DNA from: Haliotis rubra
Taxonomy: Eukaryota
Reading direction: 5' to 3'
DNA length: 64,000 bases
NCBI RefSeq assembly: GCF_003918875.1
Contig: NW_025767356.1
Span: 248,001-312,000 of the forward strand
Shown here: positions 1 through 64,000 of the stretch, piece after piece
Position numbering within the stretch: the first letter of the stretch is position 1
Layout: the number at the start of each line of letters is the position of its first letter
The notes under the pieces: generated by a model
Databases searched by the model: none
The model's input: the letters and a program-made list of their open reading frames with translations, nothing else
What the model was told of the DNA's origin: nothing
Position numbers and translations under genes: made by a program

Positions 1-221
1 TCCAGGACGCTAGGTTCCTGTTACGAATTCCTTACGAAGCTAAATGTCGCGAGGGAAAGTTGCCAATGCCCCATCCCAACAGCGTATTTGTAGCCATGCA
101 TGCAGACAAAAAAAAGAATGATCAAATTTGCTAAAGAGGTTACCAGTCGGAATAAAATTGTATTTATAATGATATTCCGACTGTTGTCATCCATGTTTTA
201 CATACTCCCTGTTTCTTCCAG

Positions 222-1164
222 GCTGTCTCATCTTCATTGCTGCAATGGCCTTCACCTGTTTTATGGTAGCGACTATTGCAGTGTTACTATTTATCAAGGG
301 GTAAGTTGAACGTGTTATTCCAACTGAGCCCAAATACCAGTTGGTGCAACAGTCTGCTTCAAAGCAAACATACGAACAAGAACTGGAAAAATAATTGACA
401 TCTACATTAGCAACTTGCATTTATCACTGTCTTGTATAACTTGCCCTGATTCTGTGTGTGTTTCCAGTAATTGTATGTCTGGAATATCATCCAAATAAAA
501 GACAGTGTGCTAACATTCCAATCTGTGTTTCAGCCCCCAGCTGTTTAATCTGGCTGCTTTATACCAACGACCAGAGGTTACACGCGAAACAGAAGAACCA
601 CTGGGAGCTGTACAGGAAACAGTAGATCCGCAGGGAACTGTCCGGGAAGCAGAATACCTCCAGGGAACAGTACGGGAAGCAGAGGACCTACAGGAAACCG
701 TACGGGAAGCGAAAGACCTCGACCAACAAGAAACTGTACAGGAAGCTAAAGACCTACAGGAAACTTTACGGGAAGCGAAAGACCTCGACCAACAGGAAAC
801 TGTACAGGAAGCTAAAGACCTACAGGAAACTGAGAAGTGGGACGAATGTAATACAGCAACAAGAGAAACAATGAAACCTTCGAGAGCCCCGTATGTTAAC
901 GTGGTTCCTGTGCAGGCCCCTGATGCTGCTCATGTTCCCCCTAAATATGCCGTGCCTCGTAATGTGAAACCTGTGGACCCATCTCCTGAACCAAGTGGTT
1001 ACATTTGCATGCACACTGGTGGATCCAAGGACCTAGTTGTTTACCAACCACCCCGTCAGACCTCTCCCACAGAACTTGATGATCGGGAAGTTGCAGCGTT
1101 CAACACTGGTCATTATTTGTGTATGGATCCATTACAAGAGGCTTTCTCTCAGGACAAAATTTAG
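222..1164 (+). CDS. G1 (5' part outside window): TM exon plus Tyr-motif cytoplasmic exon of a single-pass receptor
   Basis: Exon 222-300 (cag|...|gtaagt, phase 1 to 2) encodes GCLIFIAAMAFTCFMVATIAVLLFIKG. Exon 534-1164 continues in frame through QETVREAKDL-type repeats into ORF 871-1164 (YVNV, YAVP, YICM, YQPP, YLCM). AATAAA at 1214. Confidence 0.85.
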
Positions 1165-1345
1165 AGCAGGCGTAAATATTACCATCCGTCACAGTCGCAC
1201 TGAGAAGTGTTTGAATAAAGCCACATTAAGTAGCAGCTGTTGCTCTTCGGTGCACTGTGTAACTCTTCAAGGAAGTTACTAACTTTGTGTCATAAGTTGT
1301 GATTTGTGTTATGTCACACCTAGCTGTGTATCTTCATCCCAAATA

Positions 1346-1484
1346 GGGCGGTGGTATAGCCTAGTGGTTAAAGAGTTTCTCTCGTCACGCCGAAGACCCG
1401 GGTTCGAAGCCCATTGCTGTTGTCGCCCTAAGTGACATTGCTGGAATATTGCTAAGAGCGACGTAAAACTAATCTCACTCTCTC
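1346..1484 (+). mobile_element. tRNA-derived SINE, family A
   Basis: tagcctagtggttaa A box, ggttcga B box, tail gctggaatattgctaa..cgtaaaactaa. Confidence 0.8.
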
Positions 1485-2929
1485 ATCCAGAATCCTTCGG
1501 TCGACCTCAACCACTAGCTCACGTTCATTCAGCACAATAGACAAGTTGTTGCAAATCCCTATTTCAAATACTGTATCTGCTTAAGTGCTAAAGCGTTTCG
1601 GAAATAAAACTGCATGTTGATGTACTTCAGTTTCCTTGGTTGTGTCTTATTATCAGTATCAGAACGGATGAATCCAGTGAAGGTCAGGGATTCCAAGATG
1701 GCCGAACCGGCAGTTATAGTCGCAGGTGAACAGTGGTTGGACGGATAGTTTCGGTTCCTTACCCTGAATTGCCTATACGTATCTATACTAGACTTGTGCA
1801 GTTGAACCAATTCGTAGATCATAAGCATTTTCTATTCCAAAGACTGTATTCCATAGATCGAGACTGGATGTAATGGCTCCGCCTTGTTGAGTCCGACCGG
1901 TTTGGAGCTTGAAATTGCTGCATCACGAAACGAGTTAGGAGCTTGTGTTTCTGTGGATAATGAAAACAAACAATAGGAACTTACGATCTTACGACCTTCA
2001 ACCAGCAGAGAGAATGTAATGTTCTTATCACAAACGGGAAAATGTATTATATTCATTACATACGCATTTTGATTGACAATTGTCAGAATCAATCCTTCAT
2101 TCTTTGCAAGCAGCTTATAATTACCAACAAGGTCCAGTTGTCATGGAAACATGTTGACGACATGATAACGCCATTTCCGTTCACATCGTCATATCAGAAC
2201 ATGGGCGTTTTTGCGAGTATTTCCGCAAGTCATATACTTCGCCTGCATTAAATATGTCAGCCTGACACATATCCCATCGCAATACAGCTGAAGCTTGGTT
2301 TAACTGTTTCACTGTTTCACTTTTATTTTTTGCAGGTTACTGATGTTATTTGTGAAAACAACAACGAATGCAAATACGTCCGTGTCAATCGGAAACTATT
2401 CATACAGTCTGGTTTCATATTAAGATATCTTCGCATACCTAAAGTATGAACACCTTGCCTCATTAACCTACATATATTTAAACCTGACTCAGACTCGCGG
2501 TCAAGTCATCGCATCACAACTGCGTAGAGCGATGCTCATGATGTTGATCTCAGAATTGTCTGGTCCAGACCTGATTATTTACAAACATCCATCATATAGC
2601 TGGAATACTGCGGCGTTAATCACTAACCAACCAATTAACCAACCCTTTTTGATAATCAGTAAATTCATTTATGTAATTAAATGCACTGTACTGACTAGCA
2701 AATGTAGACCTCGTTAACGGAAAGCCACGCGCTCATCCTGATTCCCAAGTTGTCCCACTCCCGGTAAAATGGTGTTGTGTCATAACACAACATATATATG
2801 AGATTCACTTAGTTTATGCATGCGAGCTACACAGGTTGAATGCATGGATGCATGCATTGCATCGGACATTGATATTGGTGTTCTAGAAATATATCAACGC
2901 GCAGATTCGCTTTCAATACGTTAAAGACC

Positions 2930-3160
2930 TGAGTATAACTGAATATTTAAACCCGTTCCTTTGTATAACCGACGATATACCATACTCAACCTCGGTATAA
3001 CCGACTATATACCATACTCGACCGGGATATGACCGAAAATTTTCCATACTCGACCTAGGTATATCCAAATCTTTAAATCTGTTCCTCGGTATAACTGAAT
3101 GTATACCATAGTCGACGTCGGTTTAACAGACTATATACCATACTCGACTTCGGTATAACT
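2930..3160. repeat. Degenerate minisatellite, about 31 bp
   Basis: cctcggtataaccgactatataccatactcga variants. Confidence 0.75.
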
Positions 3161-4519
3161 CCTTATAACACTTGTATTCGAATTGATTATAGCAAGGCAT
3201 AGCCGAGCACATATACCTCAACCGTGGTAATACAACTATTTGCTCTACCAGACCCTGGAAAACGAAGAATACTGCGTGTCTGTGTTCGGTTTAATCAACA
3301 ATCTACATCACTCACCCTCTTTAAAACCACAAATACAAATATAAGTATGGTAACTTACCCCATAGAGCCATTTATATTCATATTTAAATCAGGTTTGTTT
3401 GTGTACATATACTCAACAAAACGAGAAACGCAAAAGTGGTTTTCAGACATATTCTGTGTGTATCAAACAAATACTCAACATATCACAGTGAATTGTTCAT
3501 ATTTCTCGCAAGTCTTTGTCGCTGACCGAGGTTCATCATAGCACACATGTAACAATTGAATTCCAAGGTGAAGGTTGTCTGTTCTCAATAGAACGGACAA
3601 TGCCCTGTTTGGACTTGTACCATACATTCCCGATTTGGTTCTGTGACTAGACTTTGAATATGTTCATCATAATGGGTGCCACCAGTGGGGCAGGATACGC
3701 TCAACATTTCGCGAACACCTGGTATCATTACTAATTCATAAACATGCATTAACACATACTCGCTTAGCGTCAAGAACTGGGCTGTCAGGTCCACACTCGA
3801 TACTTTACAAACCACATCGTCATACTGCCGAAACAAACACTTACTCTTGATAGAGTCAGAATCGTACAATCTACTCAGCTTTTAGCAGAGATTTCTTATG
3901 AATGTGGAAAGGGGTATGTCGCTTCTGTTAAACAAACACACACTAAGTCGTAAATACCGTCAGAGTTGTACAATCTATTCTGCTTCTAACAGATATTTCC
4001 TACGGTTGTGGAAATGTGTTGCCGCTTCTGTTAAACAAACAAACGAACACACGCATGGTCATAATTTAGTCAGAATTGTAGGTTCAACTGCGCTTTAGCT
4101 GCGGTTGGTTGTATATGTGGACCAGGTCAAATCGTTCAAACTGAAACATCACTGAAAATACTCTGGTTTCAATAGCAGGCCTACAAAAGAAAACTTTCCC
4201 ACTGTGCAGAAAAACGCAGCCAAATCCACATTAATCGTGGAAATAAAACATAAACATAATACCTCGCTACTGAAACAGAAAAAACGGAAATACTGACGAA
4301 ATACTCGTCAGTATTTCCAGATACTACAAGGACGTACGCAGCCAGAATAATTCAACATGTTCTTTCTTGAGCCCGTGTCATGATTGTATGAGGAAATTTC
4401 TTCGGTGTTTCGTATACCGGGTAACAGGTTAACAGTGATATGAAGACAACACACTGAGGTGAAAGTATTGCTGATATACTTGCCTATAGAGTTGAGATGG
4501 GTGAGTAGCCACGTTGGTG

Positions 4520-4740
4520 TTTGTTTTCTTTGTTGTTTAACGCCGCACTCAGCAATATTCCAGCTCTGTGACGCTGGTCAGTATATAATGGAGTCTGTAC
4601 CAGACAATCCAATGATAAACATCATGAGCATCAATCTAGGCAAATTTGATGTCATCGTGCCTTATCACCCGGTACTGTTAGTCGCCTCTTACGATAAGCA
4701 TGGGTCACTGAAGTCCAATTCTAACCCGGATTTTCACTGG
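4520..4740 (-). mobile_element. SINE family B (diverged)
   Basis: Similar to 8176-8423. Confidence 0.7.
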
Positions 4741-4759
4741 TTTTTGTGATTTGCATTGG

Positions 4760-4908
4760 GTGAGGGAGTGAGTTAAGTTTTACACTGTTTTTAACAATAT
4801 TCCAACAATATCACGGCGGGCAACATCAAAAATGGGCTTCACACATTGTACCTATATGGGGAATCGAACCCAGGTCTTTCGGCTTATCCACGAGGCTCCC
4901 CCGCCGCC
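4760..4908 (-). mobile_element. SINE family A (degenerate)
   Basis: Reverse complement of the family A sequence. Confidence 0.7.
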
Positions 4909-5078
4909 GGTGAACACAACATGAAATCCACTTTCGTGAGCACCATGTGTCATCACTAATTTCCACGGATCCTTTCATGTAATGTGCCACAATTGTGGGT
5001 GTTTCGTCGAGTGGAATATGTCTCGAGGCTGCTTTTCTCTGGCATCGGCGTTCTATACTGCAATGGAAGTGTTCACGG

Positions 5079-6820
5079 ATGCCAACTGATCATGACCGTA
5101 GACATGTACTGTTACTCCCTGGAATACAAGGTAAAGCGGCCCAACCTAGTTCTCTTAGATCAGATTATTGTGTAACGTCTGGCTAAGATTCATCAGGGAC
5201 GGAGGGTTAGCCCAATGGTTAAAGTCAAGTCATACCGAAGACCCGGGTTCGATTCCCCACATAGGTACAATATGTCAAGCCCATTTCTGGTGTCTCCCGC
5301 AGTGATATTGCTCGAATATTGCTAAAAGTAAAACTAATCTTACTCACTCACTCACTAAGATGCAACCGACAGAAAGTTGTCAAGCAGTTGATAAGGAAAT
5401 AACATACCTCGCGTGACTATCTTTTGTTATCCACTCGTGATACTTTGATATGATGGTCCTAGTTCTGATTTACTTCACGACGTTGTCGAGGGACTTGGAC
5501 GCAGTGATGGTAAGGCGATCGTTTAGATGATTGTAAACTTTGCAGGTTGGAAGTCGACGTGTAAGAAATGGTGATGGAAGAAATGTGTTCATGTTCGTGG
5601 AACTATACCTGTCAGTTTTGTTTCAGATAATGATATTATGATCATCGTCGCCGCGTGTCTCATCGCAGTGCTCTCTGCCGCTGCCATCGTCATGGGCTGC
5701 TGTTTCATGAAGCGGTGAGCAGATGTTGTTTCAACTACTCAATACCTTATCCTTTCCTATAATGTCACATTCGATTGTATGGCAAACGAACAGCACATAT
5801 TGGCTGTCACGCTAATTCCAAATCTGAAGTTTCACTTCATATCGAACAACAGCTTATGGTGTCTATTTCCCCCTGCATAGGTTGTAAAGAACAACCTATG
5901 TCCTTCCTCAAGGTAACATAAACTTTACAATGTACCAAGGTTTTACATCTTGCACAAAGTCCTGATTTACCAATATCATTACGATTATATCTGTAAGCTT
6001 TGTTTGTAAGAAATGCTGTTCAATTCGGAGATCAACTGCAACACTAATCACACGTTCACATGTCTTCACGTCAATGTATTCTCAGATGGTATTGTTAATG
6101 CCACACCCGCACGTTGAACACGACCAGGATAATACAGCGAGGCCCCGTATGGTAGAGATGATATCTGCACTGGGTGTTTGATTGTTGTATTGATATCATC
6201 ACATAAATATTAATTTGTTCACCGGTTTATTGCTATAATGTAGAGATATTGTTGTACAGGCTCGACAAACAGGCATGTTATCATTTAATTATAGCCATCA
6301 CACTTATTTGTTGGCCATGAATTTCACAGATCGATTTGATATAATATTCAGTTTGTAATTCAATTAAACATACTTGTCAAATGTACACTGACCAACCCGT
6401 GTGACATGTCAGTATACTTGTGGAAATCATACTACAGTAGGCTGATTGATTAATCTATCTGTCTTCTCCTCCAGGACCACGCTAGAGACACGGAAGCCTA
6501 CTGTATCTACTAGCTTGCCACGGCGGTTGGAGACGAACGCTTACACGAACACGGACACCAGGGATAAACACATGCCATCATGCAGCCACCACGGACAAGC
6601 CAATCGTACGTCAGGATCCGGGTATGACAGGCTGCATATAGGGAAAGACAACATTCTGAAGTTCACCGACATGGAGCCGGATTCAGCACAGATATACAGC
6701 CATCTGGCCAGACACGAAGCAGACATGGACTGGGCCGACGTCTATGATACGACGTTGCGTCAGCTTGGCAGAAAACGAGCGGATGGATCCTACAATAAAG
6801 TAACCATTCAGGAAAAATAG
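5079..6820 (+). CDS. G2: single-pass membrane protein with ITIM-like tail and no detectable lectin ectodomain
   Basis: TM exon 5627-5714 (NDIMIIVAACLIAVLSAAAIVMGCCFMKR). Last exon 6475-6820 (SGYDRL, IYSHL, VYDTT, SYNKV). The upstream exon ending at 5130 (phase-1 donor gtaaag, candidate ATG 5079) is uncertain. Confidence 0.75.
5196..5356 (+). mobile_element. SINE family A
   Basis: A/B boxes, (ACTC)n tail, flanks ctaagat(t/g)ca. Confidence 0.8.
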
Positions 6821-8175
6821 ACATGTCTTTGCGATCACGGGCTTCATGTGTGAGGTGCATAAGGTACCGGACCCATGCAGTAAGACTGTCGATAACTTCT
6901 TCCCGTTCAATGTAAGAGGTGAAGACTAAATGATTGTCCATTTGTAGTGTTTGTGTAGTTTGTCATTTCGGCGGTGTCTGTTTGAGTGATTACAGGTAGT
7001 CGGTAGTGCCAGGTAGACATATTCCAGGTCTCAGACGTTTACCATCTCTGTGGAATCCTACAGCACCGGTTTGATGCTGTCAAAACTAGGAATATAATGT
7101 GAGCGAAAGCGGATTCGAACCTACGACCAAATGTCTCTGTCAAAGGGGTGCAACTCTGTAACTTATATGACAGAAAGAGTATAAGAAATATCAGCATACT
7201 CTGCGTTTCTGGAACTACTTAATACAAACAGGTTTTACATAATAATCTCTGAACAAATCACGAGTGAAAACAAATATGCTATTCTCCGCCCTCTCGTTGT
7301 AATTTGTTAGGTACAACAATAGAAATTGATGTTTGCAAGACGACTGTGTCTCCAGCAATCAAACTTTCTAATAGATGCTGGCTCAGATGCATAGTTGAAA
7401 TATAAATTGAAATAACTCAGTTCCCATTTCTCATGTGATTCTACATGATTGTTTAAGGATAATATTATACATATCTGTGTACATTAGTAGAATTAAAGTT
7501 ACTCTGGTTGTCATGTAACTGTCCCTGTTACTAAGCAACTGAGTATTCACGTGACTCCGTTGATCTGTCGGACAAGTGTACTGTTGTAATTGTGATTATA
7601 CGCTTGGAGGCCGGAGAAAAAAACATGTTACGTCTTGTATGTCTTACAGATGTTTTGTTCAGCGTTTCTTTCAATATCAACAACATTGTTCAATGTTCGG
7701 TCGTTAATGTTCAGGCAGACAGTTTCACGGGATCTGGTTACAGATACAATGCTCGTCAGATCGCGAATTAATCACGATTAGGCTATAAATACACTCACAT
7801 CTTCCTTGTTTACTTTCCAGATTTCTTTATTTATCTTGCTGCTTGTATCGACCTTTAAAAAATAGGTTTCACAATTATATAACTGTCTATTGTGCTAATT
7901 ATTGAAAAAGCAACCAGGAAATATTCTGTCAAATATTTTGTCAAGTGTCAATGCATCCGCCTCGAATGACAAAATCATGATACGATTGAGGTGTTTGGAG
8001 ACCAGTCAGTGAATTATACGTGAGGCTCTACATGTCGGTGAACTTTACTAAAGATCTCTCCCTAAAATATCAGACATTGTGGTTTGCTTCTTAATTCTTC
8101 TCAAACGATAACTCATCGAGGGAATTGTCCCAGACCTGTCGACTTCTTAAAGTGTTTAATAACATGTTGATACAA

Positions 8176-8423
8176 GTGAGTGAGTGAGTTTAGCTTTACG
8201 CCGCACTCAGCAATATTCCAGCTATATGGCGGCGATCTGTAAATAATCGAGTCTGGACCAAATAATCCAGTGATGAACAGCATGAGCATAGATCTGCGCG
8301 ATTGGGAACCGATGACATGTGTCAACCAAGTCAGCGAGCCTGACCACCCGATCCCGTTATTCGCCTCTTACGACAAGAGTGGGTTACTGAAGATCAATAT
8401 TCTAACCCGGACCTTCACGGGTC
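8176..8423 (-). mobile_element. SINE family B (about 245 bp)
   Basis: Repeated at 8760-8997, 4520-4740, 2490-2640 and 25310-25398. Flanks tgtt(g/a)atacaagt. The 3' tail is shared with family A. Confidence 0.85.
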
Positions 8424-8759
8424 TGTTAATACAAGTAAGTTTCTAATGCGATGCCCATACTCAACATATACACTCCCCGACTTGTGGTTTTACGGTTTTC
8501 TACACATGCTCTAATAAGGGAAGATGGGGATTACAATGAGGCGTAGGATTCAAAATTACAGATTCCAAAATATCTCTGTTTAAACAGTAAAATGCAAATA
8601 ATATAAATATGTGATTATCCATAATGCTAAGAGGCATGCGCCTGCAGCATACATGGGTGTGTACATAAAAAGAACATTGCATATCAAAATACAACATATT
8701 TCTGTAAACTGTTTATCAGTTAACTGTTTTGATTGCATCATACATATGTACATGCCGAA

Positions 8760-8997
8760 GAGTGAGTGGGTGAGTTTAGTTTTACGCCGCACTCAGCAAT
8801 ATTCCAGCTATATGGCGGCGGTCGGTAAATAATCAAGTCTGGAACAGACAATCCAGTGATGAACAGCATGAGCATAGATCTGCGCAATTGGGAACCGATG
8901 ACATGTGTCAACCAAATCACCGAGCCTCACCACCCGATCCCGTTAGTCGCCTCTTCCGACAAGCATGGGTTACTGAAGATCAATATTCTAACACGGG
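8760..8997 (-). mobile_element. SINE family B
   Basis: Near-identical to 8176-8423. Confidence 0.85.
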
Positions 8998-9949
8998 TAC
9001 ATGTGGAAGAAATGATAGGAAGTTAGCTGGGCAGTTGCCGAGTGCGGCGTTAGAGAACAGCACAATCTGATTGATGGATGGTTGTCACATGTGAATTATT
9101 TCGTTTGACGATTGCGGTTACTGCAATACCAAACATTACACGTTTACCATTATTGAAAATGGCTCTGGTGATATATGTAAAAGCCTTTATCTCGTGAGGT
9201 GAGAGTCCCTCGAACACAAATGGAGCACATGTTGCCCGGTTATTTAGGTAAAAAAATCGCGATGCAGAGTTTGGGCTAAGGGCATGGCGGCACCCGCTAA
9301 TTGAGGGTTCGAATCCAGATTATGGTCGTAGGTTTGTCAGCAAGACAGTGGTAAAGATCTGAAGCCTGCATCAATTCGGCTTTTCCTCCCACATATAGTT
9401 AACACGCTGTAATAGCACAGGAATATTGTTAAACGAGGCATTCAACACGCGCACCCAGCCTAAAGGCTAACCAGGTCGGCTATTACGTAGCGAAACTTAG
9501 AACAATATCGAGAGATATGGTTAACGTCCGTGTTCCCGTCCGATGCAGTTGTGAAAATACAGCACAAAAAGATTCACGATATCTAACACCATGGTTCAAG
9601 CTGACACCTAAAGGAAACACAGTAGTGGAAGTACGGCTTGACGCATGTTCCTCGATCAGGCTTCAGCTGGGTATCTACACTGGTGGAACAGGCAAGATGC
9701 AGGCAGATGGTAAGTAGATATTTCATCCCCTCATAAACAACTCAGTCATGTAACTGGAGAAGCGAACTTGGTACTTTTCGAAAAAAACGTCAAACATTAT
9801 CCAGAATAATTGTACAGTTCCTTGTCAGTTGAGTATGACCAACATACTTTAGCAGTATTATTCCACTGTGAAATTTCAAGTAAAAAAAGATCCCCAAAAA
9901 CTGTTGCGCCTGAAATGGATCCAGTGTCCAGTCGCGGTGGTTACTTCGA

Positions 9950-10036
9950 GTGAGTAGTGTCGGACCCAGTGAGTAGTGTCGGACCCAGTGAGTAGTGTCG
10001 GACCCAGTGAGTAGTGTCGGACCCAGTGAGTAGTGT
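9950..10036. repeat. 19-bp tandem repeat, about 4.5 copies
   Basis: gtgagtagtgtcggaccca. Confidence 0.95.
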
Positions 10037-10844
10037 TGCCTGTTGCTTTGTATATCAACCACTGATTTCTGTGGCAAACAACTATGAATACAAGTGATTG
10101 TGATTGCAAGTCCCGCGACATACACCCACTGTGTTTTGAAATTGCAGGTAGGAAAACGGATTTATAATAACGCATTTCATTTTAGAGGTACTATAAATCC
10201 GTTTTACTACCTTTAATTTCACAACACACTAGTTTATCTACATTTTACAGAGACAATTGAATGAAATATTTCAGTTAAAACTCTTTCTTTGGTAAGACCT
10301 CTTTTTAATATGTGATGCAGCCTCGCTTTCTAGTCTCAAGTGGTATTGCTCCAAATTGGCTGATAGGCGGTTAAACCGTCTGAACAAAACAAACACCGGC
10401 CTCGGTAATTACAAACAACTAATAACGTCTCGTTTATTCACTGTCATTAATCACAAAGGAATAACCAGTCCGTGTATTTTGTAATTAAATTCGATTCTAC
10501 GGATATTGTGTCCATTATTTTTGAAATTGTGTTGTACATCAAAATGTATCAAATTTAATCTGATTCGGTGACATGATTGCGAGGCTGCTGAATAACAGCT
10601 GGAGTTGGGGGGACAAATTTTTTATTAATATTTCTGAAAGGATACAAACGAAAATGGGGGTGACCGCTGGCATAAAAACGGTAAAGTTATTAATTGTACT
10701 TCATGAGGCTACTCTACTTCAAGCAATGTAACGGATCAGAGGAACCATGAAACAAATATGTTGGGCTAAACGCAGAATGGATGAAGTGAATTTTGCAGCT
10801 TCTGTACAAACTGTGGAAAGTATATCTTTGTCATAACAATATCG

Positions 10845-11321
10845 CAGTCTAAGTAAACTTAGGCTCAGTATTATTCGTTACATTGCTATACTAACAAAAC
10901 TTTGTAGAAGGTCGCGTAAGCTAACCTTTGAGCAACCTATGAGCGTCGAATCAAACGCGAGACGGCCGAACGGATTTAATCAATCCGACAACGACTACTT
11001 GTTAGGGTTCGGTGGGACTTACAAAACGGTTTTTGGTTTTTCTCTTCCCTGGTCGCTGACACATGTACCAACAACATATATTTGACCTGCAGTATATCTT
11101 TGGGGTTTCTAATGACATGGTTACTATTAGCATATATTTCCGCAAGATGACATCCTTGAATATTGACAAAAACGCTATATGTTTACTCATTGCGTGTATC
11201 ATGGGGAAGCGATCGTGCGGAAAATAGTATTCGGAATCTTTCGAGTTGTTTAGGTACAGGTTCAAACGGTATGTGCGAATGTTAACTTTCGCGATTAATG
11301 AGCCTGAGTTTACTTAGACTG
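10845..11321. mobile_element. MITE with about 10-bp TSD (Mutator-like)
   Basis: TIR cagtctaagtaaact(t/c)aggctca, flanks aacaatatcg / aacaatgtcg. Confidence 0.7.
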
Positions 11322-12052
11322 AACAATGTCGTTTAGTTTGAATTAATAATCGAGCTGTGGACAGAAGGCTTTCTTTCGGCGTTAGATGTCAAAGCATCAT
11401 ACCGGGTCCGGACCAACGCCGATATCGTCAACAAAATCTGATAAATTTACATTTAGTCTGTAAATTATGTAAGAGTTAATCGATTTATCTGTTTTGGCTA
11501 AACATTCCAGACAAGTAAACGTTTCTTGTCTTGCCGAATTGTTCATCGGAGGCAAGACGACGTTTTGGCCTTGCTCGACTGAATGATTATGTTTTGCTCG
11601 TGAAATTGTTTGTGCATATAATCATATATTTCTGTGATTGAGTGAAGTACTGAGTCGGGCCCATTTTCAAAAACAAATGTGTAATATCAGACAGCAAGAT
11701 TGCCGTAATGTCGTAATCGGGTGTTTGTTTGCTGTCGGCCAAGTTGGTGGGCAAATGAAAATAGAGCATTACCGTAAACTATGAATAATTGCGCAGATGA
11801 CATACCCCGGAATGACATGAATTACCTAATCACAATCAAGTTACTGTATTTCCTGGAGTCGTAATTGATTGTAGTTTCTATGTGCATGTTTATCTGGTGC
11901 CTTGGTAAGCGTAATTTACTGAAAAAGTGTAGTCCCAAATATAACGTGTTACATTTGACCACTTTCTAAATGGTACCGTGTATTTATAGCTTTCGGTCGC
12001 GGGAACCGTGCCAATTTATCTGTTTGATTGGCATTTAGAAGTTGGTGACTAA

Positions 12053-12357
12053 TAAGAAAGTAAGAAAGTTTATGGATAACAACTTCTTTATTATATATGA
12101 TGCGACGTTTCGGTATGGATTCTTATACCGTTGTCAAGCTTCCTATTGTCACTTATTGCCACCGTGCCTTGTTGTTGTTGTTAATCCCCCTGATTCAGTC
12201 CTACATGTTGTTATTACTTAATCCCTGTTCATGTATATAAGTCTGTTCTGTGCTGCAGTACTTCACTCTTGCCTGACAACGGTTTAAGAATCCATACCGA
12301 AACGTCGCATCATATATAATAAAGAAGTTGTTATCCATAAACTTTCTTACTTTCTTA
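12053..12357. repeat. About 85-bp inverted repeat, Penelope pLTR-like
   Basis: 12053-12138 is the near-perfect reverse complement of 12271-12357 and contains ctgacaa-cggt...accg-aaac. Confidence 0.7.
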
Positions 12358-12432
12358 CGTGCCAATTTACATTTATCAGAGGAGTACACAAAGTCCTTGG
12401 CTTACTCTACCAGTTGTCAGAATTCCATGTTT

Positions 12433-12600
12433 AGGGAGCCGCGGTGGCAGAGTGGGTAAGATGGTTGACTTTGTTTGCTGGTGTATCTGACTCTGACAGT
12501 GTGGGTTCGAATCCCGGATGGGATTAAACCCAACAAAGATACTAAAATCTGTAGTGTACTGAGGAAGTGTAATGCCAAATATAACATGTGTCACAGGTGG
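12433..12600 (+). mobile_element. tRNA-headed SINE family C
   Basis: gtggcagagtggg...ggttcgaatccc, related copy at 18325-18480. Confidence 0.6.
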
Positions 12601-13101
12601 TTTCACGCATCATATGACATTTCATTGTTCTTAGAAGATATATCGGCATGGTATTAATAGTGAATATGCACCTATATGAAAGATAAATTGACATTCACAG
12701 TTCCTTTACATAATTTAGGTAGAAAATATCGTTTCGAGTGACGGCAGAGTTGCTGGACAATGATATGAAGTGTACGTGGTAACTGTAAGCTACTGTAGAC
12801 ATTATACTATTAACACGTTCTAGTGCTACATGCTGTGTCTCTGACACTTAAATAGAGCCAGTCTAATTTCGATGTATACATGTGACAATCTACAATCGAT
12901 TACGATTTGCAATCGATTACAACTTCAAATTGTTCATAACTTCTGAGCGATGTTTCAGGGATAACTTGTGTTACTTTCATACAGAGCGAACGCGAGACTC
13001 ACATGAACAGTGAGGCATACATTTACAAAGTGCATAAATACCATACACCTGTTATGTGTGATGACAAATTTAATGAGCATCGTGTTATGTCATATATCCA
13101 G

Positions 13102-15027
13102 AAAACTCGACATTCCATTCTTCTTGCCACCCTGCAAGTTGGTCTTCAGCAGCGTCAAGCTGCGAGGAGACACATGGCACGATCTTCAGTATCTATGACT
13201 TGAGAACACGTCGAGGTGGACAGGAGGTGCAGGATGCCCTGAGAGACCACGGGGAACTTTGGATTCAGAACAACTGGACGGGTAAAACATTCTCTGTTGT
13301 TGTTCCAGACATATTCTCCTCTTGATAAGCTACTCCAACACAATTACGACATCTCTGTCACAGCATGGTACGTTTGCCGGGATGTTTAACTTCAGGAATA
13401 CAGATGCTCTGACATCATTCACTAACAAACCACCTGTTAAACTAGATACCAGATTCAATACCGGATCGACATGCTAGCACAACAATTACGTCCCTAATGC
13501 ACTATATACACTTGTATACAGTACCTGGCGGAATGCACGTTGACGAACTTGATTCCTGCTGATCGGGATACTCTGTGATTGTCATCGTAAGAATATACAG
13601 CTAAGAGTTCACACAATTATATTTCATCGAATGAAGCTAAATTATATTTTATTTCCAGGAATCATGTTTAGTTTCTGCAATGAGTATGATGCTAAGTAGT
13701 GTGTTGCCAAGGATGACAACATGATGCTGAATTCTGCTGTACAAGGGAGTGTTATATTCCATATTGTGTCTGATTACATGTATGAGGCTGAGTCACGTTT
13801 CAGTACCAGGAATGGCTATTTGGCTATAATAGGTTTTCCCACCAGGGATGATTATGATGACAAGTAATTTTTAACAGGGATGAATGTGGTGCTAATATAT
13901 GTCTCAGTACCAGGAAAGAGGACATGTATAATACTGCTTTGTTTTGTTACAAGATGCTAAATTATGTCTTTTAGCAGGACTGAACATCATGCTATGTGAT
14001 ACCGATGAATGGCGCAGATTAATGGTAAAAGGGATAAACTTGGTGCTGGGTAACACCTCATTACCAGGGATGAGACTTATGCCATATGATCATTTGTTAC
14101 CTTGGAATAAGTGTGATGATATATTGCGGTTTAATACGTAGGCATGATGCTGAACAATGTTTTCGTTTGAGCGATGAGCTTAATTCGAAATTAGCCTTTG
14201 AAGCCAGGAACTGCAAGGGATGAGTATGATGCTAAGGTATGCTTTATTACAACGATGCTATATATGTTTCTTTGTGTTCCAGACTGGTCAAATACAACAA
14301 ACGGATATGACTGTGCTACTATAGTCAACGGAAGCATTACCTTTACACAGACCAACTGCAGCGCGTTACGACACTACCTGTGTATTTCCAATGACAGTAC
14401 GTATACGTAAAGGGGCCTATAAAACATAAACAGCATTTTTCATGTCCAATTCTGATTGACTGTAATAGGATATATATAATTCTTCCCGCCATCCAGCTGT
14501 TTGCCTGTTTAAACATTGATACAGATAATATATGTTTAAGATATATAAAACTAAACTAAGTTCCTCTTCCAACTTCTATTTTTGTTTTTCTACAGCTTGG
14601 CGAGGAAATGGTAAGTTCTATTCGTTCAATAGGGAAGGTCTACTCATTTCAGATTGGGTTTGCACAGAAATATACATATGGATTTAATTTCATTGATGTC
14701 TGCAGTTGCTTCAACTAAGAGAATAAAGCTACACATGGTAAAGATAATAATGTTGAGTACGTTTGAACATTCATCACACCCATACGTCTTGAAGCATTGT
14801 GGACAGAGGGGTTGTAATTCAGTATGAACTTTATTTTTCCCAGGTTCACAATGTGTCCAAACTACAACCATGCCATGGATATTTGGTACGTATATACCGT
14901 TCCTTGTTACTAATGTTTCGAAGTATATGTATGCATTCCGTATATCCAGTGGCTTCGTCACGCTCGTCTAATACTAAAGGTCTAACCATTTGGTATGCCC
15001 CGTATACTATAAAATTCATCATCATCA

Positions 15028-15060
<33 letters not shown>

Positions 15061-16644
15061 TCAGCATCATCGCCACTGATATTCCCAGTAACTGTCAACA
15101 ACTGTTCTAAATTTCCCCACCTAAATATTGTTGTCGTAAGAGGCAATTGTTGGTCATCCTTGGTGACGTCACCAACATGTTTTTACGTTACAGCCGGAAC
15201 TAAATGAATTTTGTTCGTTTCAGAGTCTTCGACATTTAATCAAACATCCCCTACACCACCAGCTGCAGACACATCACCAAGTACAGTATAAGTCTTTCGT
15301 TGTCGTTTCTAGTCACATAACCGTCCGCCATTGAATTCGTCACAATAAATAATCACTATGTGTTCAAGTTGCAGTTACACCTACACGGCAATCAATCTTA
15401 ATGTACACCATTCTTCCGCTATGTGTTTCAGGCGTCACCATGGTGTGTGTCCTTGTAGGGATGTTGCTGTTTGCCATAGCCGTCATCAGTGTTGTCATCA
15501 TTAAGATGTGAGGATGATCTGCAGTTGTTCAATGTCTGATATTTCACGGTTCTCTCGCCATCTCTCTTCTGTCAGTGCCATATACGTGCTGTTGGTTTCC
15601 ATGGTAACGTCGTGCTGCTGCTTTCTAGGGTAACGTCTGGGACAGTGATTTCTGGCTGTTTTCACATATGATTCTAAGCCGTTCACTCTTTCTCACACAT
15701 TTGTATCGCATGCAGCAGTTATAATCACACATGGTTATTGTTCGTTTCTGGAACATATTCTCAAATCGTTCCATTGTCGTCACCAAGTTCGTAGATTTTA
15801 AGTTCCTCAATCTAATAACGTAATCCCCATGGTTATGATACTTGTAAATGCTAACAGTGGCTTTTGATACAATGTTGTGCTATCATGCTTCAGGAGAAAG
15901 AGAAGGTTTCTTCACAACACGTCTTCCATGAATGCAAGCTTAACCACAGTGTCTTCAGTACCGGAATATGATCCTGATCTGCAACCTGAAAGTCCGATGA
16001 TTTTCTACACCGGTTCCTCCTTCGGAGAGAATATGTACACCGCAGCAGTTGACCAAATACAAGCAGACTACTATAACATGATAGACGACTTCACCACGGA
16101 CCAGCAACCGTCAATGAGCCTCACGTCAAGCATCCCGACGACTGCAAGGGTGCAAGGTCCATGCGCATATCCATCTGATCGCAAGTGCGGAGAGTCATCA
16201 AATAGCTATTACGAGATACAGGGTGACAGGTCCACAAAGTGCACGGATTCCTCATGTTATAAAGGAGAAGGGCGTCAGTCCGTGCTGTCAACGTCTGGCT
16301 TGTACTCCGAAATAGACGACAACGGAACGGACACCGACATCAGAGGCGTTCAGCCGGATCACTACGCCTATTTACACGCATTGAACCGTGCCTCGGAAGC
16401 ACCATCTCTGACAAACAGCGGTATCTACGATATTCCGAATGATCCTGCTACCGACTCTCACGATAGAAGACAGTTGGTAAGTGGCGAGTACGCTGTTCCG
16501 TACGCCTGTTCAGATGGCCTCAACACAAACCTACATCTTCCAGAGTCGCTTGATGACAAGTGTACCCAACAATCTGCAAGGAGTTCCTTGTTATCACGTT
16601 GTTCGACGGAACCTAATCATTATGACACACCGAATGACCTTTAA
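13102..16644 (+). CDS. G3: CTLD-like type I receptor with long Tyr-rich tail (signal exon not identified)
   Basis: Exons 13102-13281 (FHSSCHPASWSSAASSCEE...LWIQ), 14283-14396 (YDCATI...TNCSALRHYLC), 14596-14610, 14844-14885, 15224-15280 (S/T/P stalk, weak donor), TM 15432-15507 and tail 15894-16644 (YYEI, YSEI, YAYL, YDIP, YAVP, YDTP). All phases are compatible. Confidence 0.85.
15016..15072. repeat. (ATC)n(GTC)n microsatellite
   Basis: Read directly from the sequence. Confidence 0.9.
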
Positions 16645-16736
16645 ATCGCCGTAAGCAGGAAGGTCAAACATTGCCTGAAACAGTATACTATTCCCTTATA
16701 CGCCTATGATTTGTTGGGTAATGTGTATAATTGAAA

Positions 16737-16871
16737 NNNNNNNNNNNNNNNNNNNNNNNNNNNNNNNNNNNNNNNNNNNNNNNNNNNNNNNNNNNNNNNN
16801 NNNNNNNNNNNNNNNNNNNNNNNNNNNNNNNNNNNNNNNNNNNNNNNNNNNNNNNNNNNNNNNNNNNNNNN
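16737..16871. other. Assembly gap
   Basis: Run of N. Confidence 1.
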
Positions 16872-18012
16872 AATCCATAATAATTTGTTTAAATCAAATC
16901 ATTTGGGACAAATGCCGGCATCTTGGTAGGATGAAAAGGATGTTCTTATTTTTCTACGAACAGTTATTGTATGCTTATAGACATGCTGACAATATGTTTG
17001 TACAGTAGGCCACGGCAGGGATTCCACCCCAGGTAACTCTCCTTAGTGGAACCCACCAAGCACTATCCCTAAAATGTGACGACTCGCTAATACTGCAGTC
17101 TTCTACGTTATCCAGAGTGGCAGAAGGGCCTCGCGGCGAACCTGGGTAGTCTCCGTCAAGAGATTTGTGAGTCCCAGAATCGTGCCAATTACATCATTGT
17201 CCAACTGGGCAAAAAACTCCATGACATAAATGATTTCGTGGGATGTGGCCAAAAGGGCATGGTCAGTATTGTTGGCCTGGTCGCGAATGTAAATAGTCTT
17301 GTACTTTTCACTTCTGATCAATGTGAGTAATTTGAGTCAGATACTGTGTCAGACACTGAACGGTCGTTTCCATTACACAGATATTACGGACGTCTTGGCT
17401 CACAGCATAGCCTTATTGATCATATGATGTCGTCCGTTTTTATAACATACTACTTCAATGTCCCTTTAATGGAAGTATTGTGACACAGGTTACTGATCAC
17501 GGAATCAGTTTGTATGATAACAGAATGGCCCCAAGTAATACACCGTAAACTTGTTTTCAGTTTCCATCATGTACATATCATTCTTTCGTGATTTGGTGAA
17601 AATAAAATCTGTGTAACTTCAGAAGGCTTCGTGATCGTATCTGTCTCCATCGATGTGTACAGATTCAAACTGTACATGCCACGCCCACACGTGGTGTCGT
17701 ATAGCCATAAAGCTTCTACACGTATTTACTGTGCACACGGGACGTGCAATAGCATCGCAGCAATCCAAGCAGAAACAGATAGTCGTGGGTATGTTTGTGT
17801 TCGTGGAATGTTCTTGCGATCTTACAGAGTACCTCCTATTTTGATGTGGCAGGCTCTCATTGGTTTGTGCAGTTCAGTACATAGTACCCGTATTGATGTT
17901 AATTTGGCGCTGGAGTCAGAGTTTTAACGCATTCTTATGTCCCAATGTTATGCTTAGGTGCTGATATGCAGGTCGGTGCACGTTTTACCTTCATATAGGT
18001 AACATCACCTAA

Positions 18013-18163
18013 GTGAGTTAGTATGGTTTTACGCCGCCTTTAGCAATATTTCAGCAATATCACAACAGGGGACACCAGTTCACACATTGTACCCATGTGG
18101 GGAATCGAACCCGGGCCTTCGGCGTGACGAGCAAACGCTTTAACCACTAGGCTACCCCACCGC
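18013..18163 (-). mobile_element. SINE family A
   Basis: Reverse complement of family A. Confidence 0.8.
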
Positions 18164-18575
18164 ATGTGTTATCTTTCTCAGTACTGGGAAAGTGTAATCC
18201 CAAATATAACATACATGTGACCACTTTCTAAAGGTATCGCGTATTCATAGCTTTCGGCCATTGGAGTCGTGCCTATTTACACTTGTCAGAGAGGTATGCA
18301 AACTTCGTGGTCTAGACTACCAGTGGTCTGCGATGGCTGAGTGGGTTAGATCACTGACTGTGTATGCTGGCGAAAAGGTGCCTGACTCTGAGAGTGTAGG
18401 TTCGAATCCCTGATGGGCGTAAACCTATAATAGTTCTAGAATCTGTACTTTACTAAGAAAGTGTAATTTCAAATGTAGCATAACTTGCCATGCTTACTTG
18501 AGTATTTATTGTTGAATTGGTTCGAATTAAGTGAAAACGCAAAAGTAGCACGTCCAGGCTGACATTATACGAACT

Positions 18576-18653
18576 GTCGCCCTGCTGCCGTAACATCGCC
18601 CTGCCGTAACATCGCCCTGCTGCCGTAACATCGCCCTGCTGCCGTAACATCGC
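18576..18653. repeat. 19-bp tandem repeat, about 4 copies
   Basis: tcgccctgctgccgtaaca. Confidence 0.9.
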
Positions 18654-19270
18654 ACGCTAACTATACCCTATGGATTCTTATGAAAGCAATTGAAATAAAT
18701 ACCTGTTGCTCGTCTGAAGGTATAACTACATATATCAGTATGTGTGATGGGTAGTAAGGTAATCCATGACCTACTGCCTTTCCATGTTTTGTATGGTGTT
18801 GACTACGTCAACCATGTTAGTCAGGGTATATTATGTGTGGTAAGTGCATGTTGTCGAATTCGACACAGATCATCAGTTTCACTGTCAAATTTAAGCACAC
18901 AAATTACAAAGCATTTTGATTTGAAACGCAATTTTGTCTTCTGGAAATTGACTGTTTGAGATGCACAACCCCATAACAAAACAAATACCTCCCCATTCAA
19001 AACGCAGTCTCTTTGGCTATATAGCATAGTACTGAAGAAGATTACAGATATCCGTAAAAGTGGTTTAACAAAGTTTTGACTCTGATAACTATCAATATCT
19101 CCAAGGTGATATCGGCGGAATGACCCTGTCTACTGTACCCGGACACTCACAGTTGTGAAACAACGTATGATGTTGGATTTCCTCTTGTTTGCGGTAGTGC
19201 AGTGTGTATTCTTGACGGCCTCTCAAATGACATAGCTCCATGTGTTGCAGGACATATAGTGTGTACGTTG

Positions 19271-20987
19271 ATGGAGGGTAAGTACATGGTTTTGAATAAC
19301 TGTCCTGTCCAATTAATTCTTATTCAACCTGTATTTTGCGTATTTATGCATGTGTGTGTGTGTTTGTGTGTGTATGTATTTGTGTGTATGTGTGTATATT
19401 CGCTCTGTAATGATATGGTTCTAGATAAATAAACAACAATTTCCACCTCACCAAAACAATTGCAATATTTTTGGTGTACTGAAGAGATTGCTTTGTGTTC
19501 CTCTTCTATGTCTCAAATTATTCTTCAGAACAGTGACATAATACAGACCTGATATTGATATCGCACACAGTGAATTTTAGTATCAGTTTCAGAATAATTG
19601 TACAAAATCACTATGGATGCTTCCTCCTTTAACCACACGTTGGTGAATTGTGCTTCCGTGTTAATATACTTTTACTGGACATTGTTGCGATTTCTGTATT
19701 CGAGATCAATTTCTTCTAGAGAAGCTAGCAAGATATATAAGCCCGGGTGTTGTTCGCATCATAATTGCTTTTCATGATTACCTGTAGTACTTATTTCTGG
19801 ACTTGATTACAAGACATCGTGATACTGTAGAAGATATTCTGTATTTCAGACATCACCGTCGCCGTCGTTCCATGCATCATAGGGGTGATTCTCGTCACGT
19901 GCGGTTTCACCATCAAGCGGTTAGTTATGACGTTATGGAGATTTCGTTTCCAACGGTTCGGGTAAATGGTTCGGGTGAATGGAACAGTGTTGCTCAATCA
20001 GAATTTCAAAAAGTATACAATCTTGACATCAACGTACAATAATTACCAGCCTTAAATACCTGCCGGGACAGCTTCTACAGGGAGTAAAATGCCAAGTAGT
20101 CATGTACAATTCAGTCGTGGCACTACATGTTCAGAATATCTTCCTTGTTCAACTGACAGTAACACGCAGTATGTCTCATAAAGGTCGCATTTGCACCAAA
20201 TATGTTAGTTTATAAAGTAAACATGTAATCTGAAGCGAAGAACTTGATATTTTCCAGCCGAAAGCTAATCTCAGGACATAACTCGTCCACAGATGTAAAC
20301 GTCTCATCACCAGAGAGGAAACCAGCCGATAAAGAAGGATCGGAACCATTTTACGCCAACGTGGACGACTTGAAGCCAGATCCTGGGCGACCAGTTGGCG
20401 TCAGGTCAAGCCATACTAACACTAAAAGGAAGAAAGGAACAAGGGCATCTCACGCTGTTCAGTCCTCTAGGTGTATGCCCGAGATACAGAGTATTGTGTC
20501 GGATACATGCAGCATCGACTCCAGTGAGGATGGCGGAGAAGGACATCAGTCAGAACACAGCATAAGTCCATCAAGTATATATTGTAATACCCAGAACCTT
20601 ACATCAGACACGGCAATCTACTCGAACTGCTCGGTCGACAGATCCCAGGGTAGTGTAAGACTCATTCAACCAGATCACTACACCTACCTAGACACTGTGC
20701 ATCGCCCCATGGAAGCAGGATCTACACAGCAGAGTGACATCTATGTTAATACTAACGTACCTGCTCAGGGAGGATCTACAGAACAACCAGACAAATCCAC
20801 TTACTTAGACCCTTTGCCCGGTTCATCAGTGCTGGGTATTCAATCTGAAAGTGACTTGTATGATCTTCCATACGCGTTCACAAGAAACCGTAATGTACCC
20901 GTGTCGAAACATGATCACTATGTTAATATATTCCCAGCGAAAAAAGAAACGAAAAAGAAAAAGAAAAAGTCAAATAAGAAACGTTAG
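19271..20987 (+). CDS. G4: putative type III transmembrane adaptor-like protein with multiple YxN motifs
   Basis: ATG GAG G at 19271-19277 precedes a gtaagt donor. TM exon 19850-19919 (DITVAVVPCIIGVILVTCGFTIKR). Tail exon 20258-20987 (YANV, YCNT, YSNC, YTYL, YVNT, YLDP, YDLP, YVNI, poly-Lys C-terminus). The start codon is inferred. Confidence 0.8.
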
Positions 20988-23303
20988 TTTGTAAGAAGTC
21001 GACCCCTTTAAACGCTGAACGACTGCATCTTCAAAGAGGACGAACATCCGATCGTTATATATGTACATATGTCATCGGGTCTCATTTCCATTCACAAATG
21101 AAAACTCTGAGAGATTGTGTCTAGTACAAATATATCATGGATTCTATCATTATTGTATTTTAACCAAATGTGATTTGGCTGGGCATGTTCAATAGTCAAG
21201 CAAAGAATACGTGAAAGCCGTGTCTGTTTAAAAGTGTAACATCCCGCTGTTTTAGTGTAGTAGTGTTCCAGTCGGAAGCATTGTTTTCTGTAATGCAAGT
21301 CATTCACATTCAAACAGTGTTGTTAGCATTTCATGAATAAATTGTAACTATTCTTGAGGTCTGTCTTTTCTGCTGCAAGGATTCAACACTGGAAACGATT
21401 TCATATATTCCAAATGACCCTAGGGCGACCAACTGAGCATTTCATCGGCATTTCGATAACATCGGCGAGCAATAGTCTAGCCGTTTCAGCCTACTGTGAT
21501 CACATTTCTCACCTCGTGGGGTACTAAAGAGCACACTCCTCATCGGATGATTGCAAAGTGCGTCACACAACTCTTGGTCCAAATAGTTGTGCTCACGGTT
21601 ACAACATTCAGGCTTTTTACAAAGCCTTCCAAAAGGTTTCGGAGTAGACAAGCGGAGGACAATCGTACATTTTACGCCACATTGCGATACTCTTACTATA
21701 AGTCGGAAAACGACCAACACTAAGACGATGCTCTTTTAACGAAGTGCTACACCTGTATGTTTGCAATTGTTGAATATTAATTCATGCAATCAAGTGCTAT
21801 TCTAAACAACAAACACACAATTTGACACTTATGTTTTTCAATGCCACTTTGAAGTCATGTTATGTAAAAGAAGTACTAATATCAAATCGTTAAACATGCA
21901 ATGTGTGTCATCAAGGAAATATATCCTTTCATAACATGTAAATATTTGGAGGGTGACACACGATTGCCCGGTAACAACCTCCCGTCCAACAGTATGACAC
22001 AGTTTCGGTCTGACTGGTTATGGTGTTGTGAATCTCCTGTTTCATTTACCAGCTACAAATGTCCGTGACTGAATATTGACCATTGAATATGAGAAGTGTT
22101 TTACCGCCCGATCAAGGATATACTAACTGCACTCAATGTAAGTTTTGTGAACGTTGCAGGGTCTCCCCTGCTTGGGTGGGGGATGTAGGCCCCAAATAAT
22201 CTAAATATATCAACTATCAACACAACTGCGTTCTACTGAATCTAAAAGGAAACATCAATACAAATACAACATTGCTCCACAATACACCACTGTCGCCATA
22301 CAAGTACACTTTATCGTATACAAATAACATATGAAACTATTTTGCTCTGAACTTAAAAAAAGGCAGGACAGCTGATATTTTGCATTGGATAAGACTTTCG
22401 ATATTCGTGCAGTACATCTTTCAGGGAACACAAGCATGTCCCACATCAGCCGTATCAGGCTTTCTGTTTGTTGTCGCGTTATTGGCATATCGCAACTGAT
22501 CTGCTGCATCGCCTCACGGCATGTACGGAAATGTTTCTCATAAATTCGGGGTGGTGTGTTCTTTAGGAAGTATTTGAGAAACAAATATACCGTTTCCACA
22601 TTCCTCTATTACGTTTTATCTAGCACATACATGATGATATTTGATATTTGTATTTGTATGCATACATCAAATACAATAATGAGAAAAACTTTTTCCAAAC
22701 TCAACAAGCATTCTACAGGTGAAATTGATGCATTTCCATAGAAAGAGGCGGTTGTGACATCGGACTTTCAATCTGATGGATGCGCCGATGAGAACAAATG
22801 CAAATGAGATGAAAGGTACTGACAAGCTGTCACTCTCAGCTTTAACGGGGCATTTTAAAGATACTAATCTTAATTTAAACTGAAGCATCACCCTCCCACT
22901 GACCAGTAGCAAGCAACGATGACATCAGCGGAGAAATGCGGTGCGGATTTGCAGCTTTATGGTGACGTTTTGTGATCTATGCACAAATACATAAGCACTA
23001 TCAGAAGGGACATTACATTCACGTGGGAACATCTGGTATCATTACAATAAGCTGTTTTGCTCGATAATGCGCACTTGTTGTTTTCTCTCCCGTTGATGTT
23101 CTATACTTCCTCTTCATGACACATAATCCCACAAATAAATAGGATTTTAAAGACTATTCAGTATCTTTATTTGGGGCGATGTGTGTTGCGCGAGTTAGAC
23201 CCAAACCAGGAAACTGACCAGAAGGAATGTATATACGCAAGTCCAGAAGGAATATATACGCAAGTCGGGAATCATCTGCTTCACAGACCTTGTTGTACTC
23301 AAG

Positions 23304-26300
23304 ATGAAGATCGTTTGTGTCCCTCTGTGTGCAGCATCACTTGCTGTGTACGTGATGTTTCTTGGTTTCGACAATATGGACCAAGTACACGGTATGGTAT
23401 TATTCATTTATTTATCATAAATTTCTAAACTTCCCCAATGCTCACATTAACGAAGCCCGACAGTGTAATTTGACTCTTAAATAAGAGCAGACCGTTGGTT
23501 TCCTCCTATAAATGTTTTCGATTAAGTGGGCATCTAATTGATGAAACAACAAAATATATATTCGGAAACATATTCACGGTCGCCGAATTGGTAGCTCGTA
23601 ACACAGTTCGTGTCAGATGCTTTCAGAGGACCGATATACATGTACATATCATCCCAATTACACTGTGACCAAAATACACCAGTAAAGCTGATTATTTAAC
23701 ACAGATAAATAACCTGACGAAAAATCAAATGTCTCGACAATTCAACTTTTGTGACTTTATATAACATACAACATTAAAAGTCAATCTTTCGTCCCGTTGC
23801 TGTTGTTAAATATATGTTTCTTTCTTTTAGTATGACATCTTCCGACACTCGTTGCGAAACAACAACAAAAAATCCAACCGTCCTTTAGTTTATTCAGAAA
23901 TAATAGCTGTGCACGGATTATACTTACAAAATATATCCATCTCAAATTCAGTGTGGAAGTGAAACAGTACTCTTTCGGTAAAATCTCCAAACCATGTTGA
24001 GAAGACTCTAAATTCTCATACTTTCCAATACAAATATTTCCCTTTTATTTAACTTTGTATTCATTGTAATTGTTTTTGTTTCATTTCCCACGATTACGGT
24101 TGTTTGCGAGTGTATATTATACACGAATAAACACGGTTGCACTTTCGCGTTATTTCTCCATTTCCCTCTAAGCATTGTGACCTATGAAGAAGAGTTTTTA
24201 CAAAATTCAACAATCATCATGTTGTTTCTATAAGAATAGAAACACAGACAAACCGTTAAATATTCAATAAATTTGCCTATGTGATGTAAAACCATTCTTT
24301 GCTACAAACGTGGGGAGGTCTAGAGTTGGCTCAGTCACATTTGCGTACCTTGGATAAGAGCTGATTAGGAGTTTGAATCCCTGTTACCGCAATTATGTTT
24401 CTTGGTTTTTGAGCATCATACCCACGCTCGTTGGTTTCATGAGACTAGTAAATGCTCGTACCTGCATTACATTGCTTTGCCTGCCACGTTAGGCTACCAC
24501 GCCGTGATGCAACTAGAATACTGTTAAACCTGGACACTCACTCACACACAATGTCATCATATATATTTCAAATTAGATATCACAAGTTAAATATAACATA
24601 GTACTTTGCTCATGCACTGTTTCAGTTTGATGCTAGGGCTTGAACATTGTAACACATTTGTGCTTTTAAACGATTATTATGAATGCATATCACTTTGGTT
24701 CTTCAGCTTCCGGGCCACTCGGAGACAATTGTGTAAGTGTAAACTTCGCCATGGCTGAGAACGACTGCAAATATAGAAACAGATCATTATTCACCTTATC
24801 GGATTTGAAAACATCAAGAGGTGGACGATTTGTTCGAAATGTTACAACTATCCTCACGGAAATTTGGATACGAGGTGACGAGAATGGTAAATGAAACCAC
24901 TTATCCTGAACCTATGAGTGTTTTTTGTATTTTGTTTGGTCAAAATGTATCACTGATAATTACAACAACGACGAAAACCCAGGGACTACTTATTGAATGA
25001 TTATTGATTGAATTACTTGTTATATGCACAAACAATGTATGTTTACATCATAATCATATACATGTTTATATATCGTTGCAAACATTCAAAACACGGCGGA
25101 TACAATACAACGGAAAACCGAAACGTAAGCTTAAATATAAAAACAACAAGTGTTAATGCATGTGCTTTGTTAACCGATGCTTCTCTGGTTTGATTTGTTA
25201 TCATGATGTTAACCTAACTCATCTGTTTTACACGCCGCAGGTTCGTGCCAAACTTATCTCCGTTTGCCAACAAAGGGAAGTGCAAACAAGAGTAAGTGTC
25301 AATTGATTGCCTGTTCCAGACTCGATTATTTACAGACCGCCGCTAGAAGCTGGAATATTGCTGAGTGAGGCGTAAAACTCCACTCACTCACTCACTCATA
25401 ATCTATTGCAGCGAAGTTCATTGTANNNNNNNNNNNNNNNNNNNNNNNNNNNNNNNNNNNNNNNNNNNNNNNNNNNNNNNNNNNNNNNNNNNNNNNNNNN
25501 NNNNNNNNNNNNNNNNNNNNNNNNNNNNNNNNNNNNNNNNNNNNNNNNNNNNNNNNNNNNNNNNNNNNNNNNNNNNNNNNNNNNNNNNNNNNNNNNNNNN
25601 NNNNNNNNNATTGTATCATCTGAATTTATTTTACAACAGCTGACGAAGATCTGAAATTTCAAAGAGCCAACTGTGACGATCAGCATCACTACGTGTGTAT
25701 ACAGCATGCTCGTAAGCATTTTCATTCATCAACATCGCTTATATATCATTTCGTTTCTAATACGTATAATATTGACTACATTCACCATATGTTTACGTAC
25801 CAGTAGCAAAACTGCTAATATACAACCGGAAACTTTAACTATTGTTCCATTCTCTAATAAACCAGCTTCAATATTTCAATAATCCTATTTTGACATGTTT
25901 TTTTTGTACAACGAAATCAGATCTGGAGCCTCAGTACCATCCTGCTTGTTATGAGAAGACATCAGAGGTTACATTCGGTAATCTCCACCTATTTCCAACT
26001 ATTCATTGATATCATTACGTTATCGGTAACTGGCAAGAACTGGGTGCCAATGTCCTAAACAACCTTAGTTCAACAACAGTTGTAAACCTATGTTAACATA
26101 TGTTAGTCTGTGCTTGGGAATTCCTGTAATTAGATAGTTTTGTACAACGGTACAGAGGTAATGTGCATTTATACAATTGTTCTTCGTCGGACACAACTTG
26201 TTTGTTGTAAGTTCGTCGCCGCCTAACCCCCAAAGAAAGCATTCGCTTTGTGCAGATGCTTATACTACAAACTAATCACTGTGTTTGTCGTAATACTACC

Positions 26301-27201
26301 TGATGAAAGTTGAACTTACGGTGTGGAATTGTGATAACTACCAAGGCGTCAGTTTAATGATGGAAGTTACATCAGTTACATTAAACACTCCCATGGTCAT
26401 CGCACACCGACTGCATATGTACAACAAAACAGGCGTTTGGTCACAATTTCTTCTCGGTGGGTTATAATTCTGGGTATAGTTACTTCCAACTCAGTCGTCT
26501 TAGAGCCAGCTGTGGATTTGTCAGTTGAGACTACTCTGATCACAAACAAAGACATGGTTGCCAAGACGGGACCAGGTCGGCATTAGGCTGACGAACAAAC
26601 GTTTTAGAAACGACTTTAAAATAATTAATTGGAACCGTAATATATACCATACGTGCGTACTGAGAAATCGATCTCATTACAAAACTGGCTTGCATAAATA
26701 TGTGTTACCGTGTAATCACGTCCGTAGTTATCAGAACATCATTTCATCCTTTTGATGATGAAATGTCTTTTTTCTAAAAGGAGTTAATTTTCACAAAGTG
26801 ATAACAGAAACTTTGTGTTTGGAATCACAAGTATCATGTAACGGTGGAAGTAGTTTTTGATCCAATTCAATTTGTTTTCATTGAATGCGAAACTGAAATT
26901 ACCCGCAGTTCCTCAGAAACTTAGTATAATAAGTAGGAAGTATAATCTGGAAGTATAAGAGCCAATGTAACTGTGTTTATACTGTTATCAATATCCTTAT
27001 GTACAATCTGTGTATATTGTTGTTTGTAAAACTGTTTCCAGGAAGACCAACGTGCAAGACAGTGGGACAACGTCGCAAGCAGGTGATGCGCAACACACAG
27101 GAAGTAACCCCGAAGGTGACAACGGATGTGGTCTCCAAACAGAAGATACTGAAGCTGCCAATCACGACAGGCTAACAGCAGTCGAGTTCCACGGTCCCTG
27201 A
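23304..27201 (+). CDS. G5: CTLD-like family member; TM exon not found; short Tyr-free terminal exon
   Basis: Signal exon 23304-23391 (MKIVCVPLCAASLAVYVMFLG...), 180-nt exon 24707-24886, 25241-25291 (GSCQTY), 25640-25711 (ANCDDQHHYVC), probable 25921-25977, and terminal exon 27042-27201 similar to the G6 tail. Confidence 0.7.
25426..25609. other. Assembly gap inside G5
   Basis: Run of N. Confidence 1.
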
Positions 27202-28229
27202 AGATGCTGAGTATGAGCCCGCTGTAGTTGTAGTGAGGTGTAAAGACCCTGCAGATGTTGACAGCCTGGATGCCAGCCCCTCTGACGTCACTTACTGACC
27301 TAGAAACTGTGCATGTTTGATGTTGATGTATGCCCTTTATATATGTGTACATTAATGTCTCTCGAAGACCATACAAATAACAAAGGGTAAGGCCGAATGA
27401 TGATGCAATCATACAAAACTGTAACAGACAGTAATAGCGGTTGAATGAAGCTGTGCAATTTGCAAAACTGTACAAATACCTTTGGAATGTCATCAATATA
27501 TCATGTAAAACTACATGACAACTCGTGTGAGTATTTTATTTTCCTCATTTGAAATATATGTATGATGCACGTGTAAGTGTATTATGAAACCCTGCTTCAC
27601 AGCTCTCACACTTTGGCAGTCATGTATGTGTCGCTAGTGCTGGCTCTCATGTTTAGGATGAAATGGTTGTTGAACTCAAAAATGTAATTTGTTTGCCAAA
27701 GAGGTTTCCTGACAGCAGAATAGTTTTACATGGACGTGTGTTTTCTGATCACTTCATTTCACGCTGTCCTGGACTTTTTTCGTGAATGATCAAAGAATTC
27801 CACCAAGAACTAGAAATGGTACACGAGAGAGTTATGAATTAGAAAGTTAACTCGTTTCCCAAACTATTTGGAACTGTTGACCACCGACCGAGAGATAAAT
27901 CTGTTCATATCTTCGATATTGTTTTTAGAATTTTAGTTAGTATATCTTCCAGAAATAAATAGGTTAACAAAATCGAAAACATGATTATAGATTGTCCGAC
28001 GAAAAATGATTTTTGATAATGATAGAATACACCTTGTATGCATGTGCACGTGCACATGTGCCTTAAAATTAGAATTTGAGGGGTTTATAAACATTTCTAT
28101 ACATTTGTATCAGTTAACGTGTTCATGATAAAACATTACGCATGTATCTTGCTTCATTTGGAAGTTTCCTGTTGTTTTAATTGTGATGCTTAATGAATGA
28201 GTGATGTTCCTACAGCACTATTTTACAGT

Positions 28230-28640
28230 TTCAATAATCTGTATCCAGTAAAAATATATTAACTGTAATAATTCCTAACTTTGTATATTTCATAAGTGTA
28301 CTTTCATAAGATGACGTAGATTGGTATATCGTTGTCTGGGAGTTGTTTTTCATTGCAACCATTCGATATTCAGATGGGGGGAAAGTGGTGTGCTTTATAT
28401 ATAGACCTGTGCTATACTTAGACAGTTCTTGAGTCTCCATGAACCCTGTGGGCTGTTCAGACCCAGGCATTTTGAGAAACTTCTGGAGTCTTGTTCTCAG
28501 GTATATAAGGGGGGTAACTCTTGCCTCTAAACTCACATTACATCCCAGGTTACAGGAAAATCAGCATTTGTATGGAGACCATACTTCCCATTTCATTCTT
28601 CCCTTGGATCCTCAAGACCAGGAGCCTATCTAAGATACTT
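28230..28640 (-). mobile_element. Degraded CR1/L2-type LINE ORF2 3' fragment
   Basis: Minus-strand remnants VWSPY and RLQKFLKMP..ELSKYSTGLY, with stops and frameshifts. Confidence 0.4.
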
Positions 28641-31149
28641 GACCTGTGTTGTGGTGATGTGACTATTGCCACCATTGTCTTCATTGCTATAACCACTGAG
28701 CTTGTATATACTGCATGTGTACTGTCACTCTATGTTGTACTGCCATTGTCATGCCAATTTTATAATACAATTGTTAAGTACATCATATTTGTTGTTATTT
28801 GTTCGTTTCACACTCAGCACTTGTACGGACTGATTCGGGGTTAACAATTGTTTGTTTGAATCAACACATAGTATGATAACTCGTTTGTCTTATTGTTGCA
28901 AAAGAGTATTGGAAGCTGGACAACATAATGCGCACTATGACTAACACATTCAGATCCTAGAATCTAGAGGAATGATCTAGAACTCAAAGTGAATCCGGCC
29001 CAGTCATTTTTAATGCAATAGATATCGGATATATTATGTTGTTCAATAACACACATTCGCTTTTCGCTGGAAAAGAAACTGAACCTGAAGTTCCAAGAAT
29101 ATGGACGGGAGTGCTTATTGAGTTTGTATTTTGCAGCGAGGCAACAAAGAGGGCATAAATGAATAAAAAGTAAGCACGGATGTTGATGGACACCAGGTGT
29201 AACTTATCAGCTCATGTAATGTCAAATGCCATGCTATGTTTAAATGCCAAAGAATCCGTTGCTAATTTTCAAAACTGTTTTATCTCTGGGGCTGAGGTTT
29301 ACATTTTAACGCTATAGAATCGGGCTTAGATAAAAACAATTACCGGAACTCTTCACTTTCCTGAAAGAGCCCTGCACGTTTACTCGTGTAGCTATGCATA
29401 ACCATTACATGGGCCTGCACATGTATTAACGATAATATGTATCGTGTTAAAGGAATAATATTCTATAGGATGACAAAAAGTGTATCAAAGTGTATACTAG
29501 AAATCTTAACAATATGTGCTTGAACGTGTGCTTGAATTAGTATGTTCATTAAACAAAACCAAAGTTGAGTGTGTCCGTAATGTGTTGATCGTATATTTTG
29601 TTTATGATGCAACACGACAAACCTAAGGGATAACTTTAACCTTGATTGTGTGGACGATTTAAACTGCACGTGATAATCAGGGTAGTGAGTTGTTACCCTG
29701 CTGGGCAGCGCAGGTAAACCGGAAGTGCCAAACAATAGCATTTTACAGGGGGCGAGATGTAATAAACTGTAACGGGGGAAGGGTAGGGATAACGCTCATC
29801 AACTTTGCACACTTTCTTTTATCTTGTGCTATTTAACCCATAACTTCACGAAACTTACATATCCCACATAGCCGAGATGAACTGTGTTATGAGTCATCAA
29901 GTTAAATATCATTCTAATTTGTTTTAAACGTGTAAGCGTAATGAGCACCATTAACGATGGTTGTTAAAGAATTGTGTATGTAAGATTATAAAAGAACGAC
30001 TCGAGGCGTTGCTTATCTGTCAATCAAACACTAAACGCAGAAAAAACAACTCGGAGCCGCGCTGGCGGTAGTCTACACCTGTATCATCAAATGTTCAGGA
30101 CAAAAATTATACCAAGTATCAACGATCTTAACTTGGCTTAGGAAACAAATTAGGAAATGGCAGAGCTTTTTGAAATGTTTGGATAATATGTTGTGGCTGG
30201 AGGTACCCATCTCTTGTGGTGACTATTAATATTGTAATCATTCCCGGTTTAGCTGTCTCTCAATGTATATGAATCGAAATTTCTAGGAACGGGCAAACTA
30301 AAATATATTGGCTTTGGAGTTTAAGTTTCATTAATGTCAAAGTTCTGTACCTTGTGCGTTGTTTTCCACACCGAAAGGCAGAGAGACATCATTTTGGCAT
30401 TACTTAAAACCAATCCAAACTTAAATGATTCGTGATGACATTGCTTCGACTGATTTGTATGCCCTGAAGTGTGTAAAGATAACAATGATTCATCATCGCT
30501 AGTTGCTTTGCAGCATCCATGCAGGTTTCACTTTCAGAAGCCATCCAATATAGCCACCAATGTCCTAGGGTTAAGTGTTGTTGACTGGAATATGTGTATA
30601 GTTTTGTTGTATTTAAAGCTATTATGAATTATTAACTTGTCTCATCAAGGTTATTTCCTATCGAGCATAAGTGTCTAACTGTAGCTATAGTACACTTGCG
30701 AAGTCTCGTCAAGTCTCGGTGTAATCCAGCACCATGTGTCTCGGCAGTGGTTTCGACAGACCGAGAGATATACCAGATCAGCCCTATTTATCATCCAAAT
30801 TACTCGTGCTTATACATCTCATAATGATACATGATGATGTCCTGTTTCACCCTAAGATGTTCATGTCATGTGACGCTGGAATGCAGTGGCGACATGAACA
30901 TATAAGGTACATGTATATGAAGCGTCATGTATTCACTCATTCTCATGTTCTGCTACAAGAAGCACCACTCAGTAACACAGTCGTGAATAAAAACACAAAG
31001 GACCCTGCCGTTGTGGTGGTTTTAGACTTCCTGCTTCCACCAGCTGTCTGTACGAACGAAACTCTCCTCCTAACCTCTATCTCATGTGATGTTTGAAATG
31101 TTCACCCTCTCATAAACACGGACACTGGGAGCGTCACAGTGTGATAGCA

Positions 31150-34100
31150 ATGGCCTGTCCACGACAAGTGGTCGCTTGCTGTTTGACATTGGCAATAATA
31201 ATGGCTAATGCCACACAAATTGAGAGTCGTTCAAACGCAGGTACGTAACGTTTTACTTCCATGAGATCTTGTCATTATGTTACGGACCTTTTAACCCCTA
31301 TAACTAAACATGAACTGACATACGGACATAGGACTGGCCTGACATAGACCTTGGCACATCAGACATTGATCTGCACTCCCAACACAATGGACACACCAGA
31401 CATTGATCTGCACTCCTAACACGGATGACTCACAAGACATTGATATACACTCCCAACAAGGAGGAATCACCAGACACTGATCTGCACTCCCAACACGGAG
31501 GATTCACCAGACACTGATCTGCACTCCCAACACGGAGGACTCACCAGACACTGATCTGCACTCCCATGTTACGAACAGGCGCGTTTCGTATTTTAGTATC
31601 GTAAATATTTCCACATATATCAAAAAAAATTGCCGGCCATATATATCTCCCACCATTTTTCGGCTGTTGTAGCATCGTCAAATAAAAGACCTCAGCAAGT
31701 AGCGAGCGTATGTTCGAATATCCAGACATGAGGTCAAAATAGAACAATGTTTTGTTAAGAAGGTCACATGCAACCAAAAAATCAAACATAATTAAAACAC
31801 AATTATCACTTCTTCATGACATATAATATGCATTGCTGATTATGAAAAAACAAATAAACAAAATTATAAGCGTATAATCGCAAATCAAAAGTGCAATATT
31901 TTGTACTTTGGGTTTACCTCCCTCGAAACGAAGCAGCCGGGATACCAAACCCAGTCAGAGCGGGTGGGTGTGCACTCAAGTGTAACGGCTGGTTCATTAG
32001 CAGATGCCGCCTCACAGCTCATTGTGTGTGTATATATAGAGATGTTGGGTTTTGTAAATACATGCTCATTTTTTGTGTATAACATTTTGCAATCAACAGA
32101 CATCATAACATGTAATGTGTTCAAGTATCACACCTGCCTGTCTGTGTAATTACATAATGTGACAGAGACCGAACTCGGGCCATAAATCAATGCGTTTTGT
32201 TTATGGTGTATAGCCTGATTGGTGTTAAGTTCAAATTGCATGTGGTCAGTGATCGCAGTTGTGTATTGATTATTGTCATTAGCAGACAGGCAGGCAGACA
32301 CACAGGTGTCAATAAAACAAGACATTGAGCTTTGTCTGTGACAGCGACATATCTATATCACAGTTAGAAATTGTGTCAACGCTAAATAATGACATTGCTT
32401 TTAAGTATCGAACTGAGAAAGTGACTCGGTAAGAAGAACGTGTGGTGAAATAGACAAATGAAATTATATAAACAGTTTATTTACTGTCATAACATATAAA
32501 AAGCTCGCGCCTGTGAGATATCAACAAAACATTAGGAAAATAGCTCACACCAAAGCCTTCACCGAGTATTCACCAGACAGCCCGCTTCTAAGTTGCGCGA
32601 ACCTATTTCACTGCGCACGTGCTATGAGCGCAGCCCAGCTGTTGAAACCCGTATTCCCCAGAAAAGTCTGGGGAAAATTAGTGAAACGTTTGAACTCCGA
32701 TTTCGCGCGGTTTTTTCATCGCGTTATTTTTCAACTTTATAAGTTGAATTTGCATTTTTGACGCTTTGTTTCGGTAAGTCCATACCGAAAGGTATCAGAA
32801 TCTGCAAAGTTGTGTTTTACGTTGCATGTGACCTTTAACATAACGCTAGGAATACTTCTTACCTTTTATTAAAAAAATATTCGTTATTTTTGTGACAATC
32901 TATTTGAGATTTGATTTTCCTTTTCCTATAACTACGCTTCATTATTTATTGGTCATTTCGATTTAGTGCATAACATTGTTCCACAATGAAATAGGCAGTC
33001 GTAAGCTTATTATCGAGTTTATGTTTAGATTGGCCGTGCATGGAGTCATACAGGAACAAATCGGCATACACAAGAGTTTTACATATTGTGCATGCTGGTT
33101 CTGAGGTTTGTGCGTCCGGGAACCCAAGAAATTGTTGATGTAACGTTTAGAGGGAAAGAGATGTAATTCTGACCTGACACACCTGTTATGTTTTCATGAA
33201 GGGAATAAGAGTTTCCACGTATCGTGCCACCCTGCACACTGGATCCTGGCTCAGATGACGTGCAAACAGAAACAGGGAGCCATGTTTGAGCTGGATGATC
33301 TGAAGAAAAGCTACGGCCTGCCCATCCTGCAAGCAGCGTTGCGAGATGTCGGGGAAATATGGATTAGCAGGAAGAAAACAGGTAATGGGCAGATCATTGA
33401 GCTTGAGCTTCCACTGTGTTTGAATGGACCGCGTTATCCAAATTTGGGACAGGGAAGCAACTCCTGATGGCTTGTATGTACTGGGTGCGGTGGATGTGTA
33501 CACTTTGTATATCCACTCCAGGGGTCGATCAAAATATTCTGTGGTTTGCTATAAGAGGCTTCTAAATCGTATCGGCGACTTATTTCCGCGTTCCTGAAAA
33601 GATGGACCACTGATTTGTTTCATTCGATATTGTATTGAAGTGATATAACCACAACATTGCTGGCTGTAAAGCAAGAAAGTACAAATAATTAAACAATGCA
33701 CGCAGATAGACATATAGTATGACCAGAAATTATTGAGAATTTTAGGAAAATGTTTAATTGGATTTCTAGTATAAACAACCTTGACCAGCTATCAAGTGCT
33801 TGGTTTCATTCAAGAGAGACAACTCTGTCAATCCTTTTTCATTAGTTTGTGAAGAGTTATCCCCCTTTGTTTACTTGCTAGCAGACGACATTTTCAGTGA
33901 TCCTCTGTATGGATGATTTAGAGAAGAGGAAGTTGATTTTAGAGTATTATAACAAGGACATCAGATCAGCTAAAGTAGAACAGGCATCCCTTTGCCCACT
34001 GTTTATCGTGTTTTGAAAAATATTGCAAATGGATTATGGCATTGAGCACCAGGGAGGCGCAGGTAGGCCCAGAAAATTGACTGTCGGTGACAGGAGGCGG

Positions 34101-37100
34101 CTTGGTGATCTTGTTTCTAAAAACAAACGAAGGAGTTTAGAAAACTTAAGGCTGGATATGATTGATAGAGGAACTGTGGCTGTCTGTAAGGATACAATTA
34201 GAACTCAGCTGTATGCAATGGGTTGGCAGAAAAGTCGAGGAATTCCATCACCAATCATGAAACCTGAACAAAAGGAGCGAAGGTTGAACTGGAGCTTACA
34301 GCATAGAAAGTTTAACTGGGACAATGTGATTTTCTCAGATGAAAGTTCTGTATGGCTGTTTCCTAATACACTGAAATTCTGGACCACACAAACTGAAAAA
34401 CCTTTGTATCAGCGCCCAAAGTACAGTCCAAAATATAACGTGTGGGGTGGCATATCTGTGTTAGGGGCAACGTCCCTTTGTGTATTTGAAGGGAATATGA
34501 AAAGTGAGCGGTACACAGATATTCTCGAGGGACATTTACTTCCATCTGCTCACGTGTTCTATGGAAATGTTTGGATTTTCCAGCAGGACAACGACCCAAA
34601 ACATCGTTCAAAGCATTCACAGGCCTGGTTTCGGACCCAAAATATGACATTATTTGATTGGCCAAGCTATAATCCTGACCTAAATCCAATAGAAAATGTT
34701 TGGGGACTTATGAAGAAAAGTGTCAATAAGAAAAATCTGACAAATATTGCTGAAACGAAAGAAGAGGTGGTCCGATATTGGGACAGCATGGACCACGACT
34801 TTCTAACTTCTTTGATCAGTAGTATGCCCCGCCGCATTGAAGCCTGCATTGCTGCCCATATTGACTTGACAACATACTAACTGTTCACCTGTCTTTGAAT
34901 CTGGAGTTATGTTCTGCTAATATTCACATTTAATACGTGAGTAATGAGTGAAAAATATAAAACAATTACAATCTTTTAATTCTCAATAATTTCTGGTTGT
35001 ACTGTAAAACAAACTAATGATGGTACTTTCCTCTTTGATAGTGCAATATTCAAGTACTGTGAGAGGATATTCATCCACAAACTGGATTAAATAAAGGTAA
35101 TAGAACAGGCGATTGTTTCTGTCATATGAAGGAAAATCATCATTTATTCAAACCGTTTCTTCATGACATAATGCAATAAATTTAAGTATTTCGGTAATAT
35201 TGTCAGTCATAAGTAGCAATAGAATACTCATGTCACAGGTGGGTGTTGGAGGGTGGGTGTCAAACTGAAGACTACAACCCAGATGCCAAGCGGATCGGGA
35301 GATAACAGGAGCAACAGTGAGTATAGGAAATGTTTTTTGTATTATGAGTGAGTAAATGTGGTTTTAGACATATTCAAGCAATATCACGGTGAAAAACAAC
35401 AGAAATGTGGAATTGAGATTTTATGACGACCCTGGATACTGATTCTGTAATATTACGGCGGGTAGAAACTCGACTAAAAATTCTTTCAGATAAATATTCC
35501 AAAGGACAGGTATTTCTATCCCCTGAAATGTTAACGTTGCTCTTTGGATATGAAGTTAGATTGCTCTTTGCATATAAAGTTAGATGGAAAAGTCTATACT
35601 TATTTAGTGCCGTTTAGTGCAGTGAACAATATATTTACACGTCCCGTTACTACCACCAGCAGCCAGTTAAATATACCCTGCTGTGTAGGAGTGTTCGTGA
35701 CTGCTTAATCCTGGAATCAAAATATAGTGCTCCAATATGAGAGAGTGCCAACATATACCAGTAAATTAGACTTCCTTTATAGAATTAACATGACGTAATT
35801 TAAAATATAATTGCAGCCTGTCCAAATTGAGTAGATCGACGTTTATTAGGTCAGCTGCTGGCGATTAATATTTGGGGAAGGTCATCATATGGCTGGAATA
35901 TTGCTGTGTGCGGCGTTAAACAACATGAAAGAAAAAAAGATGTACTGATTATATGATGGCCAAGTGCAGTCCACAACTCTATAATTCTGTTCATTGCAGA
36001 TACGGATGATAACGGTTTCCTGGACACAAACTGCACTGAATTACACCATTATGTATGCAAGCTTAACAAACGTTAGTATACTTCAATTATGTCTGTTGTG
36101 AGAGTTTGAATGACTGAGCTGGTTTTGACGCCGCTTTAAGCAATATTCCAGCTTCATCACGGCGTGTGTGCTTAATGTGGGAGAAAGTCCCGAAGTGGGA
36201 CAAGTGTCAGCCGTCCACCGATCCGGGAAAACCTATCTGCATTCATATACTGCCAACAAACCTGGAAATCACAGGTGTCTGGCGCAAGGGACGCGACTCT
36301 GCACAACGAACGTCGGAGCATTGGACACATGAAACACTTCTCCCCTTCCAAACAACTGATGTTATGTAGATTACACGATTGTAAGAGAACAGAGCGATTT
36401 TATCATTCAAGTTAGTGGCGCATGCCATCTCGTGGCATATGTGGGTCAGAAACCACTGAACGTGGGTTCGATTCCAATATTCGCCCCGAATATATTTCTA
36501 GGTATGACAGACCCACGCCTACATCAGTATCGATATCAGACCCGAGTGGCTAGCTGTGATGATGATTGGAGTACTACAGAAGAGAAACAACGTATAGGTC
36601 ACACACTTACTTATATGTTGTTTCTTGTAGCATCTGAAGACAGGAGGCGGACAAATGGTAAGTATTTATGTGTCATGGCCCTAGCAAAAACAAGACAATC
36701 GGAACTGAAATCATACTTTGAATTATATATATCTTATAAATTACTGGAAAAAATAACTACACAAGGTATGACATAGCTCATTGTTATTTCTTATATTTCA
36801 AGTTGAATCAATGAATATTTGATTCCTGTTTCTTATTAGAAAATCTGTACGGCAAATACTGCATCGGTCACATTGTTAGTGTTCTGACTGTGATATCTAC
36901 AGTTCGTTGCAATAAGGTATCATTATCCGACAAGGTAATGCATCATTATTTCTGTGGATAGATTCGGAGCCACATTACGTTCCTTGTCAAAGTCATCCAA
37001 CATCCTCAAGTTCAGGTGAGTTGTATCAGAGACGCTATGTAGTTTTATTTGAGACATCTGTGTCGACTTTAAGCTTGAATGATAATGAATTGTTAGGATA

Positions 37101-38398
37101 TGACAAATGTGTAAAAGTAAGATCATCTAATCCAACTGTTTCCATCTGACTGAAGATAGCTGCATTGTTATAAGTGTAAAGGCTCCCTCGTATGGACAGT
37201 CGTTCCTGGCATTTATATATTATTTTGGGTTGTTGAGTAATTATTGTCTTTATTTTAGAATATATTTATGTGGATAAATGTATATCACGTTTCCTATACA
37301 GAAGTCTTAATTGATTAATGTGCCCCCAAATTGTACAGGAAACATAACTGACTGACTGACTGAGTTTGGTTTTACGCCGCTTTTAGCAATATTCCAGCAA
37401 CATCACGGCGGGGGACACCAGAAATGGGCTTCACACATTGTGCCCATGTGGGGATTCGAACCCGGGTCTTCGGCGTGACGAGCCAACGCTTTAACCATTA
37501 GGCTACCCCACCGCCCCAGGAAACATAACTGGTGAACCCGGAAAGGAAACGCTTATGAAAGGAATTCATGGTGTTTTCATTACGGCAAGTTAATTCAAAG
37601 GTTTCAATTTTAGGAGTTCTGGTACACTAACATTTTCAGAAAATGGTATCCTTAAAAACTCTTGTCATCTTTCAGGTTATATTTACCTGACCGTGCTGGG
37701 CGTCGGACTTGTCCTCATCCTGAGTATCATTGCCACGTATATCTCAGTCAGAAGGTTAGTAAGACATTTAAGAATGTATGTATTATTCACTAACTGCTTA
37801 CCACGAGGGACATGAGCGGTCTGGTCTTCTCTTTGGCTTATAAAACACCATTGGTCGGTTGGTATCTCAGATTCCTAAAGCGTTGATTCCTGGTGTCCCA
37901 GTATCCCCAAGATCATGGTTTTCCCAAGATTGTCAACACGACACGAAACGTTGAGTACTAAGTCAGCTGAATACTAGGAACTAACCTTCCTAGCTGTGCC
38001 CCAAATAATATGTATTATCACAATGAAATATTATGGAGCGGCTATTATCAAAGGTACTGGAATACTGTTTCAGACTTCGCGGCGTGGATGGTCGAGTGAC
38101 TGAGGGTCACTCAAATGCTGTTCAGAACCCCAATGGTACCCAATCTGACAATGATGACAACAGTGAGCTACAGACTCAAGATAAAGATGATGGTCACCCT
38201 GTCGAACAAATTGATCTTTGTTCTGTCGATACTGATAACAGTGCTTTCCTGGAAGAAATCTGCGATACGTCTGACGATCCTGCTGATCTATCTGACCACT
38301 CCGAGGGCCATACGGACCTTACTCCCAGTCCCCCTGAAGATGGCACGGTCTTCATGTCCGCCACCTACGACAACGTAACTTACATGTTTGGAAACTAG
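31150..38398 (+). CDS. G6: complete CTLD-like type I receptor with acidic tail ending in YDNV
   Basis: Exons 31150-31240 (signal MACPRQVVACCLTLAIIMANA), 33202-33381, 35239-35316, 36000-36071 (TNCTELHHYVCK), 36631-36657, TM 37676-37754 and tail 38074-38398. The frame is open throughout. Confidence 0.9.
31356..31566. repeat. 37-bp minisatellite, about 6 copies
   Basis: caccagacactgatctgcactcccaacacggaggatt. Confidence 0.9.
31761..32834. mobile_element. Non-autonomous Kolobok-like element in G6 intron 1
   Basis: 14-bp TIR aggtcacatgcaac / gttgcatgtgacct, TTAA on the right and ttaaga on the left. Confidence 0.65.
33715..35004 (+). mobile_element. Tc1-family DNA transposon (DD34E), near full length, in G6 intron 2
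   Basis: 27-bp TIRs (tagtatgaccagaaattattgagaatt / cagtacaaccagaaattattgagaatt) flanked by TA. The internal ORF has FSDES, QQDNDPKH and PDLNPIE with 34 residues between D and E. Confidence 0.95.
33909..34880 (+). pseudogene. Tc1 transposase with frameshifted N-terminus
   Basis: MDDLEKRKLILEYYNK from 33909 is broken by frameshifts before ORF 34023-34880, which carries GRPRK and the DDE domain. Confidence 0.8.
37351..37516 (-). mobile_element. SINE family A, young copy
   Basis: 15-bp TSD caggaaacataactg at 37336 and 37517. Confidence 0.9.
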
Positions 38399-39380
38399 CA
38401 TATCTCCAATGGCCATGTGCGAATAGCCGAATACAGATGCTAACTATGTCCTGGAGTTCACATGAGTACAACTAGCTCATAACCATATCACATTTGTCTG
38501 TGTAAGTAAAGCAGAGTCTTATCACATGGAGTAAGATTTTGCAAGTACTACCAACGCATTGTCATGTTCAGTATCGTTAAGGTAGCAAGAGTCATTTCAT
38601 ATGATGATGACACTCAGTTATGTATGTAGGTATGATTTGTACGGCTTAGACGAGACCTCAGATATTGATACCTTTGTCATTAGAACGTATTATAATGTAT
38701 TCATCATGCCATACACTATCACAGTGATCACCCAACCAAGAGGTCTCTGGTTATCTGCAATATATTACCAATCACTTTGTGACTGCAGACTGTTCAAATG
38801 CTTCATTCGCATAAAAGTAAATAAAATTAGCATGTTCTTCCAGATTGCACATTAATTAAGAAGTGATTGTGGTAACTACATACTTTGTATACTCCTAGCT
38901 TATATCATAAACGCGCCCAATTCATACAGCTGTCATCCATTTCACTACTGTTTGAGACATCATGTGTTTGTGTGAAGATAATTGACTTTGATTGTTGTTC
39001 ATATTTGTGTCTTTCCTTGCAAACAAAATATGTTCAGTGCACATCTGTAGTTCTGCCCCGATGCATCATTTCTACCATTAAAATATACAATTTGCTACTT
39101 TAATCAATATTTCTATGTCGTTTAACCTTAGCATGTGAACGAATTTGTCTCCTGAATTTGTACTGACACATCACATTAACATGTGATTGCTTTGTCGTCA
39201 ACTACTTCCTCAACTGGCTTCAGTATCAATGCAATATTTTCTTCAGGGTATTTATGTATGTGAACAAAATAAGCATTAAAAGTAATGAGTTATTTTTCAA
39301 TACATGTTGACTTCTCTTTATAAGCCGTATGTTTTGTTATATTTAACAATAATACACGAGGTCGGAAGCTGTAAATTATT

Positions 39381-39711
39381 CCTTAAACACTGCCATCGTG
39401 GGACAAGTTTTACTGTAGCTAGCTATACCTTAAACACTGCCATCGTGGGACAAGTTTGACTGTAGCTAGCTATACCTTAAACACTGCCATCGTGGGACAA
39501 GTTTGACTGTAGCTAGCTATACCTTAAACACTGCCATCGTGGGACAAGTTTTACTGTAGCTAGCTATACCTTAAACACTGCCATCGTGGGACAAGTTTGA
39601 CTGTAGCTAGCTATACCTTAAACACTGCCATCGTGGGACAAGTTTTACTGTAGGTAGCTATACCTTAAACACTGCCATCGTGGAACAAGTTTTACTGCAG
39701 CTATACCTTAA
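39381..39711. repeat. 47-bp tandem repeat, 7 copies
   Basis: ccttaaacactgccatcgtgggacaagttt(t/g)actgtagctagctata. Confidence 0.95.
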
Positions 39712-39962
39712 AGGATTTATTAAAAGGTTAAACACCATGCATTTTTATTACATAATGTCATTCAAACATGAACGAACATATACCTAATCTGCGCCATCCA
39801 TTTATGAAAAATGGTCGTAAAAATTGTAAATATGCACCAAAATTAAAACCACTTTAGCTCCGCCCACGCGTATGCATATTTTTATTTTTTAGCGGTCTGC
39901 CGTCAGTGGGTGTGACGTCATACCCGAGAGTCCGCTCAGTGTGTTGACATTTCAGTAGTGTA

Positions 39963-40672
39963 TACGCACAGGCCCCTACTGCGGGTCAGAAAATCGATAA
40001 ACTAGGCCCCGGTTTAGTATCAACACCCCCTACTATATAATACATAAAGGTTCATCACAGAAATACGGTGACATGATCGAAAACCGGACAATTACGGACA
40101 TGTCAATGTATATATCGTATTTTAAAGGTCTCACAAGTATCAAAAGCTTTTGTCCATATCTCCGATATATGTAGGAGGCATATACATGCGCTTTCCGTGG
40201 GGATGCATTTGATGGTTTTTATTAAATCGCCAAAGACCGAGTTGCTGTGCCGGAAGTATACAAAACTAGGTCGTCAGCGCAATCAAATTGGTTAATAAAA
40301 TGACAACAAATGCACGTGCGAAAATGAGAGGGAAACTCAAACGTCTATCATCCAAGATGTCACTATCTGATGTTTTATCTTGGTAAGAATAATTTTAAAA
40401 ACGAGTACAAATATGTTTTAAAGAAACACATTCACTCAGTGTAATGTGTTAGCCAATCAGATCGCCGGAGGTAGTGAAGTCAAGCGCTGACGACCTAGTT
40501 TTGTATACTTCCGGCACAGCAACTCGGTCTTTGGCAATTTAATAAAAACCATCAAATGCATCCCGTATTTCTGTGATGAACCTTTATGTATTATATAGTA
40601 GGGTGTGTTGATACTAAACCGGGGCCTAGTTTATCGATTTTCTGACCCGCAGTGGGGGCCTGTGTGCATACG
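39963..40672. repeat. Long inverted repeat / foldback MITE
   Basis: 39963-40068 and 40199-40280 are near-perfect reverse complements of 40563-40672 and 40484-40564. Confidence 0.85.
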
Positions 40673-42384
40673 CCATCGAGTTGAAAGTGACACGAAGTGC
40701 AATATTTTGAATGAAGCGTTGTTGTGATTATGTATTGGAAACTGACAACTGCACTTCAGGTTTTGATGGTTATCCAACTGCCTAAACAACACGGAAGTAC
40801 ATTTCCTGAGAAATTCCATTTGACAAAAGGAAGGGCATATGTTTGATTTTGTGAAGCCCTCCACGCACGGTCATCTGTTCGTTACACTTTTCGAAGAAGT
40901 GCTATGAAAGAGACCTAACCTCTGGCGAAATATGGATACGAATAGGCAAAACTTAAACTTTATAAGGATGTTACATCGGGCATTCCTTTTGATATTCCAA
41001 ACAAACACAGAGGCAGAAATGTCAACTTAGACTGAGACCGAGAGTGTTGCATTCCGGACGCGACGTTGGTTGCAGGTGAGTTTTAAGATGTAGTTGTTTT
41101 GGAGCAACATAAACACTCCAGTAGCTAGCTATATAAAGCTATAGTTGATAAAAAAGTACGTCATAATTTGCGCTCATGTCCTATTTTCGACCAGGGATAT
41201 ATTTTCACAGCCACTGTTACTGTTTCTCAGTAGGGCCAAGTCATCTATTTCCCGAGACGGGTGTGTTGTGGTGTGAGTGTGTGTGGAGGGATTGGGATGG
41301 CGGTGGGCATGGACAAATGAGAACTTGCAACATGTGAGTGCGGTGGTGAGAGAGAGCACAACATTTTTAAAACATAATTGAGTCATATCAGATAATTATC
41401 AACTGATCTGCACTGGCATAAAACTTAGGTATTTACGGACCCCTTGTGAAAACATCATGGCAGATGTATATATATATATAGGTAACTTTTAACCCTCTTT
41501 AACAAAAAAAGGGGAAATCAGGGAAATATACTCATGCCAATAATGGTTCTCACCCCCTTCAATTTTTTTAATTGGAGAGGGTGTGTGGGGTGGGTGTGTG
41601 GGGTTGGGCATGAGTGTACATGAGCATATGTGAGTATATGTGGGCAAGAGTATATGTTCCTTCAGATAATGTATTTCTTTGTGGGTTTTGTTTTTGGCAA
41701 ATGTAAAAATGCCACTTTAATGCTAGTTTTAGGATGTACATGGCAGCATTTCACATCAATGAAAACAGCCTAAATACCCTAGAAGTGACCAAGACTGGAG
41801 AACCCAAGTGGGCAATCAGCTATCCCCTAGGCCTAAACAAAGAGGCCAAGCCAGTGAACAAGAAACCAACACGTAAATATATTTCAGACAGTCAATAATG
41901 TTTTTTTGAACTGTGCACTCCAGTTTGAAAAAAACCCACTGTTCCTATTACTGCATGTTTTACCCTAACTAATGAGTCAACACTAAGTCTTGTTTGCAAA
42001 GACACTGGATCTTTTTCCCTCTCAGTATTTGTTAAGACAAAAGTACTTACTTTTTTAGAGCAGATTTCAAAGAAAATTATTATTATGGTTGCCAAAACAA
42101 AATGTACTTCGTGAATTGATTTATTTGCTAAACTTAAAGCAGGCCTCACAAAGCGAACAAGCTCGGTACCACAGGCTCGGTACCACTGTAAATATGTAGC
42201 GACTCTCGGGTATGACGTCACGCGACCACGTGACCGCCTACCTCATTATCTTGCGAAAAGGCGAAATGCTTTCGAGGGACGTGCGTTTTAGATTCACAAT
42301 AGAAGCTGTATAATGAAGTATTACTGTTTATAACTGTATTTTTGTGTATTATATGTATCTATGTGTTCATTAAGATCGATTATA

Positions 42385-42553
42385 GGGGCGGTGGGGTAGC
42401 CTAGTGGTTAAAGCGTTGGCTCGTCACGCCGAAGACCCGGGTTCGATTCCCCACATGGGCACAATGTGCTAAGCCCATTTCTGGTGTCCCCGCCGTGATA
42501 TTGCTGGAATATTGCTAAAAGCGGCGTAAAACTAAACTCAGTCAGTCAGTCAG
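42385..42553 (+). mobile_element. SINE family A, young copy
   Basis: TSD tcgattata, (CAGT)n tail. Confidence 0.9.
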
Positions 42554-43936
42554 TCGATTATAAACAATGTACAGTGACCCTTTTAAAAATCCTTTAAAGA
42601 CTGCCATCGTGAGACAGTATAATAACCAGCAATATGACACCGAATGTGTTAAAACTAGTTGTAAGATGAAATATCTGATTATTTGTTTACGATACAAAAG
42701 TAGTAATGGGGCTATAGATCACCAACAAGAAAGGCAAGATCACCATGCTGATGACCATGGGAACTCACGGTACCTCTGCTTCATTCATGGTTGCCCTTGG
42801 AAGGTTTGTATATGTAAGATATTACTAAACTACAAAATGAATGGAGGGGATGTCAACAGCCGGAGGAAGAGCTGAACATAATCTACCCAAGATATCACAT
42901 AAACATAACTTACAGATATTTACAAATCATAGGGTGGCAAATATATCTATAAATGCACAAGCAATATATAAATATAACTACTAGTATTTTGAAAAACCCT
43001 CTGCGTGAACATCAGTATAACTAAAACACCTTCACATAAATATAAGCTTGCTATAAGATAATCTATACCACACGGTCACTGAAATACAGAAGAACCTTGT
43101 TTATCGACCCGGTAACAATAAATATAGTGTATTTTCACAGCGGAACACATAAAGTTGCTGATTCACTTGACAAATTAGGTCCTGTTTTTCCTGTTCAAAA
43201 TAAGACAATATTTTTGTAACATAGTTCCTGTTGTGTCAAAACTTCTCGTGTGTACTTAACCCTGGTTCTGATGACAATGTGATTATGGGTTGAGTTGTGC
43301 TTCCAGTGCATACGTGTTCTGTTCTAAATACAAAATGTCAGCAGAAGTATACCCAGTTTTGGTTACCCACAGAAACTGTAATAACTCATATCAGCTTCTG
43401 CTATGCGTGTTATGTGCGATCAAATATTAATATCTTATTCCTTATATTTAAAAAATTAATTATTTTCTTGTCATATATGTATGACTATGAGTTTTGAAGA
43501 CATTTCACGTATCAGTTTGCTATTATCTAGGTACGGCCATTGCCTACAGTAAACCCAAGGTAAAATTGTGCCCACCATCTAAACTCTCTGATACTAACCA
43601 CGTCTGATATGTGATCCCATCTATCGCCAATGACACAGCAGGTAGGCGCTGATGAATATCTGACAATAAAACTGTTCAACTCAACAATAAGCATGCGTCA
43701 TGTACGCCACCAAGGAATCCGTTAGAAATAGAGATGTGTCCTTTCACCAACCAAATACGTCTTGGACATGATCGGGAGACGTGTACGCCACCATCAAAGT
43801 CCATGTTCTTATATTAATCCTTTCCGTAATAAGGCATATATATTTCAAACTGAAACGAACAAGGAAATCAATTTCCATTACTCAGTAAACGGACGTTTTT
43901 AGATCTTAGTGTGCTCGCGTACATTGAGCGTGACAG

Positions 43937-46900
43937 ATGGCTTTGTCGTCCAGTCAACAATGGGTTGGCTCTATAATGACGGGTCTGATACTGGCGTGTG
44001 CGGAACACGGTAACTGTACTGTAAAACACTCCATGTCAGGTTGGTAAAGACATTTGTGTTACAATTTAATTAGAAGTGTAGAAAGTAATGCACTGTAGAG
44101 AGAGTAGAGTGTAATTTGATCAGATGTGTTGTCATCATTATCATTTTAACTTCCATCTCCATGGATGCTGAGCTTGATAACAGCTGCAACTTGTTGGTCA
44201 GACCCACACCTGATTATTTCCTGGCTACCTTACTTCAGTAATGTCAGATGTGACGGTATTGAGTCTTCTTAATAATCCAAAACACCACACTCCGGCACAG
44301 CGATGACTAACATAACATCACAGCCACAGGCTAATTTGCATATCACGTGACCGGACTTTTCTCTTGTTTGTTATCAAACGCGCATATTCATAATAATAAG
44401 AGACTGGGCTCACGAAAACTTTTTCGGCGCTCTCTTCATAATGTTTTACATTGTTACATAATATATAATCTTCCACAACTGCGACAGTTAGGTCTATGAC
44501 AGTACATATTTAGATATCAAACTGGTTGCATCGTTTGCTCTCCGTCGGCTTCGATGACTGCACGTGGAGCCGTACAACCTATGTAAACAAAGGATCTGTA
44601 CGCAAATCTAAATAGTGTTACATGTTTTGGGATGTTTTCTCAGCGAAACTTAACCATTCTATTAAAGATGTTTAGTTAGATGTGTAGACTCGTCAAAAAT
44701 AAAAGAGTAAAAGAAATCTGTACATTATATTGAATGGACATTGCAAGATGTGACGAATCGTCACATTTTTGTGGCCTGTGGCAGAGGTACTATGCTGGCT
44801 TGCCGCATGGAACTCTGGGTAGGTGAGTGCCAAAACACCTGTACATTCAATGTCACGTTTCAAATGTAAGTACAAGCAGGGCCTTATTTTACTTTTCAGA
44901 GAGTTCAGTGACCCCCTGCTACACGTTTCGCCACAACTCCAAACCGCAATCCAGGTATACAGTTCCTTGACCACTTGTAGACTATCACTGTGCCAAGGAA
45001 TCGGTAAAAGATCCACTTTATTGACATCAGTTCACCTCCATCAAAGTCATGGTTACACTATTCTTGTATCACGTCTATGCGGGTCATACATAACACTGTA
45101 CTATACACTGTACAATATCTGTTTTAAACTGATCTACTGAAGAATTGATGCAAAGCCAGTGTATTCCAGATTGACCTTATTGGCATGGATTTCTGATTAT
45201 GCAAATCTTTAAAGAGCATGTGTATTAATAGATTGTTACGTTATCAGAAGATATATTATTTAATAAAATTGACCCATCACGCATTGAAATATTTTACCTT
45301 CAGATAACTTGTCGTTTGAATCTTCCTGTGTCCCTCTGAACTGGAACTTGGCGGACACAGCCTGCAGAATGAAGGGCGCCGCTGTATTCACCCTCGTTGA
45401 TGTAGCAACATCACTTGGCGGCCATGCTTTGAAAAAAGCACAAGCGGATCATGGAACAATATGGATCGAAAATGATTTAAATGGTAATATCATGTCGCAG
45501 TTTCCACAAGACTTTGTCAATTGCGGCAAGATGCATGATAATTGAATGGAAACACACACATGCACACACATGCATACACATGCACACCTACATGCATGCA
45601 TACTATAAACGATAGATTTTTACAATAATTGTTTCAGTTTATTGCTATTGCGACTAAATGCCAAAGAAAGGTGACAAAACACGTCAATCGTGTAGATATT
45701 ATTTACGACATGGTTATCATTATTCGACAGGTACCTGCCTCGTAGCTGTCAGTGAGAGTCACACCTTCAACATGACAAGTTGTACAGAGCAGAACCATTA
45801 TCTCTGCACGTCGAACACAACAGGAAGCAGTGAGTACACACGAACCGATCTTATACCTCAGTTGTATATTTCAATACGTTAGAGAGTATAACCGAAGGAA
45901 TAGAATTACCCAACTAAAGTAATATCTCCCCTCTGGCAGTGAGAATTCATATTGACATTGGACATGCATGTACCAAAACTAGCACCGTTAGACGGAGCAT
46001 CTCTCCCGTCTGGTTTGATATTAAGTATCAAATAAACTGATGTGCAAAAGAAAGTACACAGGTTGTGTTTCTTCCAATAAGATAAAAATAACAAAACCTT
46101 TTGATGAAATGGAAAATGTATGTTGAAGCACACTGCAATACACGTGTTTTATCAGCAAAATGACATTGTAACAATAAACAGCGATGTGGTGATGACCACT
46201 GCAGACGGTTCCTACGATGCTGGAAGGTCAAGGCCATTCCACGCAGCGGTCGGTAGGCCCATACATGCCAGCAGGACGAAGTCGTCTTGTCACTGTGAAT
46301 CGGCTTACGCAATGACCCAATGATGTGGCTGCTGATGACGTCACCGTCAACATCCAGTTGCGTAGGTGAATAACCCGCAGAAAGCGATCCTCTTGGGGTG
46401 TTGTGACTCTGGAACGTCCACTTCTGGGTCGATCACACGTCTGGCCTGTCGTACTTAAACGGTTAAACAGCCGAATTATGGCTTGTCTTGTGCAACCCAA
46501 TGTCCTTGCAATATCGCTGTTGAAAGCACCCATTTGTGTCATTCCTTTGGCCCGTTCTCGTTGCGCCGACGTCAATCTTGGCATTTCCTCGTGAGATTTC
46601 TGTCAAGTGATTGTTCAGTCTTCACGACAAACAGGTTTTATACTCTCTGTCAGAAAAGTGCTGGTGCATGGGACAATAATCACAATTTTGCAAAAATTCG
46701 TAAAAAACACGTACAAATGTTTTTGGTTGCATTTTGGCAAATGAAACATGATGGTTGCGTTCTATACAATCAATGTTTTTCAATAATTTTATTAGTTAGA
46801 ACGCATATTTGGGTTTGCAACAACAATTACACCTGTGTACTTTCTTTTGCACGTCGGTTTACATGTATCAGTTTTAGCACATCAAAGTTGAGTGCACTGA

Positions 46901-48197
46901 AACTGTTACAATAACCAATGCAATGCAAACTGAAAACACGAATGTCTGTACATCGACAGATCCTGATTGGTATATACCGTGTCCAAACGACTCACCTGGC
47001 AAAGGTAATATTTTTCTGTTCATTCTGTAATGACATTTGCTATTGCATTGCGTGTCTTCACTGTTTTCTATATAAGATATGTACTATAAAATGTAAAATA
47101 ATGTCTCTTCGAATAGCATCAGTTCATCGCGTTGAGACACTGGTTAGGACTGGATAAGACTGACATCCATGATCTCTCATCGCTCAGAGATCCAGTGTAC
47201 AGTTTCTCATATGTTTACATAACAATCACCTCTGTGCTCAACTTCTTTTCCTACTTTGCGAATGTCTAAACATTTCTACCATAGCACATTAGGCCTGTTC
47301 CTTATTCTGTAGCTGTCATCACTGTTTTCAGTGATCCATTCATATAATATTCACAGCTTTTTTCCCCTGCACCGAAAACAATATGTTTCTAAGGATAATC
47401 GAGATTGTGTATCGTTTAGCATTTGGGTTCTATTTTTAAAACGAGCGAGGAAATGAACAGAGGGTTTATTTTGCATAACGGAAATATTTCAGTTTCATAC
47501 CGATGCACATATACGCTTGATGCGCTTTGTAAATTTTGCGAAAAACGGAATAGAATGTGTGAGGAAAAATATGGTATTCATTTTATACATACGCACATTA
47601 ATTATTGTCGATATATATTCAACTTCCTTGTGGGGAAGTGTTACTTCTCGGGAGGACATTGAAATCTAATGTTACGTCTTTTTTGCGAACTGTTACAAAT
47701 TAGTCACTGTGTAATTTTAGGTAAACACACTTTATCGGATATAACATGTCAAAATATAATACTCCATTTATTGCTTCTACAACACACAGGAACGATTGCG
47801 TCATGCCCACCGACATATGAAGGTGTCTTAATTATAAATATAATTATTGTTTCGTGAATTGAAATAATGCGAGAATGTAGCTCCATGTGTATTTTATGAT
47901 AGGCTTTCGTCAAGTGATTGATATCCTTGATGGGTATCATCAGCTGATATTTGCAGGCCTGCCTCAACATAACTGTTATGATTTTATATATCTATGTATA
48001 TTCTTTTTAAAAATGCATTATTTACAGATTGTCACACATGCCTCTGTATTATTTACCATGGTAGAGAACCCTTCTAAAATAATTATTACAATAACGTAAC
48101 AGTGAGTAAACCAATCATCTTTGTGTGACATGTTATATATTCAGGTATAACGCCTGCTTTTGTCGTCGCTGTGATGTCGGCCATCGTGTTATCATAA
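43937..48197 (+). CDS. G7: CTLD-like member whose TM exon ends in a stop (tailless, GPI-like or pseudogene)
   Basis: Signal exon 43937-44039 (alternative donor at 44009), 45304-45483, 45731-45829 (GTCLV...TSCTEQNHYLC), 46960-47004 (WYIPC), possible 47790-47822, then 48145-48197 GITPAFVVAVMSAIVLS*. Confidence 0.75.
46035..46859 (-). mobile_element. Internally deleted Tc1-like transposon in a G7 intron
   Basis: TIRs aac(t/c)ga(t/c)gtgcaaaagaaagtacacaggt with TA flanks. ORF 46228-46584 encodes only the HTH region (DRPRSGRSRVTT); no DDE domain. Confidence 0.9.
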
Positions 48198-50287
48198 CTC
48201 ACTGTTTCCAAAACCGGTACGATATATATTTTCGTGAACTGCTATACCTGGTGTATATCAAAACAATTATGTGAATGTACAATGACAGCAAGTAGTAGTA
48301 CTGGTTATAGTTCCAGTAGATACTAGCAATAAGCAGTTCAAGAGACACTGCCATACTAACTTCGAATATATATGTGTATTTATACCTTTATAATCCTAGC
48401 TTCTGGGTGGGCGAGCGAGCGGTTAAAGCTCATAGTATCGTACTGATGGGTTCGAGTCTCGAAATGGTTGTAATTGGTGAATGACTGCATGCGGCGTAAA
48501 ACCATACTCACTCTTTATCTTTCAGAACATAACGTGATGGAATAAGGGGAAGAGTAGAGTCATCATCTGTACATATGATATGTACACTGTACATCACACT
48601 AAAACCCTTGAGGAAATAGCGATTCACTAGTCTGGTGTATGACCAGGATAGTCTCGCATCATTCTGACAACTATAGGTTTACCCATTTCCCCAAAGTAGC
48701 ACATGTGACCGTGTTGTTGCCTCAGTGGAGAGGTGTTTCTCATATACGTGTAATTATCTTAAAGTGTTCGAATCCAAGAATACCAGTCACGAGACACAAA
48801 CGAGTACTGCGGGACTGAGAAATAATCCTAATCAGCACGACACGTTGTGTCGACTGGTGTGACATGTCTGTTTATTGAGGCTTGTTGATTGGGTTTGATT
48901 TAGTTCGTGTACATTGGCTAATAAACATTCATAAGTAACATGAAAACAGAGATTCGGTTGTTGTTGTTTTTGTTGTTGTTGTCAAAGCTGTCAACAAGGA
49001 ACCTACTGGTTTTATTTTGTTTAATTTGAGTACTTTGAAAGGGAAATAAAAATGAAAACTAATTTAGAAATATTTCCTCACTAGAATGCTCCCAGACCTG
49101 ACGCATATATGTTTTTCATTGCATTTTGCTGTACATATAAAACAAGTCAGTTCATAACATCCACATTTTCTTTACACCCGTCTCCCACCATGACCTCGGT
49201 TACAAAGCTATCCCAGAGATTGCATGGATTGGTTTCGCAGCACTGTTTTCCTGTTGGTTAAGATCAGCTTTAGCGTCAAACTGGCCTTTACTTGAATTGC
49301 CTTGTATTGACTTGATATGGAAAACAATATTAATGGTATTCATAATTATTTCTAGTGGCTGCAAGTAAGTCAGCATTGATAACTATATTACCCCGTTCAT
49401 AAAGAACTCGATTAACATCTGATTTATTTTGATCTCCACACAACGGCAATGCATGTGTGTATTAAACAATAATATTCGAAAACTGTTGCTCTCTTCACAT
49501 CTGGTGATATATTACCCCGTGCCATCATGCCCGTGCCATTAAAACGTGCCATCATGTTTTACAGTTTGTGGTATTGATAATTTACAAATTTTGCAATTGG
49601 CGCCTGCAACTCTGAAAATATGGGCTGAAGTCTTTTCAGTGACATGCTTATGTCTATTTGATTAATAAATATTAAACGAAATGAACATATAACATGATAC
49701 AATGAGGTGCCCTGTACGTATACAATGCTACTTGTATATATGTATCTTCCGGTCTCTTCACTCATTAATTTCTGAACTTGTACACAACAGACACAGTTTA
49801 AAATAACCAAGACATGCTATATATTTATGCAAGTCAACATATGTGTTATTATGTCACATGATTGTCTGATCTATCATTGGATTGTGTGGTTTATTTACAT
49901 GCCGACGTAGCACAACCATCAGTAGTTGTGTACAAAGTTAGGCAACAAGCAGGTATTTGGTGTTTTGTGCAGATCATGTTTTGCGAAAAGCTGATGCTGT
50001 CACTGATTTGCAGGGGGTTTCCAGTGATTATGATTTCCATTCCAATAACCTTATACTGATTATTCCCCTATGTTGCCGTTATTGTTGTTGTTGTTGTTGC
50101 TGTTGCCGTTGCCGTTGTATGCTGACTGCTCCATTACCACTACAATTAGTTACGTTGTGACAAAAACGAAATAGATTATATTCATAGATTTTTTCAACCC
50201 TTATTATATGAATACCAGGAAGAGATGTCGAAGTTACAACTCCCCCCTCGCTGTCACAAGGAAACACTGTACACAAACCTGTCGAAC

Positions 50288-53200
50288 ATGATGAACACAG
50301 TTGTAGCTGGTATAATCTGTGCTACTCTTGTAAGGCTTGAGTTGATACTGATGATATTGGGAGGTTCACATCCAGTGAGTACTCGCCGGGCAGGTACGTC
50401 GTGTACTCATTGCACGAATGGTGTGTTGTTTATGGTAGGATCTGCGTGTGCGTGCGTGTGTCCGTGTTGTGCGCTCCTGTCGTTATGTGAGCCACTTGCG
50501 ATTGCTATTTGTTAGAGGACTGCATAATGCTGACCATTTTGTTGTTTTAGAAAAAATATACTAGTACAGAAGAAATAGCTACATTTCAGTAAACTAAAAC
50601 ATCATTGCACCGCGTATTGGGTTCGATCGTGACATGATTGTGAACCATTTCCCCTCACCGCAATGTAATGTCTTGTCTAGAACCTAATGCTGACATTGGG
50701 CCGGTGGGGTAGCCTACTGGTTAAAGCGTTGGCTCGTCGCGCCGAAGACCCGGCTTCGAATTCCCACTTGGGTACATTGTGTGAAGCCCATTTCTGGTAT
50801 CCCCCGCCGTGATGTTGCTGGAATATTGCTAAAAGCGGCGTAAAACTAAACTCAGTCAGTCAGTAATGCTGACATTAATCACCCTGAACCCATATTGAAC
50901 GTTTACTGGCTAGTAGAGGCGGTTTAAGGACATTGACTGCAAAATGCAAATTTTCCCAAAGACTTTAACCACGTACTGTGCCACAACCTTTGGAACCGGC
51001 AAGATAATTATGATCATCTACACTGATGCCCATATTATCACATTTTGCTAGTACCGCATGGATCTGAAGACATGTCTTGATGGCTCCCACTATCCTCTAC
51101 GTGGTGTGTCATATTTAGGATTGCTGTATGATCCGAGGTCATTTTGAGGTCAGTGGTTTAGTATTGCCTCACCTGTGGTATCTTTAATATTAAATAGTAC
51201 GAATGATACACGTGCATTCATTTTCAACAAGGTTACATTTACTCTGGCAAAAGCTTCGTGTTGTGATGATATTAATGAGGAAGATGGGATTCGTTAATCA
51301 TGTAATCGTGTTGATCCCGTTAGACAAGATGGGGAGAAGGTGCCCGCTGAAACGTTATTTTGGTTTGGAGAACACTTGACTGGACTTCGCGTGTGTTTAT
51401 TGGATCATAAACACATCCTTTTATATGGCAGGTATCACACGTGTGACCGTGGAATGGCATTGCCTGACTTTATTTGATTACTAGCATGTAACTCAATTAG
51501 TAGTAAAGCTTTAAAAATATTTGCTGCGGAAAAGAAAGTGATATATCTTGATAATAAGCTTGTTTAATGTGTGATGTAGTCAATGACTGACTAAACATTG
51601 CCCTGAAGTATTTATAATTAACACCTGTTTGATGTTTCGATTCATTCTCAACATTGCTGACATAGGACAAAAATGATGCTGAAATATATAGTATAGATGT
51701 GGAACATTATGTGCATGTTATGCTATGCTAATCATTTCGTATTATTGATATCTGTACTACATAGAAGCGGCAGAACCGTCATAAACATATGCGAAGTCTA
51801 GTCAGTTGTTCACCTGAAATAATTCGGGAACGTATGGTATAAGTCAAAATAGGGAATTGCATCGGACATCATTTTTGTCACTATTGCATCAAATTTTGAA
51901 ATTTCCTCCACATGTCTATCATAAAACTTCTTGAAGGCTTTTGTTGAGGCCTTGATCAAACAACTTCTGAGCAAGAGTGGCATGAGGCCCTATGAAATCC
52001 TGATAAAATGAGCACCTCCTTGATTGCCTCTCAAAATTTGTGAAATGTAAACATCAAAGGCTGGAGCTGTTGAAATATTGCTCGACATGAAAGGGAACTT
52101 GACTATTGGAATCATCCCTGTTGTCGCACAGCCTTGTGTAGATTTTTTGTCACTCTGAATCTTTATGCGTAGATCTAAACATGAAACAGTTGAGGCAGTC
52201 TCACTTGTCTCCTTAATTTCAAGTTTAGGTCGGTAAATCAGTGAAAGGCAATTAGCTGTTTGAGGGTTATTGAACGATATTAAATCATCGATGTACCGGA
52301 AGCTTATTAAGTTAAACTTCTTGGCCAACTTACCATGTTTTGATTCATATGCATACAGAACCAGATCCGCAAGGAGGGGGGCACAATTGGTTCCCATGGA
52401 GATGCCTGCGTCTTGGCGAAATGTTTTACCCCCACATTTCACAAAGATGTTATCAATGAGAAAGTTCAGCATTTCACATATTGTTTTCTCGGTAAACTTG
52501 AAATGACATTTGCTTTCATTTTTTTACACATTGTCCTGAACCTCTGAAGATAGATATGTAGGTATATCTTTGTTCACCACGTTTGTTTACAAAGCCCCAT
52601 GAATCAAGGAATGGAGTTTTTCCTTGATTGTTATGTTTGTGTACTTGTTTTTTGTATGCTAACATCTGTTTGAAATCTGTGTTTCCATGATGTCTTTACA
52701 GTATTGCCCAGTGTCCATGGGTCCTGCTTCCCCGCTAGTGCAGCGATGGCGAAGAAAAACTGTGAGGAGAGAAGCGGGGTCTTATTCAGCATTGATGACC
52801 TGAAGATGGCCCATGCTCTACGTATCATGGAATTAGCGATACAAGACTTGGGAGACATATGGATGTTTACGAATAGTGCAAGCACTTTAGAGAGAAGTAC
52901 GCTTATCAAATGTTCATGATTTTAATGTTTAAATAAAATCGTTAGTATATTTGATAAAGGGTAAATATATGTTTGAGTTTTACAAAGACCAGTGAACGTT
53001 TGACATTATACGTTCGTCATAGATTGTAAATGACCGTTATTAACGGTTCATTGTTACGTTTATTACAGATCTGGACGTGGCCGGAACGTGCCTTACTGAC
53101 GTCAACAACAACCGTAAGTAGATCACATTAATGTCACATACAGAAGGACAACGCATAATCATTTGGTCAGGTTCATATCATCAATATCTTAACATAAACC

Positions 53201-56200
53201 ACTAATATTTACATAAGAGCAAACACGTGGCGATAAGGCAATGATACATGTAGCTGCCACAGTCATGATGGTTTACTGGCTGTATACGGCAATGTGTACA
53301 TTCACTCAGATAGGCAATCTCCATCAGTTGTTTACCTACATGTATGCATTATGCATCTATTCGTTCTTGTTGGTGGAAAGAGACACTTGCAAGGAGATAT
53401 ATCTGAATGAATCGGTGGAAATCAGTTATGTAACCAGGTTGCCGTATACATGTCAGCATGTCCTGCTCTATCGGTATGACCCTCAAGCCACAACATTGTT
53501 ACAGCAAGGGGTGTGTAAAGAGTAAATGGATGGCAGCTCACATAACGGCGATGATGTGCGTATGCAGCATCACGACAGACTAATCTTTCTATGTTCAACG
53601 TTCCTTCACACTGTTCCAGGTTCCTGTCCTAAGGGCGTCAACTGTGGAGACTTACATGGATGCTGCAAGTCTACGGTGACAGGTTTGTATATATAGTAAT
53701 GTCATAAAATATATGCACTGCTGATATTTGGGGATGGATATTCCTCCACTTTTCTTGAAACACACATATGTATATAAACTGTGTAGACGGGTGGACTAGG
53801 CGAGTGTTCAGGGCTTTCGTTCGCCAAGCTGTTGAATCGGGTTCGATTGCAACAGATGATTCAACTTGCAAATCACGCTTCTGTTAATGAACACTATCTG
53901 GGGGATGGGAATCTGAAAATGTTATACATGTAAAATTCATTAATACGCTGTTTTGCACATGTATGTGTTTTCATAGAAGCTGTCATTTCATGAAATTGTA
54001 TCAGTATTGCATTCTATAACTCGATATACTAAATGTAATTGATTAATCCACAAACTATTTGTTTTCAAAGATTCGACAGGTGTTAATACCTTCACAAGAA
54101 TCAGCTGTGAGGAACTGCGTCATTATGTCTGTAAAATAAACAGCAGTAAGTATACATTATTTGAAATGATAAATATATTTGTGTTAGTGCTACATATTGA
54201 TTGATCAGCTACAATGGGTGTGTGGCTGGGGGTGTCCAGGTCGCCACAACGTCACCGTTAACTGTGCGCGTTTGCTTCTCACAGGCACGAAACAAACTCA
54301 AGTTGCTGGTTCGAATCACAGTTTGCCCCCCCTTCCTTATTTGACAAAAATGTACCTAACATTGTGTAATCTCCCTAAGGGACATCACAGACCCCCGAAT
54401 TGCCCCTTTTTTCATCATTCCTACCTCTATAAGGTCGTTGGGGTAGCATAGTGGTTAAAGCGTTCACTCGTCACATCGAAGGCCCGGGTTTGATTCCGCA
54501 CATGAGTACAATGTGTGAATCCCATTTCTGGTGTCCCCCGCCGTGATATTGCTGAAATATTGCTAAAAGCGGCGTAATGCTAAACTCACTCACTCCTACC
54601 TCTATATCCAACTGTCATCTACCTCTATATCCAACTGTCATACTGTCATCCTTTTAGCCGATTCACTAATTTCATATCCGTTTTGTTAATTTATTTCACT
54701 CACCTGTAATTGTTTGTAAATATTCACGACCCAGGATACGTTGACATGCAATCAGATACGTCCCCCGGCCTGACCGCATAATCTGTGATACCGACTCTAC
54801 CGGGCCTAGTCCAGTATTCCTACTCTACTTTGGTATGCTGAACATAATACATTATGATTATATTGGGCTCCGCATTCTCATCGAATTTGTGATTTGGAAC
54901 ATTTAACGCATTCCTCTGCATTTTCAGCTGGTCAAGATTTTCGCGGGAACAGTAAGTATGGTCGGAAAGCACACATTCGCGCCGCGAACTCATAAACAGA
55001 TCAGAAATTGTTTGTCATGTTAAGGTGGTATCCATACTCAAGAGGAAATTATAATAATACTGAGAAGTGAATCCTTTGTAAATACAGAAGTAAATCATAT
55101 CAACAGTTACATTTCCCTCTGCTACTACTATGTCGTTGACGTCTACGTTAACGTTTTACAGTACACCGTTCAACGGCAAAAGATCCTGTGTATACTGGAG
55201 TTGTGACCAACAGAAATATCCGGAATCCCCTTTTGTATTTCACCAGAATAAGTATCTGGACTCAGTTTATGAATTTTTACATTTACTGATCATACACCTG
55301 AGGAAATCACTTGTTATTATAATGTGTACTGAATTATGTTGTTTGTAATCAACATGTATTGCTCGTTGTAGGAACCAAAGAAATGTACATTCCATGCATG
55401 AACGACACATCTTCATCAAGTGGGTAAAGCTTCAGACTACATTTGGTTCTAATCTAAACTTGTATCCGACTAGTATGTCAACGTATTATGACATCGGTGT
55501 ACGGAGTGATGATTGTTTTTGTGACCACACGTTGGAAGGGTGTTAACGTTTATATATTGCTATTCCATAATATAACCCTTTTCCACTGCCACAGGGATGG
55601 ATTGTACTAGACCCACTGTATCTTGAGCGCGTGTCCGGGCTTATTCGTTGTTTGGTAACAAATGCTCTGTGTCGACTTTGAAGATTCAACACATATTATC
55701 ACCATTTATAACCACTGTATATATTATCTGCTCTTAAGTCGCACAATTCTTCAACAAAAAATTCCATATACTAGTGACTTGTTCAACAATTCTGATCTCG
55801 TCTTTGTTCCAGCTATTGCTATCATCATTGGCGTAGTCGTGACGGTGACGGTGGTGGCGGGCTTCATTACATGCTGCTGCTGTCTAATCAAGTGGTACGA
55901 ATGTGATCCTATCGTTTCTAACATACATTCTTCCATTTTGCCGATTGACCGTTTTAACGGGTTTGGTAGATAATGGAAATATATGGACAAGATATAAGAT
56001 TGTAATTATACTACATGTTAATGACGTTTCACACAAACCTTCCTTTATGCCGCTGCAGCGTCACCAAGCCGATCAAGTATGCAGTGCGAGTTCAGAGTGC
56101 GCTGTACCACAAGAACAACCCTGGACCGGGAGTAGCCGGGGGTCCTCAGACCAAACCACAAGACATGTTAGCTACACACGTGGTCAACCTTAACAACATG

Positions 56201-56203
56201 TGA
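50288..56203 (+). CDS. G8: CTLD-like type I receptor, Cys-rich juxtamembrane region, short tail
   Basis: Exons 50288-50393 (signal), 52702-52896, 53069-53113, 53620-53682, 54071-54145 (ISCEELRHYVCK), 54928-54951, 55372-55419 (MYIPC), TM 55813-55894 (...FITCCCCLIK) and tail 56059-56203. Confidence 0.85.
50698..50863 (+). mobile_element. SINE family A, young copy
   Basis: 13-bp TSD taatgctgacatt. Confidence 0.9.
51850..52630 (-). mobile_element. Penelope-like retroelement reverse transcriptase fragment
   Basis: ORF 51990-52472 has GISMGTNCAPLLADL, FRYIDD and FPFMSSNI..APAFDVYISQ; degenerate. Boundaries approximate. Confidence 0.8.
54432..54593 (+). mobile_element. SINE family A
   Basis: 13-bp TSD tcctacctctata. 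Confidence 0.85.
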
Positions 56204-58803
56204 AGAAATAACTGTTTGATACACACAACCTGGGACTGAGTGCAACTACAAACAGCAGTTGGAGTCGGGCTCGGACGTCAATTACAGACATCATAATTGC
56301 CGATTGGACGTCACTTTACAATGTGTCGATGGAGCAATGAGCACGCCTTAAGACGAGACGAGTTTTGATGTGACTGTGGCATGTTGCTGCTGTTATTCAT
56401 GAATTCCTAAGTTGTGTGTGTGTGGTTATAAGGTACCCACGCGACAGTCCCTAGCTGGGTGTACCAAGCATGGATATAGTGCATAGCATCAGCAATTATT
56501 TGTTAAAAAAATGCTCATTGTTTTCATAACTACTGATTTGATGTACCATGACCTGGCCGAGGACCAACTCTCGTATTCGTAGGGCTTACAGTTGAGAGAT
56601 TTCCTTGGGATTTAGTTAACTATGTAACTACTTGGGGCCTTTATTGTGGATAATACATGTTCTTGTCATGGGATAATTATGTTAGTTTAATACAAATCAT
56701 CCGATGAAGGTTTGTTTAACAAACACAGTTGTCAGCCCTGGCTGACGTCAAGAGTTGCATACTCCGAGGTCCGCGCTTGACCCTGAGATTGTGGTCAGAA
56801 TTACTACAGATACGTCATTACTTCTGACTAGTTACTGTCAGTGTTGCTAATGCGTTTACATTCGCCTGGTAGACGTTAACACTTTGTCCTTAAAGCCTAA
56901 GTGCATTGTATTTCAAAAAGCCCTTTGAGCCACAATGCGCAGTGCGCACTAATCGGATTCTCTGAATGCGAGGAGTTAATGACGAATACAATACCCAAGG
57001 TCTGTTTGGTCTGGCGTCAATGAATTGGCCCATGAGCTCATATCATTGATCACTGCTAAAAGACATTGACTTCGTTCCTTATTATCCTTTATGTGTTGTA
57101 ATTCAAGTAATACTTTCGATAACAAACGACACGAAGTGAGTTCATTGGGTAGCAGGAAATTATTTTTGTCCTTGTTTCGCTTTTGCAGACGAAATACATG
57201 TTTCAGGTGTTTTTTCCCATTATTGAAGAGGCCGTGTTTCAGATAAATGCATGTTTGTGGCAAATGTGTCAAAACTGTAGGAGAGTGTGTCCTCGTATAC
57301 GTACTTTCAGTTGTACACTGTTCATGATGTGGCTTAAATACTGCCGATGTGACTTTAAATATTAACTCACTCAGTCACGCATTTTTTTACTGGGCAAAAT
57401 TAGTCAAAAAGAGTTATACACATTGGCAAGAATCACAAAACATATATTAAATTAGAAAGAAATGTGGAAGAGCTACCGCCTCGCCTCATTCCCAGCTATG
57501 AGGTTTGAGTAAGGTTTGGGTGGTGACAGTGTGGAAACAGATTTGATGGCAGGAGGTAAACAGGAGTCTCTTTATACGAGGGCTGTTTTAGATCATGTGG
57601 ATATTCAGATGTGACAAACATTTAAAGGGTGATAACTCGTGATAGTCTACTGTCTATATCTTGGTTCTCCTGATGTCTTGTTTGGTGATTTCCTGGTACA
57701 CTGTACACTGGTAAATGTCGGCTTATTGCGCTCCCGCATGTACACTTGTTAAAAACTATTCTTGATCCTGCTGAACCAGTCTGGGGCGAGACCTATGAAG
57801 GGAACAACTGATTGTGCCAAACATTGACAATGGTTTGACGACATGTTCGATCGTGGATATTATATCAAATAAATTCCCTGAAAATGTATCACAATTGCGT
57901 GTCAAATTAGACAGACACATACAGCACAGATGTCTATTGATGTATGTTGTGTCGCACTACATGCACAGTGTTGACTGTATGGTACATATACACTCTGTCA
58001 AACTCGGACTCTGTCTTTCTCGGATTGCTGTATTAACAGGACTGAACTTACGGTCCTGGCGTAATCCTTCTTTGTTGCCATAATGAAAAAGCTCTGTAGC
58101 TCGGACTCTCATTATTTCGGATTTCGGACCAAAGTGTCGGCCCGAAAAGGTAGTTACACGTAAAACTGTACACGATATTGTGTATTCTCTGCCCTCTTTT
58201 GTAAACGTTTTTGTGTGTAAAAGCCTCCATGTAATGAACATGCACACATCGATAATCACATTGATTTCAATTAAGTACTAATAAAGTATCACGCTTTCAC
58301 TTAAGCTCATATTCAGCTTTGTTTAACATCTGGTATACCTCTGAAGGTATGAAGAGTGTGTGTGTGTGATATCCATTGATATCAAGGAAGCCTCATGTTT
58401 GTAAACAGTATTGAGCAGGCTGTGTTTGAGCATTGGTCCGTGTAGATTTCCCGCTCTGTGAGACCACCCCAGCGTAGATTGTTGATGAAGTAAGGGGTGA
58501 TGCACGTCGTTACAGCGACGTGCAGGACCTCAGAGTACAGGTTGTAAGTTGTAGCTGTGAATACTTCTGTTTTAACTCGTTCGAATCGTGATCATCCCGA
58601 GAGGCAGGGAATACGAAAACTCTCTTTTCACACATGCACTCTCTCACACATATTCGAACCGCACACTCTCTCACACACAAACGTACTCACATCCACACTC
58701 TCACACGCACGCATTCACGAACAACACTATCTACTTTATAGTCTCTCTTATGTTCACGCACACACGTACACATATGTTCTCACACATAAACCCGTACGAT
58801 CAA

Positions 58804-58866
58804 TCTCTCTCTCTCTGTCTCTCTCGTTCTCGTTCTCTCTCGCTCTCCCTCCTTCCCTCCCTCACG

Positions 58867-58897
<31 letters not shown>

Positions 58898-58913
58898 TAT
58901 TTATAATGTCAAT

Positions 58914-58950
<37 letters not shown>
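58804..58950. repeat. (CT)n/(CA)n microsatellites just upstream of the G9 start
   Basis: Read directly from the sequence. Confidence 0.9.
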
Positions 58951-58953
<3 letters not shown>

Positions 58954-59109
58954 TTACATGCACAATCACATGCTGAGACAGTTCTCACAAATCTATAAAC
59001 CCTTGACACTGGTGTATCATTACTCAATTGTGTCAGGCGTGTTACAACCCGGAAGCTGGGTCAGCACTCTGACAGTCTCTAGCTCCCCTTTGGTCACGAC
59101 ACAATAGCG

Positions 59110-62100
59110 ATGGCCCGTGTACGCCCATCTCTCGCTGTTATAATACTGCTGATACTGACGTTGGATAATTCTAGAGTAACCCACAGTCAACATTCAGGTG
59201 AGTGACTGTTTTACTACAGATATAGACCATTCTTCAGCTCTAATCTCCTTCATGTCTTTTATCCACAAGATCTATACTGCACCTGACAACCGAAAGTCAA
59301 TGAGAAGCATTATCTTTGCATGATGATATGTGTGTTAAGAGGAGGTAATATAATATGATCTTTACATGCATTTTGTTTTCATGTCCGAGATATGAAGTAT
59401 CTAGGTTTATATAATATGTAAGGCAGTTGACCTCAGCAAGACCAACCAACATGAAAGTATACCAGGTTTTCACGCATCTCTCGTAACTATAGATGTGATG
59501 ACGCTATAGAACCAATATATTGTCACCCACTAAATACTATACAGAGTTCTCATTATCTCATGTCAACCCTTAGAGATGTTATCTCAATTACTTACTTCTT
59601 TTTGTAGTAAATAAGACATTCCATGGATCCTGTTTCCCTGCAAACGCAACTGTGGCTGAGATAAACTGCAAGAAGGAAGGTGGAGATTTATTCAGCCTTG
59701 TGGATTTGAAGTTGGCCTATGGTCTTGTCGTGTTGGAGTCGGCAATACCTGATGTGGGGGCGATATGGATGAATGGCAACACAGGCAGTAATGTTTTTAC
59801 GTATCATTATCTCATACTTGTGAACGGAAGCAAGCTTGTGTGACCGATTACGTCTAAATTGTTTGATTCTAAAATAATTCCTCTGTTATTTGTAGCTTAC
59901 ACATGTTAAATATGAATATTACACAAGCATATAGAGTGCGCTTATTACTTTAGGGACGACAGAAGATGACCCGTTGTCATTTCATTATCATCAACAAGAT
60001 AGGGGCAGCATTGTAAATACAAGTAAATTGACGTTTCCGTGACCTGATAGACAGATCACCAGCAGTGGTTCGATCTATGGCCGCATACCAAAGTACACAC
60101 ACGCACGTACACGCGTACATGCATGCACCTTCACATACACACACCTACACACATGCACGAACACACATGCATGCATATCGTTTTCTTAGTGCATTTGTCT
60201 TCAATCCTCATTTCACCTCACCATATGAACAGACATGAAATATACAGGTGAAAACATCAACCATACGACGTTTATTGTATACGAAATACATGCATCTCAC
60301 GCTTCGCACGCCCTTCTGCTGTTTTTCTGTTCTTCAGTAGTTAGTGAGTCTGACGTCTATCAGGAACTTTACAATACCTGCCGATATTACATCGACATCT
60401 TCGTGTTCTGTATTCGCAGCTACTTATCCACTCAATGTCAAGCATAGTCATAATGTCCCATATAAGTGCACCGCCTCATTTATATGTTCGACAAAAGATA
60501 TATCACTTGCAACAATTCAAATTATTATGTGATGTTATACAGCAATCCAGTACACTGTTGGCATCATAAAATGCCCAATACAATGATCTCAATACATTGT
60601 GCAAAATGATGTTGCAGATCCCTGTCAAAGTACCACAGATGGAGCCAGTATCAAGACAAACATTTGTTGTGTGGCTGTTAGTGAGTACACGCTTGTGGCA
60701 CATTACCACTGTATACATGTACCTGCTGTTCTTTGTGTATCATACAGCACAGATCCTCAATAACATCTGACCTCAAGGTCATCTCTACTGATGACATGTG
60801 TAGCATGATATCTGGCGTTTTTGGAGGATGTGCATTGTATTGTGCCAAGAGGTAGATACCGTTGATACAACATTTATCAGTGGTGAGAGAGTGAGCAGTG
60901 AAGTGGTTGGTTTATGCTGAACTTAACAGTGGAAATGTACTACATGCTTCTCGGTAGACTTATGTATGTAACTGACTGCCCCACATCAGCTGTTACTCTT
61001 CAAGCAACCCGATATGTCGCTTATTGCATGTGTGACATCAGCATAGTCTTGTTTGATTCAAACAGATTTTATCTTGCTTTTGTCAGATTCAAATGGCACT
61101 AACATATTCCAGACCGCCAACTGTGGAGACCAGTATCACTATGTTTGCAACTTAAACACTAGTAAGTGGAACAGCGTTCATTTGTAATTTGCAACAGCAT
61201 GATTTAACTTCATTTTGGTGTACAATATCATAACGTTATGTAAACATTGTTTAAATTTCACTTGTAACAGGAAATTGTATTCATTATATGATAAAACTAA
61301 ATGGAACGTAACTATATTAATTGGTCATTACGTTCATCTTGATATGACATGTGCACATCACTTCAAACATCCAAACTAGGTGGTCACTATGTCAGATCTA
61401 GAATCATATGAACAACATTAGTGTCCAGTTGAAATCTAGATGCTCACAAGATCTACATAGAAGCAACGTCAGATTATCCGAAATATAGTTGAATTTGTTG
61501 TGTGTATCTTCATCTTGTACATTGTTACCCACAGCTTCCACGGAAGAGCGAAATGGTAAGTATATATCATGCAAGAAGACTAAAGAATCAAGCATGCGAT
61601 AACTCGCCTTACGGTTCGAGATGTGGAGCAGTATGAAACACAGATGTACAGCCATGTTTATTTTCTTTCTGTGCCACAGGAACACATCTCTACATACCTT
61701 GCTTGAACAACATACCTTCAACAGGTAAGCTGATGAAATGTTTCCTATCCCGGTATGTAATGTCACAGTCACTAAAACATGTCACATCCATGTCACAGGA
61801 AAGGCCGGAAATGGCATGTCAAATAAATATGTCAGAAATCTGCACTATTCGTCAACATCGTCCCTGCCTTAATCTATGAATTCTCTGTACATGTGTAATA
61901 CTTCCCTTTAATGAGAATTGGTAGGTTACATTTTGTCACTTTTGCAGACATTGCTGGCATCATTGCGGGGACGTGCCTGACTATAACGCTTGTCGTGGCT
62001 TTGATAACTGTCTGGTGCTACTGCAGTCGGTAAGGGAATGGTCTTATTTGTGATGATTTTCTTAAACTGATATATACTTGACAAAAATAGTTACGGATAT

Positions 62101-62680
62101 ATGTAAATTTTGAAATTATGAATTATGATCTATTTATTCATTTACACCCTGATAAAATATCAATCATAAAAATACTAATATACCTAACTTATTTTGTCCA
62201 GTATATATGCACCATGCTGCTGAATTACAGGTAACGTTTTAGACCGGTGGGTTGTACATGGTACAAGAGTTCATAAAGAAACATTCTATGTGATTCAGGA
62301 TCAGGAAACCCAAGCGTTATGCAGTGCGGGTTGAGAGTGCGATATACCACCGTCAACATCCTGATACAGACAAGGGAGGCAACAGAGCTGCTGATGTAAC
62401 GGCTATAGATGACATCAACACAGACTCTGCTGCTATCAACCAGGAACAACGTAAAGGAGCAAATGGCGGCGATTATGACACATTGTGCAGGATGTGGTCA
62501 ACAGAAGACAATGTAGTTAACCAGAGGTCCGACGTGGCGTCGGTGTACAGCCATTTGTCAGGAATTGACAATCTGGGTGGTTGGACCATCGAAAACCATT
62601 ACGACAGCACCGCTGTACCCATGTATGACAGGAGACCTGTTGATAATTTATATGACAGAACACATGTCCCGGATATATAG
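59110..62680 (+). CDS. G9: CTLD-like type I receptor with ITIM-like long tail
   Basis: Exons 59110-59197 (signal MARVRPSLAVIILLILTL), 59608-59787, 60618-60680, 61087-61161 (ANCGDQYHYVCN), 61535-61555, 61680-61724 (LYIPC), TM 61948-62029 and tail 62299-62680 (DYDTL, SVYSHL, HYDST, LYDRT). One small exon between 59787 and 60618 may be missed. Confidence 0.9.
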
Positions 62681-62867
62681 ACATAGATATACAGTCTTAA
62701 TGACGTTTTACAGTTTGAATTCTTGTCCAAATGAAAGTGAGTTATGTGAAACGCCCTGTTGGATACTATTTTATTAATATTCAAAACGGACTTAGCATGG
62801 AAATGGACGTTGCAGTATGATGACGAGGGCAGCCATATCCTACACATGTAGAACGAGCCACCAACCA

Positions 62868-62961
62868 GGGCTCTGTTTCACAAAGCTATCGTAGCGCTCC
62901 GACTGTCATAAATCTATGTTACAGTATCGTAACGCTACGATAGCTTTGTGAAACAGGGACC
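62868..62961. mobile_element. Short hairpin MITE
   Basis: ctgtttcacaaagctatcgtagcg ... cgctacgatagctttgtgaaacag. Confidence 0.7.
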
Positions 62962-64000
62962 AGTCGCTCATGCAAGGTAATTGGAAAGCATTACTTTACT
63001 TAGATGAAAGTCTCCAAAGTCACCTGCTTTGCGTTTTCGACCCTTGGCGTGAGATTGTGCAGCAGGAGAATGCCTGACCAAACGCTAGGTGTGTAAACAT
63101 GGATTTCCAACTAAATCGGAACATTATTGTGCTTCTATGATCATCAATTTTGACAGACACAGTGGCTTTCTCCATGTAAAGAATGCTTTTACAGAGAAAT
63201 ATTATTTCAAATATAGACGTAATTATTTTCGCTCCTGCGTTTCTGTTAGGGAGTATATAATTATTGATAAAATATAGGTTGTTTAGTACAGCGCTAGGTA
63301 CAACCAGGGCTAATGGCAGCAATCCGTCTTGTAAGTGTGGGATGGGAGGTCGGTTATGTATTGTACTGATAGAGAGAAGACAGACACTTGGATTCCGTAC
63401 TGTACATATTGATCTGATAACCACCTCGTACATTTCATGAACTTCCGACTGAATCTTATCCCAAGACGTTTAAAGTAATTGTCTTGGTAATGTTTAAGCA
63501 AAAATCCAGCTCAGGCACATAGTTTAGTAAATGTACAACTAGAAAGATTTGGGATATTTGGGAAATCATATTGATTAGTATATATCAGAACAGAACATAT
63601 TATTCTATATATAGTATCTTAATAGAGTTAATTTTATGAGATGGATGTTTATACTGTTTCTCGTTTCTTCTTTTATTCTTTATGGTGTGTGTGGTGTGGT
63701 AATAAAAACGGTTCATTTTAAATACTTACTGTCCAGCATAACAAGGTAGCTGCCTGTAGTACAATGTCTCATTCTCCGTCACTCTGCCTGGAATGACCAG
63801 TGCAATTATTAACATAGAATATTTACCACAAAATGCTAATTGCGAAGGAACGGCACACATCCTATCGGTTAACTCTGTTTCCCTGTTTCCTTATCATAAG
63901 GTCTTAGTACACTGCTTCTGTATCAGACAAGCTCTTTGCTACTGACGGTTCTGTGATACACCTGCTGACTACGGCCTTCTCTCCCTCATCAATATGTGAC

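Follow-up and report, generated by a model that had tools for sequence, protein, structure and literature searches.

In the oyster, the membrane proteins CgCLec-TM1 and CgCLec-HTM are described as having a sugar-recognising domain and as binding LPS and bacteria (PMC13027682). The receptors encoded by a gene array of the blacklip abalone Haliotis rubra resemble these molluscan membrane proteins in having a C-type-lectin-type domain and a tail with tyrosine motifs, through which the oyster proteins signal according to that description, and the tails of the abalone genes G9 and G2 share a conserved box, G-[DE]-Y-D-x-L, that is hemITAM-like. They differ from the oyster proteins, which we take as described, in their long, tyrosine-rich tails, in their position in a conserved array with lectin-less adaptor paralogues, and in their ectodomains, where the EPN/QPD/WND sugar-binding motifs were looked for and are absent. 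The receptors of the NK gene complex (NKR-P1, Ly49, CLEC2, Dectin-1 cluster) include the best structural match (NKR-P1B); calcium sites are missing from their lectin-like domains as well, and they too form tandem clusters and carry tyrosine motifs in their tails. However, they are type II proteins, whereas the abalone receptors are predicted to be type I, and in the NK gene complex genes come and go rapidly and inhibitory and activating receptors form near-identical pairs, where the abalone array shows one-to-one orthology, pairwise ectodomain identities of 27-44%, no ITAM adaptor signature and ITIM-like matches at chance level. Layilin, CD302, chondrolectin and CLEC14A share with the abalone receptors the order of parts, namely leader, N-terminal lectin-like domain, membrane segment and cytoplasmic tail, and layilin is, as a lead, the nearest named cluster to G9 by language-model features. 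In contrast to this group, the abalone domain is shorter, has its long loop on cassette exons and carries an extra cysteine pair that would tie the stalk to the N-terminal strand; no specific relationship emerged at the sequence level, and the abalone family is so far seen in Haliotis only.

The window, that is, the whole stretch of DNA that was analysed (64,000 nucleotides; H. rubra QXJH01000649.1, ~248001-312000), contains a tandem array of eight syntenically conserved, undescribed membrane-protein genes, all co-oriented on the + strand as the preliminary description had proposed. Five genes (G3, G5, G6, G7+G8 and G9) have the lectin-like fold, and three (G1, G2 and G4) bear tails without lectin exons; by their sequences, the members look like signalling receptors. 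H. rubra RefSeq proteins map onto the window with 100% identity and GT-AG introns, and the gene models are common to four species (H. rubra, H. asinina, H. rufescens and H. cracherodii). The six homologous ectodomains claimed earlier were recovered as six exon sets, starting near 13102, 24707, 33202, 45303, 52702 and 59608, and the membrane exon entered in phase 1, left in phase 2 and followed by one cytoplasmic exon was confirmed in G1, G2, G3, G4, G6, G8 and G9. The middle lectin exon(s) encoding the long loop and the short Y-[IVH]-P-C stalk exons had been overlooked. Since the G7 stalk exon is spliced to the first G8 lectin exon in the RefSeq models of four Haliotis species, the nine genes counted before become eight. 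Neither assembly gap touches a coding exon, and no reading frame runs across either of them: gap 1 sits in intergenic DNA or 3' UTR, and gap 2 in a G5 intron of 348 nt (184 of them N) compared with ~291 nt in H. asinina, the three lectin exons of G5 being complete without its sequence. Transposon debris is abundant in the array introns.

Table 1 Features of the array, in window coordinates.
Feature	Span	Strand	Exons and remarks
G1 (3' part; start upstream of the window)	222..1164	+	membrane exon 222-300 (phase-1 acceptor 222; phase-2 donor 300, GGG/GTAAGT); tail exon 534-1164 (acceptor 534)
G2, lectin-less membrane protein, G9-type tail	5079..6820	+	candidate leader 5079-5130; membrane 5627-5714; tail 6475-6820
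G3, lectin-like receptor	9517..16644	+	9517-9709, 13102-13281, 14283-14396, 14844-14885, 15224-15280, 15432-15507 (membrane), 15894-16644 (tail)
Assembly gap 1	16737-16871		93 nt past the G3 TAA (16642-16644), ~2.4 kb before the G4 ATG (19271)
G4, LAT-like membrane adaptor	19271..20987	+	ATG micro-exon 19271-19277 (7 nt); membrane 19849-19919; tail 20258-20987
G5, lectin-like	23304..27298	+	23304-23391, 24707-24886, 25241-25291, 25640-25711, 25921-26009 (isoform X2 stop)
Assembly gap 2	25426-25609		within G5 intron, between exons 25241-25291 and 25640-25711
G5 relic tail exon	27042-27201	+	continues out of frame to ~27298
G6, lectin-like receptor	31150..38398	+	31150-31240, 33202-33381, 35239-35316, 36000-36071 (absent from P0011), 36631-36657, 36962-37015, 37676-37754 (membrane), 38074-38398 (tail)
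Tc1/mariner transposase frame	34023..34880	+	within G6 intron; Pfam DDE_3 9.5e-17, HTH_Tnp_Tc3_2 4e-08; no receptor part
G7+G8, one receptor, two lectin-like domains	43937..56203	+	leader 43937-44039 (by homology)
G7+G8 domain 1		+	~45303-45483, 45731-45829; then stalk 46960-47004
G8 possible alternative or relic leader exon	50288..50393	+	ATG, hydrophobic core, phase-1 donor CAG/GTACGT
G7+G8 domain 2		+	52702-52896, 53069-53113, 53620-53682, 54068-54145
G7+G8 3' exons		+	stalks 54928-54951, 55372-55419; membrane 55813-55894; short tail 56059-56203
G9, lectin-like receptor, seven-tyrosine tail	59110..62680	+	59110-59197, 59608-59784 (or 59787), 60618-60680, 61087-61161, 61535-61555, 61680-61724, 61948-62029 (membrane), 62299-62680 (tail)

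On the profile and model evidence, the ectodomain adopts a genuine C-type-lectin-like fold, divergent and compact. Searched against the PDB, the family profile found C-type-lectin-like chains only (PLA2R 1.5e-7, Ly75 7e-6, agglucetin beta-2 6.5e-5). The AlphaFold2 ectodomain model (pLDDT 78.3, pTM 0.74; five models concordant) gave NKR-P1B (rmsd 3.3-3.5), snake-venom lectins and MBP-C (mannose-binding protein) as the best Foldseek matches, and the AlphaFold DB returned lectin-like domains only. These searches support the earlier assignment of the ectodomains as CTLD-like, and the order of N-terminal leader, lectin-like domain, stalk, membrane segment and tail agrees with the type I topology proposed with it. 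The family had also been called undescribed, which fits with RefSeq entries that read 'uncharacterized protein' throughout, with loci unnamed in the literature and with the Pfam Lectin_C cut-off, which no single protein passed (best 20.6 vs 22.6 bits). In alignment A4, W58 and five cysteines, the four canonical ones and an N-terminal one, do not vary in 18/18 modules, and a stalk cysteine is conserved at 90% or more; only if this stalk cysteine is included is the cysteine count even in all 18 modules. The Y-x-P-C cysteine of the stalk is probably disulfide-bonded to the extra N-terminal cysteine of the same domain. The long-loop region is encoded by phase-1 cassette exon(s).

RefSeq P0004 (LOC124257073) maps exactly to G7+G8, and the two-domain architecture also occurs in H. 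asinina P0003, H. rufescens LOC124136742 (four isoforms) and H. cracherodii; domains 1 and 2 fall on separate branches of the family tree. G7, formerly described as a tail-less decoy, is half of this two-domain gene. The 54068 acceptor of the RefSeq model is not AG, and an AG lies 3 bases later, which would give one residue fewer. The separate G8 leader exon retains its ATG, open frame and GT donor in H. asinina (L002:16148-16249) and is used by none of the RefSeq models retrieved; a G8-only isoform is possible. The short G8 tail is conserved in three species and is therefore no recent truncation. For G9, RefSeq P0005 (LOC124257074 X2) maps exactly and requires the GC donor at 59784; because the GT donor at 59787 (+3 bases) adds one residue to X2, the 311-aa product also recorded at this locus would use 59787. 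The tail boxes of G9 are kept across Haliotis orthologues and paralogues.

Spliced from window DNA with GT-AG introns, the G3 exons give exactly the 470-aa protein P0009, whose tail of 249 aa holds 16 tyrosines; in exon 1 a signal peptide is not evident. The H. asinina orthologue of G3, P0002, is shortened by a stop, with two more stops in the same frame. The G6 exons minus 36000-36071 splice to exactly the 277-aa protein P0011, and the contig also has a recorded product of 301 aa with its end at 38398; since the 24-residue difference corresponds to 72 nt, we infer that exon 36000-36071 belongs to the longer product. G6 has an acidic tail with YDNVTYMF as its last residues. The G5 exons map exactly to RefSeq P0007 (LOC124257071 X2, 159 aa), the only G5 RefSeq product retrieved, which stops in the stalk exon and has no membrane segment. 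A tyrosine-free tail had been claimed for G5; its exon does exist and is homologous to the tail exon of H. cracherodii P0054, but relative to that exon its frame breaks near 27195, and a counterpart of the P0054 membrane exon was sought upstream of it and not found. G5 in the H. rubra assembly is probably without a membrane anchor.

The 209-aa tail of G1 combines an acidic QETVxEAKDL repeat with the motifs YVNV, YAVP, YICM, YQPP and YLCM, and its orthologue in H. asinina (L003:740-1291; dN/dS 0.47) belongs to a product of 236 aa that has no room for a lectin domain. The GYDxL and IYSHL boxes of the G9 tail recur in that of G2, whose annotated orthologue in H. asinina has 136 aa, with the start Met within the membrane exon (dN/dS 0.51). 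G4 begins with the micro-exon ATGGAGG before the donor GTAAGT, with ATGGAAATAA before GTGAGT as the H. asinina counterpart; its frame is open in both species (dN/dS 0.51), and its tail matches that of G3 at E = 8e-11. By analogy, G1, G2 and G4 would behave like LAT/PAG-type membrane adaptors. The likeness to LAT, NTAL, PAG, LIME and SCIMP lies in a tiny outside part (~4-5 residues in G4), one membrane segment bearing a cysteine where it meets the cytoplasm, and a long disordered tail with repeated YxN motifs (in G4 5 observed vs 0.53 expected, P = 0.0002; four retained in H. asinina). However, homology to these proteins is undetectable, Pfam is empty, and the protein-language-model Atlas, which places the G4 tail nearest to PAG, LIME1, SCIMP and LAX, gives scores of just 0.60-0.74, under its reliability line, so that these similarities, like its others, are weak leads only. 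Unlike LAT-type adaptors, the abalone adaptors have the exon phases and tail sequence of the adjacent lectin-like receptors; because both features are common to the two kinds of gene, the adaptors probably derive from neighbouring receptors via loss of ectodomain exons.

Every tail motif quoted earlier is present in the sequence, and the tails do differ strongly from gene to gene, as had been stated. Compared with shuffled tails, YxN (9 observed vs 2.6 expected, P = 0.0012) and YxxP (8 vs 3.1, P = 0.01) are enriched. Cysteines are frequent just after the membrane segment, tail boxes recur among paralogues and are kept between species, and tail tyrosines are conserved only slightly more often than other residues (78% vs ~67%).

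The locus is collinear with that of H. asinina, with one-to-one orthologue groups in the tree at dS ~0.4, and the exons of the eight genes are orthologous and in the same order, with splice sites, cysteines and tail boxes kept. Between the two species, dN/dS is 0.34 for ectodomains and 0.50 for the faster-evolving tails (range 0.34-0.6). The description of the genes as fast-diverging fits these raised values, but not their staying below 1, nor the one-to-one orthologues and stable gene order. Tail frames are still open in 6/7 compared; the exception is the distal G3 tail in H. asinina, with three stops. Because the G5 anchor has apparently gone in H. rubra and most of the G3 tail in H. asinina, each in a single lineage, constraint on individual array members is, as far as sequence comparison goes, loose. 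All of the short membrane-type relatives with a checked source (16/16) come from four Haliotis species; among five further short hits, two (P0009, P0011) are the exact products of window exons. An exhaustive profile search returned Haliotis members first and then generic multi-lectin proteins, and so far the family appears restricted to the genus Haliotis.

The preliminary description had read the array as an invertebrate paired immune-receptor complex like the NK, leukocyte receptor and Alr complexes, with inhibitory (ITIM), activating and decoy members, quick diversification and a role in pathogen or self recognition. We regard this as unlikely. It would account for clustered lectin-like receptors with tails so unlike one another, for the raised dN/dS, for the lineage-specific losses in G5 and G3, and for the S-V-Y-S-H-L match and conserved Y-D-x-L box of G9, and oyster membrane C-type lectins are reported, in the available description, to signal via hemITAM and Syk in hemocytes (PMC13027682). 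However, the proposed analogy fails on several points. ITIM-like matches are not enriched over shuffled tails (2 observed vs 1.84 expected, P = 0.56), and the -2 residue of the VYSHL box varies among orthologues and paralogues (S, S, P, A, Q). Activating paired receptors use a charged membrane residue; such residues were sought in the membrane segments and ITAMs in the tails, and neither was found. The ectodomains are far from near-identical, the supposed pair G8/G9 reaching only 44%, the presumed decoy is part of G7+G8, and the short G8 tail is kept in three species. Fixed gene order with one-to-one orthology, and tails that evolve faster than ectodomains, also speak against paired receptors.

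A non-immune role in adhesion, matrix binding or endocytosis, as receptors of the layilin/CD302/chondrolectin type, is rather unlikely. Such receptors would have their ligand in the matrix or on a cell surface and use Y-x-x-hydrophobic tail motifs as sorting or cytoskeletal-linker signals. The architecture of leader, single lectin-like domain, membrane segment and tail is identical, Y-D-T-L and Y-S-H-L are compatible with the sorting pattern, and orthology is stable; the nearest named Atlas clusters to G9 are layilin (0.88) and CLEC14A, although this score is under the tool's reliability level and the exhaustive profile search showed no specific affinity to layilin or CD302. The enrichment of YxN and YxxP and the lectin-less adaptor paralogues favour phosphotyrosine scaffolding over sorting. 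That the array is mostly decaying or mis-annotated DNA with functionless frames and motifs is very improbable: the broken G5 anchor and tail, the stops in the H. asinina G3 tail, the fairly high dN/dS and the transposon-filled introns would suit decay, but eight of eight genes have ordered orthologous exons in H. asinina with splice sites, cysteines and boxes kept, the gene models recur in four species, and the frames of G4 (242 codons) and G1 (209) stay open where an unconstrained tail acquired three stops.

We consider it reasonably probable that the array represents Haliotis tandem genes for type I lectin-like signalling receptors and lectin-less tail adaptors. Each receptor would consist of a leader, one or two lectin-like domains free of calcium and sugar motifs, a stalk, a membrane segment and a disordered tail with tyrosine boxes. 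A protein or glycan ligand may engage the lectin-like domain on its variable long-loop face and cluster the receptors, upon which Src-type kinases could phosphorylate tail tyrosines and the phosphotyrosines recruit SH2 proteins. A Grb2/Drk-type adaptor would be expected on YxN and a Crk/Nck-type one on YDxP or YxxP, and a partner of the Syk, SHP or Src type would dock on the conserved boxes G-[DE]-Y-D-x-L and V-Y-S-H-L. In tail sequence, the adaptor G4 is related to the receptor G3 and G2 to G9. On present sequence evidence, we judge the array to be lineage-restricted and new in itself, but of a type already known.

The window, eukaryotic DNA on contig QXJH01000649.1 of GCA_003918875.1 that begins near base 248001, has about 40 % G+C and contains long, tyrosine-rich reading frames on the plus strand. 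An all-versus-all comparison of stop-to-stop frames revealed six homologous plus-strand segments of about 60 codons, located near 13.1, 24.7, 33.2, 45.3, 52.7 and 59.6 kb, and behind each of them lies another conserved segment, with C-x(4)-H-Y-[VL]-C at its end. The G3 tail, used as a protein query, matched Haliotis asinina proteins. When the ectodomain of P0002, the H. asinina orthologue of G3, was used in a word-indexed search it matched only itself, so an alignment query was needed, and this returned H. rubra RefSeq proteins 100 % identical to the window. Exact mapping of RefSeq proteins gave the full exon chains of G5, G7+G8 and G9, and the chains of G3 and G6 were obtained from the 470-aa protein P0009 and the 277-aa protein P0011, respectively. 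The mapped chains contain two junctions that are not GT-AG. The RefSeq model of G7+G8 starts its last lectin exon at 54068, after CA and not AG; splicing to the AG at 54071 would leave the frame unchanged and cost one residue. For isoform X2 of G9, the donor at 59784 has to be GC; with the GT at 59787, three bases further along, the product would be one residue longer, which would fit a 311-aa product on record at the G9 locus.

All ectodomain introns are in phase 1, as is the intron in front of the membrane exon; the one behind that exon is in phase 2, and the whole tail lies on one exon. The preliminary description had deduced this phase-1-to-2 membrane exon and single tail exon, and an independent splice-site scan arrived at the same junctions, G1, G2 and G4 included. 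The preliminary description overlooked two kinds of exon, namely one or two short middle lectin exons covering the stretch that links strands beta2 and beta3, and one to three stalk exons, the last of which carries Y-[IVH]-P-C. Neither of the two assembly gaps is crossed by any coding frame; the three lectin exons of G5 are complete despite the gap in its intron, and the intron length is about that in H. asinina. Our literature search found no paper mentioning the locus names LOC124257070 to LOC124257074, and a general review alone on Haliotis membrane C-type lectins. The tabulated features include transposon and repeat sequences lying within and between the genes.

Positions of lectin-less gene parts, assembly gaps, repeats and transposon sequence in the window
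Feature	Position	Strand	Remarks
G1 tail repeat	600-860		imperfect tandem repeat of the acidic decapeptide Q-E-T-V-x-E-A-K-D-L; partly conserved in H. asinina
Interspersed repeat, ~120-150 nt	4764-4956, 5159-5399, 18003-18168, 37356-37552, 42404-42545, 50680-50859, 54430-54614	both orientations	within-gene copies all intronic; 55-90 % identical pseudo-peptides in self-comparison
G2			membrane exon and 114-codon tail; no lectin exons
Local duplications	8116-9067		8243-8443 resembles 8829-9023 (75 %, peptide level)
Assembly gap	16737-16871		93 nt past the G3 stop; well upstream of the G4 ATG
G4 ATG micro-exon	19271-19277		7 nt
G4 membrane exon	19849-19919
G4 tail			242 codons
Assembly gap	25426-25609		within G5 intron, exons 25241-25291 and 25640-25711 on either side
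Short tandem array, 31.3-31.7 kb	31294-31677		directly past the G6 leader exon
Tc1/mariner transposase frame	34023-34880	+	285 aa, no internal stop; DDE_3 and HTH_Tnp_Tc3_2; in the G6 intron separating the first and middle lectin exons
ORFs in G7/G8 intron	46228-46584, 51990-52472	-
CA/TG-rich microsatellite-like tracts	45481-45625, 58557-58998, 60032-60250		long T-H-T-H pseudo-ORFs; intronic and intergenic

The ectodomains had been called CTLD-like, and this is borne out by profile matches in the PDB, an AlphaFold2 model and Foldseek. With a profile of nine family domains, the 16 best PDB matches (E up to 0.22) were all C-type-lectin-like chains, including PLA2R (1.5e-7), Ly75 (7e-6) and the single-domain agglucetin beta-2 (6.5e-5). 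The AlphaFold2 model, built from an alignment of 18 lectin-like modules, reached a pLDDT of 78.3 and a pTM of 0.74 with all five models in agreement, and its elements follow the order expected for a CTLD, that is beta1, alpha1, alpha2 and then beta2 to beta5. The top Foldseek matches in the PDB and the AlphaFold DB were all lectin-like domains, the best in the PDB being NKR-P1B (rmsd 3.3-3.5 Å), snake-venom lectins and mannose-binding protein C. The four canonical cysteines C1-C4 (C25, C80, C97 and C105) and W58 of the WIGL-type core strand, here I-W-I, are invariant in the 18 modules. No single protein reached the Pfam PF00059 Lectin_C gathering score of 22.6 bits: the best, P0004 (the RefSeq product of G7+G8), scored 20.6, the others scored 14.8-19.1 or gave no match, and single lectin exons had no match in Pfam. 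The annotation of these proteins as uncharacterized is probably due to single proteins falling below this cut-off. The hallmarks of strictly calcium-dependent C-type lectins, EPN or QPD in the long loop and WND ahead of C3, were found in none of the 18 modules, and the ectodomain is a lectin-like fold without the classical sugar-site motifs.

Every module also has a fifth invariant cysteine, close to the N-terminus, together with the stalk cysteine, and the number of cysteines per module (6, 8 or 10) is even only if the count takes in these two. From this pattern we infer that the two form an intramodule disulfide. An interchain disulfide through the stalk cysteine was also considered, but the intramodule pair was preferred because each G7+G8 domain owns a stalk cysteine and an even count is reached only module by module. 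Among the paralogues, the long-loop region ranges in length from 0 to about 40 residues. Its exon is skipped in one Haliotis cracherodii isoform of the G9 orthologue, where the middle lectin exon is all that separates the isoforms P0083 and P0010 (311 versus 292 aa), which suggests that the long-loop region of the domain is removable by splicing. In the G6 product P0011, the last lectin exon (36000-36071) is skipped. Therefore, the phase-1 exons can act as cassettes.

LOC124257073 splices the G7 stalk exon (46960-47004) to the first lectin exon of G8 (52702), and its product comprises two lectin-like domains, the G8 membrane segment and the short G8 tail. Accordingly, G7, once taken for a tail-less decoy, is in the RefSeq model the first half of a two-domain gene, and the array holds eight genes instead of the nine initially counted. 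The same two-domain architecture is also annotated in H. asinina (386 aa), Haliotis rufescens (four isoforms) and H. cracherodii. Since its two domains occupy different branches of the family tree, the fusion is old. The leader exon earlier assigned to G8 (50288-50393) has an ATG, an open frame, a hydrophobic core and a GT donor that are kept in H. asinina, and it may serve an alternative promoter. The 5.7-kb intron between the two halves also contains two minus-strand ORFs, one being the N-terminal fragment of a transposase, whose winged-helix match falls under the Pfam cut-off, and the other a frame of 160 aa without a Pfam match.

G1, G2 and G4 are lectin-less. For G1, the H. asinina product, of 236 aa, leaves no room for a lectin domain. 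For G2, the H. asinina model begins at a Met within the membrane exon; the leader proposed at 5079-5130 is compatible in phase and is kept as a candidate. H. asinina shares the G4 micro-exon and the donor that follows it; together with the membrane exon, the micro-exon encodes an extracellular part of 4-5 residues, after which come a single membrane segment and a long tail in which Grb2-type YxN sites recur, which is the layout of LAT/PAG-type membrane adaptors. Sequence homology to vertebrate LAT, NTAL or PAG was not detected: G4 had no match in Pfam, and the language-model comparison of its tail with Atlas feature clusters returned PAG, LIME1, SCIMP and LAX at 0.60-0.74, which is under the reliable range and makes them leads only. 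The resemblance of G9 to layilin in the same kind of comparison also scored under the tool's reliable range and is likewise a lead only. Within the array, the G4 tail is similar to that of G3 (E = 8e-11) and the G8 tail to the start of that of G9 (3.6e-8), and Y-D-x-L and Y-S-H-L boxes are common to G2 and G9. By their sequences, the lectin-less genes look like receptor copies minus the ectodomain exons; the loss of such exons would preserve the frame because all of them are in phase 1.

The tail motifs quoted in the preliminary description are all present in the sequence. Counts of tyrosine motif types were compared with 5,000 shuffles of each tail. The ITIM-like motif [SIVL]xYxx[ILV] was seen 2 times against 1.84 expected (P = 0.56). 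YxN was seen 9 times in all tails against 2.6 (P = 0.0012) and 5 times in G4 alone against 0.53 (P = 0.0002), with 4 of the G4 sites retained in H. asinina; YxxP was seen 8 times against 3.1 (P = 0.01) and YD 11 times against 4.6 (P = 0.004). Four boxes are conserved in the G9-type tail: K-P-x-x-Y-A-V-R-x-E-S-A-x-Y-H-x-Q-H-P (box 1), G-[DE]-Y-D-x-L-C (box 2), V-Y-S-H-L (box 3) and E-N-x-Y-D-x-T-x-V-P-x-Y-D-R-R-P-V-D-x-x-Y-D-R (box 4). The G8 tail retains box 1 alone in three species. The Y-S-H-L core is conserved and its -2 residue is variable, so an ITIM reading of this box does not appear to be conserved; a hemITAM-like pattern would fit the Y-D-x-L box equally well. Cysteines next to the membrane (C-C-C-C in G8, C-x-C in G9 and C-C in G2) may point to palmitoylation. 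Tyrosines in the tails are 78 % conserved versus about 67 % for other residues, a difference too weak to rely on. P0001, a protein from a Logan contig (DRR299178), was rejected as transcript evidence: the contig continues through intron-like sequence 5' of the tail exon, is genomic DNA and carries no information on expression.

The exhaustive profile search returned 74 proteins. The close, short, membrane-type relatives whose source was looked up all came from four Haliotis species, and the remainder were long multi-lectin-domain proteins. Orthologous exons of all eight genes lie in unchanged order on H. asinina chromosome CM074535.1, and the family tree resolves into one-to-one groups. Between H. 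rubra and H. asinina (dS about 0.4; two genomes compared at the DNA level), dN/dS was 0.34 for the lectin exons, 0.50 for the tails, and 0.60 for the leaders and membrane segments; the values are raised, yet without sign of pervasive positive selection, and change has been more rapid in the tails than in the ectodomains. In H. asinina, the G3 tail (L003:18163-18624) has a premature stop where the RefSeq protein P0002 ends and then two further in-frame stops, so most of the tyrosine-rich tail has been lost. In H. rubra, the G5 tail exon carries a frame break, and no G5 membrane exon was found by hydropathy scans, by tblastn with the H. cracherodii exon or by blastn of that locus. A hydrophobic stretch at 26973-27026 was rejected as this exon, as it adjoins the tail acceptor and needs a 30-nt intron. 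The loss of the G3 tail and the defects of G5 are lineage-specific.

These results bear on the original proposal that the array is a paired immune-receptor complex, of the kind seen in the NK gene complex and the leukocyte receptor complex, with inhibitory, activating and decoy tails. Vertebrate NK-complex receptors have a type II topology, show rapid turnover and include near-identical opposing pairs. NKR-P1B, one of their number, is the best structural match, but none of these features is present in the abalone array. Instead of near-identical ectodomains joined to opposing tails, the window domains are 27-44 % identical to each other, with G8 and G9 at 44 %. Activating members find no counterpart either: no membrane segment contains K, R, D or E, and no tail contains an ITAM (Yxx[LI]-x(6-12)-Yxx[LI]). 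Fast gene gain and loss is at odds with the collinearity and one-to-one grouping of all eight genes at this distance from H. asinina, as judged from two genomes at the DNA level. The closest molluscan functional precedent is provided by the oyster receptors CgCLec-TM1 and CgCLec-HTM, which are reported in a review to signal through hemITAM and Syk (PMC13027682).

We conclude that the locus encodes a family restricted to Haliotis, made up of type I lectin-like receptors and of adaptor-like paralogues derived from them. The mode of action of the family is most likely phosphotyrosine scaffolding. A more far-reaching interpretation, which we consider rather improbable, is that type I receptors and receptor-derived LAT/PAG-like adaptors in one conserved array constitute a mollusc-specific signalling unit, in which cassette exons would switch the ligand-binding loop in or out, and which, invented independently, would bring the receptor-plus-scaffold logic of vertebrate immune signalling to hemocyte recognition.

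Signalling through tyrosine motifs by membrane lectin-like receptors is well established in vertebrates, and a few such receptors are known in oysters. What is new in the abalone family is the type I form with an unusually compact domain and a probable extra disulfide to the stalk, the placement of the ligand loop on in-phase cassette exons, and the presence in the same array of lectin-less paralogues resembling LAT-type scaffolds. Were these genes adhesion or sorting receptors, they would make up an ordinary lineage-specific gene family; if instead their tails recruit SH2 adaptors in hemocytes, the locus would offer a practical system for studying how the loss of exons gives rise to receptor and scaffold modules, as well as candidate disease-resistance markers in a farmed species.

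Follow-up and report, generated by a model that had tools for sequence, protein, structure and literature searches.

Six related exons in the analysed window (64,000 nucleotides of Haliotis rubra DNA, to which all positions refer) encode, with a probability of about three in four, the N-terminal halves of six divergent CTLDs in five type I receptor genes, whose long loop was lost or replaced and whose face is modular. The five H. rubra genes stand in tandem on the same strand, and the units at 45304 and 52702 belong to a single two-CTLD RefSeq gene. Profile matches and predicted folds support the original prediction that the domain is an atypical CTLD without Ca2+/sugar motifs.

All six exons lie on the plus strand at the predicted starts (13102, 24707, 33202, 45304, 52702 and 59608) and share a common frame. 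Each of them is open in no other frame than that beginning at exon base 3, with two split-codon bases in front and one spare base at the end. The exact length of 180 nt claimed for five exons holds, and the one at 52702, described as aligning over the same 180 nt, comprises 195 nt in RefSeq (52702-52896). AG is found upstream of 6/6 exons and GT downstream of 5/6, and at position 52702+180 the next bases are GC, not GT. H. rubra RefSeq proteins fit 13102-13281, 24707-24886 and 33202-33381 exactly as 180-nt exons between ag and gt, and the RefSeq models that map onto these exons are named "uncharacterized". The translations of 59 residues align without gaps, with C8, A16, C20, F28, D32 and W53 invariant (C9, A17, C21, F29, D33 and W54 in the earlier numbering); elsewhere identity is low as described, at 24-44% to the first sequence of the alignment. 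BLASTP among the ORF pieces gave pairwise E values from 1e-7 to 8e-21. If an HMM built from the six exons was searched in all six frames, exactly these six pieces were recovered (E 2.6e-32 to 2.7e-29), the next-best match having an E value of 0.46. At the WIGL position the sequences read WIQN, WIRG, WISR, WIEN, WMFT and WMNG, as reported before, i.e., W is invariant and followed by I or M, and GL is replaced by QN, RG, SR, EN, FT or NG. The motif given for the later exon, F-x3-C-x4-HY(V/L)C, has to be corrected to F-x4-C-x4-HY[VL]C. The exons and gene parts are:

13102..13281, +, gene 1 (LOC124257084, P0004/P0030) CTLD exon a, 180 nt, ends WIQN; exact mapping of XP_046547028.1
14283..14396, +, gene 1 CTLD exon b, 114 nt, with C2, F-x4-C3 and HYLC (C4); RefSeq mapping
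14844..16644, +, gene 1 3' part, stalk to stop; RefSeq mapping
14844-14885 and 15224-15280, +, gene 1 stalk exons
15432-15507, +, gene 1 TM exon
15894-16641, +, gene 1 Tyr-rich tail exon, coding part; stop codon 16642-16644
23304..23391, +, gene 2 (LOC124257071, P0005/P0039) leader exon; RefSeq mapping
24707..24886, +, gene 2 CTLD exon a, 180 nt (WIRG); RefSeq mapping
25241..25291, +, gene 2 mini-exon, 51 nt, phase 1-1, at the long-loop position, source of C2; RefSeq mapping
25640..25711, +, gene 2 CTLD exon b, 72 nt (FQRANC..HYVC); RefSeq mapping
31150..31240, +, gene 3 (LOC124257083, P0038/P0003) leader exon with signal peptide; RefSeq mapping
33202..33381, +, gene 3 CTLD exon a, 180 nt (WISR); RefSeq mapping
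35239..35316, +, gene 3 mini-exon, 78 nt (GCWRV...), at the long-loop position, source of C2; RefSeq mapping
36000..36071, +, gene 3 CTLD exon b, 72 nt (FLDTNC..HYVC); included by isoform X1 (P0038), left out by X2 (P0003)
36631..38398, +, gene 3 3' part, spacer exon to stop codon; RefSeq mapping
36962-37015, +, gene 3 stalk exon (HYVPC)
37676-37754, +, gene 3 TM exon
38074-38395, +, gene 3 tail exon, coding part
45304..45483, +, gene 4 (LOC124257073, P0002) domain 1 CTLD exon a, 180 nt (WIEN); RefSeq mapping
45731..45829, +, gene 4 domain 1 CTLD exon b, 99 nt (C2, FNMTSC, HYLC); RefSeq mapping
46960..47004, +, gene 4 domain 1 stalk exon, 45 nt (DWYIPC), spliced to 52702 in RefSeq
52702..52896, +, gene 4 domain 2 CTLD exon a (WMFT); first 180 nt align, RefSeq exon 195 nt
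53069..53113, +, gene 4 domain 2 mini-exon, 45 nt, at the long-loop position; boundaries hand-derived from mapping
53620..53682, +, gene 4 Cys-rich mini-exon, 63 nt (SCPKGVNCGDLHGCCKSTVT); RefSeq mapping
54071..54145, +, gene 4 domain 2 CTLD exon b, 75 nt (FTRISC..HYVC); RefSeq mapping
54929..56203, +, gene 4 3' part from spacer to tail; boundaries good to 1-2 nt
about 55373-55419, +, gene 4 stalk (MYIPC)
about 55814-55893, +, gene 4 TM
about 56058-56203, +, gene 4 short tail
59110..59197, +, gene 5 leader exon with signal peptide, CAG/gtgagt
59608..59787, +, gene 5 CTLD exon a, 180 nt (WMNG)
60618..60680, +, gene 5 candidate cassette exon, 63 nt (PCQSTTDGASIKTNICCVAV), between gcag and gtgagt, phase 1-1
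61087..61161, +, gene 5 CTLD exon b, 75 nt (FQTANC..HYVC)
61535..62680, +, gene 5 3' part from spacer to tail
61535-61555, +, gene 5 spacer mini-exon
61680-61724, +, gene 5 stalk exon, 45 nt (LYIPC)
about 61950-62030, +, gene 5 TM
about 62299-62680, +, gene 5 tail

The stalk-exon-to-second-CTLD architecture of gene 4 is found as well in H. rufescens (P0001/L001). For gene 5 no exact database protein was found, P0007/P0031 being orthologue-like. Two assembly gaps (16737-16871 and 25426-25609) fall within the array and neither touches a CTLD exon. Since the former starts 93 nt past the stop codon of gene 1, it lies in the 3' UTR or is intergenic. The latter is intronic in gene 2, starting 134 nt past exon 25241-25291 and ending 30 nt short of exon 25640-25711; as both flanking exons are of phase 1-1, splicing fixes the frame irrespective of how long the gap is, yet this gap may hide an exon. 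The only sequencing runs found, X1 and X2, look like DNA contigs at low coverage: they cover introns and repeats, contain no splice joints and have zero depth on the 52702 exon.

From their order of signal peptide, one or two CTLDs, short stalk, TM helix and tyrosine-bearing tail, the encoded proteins are predicted to be type I single-pass membrane proteins, orientation and signal peptides being called by inspection. A type II topology does not fit, since the leader is N-terminal and the TM helix C-terminal, with basic residues and then the tail behind it. Full-length relatives from four Haliotis species have the complete set of signal peptide, TM helix and tail. The stalk carries a conserved Y-[IV]-P-C cysteine, and a further conserved cysteine is located on beta1 of the domain.

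The assignment to the CTLDs is based on both profiles and predicted folds. A family profile compared against the PDB gave 33 matches at E<=10; apart from a type II antifreeze protein and MALT1 (3k0w), every one of them is a named CTLD protein, among them PLA2R (1e-7), DEC-205 (8.9e-5), agglucetin beta-2 (3.8e-4) and NKR-P1B (4.3e-3). A profile from the 59-residue exon alone matches four multi-CTLD proteins outside Haliotis. Pfam Lectin_C (PF00059) stayed below its gathering threshold throughout, a point against the assignment; it is a recurrent subthreshold match in 11/20 proteins (13.7-20.6 bits), the best score being 20.6 against the required 22.6 bits (P0002) and the remaining ones 13.7-17.6. 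Single exons gave no Pfam match, even at E<=10. The original prediction would have fallen with a non-CTLD fold, but the predicted folds resemble CTLDs. For the AlphaFold model of gene 1 (P0004:62-192, pLDDT 74.6), the 50/50 Foldseek and 50/50 VIA matches listed are CTLDs, the best one listed by VIA having Z 10.1 with 92 residues aligned at rmsd 3.4. The model of P0007:28-135 from H. cracherodii, related to gene 5 (pLDDT 78.6), likewise has CTLDs as 50/50 VIA matches listed (best Z 8.0), and its residues 3-87 map onto tetranectin 57-181. Foldseek with the shortest form gave nothing at E<=0.001. Both models are of moderate confidence: the alignments behind them were shallow (18-23 rows), and pLDDT drops to about 52-53 in the loop region. 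The double-loop alpha/beta order beta1-alpha1-alpha2-beta2-beta3-beta4-beta5 is present in them, and the 180-nt exon encodes beta1, alpha1, alpha2 and beta2, ending with W-[IM]. In HMMER alignments C1 (alpha1)/C4 (beta5) and C2 (beta3)/C3 are in register with CTLDs, the disulfides themselves being predicted only.

The long loop region of true C-type lectins holds the Ca2+ site together with EPN/QPD, and WND on beta4 contributes Ca2+ site 2. As originally stated, no ectodomain examined contains EPN, QPD or WND, F-x-x taking the WND position in 6/6 units. The anatomy of the domain has to be corrected in that the long loop itself is missing or replaced: PDB targets insert 31-33 residues after W-I relative to the abalone family in profile alignments. 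The motifs are thus absent because the whole long loop region was deleted or replaced by short Cys-rich inserts, and not by point substitution. The replacement comprises 3-45 residues and no Ca2+ ligands. The distance from W to C4 spans 26-69 residues, with 26-52 in most members and 69 in one; in H. rubra, the loop of gene 4 domain 2 is as long as a canonical one (69 residues), so that the term compact is not valid for every member. With both long loop and Ca2+ ligands gone, classical Ca2+-dependent sugar binding would therefore not be possible, and the abalone domains are probably Ca2+-independent. The most likely ligand of the domain would be a protein or another non-classical one, bound via the beta2-beta3-beta4 face; judged from sequence, a non-canonical site for Ca2+ or glycans is possible. 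The strings EPN and QPD do occur in the cytoplasmic tail of P0004, outside the ectodomain.

The simple two-exon layout assumed for the domain does not apply to all units, since four of them carry extra cassette mini-exons between exon a and exon b. These are of phase 1-1, comprise 45-78 nt, sit at the long-loop position and differ between paralogues. In RefSeq predictions, isoforms include or skip the mini-exons and likewise the stalk exon. The gene 5 cassette (60618-60680) is homologous to the insert that separates the H. cracherodii isoforms X1/X2. C2 comes from the last CTLD exon in gene 1 and gene 4 domain 1, and from a mini-exon in the others. Units without a cassette have an odd cysteine count (5), which we counted against our best explanation. 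The domain would derive from a canonical CTLD, with a constant 180-nt exon and a constant C-terminal exon of 72-114 nt flanking optional phase 1-1 mini-exons, which in turn would supply C2 and a Cys-rich loop to a modular beta2-beta3-beta4 face. Going by the predicted isoforms, both the binding face and a putative stalk disulfide may differ between splice forms. One might speculate, quite tentatively, that abalones re-invented a compact CTLD independently through loss of the long-loop exon, and that the vacated position became a splice-selectable slot for Cys-rich loops on the ligand-binding face, diversifying a clustered and rapidly diverging family of surface receptors with tyrosine tails. 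If true, this would be a splicing-based way to diversify an invertebrate recognition receptor.

Canonical CTLDs (PF00059; PLA2R, DEC-205, snaclecs, tetranectin, SP-A) share the predicted fold and element order with the abalone domain, as well as A-x3-C on alpha1 (C1) in register with C4 on beta5, W-[IM] at WIGL and, in most members, C2 and C3. In contrast, the abalone loop is 31-33 residues shorter or replaced, EPN/QPD, WND and the GL of WIGL are lost, the beta1 and stalk cysteines are additional, and the domain is sub-threshold in Pfam. Mollusc CTLD surveys depend on Pfam or SMART matches. Since the family is sub-threshold and annotated as "uncharacterized protein", the whole receptor cluster is invisible to them. 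The part of the literature account concerned with compact CTLDs lists Link/PTR modules and bacterial intimin/invasin CTLDs as lacking the long loop, and Link modules are thought there to derive from a canonical CTLD by long-loop deletion (PMC9630629). This is the same kind of event as suggested for the abalone domain. The abalone family, however, matches Link modules neither in sequence nor in profile searches; its loss would be independent and within a mollusc lineage, and its loop position is occupied by optional mini-exons. The poxvirus protein A33 is CTLD-like with about 80-90 residues, and its membrane-proximal cysteine makes an intermolecular disulfide; but the structural match is weak (E 0.03-0.2), no homology is claimed, and A33 is a type II viral protein. 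Group V NK/myeloid receptors (NKR-P1, CD94, CD69, NKp80, LLT1) have Ca2+-independent, non-sugar-binding CTLDs, signal, stand in tandem clusters and appear among the structural and profile matches of the abalone family. They are type II and keep the long loop, whereas the abalone proteins appear to be type I and loop-less. The proposed NK-receptor likeness consequently survives as a functional analogy only, as the nearest sequence matches lie elsewhere (PLA2R, DEC-205 and snaclecs first). The family would be a second metazoan example of a CTLD that shed the long loop, besides vertebrate Link modules; its sequence is still similar enough to reveal an origin from canonical CTLDs, and its exon structure suggests a route of loop loss and reuse of the loop site. 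If the cassettes are alternatively spliced in vivo, it could serve as a tractable model for binding-loop swapping in an innate-immune-type receptor.

Among 1.84 billion representative proteins, the family is found in Haliotis only: the exon-profile search gave 25 matches, 17 of which are family members and, where a source is given, all from Haliotis. A word-index protein search with P0012 yielded six close relatives, again all Haliotis. P0016, P0017 and P0024 were rejected as members, being bacterial repeat proteins with spurious sums of weak repeats. In the literature searched, no description of this Haliotis receptor family was found.

Several other explanations could be envisioned. True lectins (MBP, SP-A, SP-D, DC-SIGNR, langerin) are among the fold and profile matches, as would be expected of ordinary, if divergent-looking, Ca2+-dependent carbohydrate-recognition domains; we give this reading hardly any credence, given the absent or replaced long loop and the motif losses described above. 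If the domain did not descend from canonical CTLDs but were a Link-module-type or other compact relative, or an alpha/beta fold reached by convergence, this would agree with the short domain of several members (85-100 residues) and with the poxvirus A33/A35 CTLDs (80-90 residues) among the weak Foldseek matches of the shortest form (E 0.03-0.2). Nevertheless, no Link, CD44 or TSG-6 chain is among the PDB profile matches at E<=10, no Xlink (PF00193) Pfam match occurs at E<=1 to 10, and CD44 and TSG-6 chains are missing from the listed top-50 fold matches. Since canonical CTLDs are what the sequence matches, W-I, C1-C4 and C2-C3 being in register with them, such an origin is very improbable. It is also unlikely, if less strikingly so, that the six exons represent six separate single-CTLD genes, the 52702 unit having its own leader at about 50288-50393. 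This segment offers an ATG, a hydrophobic stretch and a phase-compatible donor, but a high-copy repeat follows about 290 nt downstream of it. Furthermore, RefSeq XP_046547008.1 (H. rubra) joins the stalk exon 46960-47004 to 52702, and H. rufescens and H. cracherodii models give the same two-CTLD protein with a single signal peptide.

The array might finally consist of decaying or mis-annotated pseudogene fragments instead of working receptors. Some models are indeed incomplete: those of gene 2 end without a TM helix and cross an assembly gap, that of gene 4 lacks start and leader, and the first exon of the gene 1 model has no signal peptide; in addition, an intact transposase resides within a gene 3 intron. 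Yet 12/12 core exons have an open frame, consensus splice sites and agreeing phases, and the full-length relatives from four Haliotis species carry signal peptide, TM helix and tail. Moreover, the comparison with matching H. rufescens exons, whose orthology was taken from exon positions and best tblastn matches in L001, gave a dN/dS of 0.26 at dS 0.81. We consider decay improbable and retain the reading of divergent CTLDs in five receptor genes, whose exons are under purifying selection. Pervasive positive selection on the 180-nt exons is unsupported by this average dN/dS. Two of the three corresponding H. rufescens exons are likewise 180 nt long, and the third comprises 174 nt.

The exons in this window encode a lineage-restricted CTLD that is undetected by Pfam, lacks the long loop region (the Ca2+/sugar-site loop of canonical CTLDs) and is assembled from modular exons. 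The original prediction was right in essence and incomplete in its anatomy. The six related exons on which it was based are real: upon translation, two frames of the 180-nt stretches contain stops, and every one of the six can be read through in the frame from exon base 3. Consequently, these exons are phase 1-1, with two split-codon bases at the start, one spare base at the end and a length that is a multiple of three. The six 59-residue translations align without gaps and share invariant C8, A16, C20, F28, D32 and W53 (the original numbering differs by one through the split codon), with 24-44% identity to the first sequence. AG precedes all six and GT follows five, the 52702 stretch having GC at +180. 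An all-vs-all BLASTP of the window's open pieces linked exactly these six (E 1e-7 to 8e-21) and also, as a further group, six short pieces, one downstream of each 180-nt exon. In a six-frame search of the window, HMMs of each set recovered six copies apiece, all on the + strand and in alternating order, and no further copy of either exon type (next-best E 0.46 and 0.088). The downstream exons have lengths that are multiples of three and a phase that fits splicing after the 180-nt exon. Their motif is F-x4-C-x4-HY[VL]C; the F-x3-C of the original prediction was one residue short.

Constant CTLD exons of the window, with downstream partners located by HMM and RefSeq proteins mapped onto them
13102-13281 (+), gene 1, partner 14283-14396 (+); both mapped exactly by XP_046547028.1 (P0004)
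24707-24886 (+), gene 2, partner 25640-25711 (+); both mapped exactly by XP_046547006.1 (P0005)
33202-33381 (+), gene 3, partner 36000-36071 (+); the former mapped exactly by XP_046547026.1 (P0003)
45304 (partial)-45483 (+), gene 4 domain 1, partner 45731-45829 (+); both mapped, with stalk exon 46960-47004 (+), by XP_046547008.1 (P0002)
52702-52896 (+), gene 4 domain 2, partner 54071-54145 (+); mapped, with the rest of the unit, by XP_046547008.1
59608 (+, exon start), gene 5, partner 61087-61161 (+)

Four H. rubra RefSeq proteins place exactly on window exons, and the NCBI annotation therefore independently chose the same 180-nt boundaries. The RefSeq exon at 52702 measures 195 nt. RefSeq fuses the fourth and fifth units (45304 and 52702) into a single two-CTLD gene, and a two-domain protein with one signal peptide is found in H. 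rufescens (XP_046358695.2) and as a counterpart in H. cracherodii as well. At the H. rufescens locus, position and best tblastn matches pair three exons with units of the window; their lengths are 180, 180 and 174 nt, and the phase is unchanged. For the last unit (59608) no exact database protein was found; the gene 5 exons were located via homology to the gene 5-like H. cracherodii isoforms P0007 and P0031, together with splice sites. In RefSeq, gene 1 begins with an exon (9517-9709, +) that encodes no signal peptide; the H. asinina relative P0008 likewise has none, and the true 5' end of gene 1 is in doubt.

Between the two constant CTLD exons, four units contain small phase 1-1 exons, which the original prediction had overlooked.

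Mini-exons between the constant CTLD exons
25241-25291 (+), 51 nt, gene 2, RefSeq mapping
35239-35316 (+), 78 nt, gene 3, RefSeq mapping
53069-53113 (+), 45 nt, and 53620-53682 (+), 63 nt, gene 4 domain 2, RefSeq mapping
60618-60680 (+), 63 nt, gene 5, candidate between gcag and gtgagt sites, encoding PCQSTTDGASIKTNICCVAV

The gene 5 mini-exon is similar to the 63-nt exon of gene 4 and homologous to NACRNNTAGNKGQICCVVI, an insert of 19 residues that alone distinguishes the H. cracherodii isoforms X1 (P0031) and X2 (P0007). Mini-exons provide the canonical cysteine C2 plus additional cysteines; in gene 1 and gene 4 domain 1, C2 lies within a longer last CTLD exon. Among RefSeq predicted isoforms, exon 36000-36071 is present in P0038 (gene 3, X1) and skipped in P0003 (X2), and H. 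rufescens X3 and X4 leave out the exon for the stalk Y-I-P-C. Since all such exons are phase 1-1 and multiples of three, they can be included or skipped without frameshift. The sequencing runs found consist of DNA-like contigs that carry no splice information.

Pfam gave no match to single exons. On full proteins Lectin_C alone recurred, in 11 of the 20 scanned, yet always below the cut-off (13.7-20.6 bits vs 22.6). A profile of 18 domain segments, searched against all PDB sequences, yielded 33 matches at E<=10, which are named CTLD proteins except MALT1 and a type II antifreeze protein. The best were PLA2R (1e-7), DEC-205 (8.9e-5), agglucetin beta-2 (3.8e-4) and NKR-P1B (4.3e-3), followed more weakly by CD94, REG4, mannose receptor, CD69 and tetranectin. 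In these alignments A-x3-C corresponds to alpha1, W-I to beta2 and the final C-x4-xY-x-C to beta5, and the PDB targets carry 31-33 extra residues immediately after W-I, the position of the long loop region. On its own, the profile of the 59-residue exon translations likewise matched four proteins from outside Haliotis, which contain 4-13 Lectin_C domains. AlphaFold2 models were obtained for gene 1 (P0004:62-192, pLDDT 74.6) and for a cassette-less gene 5 relative (P0007:28-135, pLDDT 78.6). Among the matches listed for the former, CTLDs account for 50 of 50 in Foldseek and 50 of 50 in VIA-align, the best with Z 10.1 (92 residues aligned, rmsd 3.4). For the latter, all 50 VIA neighbours among the matches listed are CTLDs (best Z 8.0), and model residues 3-87 map onto tetranectin 57-181, leaving about 40 target residues without partner; Foldseek returned only weak matches, to CTLDs proper and also to the poxvirus A33/A35 lectin-like domains, which are 80-90 residues long. 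Structure prediction with Foldseek and VIA thus pointed to the CTLD fold originally proposed, and the outcome that would have refuted the proposal, a fold other than a CTLD, did not arise.

The original prediction also held that EPN, QPD and WND are absent, and a motif scan of the family bears this out for the ectodomains; two such strings in P0004 both lie within the cytoplasmic tail. Where WND would stand, from the fifth to the third residue ahead of C3, all six units have F-x-x (FTQ, FQR, FLD, FNM, FTR and FQT). From the beta2 Trp to C4, most members have 26-52 residues where the Pfam model has roughly 62; H. rubra gene 4 domain 2, with 69, is the sole exception. Loss or replacement of the loop on which it sits thus accounts for the missing Ca2+/sugar apparatus. 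In the literature, CTLDs without the long loop are termed 'compact', with Link modules and bacterial CTLDs as examples, and Link modules are thought to stem from long-loop deletion in a canonical CTLD (PMC9630629). Link modules share the missing loop with the abalone family; however, the abalone domain still matches canonical CTLDs by sequence, and no Link module appeared in the Pfam or PDB profile searches or among the structural matches listed. With CTLDs as neighbours and no Link module, the CTLD assignment stands at the level of predicted fold and remote homology, and abalones would provide a separate, independent instance of a loop-less CTLD.

Against 1.84 billion representative proteins, the six-exon profile gave only 25 matches at E<=0.001. 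Seventeen are family members, and those with a stated source are all 'uncharacterized protein' of Haliotis (H. rubra, H. rufescens, H. cracherodii and H. asinina). No member outside Haliotis was found in the protein libraries searched, which may hold few other vetigastropods, and the true range could therefore be wider. For three exon pairs compared with H. rufescens, dS is 0.81, dN 0.21 and dN/dS 0.26, and protein identity is 66-71%: the exons are coding sequence under purifying selection, yet fast-changing.

By inspection, the architecture is type I: leader exons show n, h and c regions, and basic residues come after the TM helix. The proteins contain one or two minimal CTLDs; their stalk cysteine is conserved and their tails bear tyrosines. 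It is proposed that the beta2-beta3-beta4 face recognises a protein or other non-classical ligand independently of Ca2+, and that paralogue divergence and cassette choice vary this face. The beta1 and stalk cysteines might form disulfide pairs or support dimerisation, and the tails might signal. The resemblance to NK receptors is an analogy of use, not membership. A juxtamembrane K-P-[IK]-[KR]-Y-A-V-R-[VA]-[EQ]-S-A-[ILM]-Y-H is common to the gene 4 and gene 5 tails (56058-56200 and 62299-62420, +) and is also kept in relatives of three other species (P0010, P0012, P0035), and S-V-Y-S-H-L in the gene 5 tail fits the ITIM consensus. A paralogue of the long Tyr-rich gene 1 tail (15868-16641, +) lies at 20229-20984 (+; 32% identity over 143 residues, E 4e-9), in a neighbouring gene without CTLD exon.

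Two assembly gaps lie near these genes. The gap 16737-16871 starts 93 nt past the gene 1 stop codon (16642-16644; last coding base 16641) and overlaps no CTLD exon. The gap 25426-25609 falls inside a gene 2 intron, between mini-exon 25241-25291 and exon 25640-25711, which the RefSeq model splices together across it; since both are phase 1-1, the frame is set by splicing and not by gap length. An exon may be hidden within this gap, and the RefSeq models of gene 2 stop without a TM helix despite a tail-like ORF at 26971-27198 that resembles H. cracherodii P0019. For these reasons gene 2 is the least certain gene model.

The surrounding DNA contains repeats and mobile elements as well. An intact 287-residue Tc1/mariner-type transposase ORF (34017-34877, +; Pfam DDE_3 9.7e-17, HTH_Tnp_Tc3_2 4.1e-8) lies in the gene 3 intron between 180-nt exon and mini-exon, and a tandem array of period ~37 nt with several frames open on both strands (31294-31677) sits between the gene 3 leader and its 180-nt exon. 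One short interspersed repeat occurs in both orientations at 4764-5347, 18003-18168, 37356-37552, 42404-42545, 50680-50859 and 54430-54614; DNA contigs pile up on two copies with summed depths in millions, and one copy lies ~290 nt downstream of a candidate leader (50288-50393). Directly upstream of the gene 5 leader, 58548-58995 is low-complexity CA/TC-rich DNA with His-Thr and Ser-Leu ORFs. Two inverted-repeat pairs at 12039-12456 and 39948-40755, whose translations are 80-100% identical, are probably the ends of transposons.

What the first reader, a model, noticed from the sequence alone, without database searches (positions are those of the whole stretch)
19251..20987. G4 looks like a LAT/NTAL-style transmembrane adaptor
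The predicted start MEDITVAVVPCIIGVILVTCGFTIKR has no signal peptide and almost no ectodomain; an in-frame TGA lies upstream at 19121. The disordered tail has five YxN sites (YANV, YCNT, YSNC, YVNT, YVNI), the established Grb2-SH2 consensus, plus YLDP and YDLP. This architecture defines vertebrate lymphocyte transmembrane adaptors. An adaptor embedded among tail-poor receptors (G5, G7, G8) suggests receptor-adaptor coupling, probably by convergence.
Basis: partly seen in the sequence, partly recalled or inferred. Interest (0 to 1): 0.8.

Follow-up and report, generated by a model that had tools for sequence, protein, structure and literature searches.

The report
Ectodomain-less tyrosine-tail membrane protein, abalone
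An abalone gene, a copy of the neighbouring lectin-like receptor that seems to have lost its outer part, encodes one membrane helix and a floppy inner tail with four conserved Grb2-type docking tyrosines, so it looks like the LAT/NTAL adaptors of vertebrate immune cells without being related to them; its function is untested.

Summary
The window is Haliotis rubra. It has three coding pieces: ATGGAGG (19271-19277), a TM exon (19850-19919) and a tail exon (20258-20987). Orthologues with the same start exist in H. asinina and H. rufescens. A spliced contig in an RNA-like run crosses the TM/tail junction.

The five YxN sites are far above chance (0.54 expected). Four are conserved in all three species, with the Asn invariant and the middle residue free.

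New here: the tail is homologous to that of the upstream lectin-like receptor G3. The start codon lies in the relic of that family's last lectin exon, with identical donor geometry. Sequence upstream of the ATG carries frame-breaking indels and stops. So G4 probably arose from a receptor copy that lost its ectodomain. At aligned tyrosines the paralogues carry YxxP where G4 has YxN.

It is not a LAT/NTAL homologue (no Pfam hit, no CxxC). No transmembrane charge supports direct receptor pairing. The 5' end was not confirmed by reads, and uATGs are a caveat. Phosphorylation and Grb2 binding are inferred only. The scan noted ectodomain-less receptor paralogues at two other places in this genome.

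The parts
18726..18956 (+). Probable decayed relic of the family's N-terminal lectin-like exon (open frame closed by a stop at 18957). Not part of the coding sequence.
   Evidence: A profile of 8 paralogue N-terminal exons hits the orthologous H. asinina place L001:9603-9665 (score 6.0, independent E 5e-4 for one sequence, about 4e-3 for the 9 frames searched), and stops follow there. The rubra match at 18852-18902 is weaker (score -3.7). Suggestive only.
19134..19150 (+). Conserved non-coding block (TACCCGGACAYTCA core) about 135 nt upstream of the ATG in all three species. Candidate promoter or 5'UTR element.
   Evidence: Seen in the sequences printed and in alignment A3. Function not tested.
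19198..19270 (+). Upstream part of the relic of the last lectin-domain exon, now non-coding (5'UTR or promoter-proximal). It holds acceptor-like AGs at 19196-19197 and 19249-19250.
   Evidence: The translation ...APCVAGHIVC aligns with the paralogue motif C-x4/5-H-x-x-C. Between rubra and asinina it differs by a 13-nt and a 1-nt indel, which put a TAG in frame 36 nt before the asinina ATG. DNA runs X5-X7 lack 5 nt at 19213.
19271..19277 (+). Coding exon 1: ATG GAG G, then donor gtaagt (phase 1).
   Evidence: Equals the RefSeq model. An ATG at the same place is followed by a GT donor in H. asinina and H. rufescens. The donor lies at Cys + 4 codons + 1 nt, exactly as in the last lectin exons of G3, G5, the 35.9 kb gene, G8 and G9.
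19850..19919 (+). Coding exon 2: the transmembrane helix (DITVAVVPCIIGVILVTCGFTIK, phase 1 to 2), with conserved Cys20 near its inner end.
   Evidence: Splice sites are conserved in three species. Hydropathy scan. AlphaFold helix 3-28.
20258..20987 (+). Coding exon 3: basic stop-transfer RRK, a roughly 240-aa disordered cytoplasmic tail and a C-terminal Lys/Arg-rich end; the stop is at 20985-20987.
   Evidence: The ORF is intact in three species and all CDS indels are in frame; dN/dS is 0.54-0.71. It is homologous to the G3 tail at 15868-16641 (blastp E 4e-9; alignment). RNA-like contig X1 record 8 covers 20259-20911 after 38 letters that lie on 19882-19919.
20352..20360 (+). Y58-A-N, a conserved YxN site (YVN in asinina, YGN in rufescens).
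20580..20588 (+). Y134-C-N, a YxN site found only in H. rubra (Arg in asinina, YSE in rufescens).
20619..20627 (+). Y147-S-N, a conserved YxN site.
20742..20750 (+). Y188-V-N, a conserved YxN site. The aligned tyrosine in G3-type tails is YDIP.
20802..20813 (+). Y208-L-D-P. The tyrosine is conserved (YLDV in asinina).
20859..20873 (+). Y227-D-L-P-Y231, invariant in three species (YxxP type). G3-type tails have EYA(V/I)PY, apparently the corresponding motif (not placed in the same columns by the alignment).
20919..20927 (+). Y247-V-N within the invariant KHDHY(V/I)N, a conserved YxN site. G3-type tails have HYD(T/I)P, apparently the corresponding motif (not placed in the same columns by the alignment).

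Best explanation
G4 (H. rubra LOC124257052) is a real, spliced, Haliotis-restricted gene. It encodes a 268-aa single-pass membrane protein with two or three residues outside, one helix, and a roughly 240-aa disordered cytoplasmic tail. It is a tandem paralogue of the neighbouring lectin-like type I receptor G3, and its lectin exons have decayed. Its start codon lies two codons before the donor of what used to be the last lectin-domain exon. The tail keeps seven tyrosines in three species. Four are YxN with an invariant Asn, and two or three are YxxP-type.

Inferred mechanism: after phosphorylation by a Src/Syk-type kinase, which nearby receptors would activate, the tail acts as a membrane-anchored multivalent docking scaffold. 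It would bind a Grb2/Drk-type SH2 adaptor at pYxN and a Crk-type SH2 at pYxxP. That is the way LAT/NTAL work, reached independently.

Shown: the gene structure downstream of the ATG, its conservation, the motif enrichment and conservation, and the paralogy with G3. Inferred: the exact 5' end, the topology, the phosphorylation, the partners and any link to the neighbouring receptors.
For: - The model equals RefSeq proteins in three species, and the spliced CDS translates exactly.
- Splice sites are conserved.
- The TM/tail junction is present in a spliced contig of run X1. Record 8 has letters 39-691 on 20259-20911, and the depth bins place the first 38 letters on 19882-19919.
- Selection: dN/dS is 0.54-0.71. 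Rubra versus asinina has 50.8 synonymous changes over 179.5 sites against 105.2 non-synonymous over 618.5 sites (my z-test, about 3.4). All CDS indels are multiples of 3, against 3 of 12 in the 600 nt upstream.
- Motifs: 5 YxN against 0.54 expected. Four are conserved with invariant Asn and a variable +1 residue. Columns around conserved tyrosines are 60% invariant against 29% elsewhere (Fisher P = 8.5e-5).
- Paralogy: the tails of G3 and G4 match at E 4e-9 and align motif by motif. At aligned tyrosines G4 has YANV and YVNT where G3-type tails have YTAA and YDIP; G4's HYVNI appears to correspond to their HYDTP, which the alignment left unaligned. P0005 has 0 YxN among 23 tyrosines.
- Ectodomain loss: no lectin-exon homologue lies between G3 and the G4 TM exon in three species, apart from faint relics carrying stops. 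Rubra and asinina are colinear across the whole interval, and the stretch spanning the N gap (rubra 16707-17032) corresponds to about 226 nt in asinina. The exon 1 donor geometry is identical to the paralogues' last lectin exon. The frame upstream is broken in asinina and in runs X5-X7.
- One helix plus a disordered tail.
Against: - No read evidence for the 5' end. Only DNA contigs cover 16872-19850.
- The ATG has a weak context (T at -3), and uATGs lie 31 and 44 nt upstream (29-45 nt in the other species).
- A conserved acceptor-like AG at 19249-19250 (phase 1, compatible with the phase 1 signal-peptide exon of G5) leaves room for an upstream exon.
- The three RefSeq models come from the same pipeline, so they are not fully independent.
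- dN/dS is only moderately below 1.
- There is no CxxC.
- The relic matches are statistically weak.
- No evidence at all on phosphorylation, on an abalone Grb2, or on tissue of expression.
- X1 is only guessed to be RNA, and it comes from a sequence about 2% different from the window.
Confidence: 0.58

Rival explanations
1. G4 is an ordinary full receptor. Unannotated signal-peptide and ectodomain exons upstream (in the gap at 16737-16871 or elsewhere) splice into 19198, 19251 or the TM exon, and the ATG at 19271 is an internal Met.
For: The ATG lies in an open frame running from 19124. Its end aligns with the lectin C-terminal motif of six paralogues. Acceptor-like sites lie at 19197|19198 and 19250|19251. 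uATGs and a weak Kozak context surround the ATG. The 5' end is not covered by RNA.
Against: tblastn and profile searches find no intact lectin exon between G3 and the TM exon in any of three species, and the faint N-terminal relic carries stops. Rubra and asinina are colinear, with only about 226 nt opposite the gap region. The frame from 19198 is broken by a TAG in asinina and by a 5-nt deletion in X5-X7. Three RefSeq models start at the same ATG.
Confidence: 0.1
2. G4 is a signalling chain of the DAP10/DAP12/FcR-gamma style. A still-unrecognised signal-peptide exon splices into the phase 1 acceptor at 19251. The mature protein would then have about 10 outer residues (xHIVCTLMED) whose conserved Cys makes a disulfide-linked dimer. 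The tail would work as in the main explanation.
For: The acceptor-like ttgcag|GACAT is conserved in rubra and asinina, and tgccag|AAGAC stands in rufescens. The frame is open for at least 8 codons upstream of the ATG in all three species, with H and C conserved (HIVCTLM, HTACPQM, HILCILM). The G5 signal-peptide exon ends in phase 1, which is compatible. The uATG at -31 would then be intronic.
Against: No signal-peptide exon was found, although the search is uninformative because these exons diverge fast. Four of the seven codons before the ATG differ between rubra and asinina, all non-synonymously. The exon length would be 27, 30 and 29 nt in the three species, so the phase is not kept in rufescens. 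No acidic residue lies in the TM and there is no conserved ITAM.
Confidence: 0.1
3. G4 is a transcribed, decaying remnant of a receptor duplicate with no function of its own. The open tail is chance survival.
For: The ectodomain exons have decayed. Nucleotide identity of the tail exon between rubra and asinina (about 75%) is barely above that of the flanking non-coding DNA (70-76%). dN/dS is as high as 0.71 in one pair. The family is found only in Haliotis.
Against: The 250-280-codon ORF is intact in three species and, where covered, in a fourth source (X5-X7). At least six indels are all in frame, against 3 of 12 in the neighbouring non-coding DNA. dN is significantly below dS. Conservation is island-like around tyrosines with invariant +2 Asn. 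ATG and splice sites are conserved.
Confidence: 0.1
4. G3 and G4 are one transcription unit. The G3 lectin exons can splice to the G4 TM/tail cassette instead of G3's own, giving one ectodomain two alternative signalling tails.
For: The two lie in tandem on the same strand, 2.6 kb apart, with homologous cassettes. The exon phases (1-1) would be compatible with the acceptor at 19251.
Against: No junction evidence exists. RefSeq keeps them as separate genes in three species. G3's tail exon ends in a stop and is followed by non-coding DNA. A conserved upstream block fits an own promoter better.
Confidence: 0.04

Closest known systems
NTAL/LAB (LAT2) and LAT, vertebrate transmembrane adaptor proteins
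   Same: No signal peptide, a very short outer peptide (NTAL 6 aa), one TM, and a disordered tail of about 200-240 aa. NTAL has about 10 tyrosines, five of them YxN Grb2 sites (PMC2196071, read). G4 has 10 tail tyrosines, five of them YxN. G4 lacks a PLC-gamma-type site, which makes it more like NTAL than LAT (my knowledge of LAT Y132/136).
   Different: No sequence homology (no Pfam hit; only Haliotis relatives). No juxtamembrane CxxC. A three-exon gene against the 11 exons of LAT/NTAL (PMC2196071). The origin is traceable to a lectin-like receptor. Biochemistry unknown.
DAP10 (HCST) and other short-ectodomain signalling chains (DAP12, FcR-gamma, CD3-zeta)
   Same: A tiny ectodomain, a single TM and tyrosine-based docking. 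DAP10's YINM includes a YxN Grb2 site (my knowledge).
   Different: Those chains have a signal peptide, an outer Cys for dimerisation and an Asp in the TM that pairs with a basic receptor TM residue, and their tails are short. G4 has no TM charge, no YxxM and no conserved ITAM. An outer Cys would exist only under rival 2.
The cluster's own lectin-like receptors (G3 = the 475-aa RefSeq model at window 9517-16644; also G5, G8, G9)
   Same: The cytoplasmic tail is homologous to G3's (E 4e-9), with the shared modules PDHYxYL...IYxx and EYxxPY. The TM exon followed by a tail exon has the same layout. The exon 1 donor is at the same place as their last lectin exon.
   Different: No lectin-like ectodomain. 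Tyrosine motifs are retuned from YxxP (YDIP, YDTP, YAVP) to YxN.
Other ectodomain-less tyrosine-tail proteins of abalone: H. rufescens LOC124136837 (P0005, 405 aa), and earlier scan notes s1-333072 and s1-353936 elsewhere in this genome
   Same: A short outer peptide, a TM and a long tyrosine-rich tail. P0005's tail is homologous to those of G3 and G4.
   Different: P0005 has no YxN at all and carries 6 YxxP. The two scan notes concern unrelated families (EGF-type and others) and were not re-examined here.

Membership tests
LAT / NTAL (LAT2) family | Sequence homology to LAT or LAT2 | tested here: not met
   Pfam scans of the tail exon and of P0001-P0003 at E up to 1 give only chance-level hits to unrelated families. 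HMMER against 1.84 billion representatives finds only Haliotis proteins.
LAT / NTAL (LAT2) family | No signal peptide and an outer peptide of a few residues (type III topology) | tested here: inconclusive
   Met on the RefSeq model: MED, then a roughly 22-residue hydrophobic stretch, then KRRK, and the same in two orthologues. The mRNA 5' end is not verified, and uATGs and an acceptor-like site lie upstream.
LAT / NTAL (LAT2) family | Juxtamembrane CxxC palmitoylation motif for raft targeting (PMC2196071) | tested here: not met
   No CxxC in any of the three orthologues. One invariant Cys (C20, VTC(G/A)FT(I/V)KRRK) lies five residues before the basic cluster. Whether it is acylated cannot be told.
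LAT / NTAL (LAT2) family | Several YxN (Grb2 SH2) motifs in a disordered tail | tested here: met
   5 YxN in rubra (0.54 expected by shuffling), 4 in each orthologue. Four are conserved with invariant Asn. The tail has pLDDT below 50 and no secondary structure.
LAT / NTAL (LAT2) family | Inducible tyrosine phosphorylation by Src/Syk-family kinases and binding of Grb2-Sos | not testable with these tools
   Needs biochemistry. The presence of an abalone Grb2 with the pYxN-selecting SH2 domain was not checked here.
Lectin-like (CTLD-like) receptor family of this cluster | Homologous TM-proximal region and tyrosine-rich tail | tested here: met
   blastp of the G3 tail against the G4 tail gives E 4e-9 and 32% identity over 143 aa. 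Multiple alignment with G3 orthologues and P0004. tblastn with P0005.
Lectin-like (CTLD-like) receptor family of this cluster | Lectin-like ectodomain exons: an N-terminal exon with W-x-x-A-x-x-x-C and a short last exon with C-x5-H-Y-V-C | tested here: not met
   The six paralogues have both exons. Their N-terminal profile weakly hits the CTLDs of PLA2R (E 3.4e-4) and the mannose receptor. G4 has only a stop-containing relic of the first and the non-coding remainder of the last.
DAP10 / DAP12 / FcR-gamma type signalling chains | Acidic residue in the TM helix pairing with a basic residue in the receptor's TM | tested here: not met
   No charged residue in the G4 TM. None either in the TM exons found in the window for G2, G3, the 37.7 kb gene, G8 and G9, or for H. 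asinina's G5.
DAP10 / DAP12 / FcR-gamma type signalling chains | ITAM (YxxL/I-x6-12-YxxL/I) or YxNM | tested here: not met
   No ITAM, ITIM, ITSM or YxxM in rubra or asinina. One ITAM-like match appears in rufescens only.

The most novel reading that the evidence does not exclude
Abalone has built LAT/NTAL-like membrane scaffolds on its own, by stripping the ectodomain from duplicated lectin-like receptors and retuning the tail tyrosines from YxxP (Crk-type) to YxN (Grb2-type). G4 would then be the Ras/MAPK-coupling hub for the lectin-like receptors encoded around it. That would be a convergent, lophotrochozoan version of the vertebrate receptor / transmembrane-adaptor division of labour. It would also be part of a wider habit of this genome, given the two other ectodomain-less paralogues noted by the scan and P0005.
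Probability: 0.3. Interest if true: 0.7.

Novelty: new variant of a known kind. Interest (0 to 1): 0.5.

Why it matters
Transmembrane adaptors of the LAT/NTAL/PAG type are regarded as a vertebrate lymphocyte and myeloid invention. How invertebrate pattern-recognition receptors with short or odd tails reach Ras/MAPK and the cytoskeleton is largely unknown.

This locus offers a datable, traceable route to such an adaptor. The steps are tandem duplication of a lectin-like receptor, decay of the lectin exons, a new start codon in the last lectin exon, and a switch of SH2-docking motifs. It also gives a short, testable list of residues: Y58, Y147, Y188, Y247, their +2 Asn, and C20.

If it holds, it is a clean case of convergent evolution of signalling architecture, and a handle on abalone haemocyte signalling. 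If it fails, it remains a lineage-specific uncharacterised membrane protein.

Tried and rejected
- Open frame 17592-17924 as a possible N-terminal lectin exon of G4. It does not align with the six paralogue exons and scores nothing with their profile. Rejected.
- Pfam on exon pieces and on whole proteins gave nothing usable. The lectin-like nature of the paralogue ectodomains rests only on a weak profile hit to PLA2R and mannose-receptor CTLDs.
- Search for a signal-peptide exon upstream of G4, using the G5-type first exon and the first exon of the G3 RefSeq model. The G5-type exon finds only its own orthologues and the G3 first exon nothing significant upstream of G4, so the blank is uninformative.
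- Reads. The only runs served were three DNA runs and one small RNA-like run kept as contigs. They confirm the TM/tail splice but say nothing about the first exon or the level of expression.
- TM-charge pairing with neighbouring receptors: no charged TM residues anywhere in the cluster.
- ITAM, ITIM, ITSM, YxxM, NPxY and CxxC patterns are absent or not conserved.
- The exact-sequence look-up of P0001 returned only the genome contig itself, with no transcript contig.
- Literature searches found no description of this family or of a molluscan LAT-like adaptor. That is absence in the held library only.
- N gaps were not filled or looked up. Only the length of the colinear interval in another species (H. 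asinina) was used.
Full report
**What the window is.** A word search with the tail ORF returned an identical 268-aa RefSeq protein of Haliotis rubra: XP_046546986.1, 'uncharacterized protein LOC124257052'. It also returned orthologues in H. asinina (XP_067686791.1, 279 aa, 64% identity) and H. rufescens (XP_046358702.2, 249 aa, 48% identity). The window is therefore blacklip abalone DNA. It carries a plus-strand tandem cluster of receptor-like genes. An all-against-all comparison of open frames shows three repeated exon families:
- An N-terminal ectodomain exon at 13077, 24670, 33144, 45288, 52674 and 59574.
- A short last ectodomain exon with the motif C-x5-H-Y-V-C at about 14300, 25650, 36000, 45750, 54090 and 61090.
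- Tyrosine-rich tail exons.

A profile of the N-terminal exons weakly hits the start of several C-type lectin-like domains of the PLA2 receptor (E 3.4e-4) and of the mannose receptor. Pfam itself does not recognise them. I therefore call them 'lectin-like' with reserve.

**The observation.**
- ATGGAGG|gtaagt at 19271-19277.
- A TM exon at 19850-19919 between tatttcag and gttagt.
- A tail exon at 20258-20987 after ttttccag.
- The three pieces translate exactly to the RefSeq protein.
- TGA at 19121-19123 is in frame upstream.
- The five YxN sites, YLDP and YDLP are present.

Five YxN among ten tail tyrosines compares with 0.54 expected from shuffles of the same tail, and none of 20,000 shuffles reached five. 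The two orthologues have four each (P = 0.001 and 0.008). AlphaFold, on only three sequences, gives one helix (residues 3-28) and no structure with pLDDT below 50 for nearly all of the rest. The flanks (MED before the helix, KRRK after it) put the tail in the cytoplasm by the positive-inside rule. Homology of the tail to the cytoplasmic tail of the type I receptor G3 says the same.

**Is it a living gene?**
- The three orthologous loci were fetched (L001 for H. asinina, L002 for H. rufescens).
- All three keep an ATG followed within 7-10 nt by a GT donor, the TM-exon acceptor and donor, and the tail acceptor.
- The ORF is intact in all three, and every indel in the coding alignment is a multiple of three. 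In the 600 nt upstream of the ATG, only 3 of 12 rubra/asinina indels are.
- dN/dS is 0.54, 0.71 and 0.54 for the three pairs. For rubra against asinina the excess of synonymous change is significant by my two-proportion z-test (about 3.4). Constraint is therefore moderate, as expected for a disordered tail.
- Constraint is concentrated around tyrosines. Seven of ten are invariant. Columns from -3 to +4 around them are 60% invariant against 29% elsewhere (Fisher P = 8.5e-5). In the four conserved YxN sites the Asn never changes, while the middle residue does (A/V/G, S, V/I, V/I). That is the signature expected of a selected pYxN site.
- One run guessed to be RNA (X1) holds a 691-nt contig whose letters 39-691 lie on 20259-20911. 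Its first 38 letters fall, by the depth bins, on 19882-19919. The TM/tail intron is therefore spliced out in that contig. This is my inference from the bins, because the joint row itself was among those not printed.

**Where it came from.**
- The G4 tail is homologous to the tail of the gene just upstream: G3, tail exon 15868-16641, blastp E 4e-9. RefSeq models G3 as a 475-aa protein spanning 9517-16644, and it has both lectin-like exons.
- The 'first exon' of G4 is the remnant of the last lectin exon. Its translation ...APCVAGHIVCTLMEG aligns with the invariant C, H and C of the six paralogues.
- Its donor lies at Cys + 4 codons + 1 nt in phase 1, exactly as in five paralogues: G3, G5, the 35.9 kb gene, G8 and G9. 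The G4 ATG replaces the paralogues' third codon after that Cys.
- Further upstream there is no intact lectin exon in any of the three species.
- The best profile match to the N-terminal exon lies in H. asinina at L001:9603-9665 (CRDQHRSLFTL followed by a stop). The orthologous rubra frame 18726-18956 is weaker and ends in a stop. These matches are faint, but they are in the right order, on the right strand and at orthologous places.
- H. rubra and H. asinina are colinear from G3 through G4. The stretch that includes the N gap (rubra 16707-17032) corresponds to about 226 nt in H. asinina. The gap therefore cannot hide an ectodomain. I used only that length and did not read or fill gap letters.
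- Between the possible old acceptor (19197|19198) and the ATG, H. asinina has a 13-nt deletion and a 1-nt insertion that bring a TAG into frame 36 nt before its ATG. The DNA runs X5-X7, which differ from the window by about 2-3%, lack 5 nt at 19213. That stretch is thus no longer coding.

**Motif retuning.** G4 was aligned with G3, with the G3 orthologues, and with a further paralogue (P0004, and P0005 = H. rufescens LOC124136837). The same tyrosines carry different motifs. G4 has FYANVD and IYVNT where the others have MYTAAVD and IYDIP. G4's HYVNI and their HYDTP both follow a D/N-H pair near the tail's end and look like the same site, but the alignment did not place them in one column. P0005 has 23 tyrosines, none YxN and six YxxP. 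The YxN set is therefore specific to the G4 lineage, and it arose or was kept after the duplication. P0005 itself has only 16 predicted outer residues before its TM helix. Ectodomain-less members thus recur in this family. Earlier notes of this scan report the same theme for two unrelated families elsewhere in this genome. I did not re-examine those.

**How it most likely works.** By established knowledge, the SH2 domain of Grb2 and of its orthologues Drk and Sem-5 selects pY-x-N, and Crk-type SH2 domains select pY-x-x-P. NTAL, with five YxN sites, binds Grb2-Sos after phosphorylation by Src- and Syk-family kinases (PMC2196071). The most economical reading is that G4 is a membrane-anchored multivalent phosphotyrosine scaffold that recruits a Grb2-type adaptor, plus a Crk-type adaptor at YLDP and YDLPY. 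This is inference from motifs and their conservation. Nothing here shows phosphorylation, a kinase, an abalone Grb2 or a cell type.

**What does not fit the LAT/NTAL label.**
- There is no homology.
- There is no CxxC. Only one invariant Cys (C20) lies near the inner end of the helix.
- Nothing supports direct pairing with the neighbouring receptors. No TM in the cluster carries a charge, and the H. asinina orthologue of G5 has its own tail with a YAN site. Coupling, if any, would have to run through a kinase, as it does for LAT.

**What remains open.** The 5' end.
- The ATG has a weak context, and small uATGs lie 31 and 44 nt upstream.
- A conserved acceptor-like AG at 19249-19250 is in phase 1, the phase in which the G5 signal-peptide exon ends. 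Three outcomes are possible:
  - A non-coding leader exon would change nothing.
  - A signal-peptide exon would give a chain of about 10 outer residues with one Cys, in the DAP10/DAP12 style.
  - A splice from the G3 lectin exons would make G4 an alternative tail cassette.
- Against a coding use of that stretch: four of the seven codons before the ATG differ non-synonymously between rubra and asinina, and the implied exon lengths (27, 30 and 29 nt) do not keep phase in H. rufescens.
- I put about 0.58 on the RefSeq-type protein acting as a docking scaffold. I put 0.10 each on a hidden full ectodomain, a signal-peptide mini-ectodomain form and a functionless remnant, and 0.04 on a shared transcription unit with G3.

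**Novelty and score.** The gene is already in RefSeq, unnamed. What is new is the reading: a convergent LAT/NTAL-like architecture in a gastropod, with a traceable birth from a lectin-like receptor and a switch of docking motifs. The family is confined to Haliotis in a library of 1.84 billion representatives. All functional claims are untested, so I rate interest at 0.5 and class it as a new variant of a known kind.

Noticed in passing
window 17929-18532 (core 18003-18168); copies at about 4764-5399, 37356-37552, 42404-42545, 50680-50859 and 54430-54614; also L002:9277-9440: A very high-copy interspersed repeat (SINE-like). Summed contig depth in DNA runs rises from about 50 to between 10^5 and 10^7 there, with many chimeric joints. 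It sits between G3 and G4 and recurs in the introns and intergenic DNA of the cluster.
   Followed up: partly
window 5575-5715 and 6446-6820 (+): G2: a TM exon (IMIIVAACLIAVLSAAAIVMGCCFMKR) followed by a tyrosine-bearing tail ORF, with no lectin-like exon family member detected nearby.
   Followed up: no
H. rufescens LOC124136837 (P0005, 405 aa), on the same 6.2-Mb contig as L002: Another paralogue with only 16 predicted outer residues, one TM and a G3-type tail with six YxxP and no YxN. A Logan contig (P0004) encodes a near-identical tail.
   Followed up: partly
L001:7112-7336 (H. asinina orthologue of G3): The last open frame of the H. asinina G3 orthologue is only 74 codons (RefSeq product 251 aa), against 258 in H. 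rubra and 267 in H. rufescens. G3's tail seems truncated in that species, although tail-like similarity continues downstream (L001:7599-7688).
   Followed up: no
window 34023-34880 (+) and 46228-46584 (-): A Tc1/mariner-type transposase ORF (Pfam DDE_3 at 9.5e-17 and HTH_Tnp_Tc3_2) inside the cluster, and a second helix-turn-helix transposase fragment (HTH_29, just under its Pfam cut-off) on the other strand.
   Followed up: partly
window 51990-52472 (-): An ORF with an FRYIDDLISF motif that looks like a reverse-transcriptase fragment. There is no Pfam hit at E 0.01.
   Followed up: partly
window 19134-19150; L001 about 9865-9880; L002 about 9850-9866: A TACCCGGACAYTCA block conserved in three species 125-150 nt upstream of the G4 ATG, inside otherwise indel-rich DNA. 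Possibly a promoter element.
   Followed up: no
window 9517-9711 (+): The RefSeq model of G3 (475 aa) starts 3.5 kb upstream of its first lectin-like exon. Its first exon (MVNVRVPVRCSC...) does not look like a signal peptide and has no Pfam hit. The G3 model may be fused or mis-started.
   Followed up: no
window 23304-26009 (+): G5 is modelled as only 161 aa in H. rubra, but its H. asinina orthologue has 273 aa with a TM and a tail of about 90 aa. The rubra model is probably cut by the N gap at 25426-25609.
   Followed up: no

What the first reader, a model, noticed from the sequence alone, without database searches (positions are those of the whole stretch)
50288..62680. G8 and G9 form a classic paired-receptor couple
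They are adjacent close paralogues. Both have HGSCFPA, 63-, 75- and 82-nt exons, and a KP.(K/R)YAVRV.SA(L/I)YH juxtamembrane segment. G9 continues into a long tail with the ITIM consensus SVYSHL plus YDTL, YDST and YDRT. G8 stops after about 47 residues and has a Cys run after the TM (possible palmitoylation). No charged TM residue is seen in G8, so DAP12-type coupling is not supported.
Basis: partly seen in the sequence, partly recalled or inferred. Interest (0 to 1): 0.7.

Follow-up and report, generated by a model that had tools for sequence, protein, structure and literature searches.

The report
Abalone lectin-like receptor gene pair
Two neighbouring abalone genes encode related lectin-like surface receptors, one with a long tyrosine-rich inner tail and one with a short tail, but they are old, well-diverged relatives and not a textbook inhibitory/activating "paired receptor" couple.

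Summary
The window is Haliotis rubra (0 mismatches to contig QXJH01000649.1 over 14.9 kb). G9 is LOC124257074 and G8 is LOC124257073; both are annotated "uncharacterized".

**Confirmed**
- The 63-, 75- and 82-nt exons in both genes.
- The shared juxtamembrane box, the Cys run, and a G8 membrane helix with no charged residue.

**Corrections**
- G8 does not start at 50288, which lies in an intron. It starts at 43937 and has two lectin-like domains.
- The shared domain is only 41-49% identical between G8 and G9, both within and between species. Silent sites are saturated and there is no sign of gene conversion.
- The strict ITIM is present in 2 of 8 homologous long tails and arises in 28% of shuffles.

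**What is conserved**
- Seven tyrosines in the long tail: two in the box, YDxLC, VY(S/G)HL and a C-terminal triple-YD module.
- G8's short tail, which ends at the same place in all seven annotated orthologues and isoforms of four species (dN/dS 0.27-0.40).

Both ectodomains fold as compact C-type-lectin-like domains without sugar-binding motifs. The family was found only in Haliotis.

The scan had already noted this G9 tail and a better paired-receptor case just downstream.

Verdict: a real, conserved long-tail/short-tail neighbour pair; "classic paired receptor" is only partly supported.

The parts
43937..44039 (+). G8 (LOC124257073) leader exon with signal peptide; not in the H. rubra annotation
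   Evidence: 65% identical to the H. asinina P0013 N-terminus. 103 nt, as in three orthologues. GT donor in phase 1.
44900..44954 (+). G8 Ser/Thr-rich cassette exon, 55 nt here versus 54 nt in H. rufescens and H. cracherodii (+1 in a C5 run)
   Evidence: Alignment. Including it breaks the frame; skipping it gives an intact 367-aa ORF.
45304..47004 (+). G8 first lectin-like domain (D1): exons 45304-45483, 45731-45829 and stalk 46960-47004
   Evidence: P0022 maps here. In the tree D1 groups with the 'C' clade domains.
47005..52701 (+).
   Evidence: Exon mapping. The homologous intron is 5.9-10 kb in three other species. ORF list.
52702..54145 (+). G8 second lectin-like domain (D2): exons 52702-52896 (HGSCFPA), 53069-53113, 53620-53682 (63 nt), 54071-54145 (75 nt)
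   Evidence: Pfam Lectin_C E 7.9e-4, 20.6 bits, below the 22.6 cut-off. AF2 model pLDDT 70 with the top 50 Foldseek matches all C-type lectin domains.
54928..55419 (+). G8 stalk exons 54928-54951 and 55372-55419 (conserved YIPC cysteine)
   Evidence: The stalk Cys is invariant in 17 domains.
55813..55894 (+). G8 membrane-helix exon, 82 nt, uncharged helix followed by CCCC
   Evidence: The Cys cluster is kept in orthologues.
56059..56203 (+). G8 last exon, 145 nt: juxtamembrane box KPIKYAVRVQSALYH, conserved C-terminus ...DMLATHVVNLNNM, stop TGA
   Evidence: dN/dS 0.27-0.40 between species.
59110..59197 (+). G9 (LOC124257074) leader exon with signal peptide
   Evidence: Exact mapping of P0018. 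Splice joint 59197 to 59608 seen in a run X1 contig.
59608..61161 (+). G9 lectin-like domain: exons 59608-59787 (HGSCFPA), 60618-60680 (63 nt), 61087-61161 (75 nt)
   Evidence: AF2 pLDDT 71.5 and pTM 0.70; the top 50 Foldseek matches are all C-type lectin domains. X1 joints.
61535..61724 (+). G9 stalk exons 61535-61555 (21 nt, cassette) and 61680-61724 (45 nt, YIPC)
   Evidence: The X1 contig running on from 61161 matches the joined exons 30 of 30.
61948..62029 (+). G9 membrane-helix exon, 82 nt
62299..62680 (+). G9 tail exon: box KPKRYAVRVESAIYH, GDYDTLC, SVYSHL (ITIM consensus), then HYDST / MYDRRPVD / LYDRTH module, stop TAG

Best explanation
G8 and G9 are two neighbouring, anciently separated members of an abalone-restricted family. 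Its members are type I membrane proteins: signal peptide, compact C-type-lectin-like ectodomain, short Cys-containing stalk, one membrane helix and a cytoplasmic tail.

- **G9** has one lectin-like domain and a tail of about 130 residues with seven conserved tyrosines.
- **G8** has two lectin-like domains. The second is the sister lineage of G9's domain; the first is of another clade. G8 keeps only the membrane-proximal tail box with two tyrosines, followed by its own conserved 30-residue end.

**Shown:** the gene models, the fold, the orthology, the conservation of both tails, G9 splicing, and the lack of ectodomain homogenisation.

**Inferred:**
- Ligand-driven clustering leads to phosphorylation of the tail tyrosines, which recruit SH2-type effectors.
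- G9 can dock such partners through its YxxL motifs and its triple-YD end. G8 cannot, so G8 signals differently or modulates, for example as a weakly signalling co-receptor or decoy, possibly palmitoylated at its Cys cluster.
- Whether G9 is inhibitory or activating is open.

The pair is a stable long-tail/short-tail division of labour. It is not a rapidly co-evolving classic paired receptor.
For: **Identity and gene models**
- The window equals H. rubra QXJH01000649.1 with 0 mismatches in 14,891 nt.
- P0018/P0007/P0017 map exactly onto G9.
- P0022 ends at 56203, as L003 shows.
- An all-canonical 367-aa G8 ORF starts at 43937.

**G9 transcription**
- Run X1 contigs carry the 59197/59608 joint, a joint into the 63-nt exon, and the 61161 to 61535 to 61680 junction.

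**Fold**
- A profile of 17 domains hits only C-type lectin domains in the PDB. The best E is 4.8e-9; single-domain hits are REG4 at 0.0036 and NKR-P1B at 0.0084.
- The two AF2 models give 50 of 50 top Foldseek matches to C-type lectin domains.
- There are no EPN/QPD/WND motifs.

**Age and independence**
- The tree puts G8-D2 (three species) and G9 (four species) in one 100/100 clade, with orthologues grouped by gene.
- G8-D2 versus G9 identity is 41-49% within and between species, and dS is above 1 or saturated.
- The G8-then-G9 order is kept in four species.

**Tails**
- Six of eight Tyr columns are invariant in eight long tails, against 25 of 122 other columns (Fisher p = 0.002).
- dN/dS is 0.22-0.33 for the G9 tail and 0.27-0.40 for the G8 tail in the deeper species pairs.
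- The box is invariant at P, Y, A, V, R and H in 12 proteins.
- All seven G8 models end in the same place.

**Plausibility in molluscs**
- An oyster ITIM-bearing receptor is reported to bind a SHIP phosphatase (PMC11841013).
Against: - No phosphorylation, binding or expression-site data exist for either protein.
- G8 had no coverage in the only RNA-like run, X1.
- In H. rubra, G8's annotation lacks a signal peptide, and one 5' exon is out of frame if included.
- The YxxL motifs could serve as endocytic sorting signals and not as SH2 docking sites.
- Tyrosine conservation is measured on related sequences, so the p-value is generous.
- AF2 confidence is moderate (pLDDT about 70), and the stalk and loop parts are poorly modelled.
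Confidence: 0.6

Rival explanations
1. G9 is an ITIM-bearing inhibitory receptor and G8 is its short-tailed activating or counter-balancing partner for the same ligand class, so the two form a classic paired-receptor couple.
For: - They are adjacent paralogues with one architecture and one box.
- SVYSHL fits (I/V/L/S)xYxx(I/V/L).
- The tyrosine is kept in 8 of 8 long tails and Leu at +3 in 7 of 8.
- G8's short tail is stable in four species.
- ITIM-phosphatase signalling is reported in an oyster.
Against: - The ectodomains are 41-49% identical, G8 has an extra domain, and there is no conversion.
- The -2 position reads S, S, P, P, A, T, A, A across the eight tails, so only 2 of 8 meet the strict consensus. 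Such a motif arises in 28% of shuffles.
- The H. cracherodii orthologue has lost the +3 Leu.
- G8's helix has no charged residue and G8 has no activating motif.
- The most conserved tail parts are YDxLC and the triple-YD end, not the ITIM.
Confidence: 0.1
2. Both proteins are adhesion or endocytic (cargo-uptake) receptors, like many type I C-type-lectin-domain proteins. On this reading the tail tyrosines act mainly as YxxPhi-type sorting or internalisation signals and not as phosphotyrosine docking sites.
For: - The topology is type I with a CTLD ectodomain.
- YDTL and YSHL fit YxxPhi.
- The juxtamembrane box shared by long- and short-tailed members could be a trafficking element.
Against: - Seven tyrosines are conserved. 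Three of them are YD(R/T) motifs with no hydrophobic residue at +3 in G9, which is more than sorting needs.
- Per the scan's earlier notes, the cluster also holds ectodomain-less tyrosine-tail proteins (not tested here). That fits signalling better.
Confidence: 0.2
3. G8 is decaying in H. rubra. It would be a pseudogene or non-secreted remnant, so the "pair" has no joint function in this species.
For: - The annotated P0022 starts at an internal Met without a signal peptide.
- The 55-nt exon carries a +1 shift relative to the 54-nt orthologous exons.
- The annotation needs a non-canonical acceptor at 54068.
- The RNA-like run X1 has no G8 coverage.
Against: - An intact 367-aa ORF with only GT-AG introns exists if the cassette exon is skipped. 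Comparable Ser/Thr inserts are optional in the related genes P0002/P0005.
- dN/dS between H. rubra and the other species is 0.16-0.51 in all three regions.
- The +1 lies in a C5 homopolymer and may be an assembly error.
- X1 is a small run of 47 million letters.
Confidence: 0.1

Closest known systems
Vertebrate paired immune receptors (KIR2DL/2DS, Ly49, NKR-P1, PIR, SIRP, CD200R/CD200RL)
   Same: - Clustered paralogous genes.
- One member has a long tyrosine-motif tail and one a short tail.
- One motif fits the ITIM consensus in this species.
   Different: - The ectodomains are only 41-49% identical, against typically above 80-90% in paired receptors.
- The domain number differs (2 versus 1).
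- There is no charged helix residue for an ITAM adaptor.
- There is no conversion or homogenisation.
- The pair is stable across the genus.
- The ITIM is not strictly conserved.
NK-cell and myeloid C-type-lectin-like receptors (NKR-P1B, CD94/NKG2A, CLEC12A, Dectin-1/CLEC-2 hemITAM)
   Same: - The ectodomain has the CTLD fold and no Ca2+/sugar motifs. NKR-P1B and CD94/NKG2A are among the structural matches.
- The tail carries tyrosine motifs. (G/D)(D/E)YDxL loosely recalls the acidic hemITAM DEDGYxxL.
   Different: - Those receptors are type II, with an N-terminal tail; these are type I.
- Here the long-loop region is much reduced, and in G9 it lies on a small separate exon.
- No sequence kinship beyond the CTLD superfamily was found.
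Type I CTLD membrane proteins (layilin, CD93/CLEC14A/thrombomodulin group, mannose-receptor family)
   Same: - Type I orientation with one or more CTLDs.
- The best profile hits are mannose-receptor-family CTLDs.
   Different: - There are no EGF, FNII or ricin modules.
- The ectodomain is much smaller.
- The tail is unrelated and was found only in Haliotis.
Mollusc ITIM-bearing receptors (oyster CgNCAM1-SHIP2 axis, PMC11841013)
   Same: A mollusc type I receptor whose tail tyrosine motifs are proposed to recruit an SH2 phosphatase.
   Different: - The oyster protein has an Ig/FN3 ectodomain, not a CTLD.
- Its binding was tested experimentally; nothing has been tested for G8 or G9.
Downstream neighbour LOC124257045 and its partner in the same H. 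rubra cluster (earlier scan finding s1-344830)
   Same: - The same family and the same G9-type long tail: P0008 is 44% identical to the G9 tail and reads TVYSHL.
- The same juxtamembrane box.
   Different: - That pair is reported by the scan to share a near-identical ectodomain. This was not re-tested here.
- G8 and G9 do not.

Membership tests
Classic paired (inhibitory/activating) immune receptors | Neighbouring paralogous genes in one cluster | tested here: met
   G8's stop at 56203 and G9's start at 59110 lie on the same strand. The order is kept in H. asinina, H. cracherodii and H. rufescens.
Classic paired (inhibitory/activating) immune receptors | Highly similar ectodomains, often kept alike by gene conversion | tested here: not met
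   Identity is 41-49% within and between species, dS is saturated, orthologues group by gene, and G8 has an extra domain.
Classic paired (inhibitory/activating) immune receptors | Inhibitory member with a conserved ITIM in a long tail | tested here: inconclusive
   The long tail is present. The strict consensus holds in 2 of 8 homologous tails, the Tyr in 8 of 8 and +3 Leu in 7 of 8. 27.7% of shuffles contain an ITIM.
Classic paired (inhibitory/activating) immune receptors | Activating member with a short tail and a charged membrane-helix residue that binds an ITAM adaptor | tested here: not met
   The short tail is present. The helix IAIIIGVVVTVTVVAGFIT has no charged residue, and the same holds in the orthologues.
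Classic paired (inhibitory/activating) immune receptors | Opposite signalling outputs on a shared ligand | not testable with these tools
   This needs ligand and signalling assays.
[quoted passage not shown] | CTLD fold (two helices, two sheets) | tested here: met
   The AF2 models of G9 (pLDDT 71.5) and G8-D2 (70.1) give top 50 Foldseek matches that are all CTLDs, with TM 0.4-0.6.
[quoted passage not shown] | Sequence-profile match to Lectin_C | tested here: inconclusive
   Pfam Lectin_C scores 20.6 bits against a 22.6 cut-off for G8-D2, over positions 4-106 of 107. G9 has no hit. The family profile hits only CTLD chains in the PDB; the best E is 4.8e-9 on multi-domain chains and 0.0036 on a single domain.
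[quoted passage not shown] | Ca2+/carbohydrate motifs (EPN or QPD, plus WND) of true C-type lectins | tested here: not met
   None is present in G8 or G9. The long-loop region is shortened. They are therefore lectin-like domains, not demonstrable lectins.
ITIM | (I/V/L/S)xYxx(I/V/L) in a cytoplasmic tail that binds SHP or SHIP when phosphorylated | tested here: inconclusive
   The pattern is met by SVYSHL at 62540-62557. Binding is not testable here.
ITAM / hemITAM | YxxL/I-x6-12-YxxL/I, or DEDGYxxL | tested here: not met
   In G9, YDTL and YSHL are 20 residues apart, and 14-16 in the 'C' clade. GGDYDTL only loosely resembles a hemITAM.

The most novel reading that the evidence does not exclude
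The G9-type tail would be a mollusc-specific immunoreceptor signalling module that arose independently of vertebrate ITIM/ITAM tails. It comprises the juxtamembrane YAVRV..A.YH box, two YxxL motifs and a nearly invariant C-terminal triple-YD block.

On this reading, G8 is its conserved "box-only" partner that tunes or opposes G9. Together with the ectodomain-less tyrosine-tail proteins of the same cluster, the locus would be an abalone counterpart of an NK-gene-complex-like regulatory receptor system.
Probability: 0.15. Interest if true: 0.75.

Novelty: new variant of a known kind. Interest (0 to 1): 0.4.

Why it matters
Regulatory immune-type receptors with tyrosine-based tails are well understood in vertebrates and barely known in molluscs. 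This locus offers several things that can be tested.

- It is a lineage-restricted, fast-evolving family: orthologues are only 54-79% identical between distant abalone species.
- The tails are under purifying selection.
- It contains a long-tail/short-tail neighbour pair that has been kept across the genus.

That gives concrete motifs to test: YDxLC, VYSHL, the triple-YD end and the shared box. It also gives corrected gene models for abalone haemocyte biology, which matters for a farmed animal troubled by disease.

The result is also a caution. One ITIM-like hexamer and a short-tailed neighbour do not make a paired receptor.

Tried and rejected
1. **Word search with the G9 tail exon** found nothing, because full-length relatives fall outside its length window. 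The full HMMER search then found the family.
2. **Pfam on single exons** gave nothing, and phmmer of P0013 against the PDB gave nothing. Only the family profile and the fold searches showed the CTLD.
3. **The 63-nt exon** was first sought between the 75-nt exon and the membrane-helix exon, and then upstream, without result. It lies between the two lectin exons.
4. **Leader candidates** at 50288, 50070 and 52599 were rejected. Orthologues and the annotation splice from 47004 to 52702.
5. **A remnant of a long tail** after G8's stop or in the 2.9-kb spacer was not found. The only extension, in H. cracherodii, is weak and gappy.
6. **RNA evidence for G8's 3' end** could not be obtained. The one read-laying run covered 55300-61299. 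Run X1 had no G8 coverage, and X2/X3 look like genomic DNA of a related abalone: one X2 contig runs unspliced across G8's last intron, and the rest pile up on spacer repeats.
7. **The scan's note that G2 carries a G9-type tail** was not reproduced. tblastn of the G9, G8 and related tails against the whole window hit only G8 and G9 at E <= 0.05.
8. **P0003**, a 2798-aa protein with E 9.9e-5 over 13 stretches, was set aside as a low-complexity match.
10. **Literature searches** found no paper on these genes or on abalone membrane CTLD receptors with tyrosine tails.

The N runs at 16737-16871 and 25426-25609 were left alone.

Full report
**Where we are.** The window has about 40% G+C and no Rfam matches. 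The scan's notes say the genome is an abalone. I confirmed the source. A 23.6-kb locus fetched from Haliotis rubra assembly GCA_003918875.1, contig QXJH01000649.1, overlaps the window over 14,891 nt with no mismatch.

**The observation.**
- Hand reading of the DNA gave the 75-nt and 82-nt exons in both genes, with identical intron phases. The tail exons start with the shared box KP(I/K)(K/R)YAVRV(Q/E)SA(L/I)YH.
- The 63-nt exon lies between the two lectin exons in both genes, at 53620-53682 and 60618-60680.
- G8's helix is uncharged and is followed by CCCC..C. G8 stops at 56203, and G9 runs to 62680.
- At the DNA level the genes share only 154 nt at 69% and 33 nt at 88%, so "close paralogues" is too strong.

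**Finding the real genes.**
- A word search with the G9 tail found nothing in its length range. The family scans left the exons unexplained, so I used the full HMMER search with the 126-residue G9 tail exon.
- It returned two clusters, both from Haliotis.
- A profile search then listed 13 proteins, all "uncharacterized", from H. rubra, H. asinina, H. rufescens and H. cracherodii.
- P0018, P0007 and P0017 (LOC124257074, isoforms X1-X3) map onto the window exactly as eight coding exons. This is G9.
- The gene upstream in the H. rubra record ends at window position 56203 and encodes 312 aa. It is P0022, LOC124257073. This is G8.

- P0022 and its orthologues carry a first lectin-like domain upstream of the HGSCFPA domain. 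The orthologues are P0013 (H. asinina, 386 aa), P0023 (H. rufescens, 367 aa) and P0027 (H. cracherodii, 367 aa).
- In the window that domain is at 45304-45483, 45731-45829 and 46960-47004, and it splices across a 5.7-kb intron to 52702.
- The H. rubra annotation starts at an internal Met (45369) and has no signal peptide. The orthologous leader is present at 43937-44039.
- The Ser/Thr-rich exon that follows is 55 nt here, against 54 nt in two other species. The extra base lies in a C5 run.
- Skipping that exon yields an intact 367-aa ORF with GT-AG introns throughout.
- The annotation also uses a non-canonical acceptor at 54068. The canonical site at 54071 gives the 75-nt exon found in all orthologues.

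**What the ectodomains are.**
- Pfam Lectin_C matches the second G8 domain over its whole length, but just below the cut-off (20.6 versus 22.6 bits). G9 has no hit.
- A profile of 17 family domains hits almost only C-type lectin domains in the PDB; the sole exception among 31 is a weak match (E 1.2) to an F-BAR domain protein. The alignments show a gap of about 30 residues where the long loop would be.
- AlphaFold2 models of the G9 ectodomain (pLDDT 71.5, pTM 0.70) and of G8-D2 (pLDDT 70.1) both give 50 of 50 top Foldseek matches to C-type lectin domains. These include NKR-P1B and CD94/NKG2A.
- No EPN, QPD or WND motif is present.
- Six cysteines are invariant, one of them in the stalk motif Y(I/V)PC.
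- So these are compact C-type-lectin-like domains in type I orientation. This agrees with an earlier scan note on the neighbouring gene.

**Are the two a "pair"?**
- In the maximum-likelihood tree, G8-D2 (three species) and G9 (four species) share a 100/100 clade. G8-D2 forms its own 100/100 group on a long stem, and orthologues group by gene. G8-D1 falls with the other ("C") clade.
- G8-D2 versus G9 identity is 41-49% whether the two are taken from one species or from two. Silent-site distances are above 1 or not computable.
- So there is no homogenisation, and the duplication predates the split of these four species.
- The G8-then-G9 order is kept in all four, with spacers of 2.9 kb (H. rubra), 9.6-9.7 kb (H. 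cracherodii and H. asinina) and about 11 kb (H. rufescens).

**The tails.** Eight long tails were aligned: four G9 orthologues and four "C"-clade proteins.
- The tyrosines of KYAVR, YDxLC, VY(S/G)H, ENxYD, PxYDR and (I/L)Y(D/A)R are invariant. The tyrosine of SAxYH is kept in 7 of 8.
- Six of eight Tyr columns are invariant, against 25 of 122 other columns (p = 0.002). This is a generous test, because the sequences are related.
- The ITIM hexamer fits the strict consensus only in H. rubra (SVYSHL) and H. asinina (SAYSHL) G9. The others read PVYGHS, PVYGHL, AVYSHL (three times) and TVYSHL.
- 27.7% of shuffles of the G9 tail contain a strict ITIM.
- The two YxxL motifs are 14-20 residues apart, which is too far for a canonical ITAM.
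- The best-conserved part is the C-terminal block ENxYD(S/T)TxxPxYDR(R/K)P(V/I)DxxYDRxH.
- G8's tail keeps the box and then has its own conserved end..(D)MLA.H(V/I)(V/I)NLN... Its last exon is 145 nt in all four species. All seven annotated proteins, including four H. rufescens isoforms that differ only in the stalk, end there.
- No G9-like distal tail sequence follows G8's stop or lies in the spacer.
- In the deeper species pairs, dN/dS is 0.22-0.33 for the G9 tail and 0.27-0.40 for the G8 tail. Both tails are therefore constrained.
- Between the close pair H. cracherodii and H. rufescens, the G9 tail shows dN 0.054 against dS 0.006. This could be noise or recent adaptive or relaxed change.

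**Transcription.**
- Only three runs held parts of the region. I laid them on 55300-61299.
- Run X1 has spliced contigs: the 59197/59608 joint and a joint into the 63-nt exon.
- A 2,391-nt X1 contig leaves the 75-nt exon at 61161 and continues with 30 of 30 letters of exons 61535-61555 plus 61680 onward.
- G9 is therefore transcribed and spliced as annotated, in a related abalone sample with about 3% differences.
- X1 has no coverage of G8. X2 and X3 look like genomic DNA: one X2 contig runs unspliced across G8's last intron, and the rest pile up on spacer repeats. G8's short end thus rests on the annotations of four species and on conservation, not on reads seen here.

**Mechanism.**
- The best reading is a family of tyrosine-signalling surface receptors in which G9 has a full docking tail and G8 only the proximal box.
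- The sign of G9's signal is open. A YxxL with a variable -2 residue can serve inhibitory, activating or sorting roles.
- An oyster receptor with ITIMs has been reported to bind a SHIP phosphatase (PMC11841013), so such wiring is plausible in molluscs.
- G8's Cys cluster at the inner membrane face is kept in orthologues: CCCCCC..C in H. asinina, and GGCC..C in H. rufescens and H. cracherodii. That fits palmitoylation, but G9 also has two cysteines there.

**Comparison and novelty.**
- The pair fails three of the defining features of classic paired receptors that could be tested: similar ectodomains, conversion, and a charged helix residue. It meets one (clustered paralogues), and the ITIM feature is inconclusive.
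- It is a member of the CTLD superfamily by fold, and it is not a demonstrable lectin.
- No paper on these genes was found. The big search found the tail only in Haliotis.
- The scan had already noted this G9 tail (s1-344997), the compact type I CTLD (s1-344998) and a downstream pair with shared ectodomain (s1-344830).
- I rate this a new variant of a known kind, of moderate interest.

**Limits.**
- The N runs were left untouched.
- Read laying was given 6,000 letters.

Noticed in passing
window 44900-44954: G8's Ser/Thr-rich 5' exon is 55 nt here but 54 nt in H. rufescens and H. cracherodii (45 nt in H. asinina). The extra base lies in a C5 run and breaks the frame if the exon is included. 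This probably explains why the H. rubra annotation starts at an internal Met without a signal peptide.
   Followed up: partly
window 54068-54071: The annotated H. rubra G8 protein has an extra Glu that needs a non-canonical CA acceptor at 54068. The canonical AG site at 54071 gives the 75-nt exon seen in all three orthologues.
   Followed up: partly
window 51990-52472 (minus strand): A 160-aa ORF with a reverse-transcriptase-like ...FRYIDDL... motif lies inside G8's 5.7-kb intron. It is probably a retroelement fragment.
   Followed up: no
window 50680-50860, 54430-54615, 37356-37552, 42386-42545, 18003-18168, 4764-4956, 5159-5347, 1312-1482: A repeat of about 130-180 nt occurs in both orientations in introns and spacers of the cluster, at 55-90% translated identity. 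It may be a SINE-like element.
   Followed up: no
window 57344-57442 and 57991-58165; 58557-59000: Two spacer segments between G8 and G9 pile up at very high depth in runs X2 and X3, so they are high-copy repeats. A (CA)n/(TC)n-type microsatellite lies at about 58.6-59.0 kb.
   Followed up: no
L001 and L006 (G9 orthologues of H. cracherodii and H. rufescens), tail exons: Between these two close species the G9 tail differs at 12% of residues with almost no silent change (dN 0.054, dS 0.006). H. cracherodii has lost the Leu at +3 of the ITIM-like motif.
   Followed up: partly
proteins P0014, P0015, P0016 (genes outside this window): Some family members or isoforms carry a different short tail with (Y)YSHL, ten residues, then NNYA(T/A)L. 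In P0015 and P0016 that is ITAM-like spacing of two YxxL motifs (P0014 has HYFSHL).
   Followed up: no
window 5079-6820: An earlier scan note says G2 has a G9-type tail. tblastn with G9, G8 and related tails found no match there at E <= 0.05.
   Followed up: partly
window 13077-13322, 24670-24891, 33144-33464 (with second exons near 14195, 25624, 35957): Three more lectin-like first exons of the same family lie upstream on the + strand, so the window holds a tandem array of at least five such genes.
   Followed up: no
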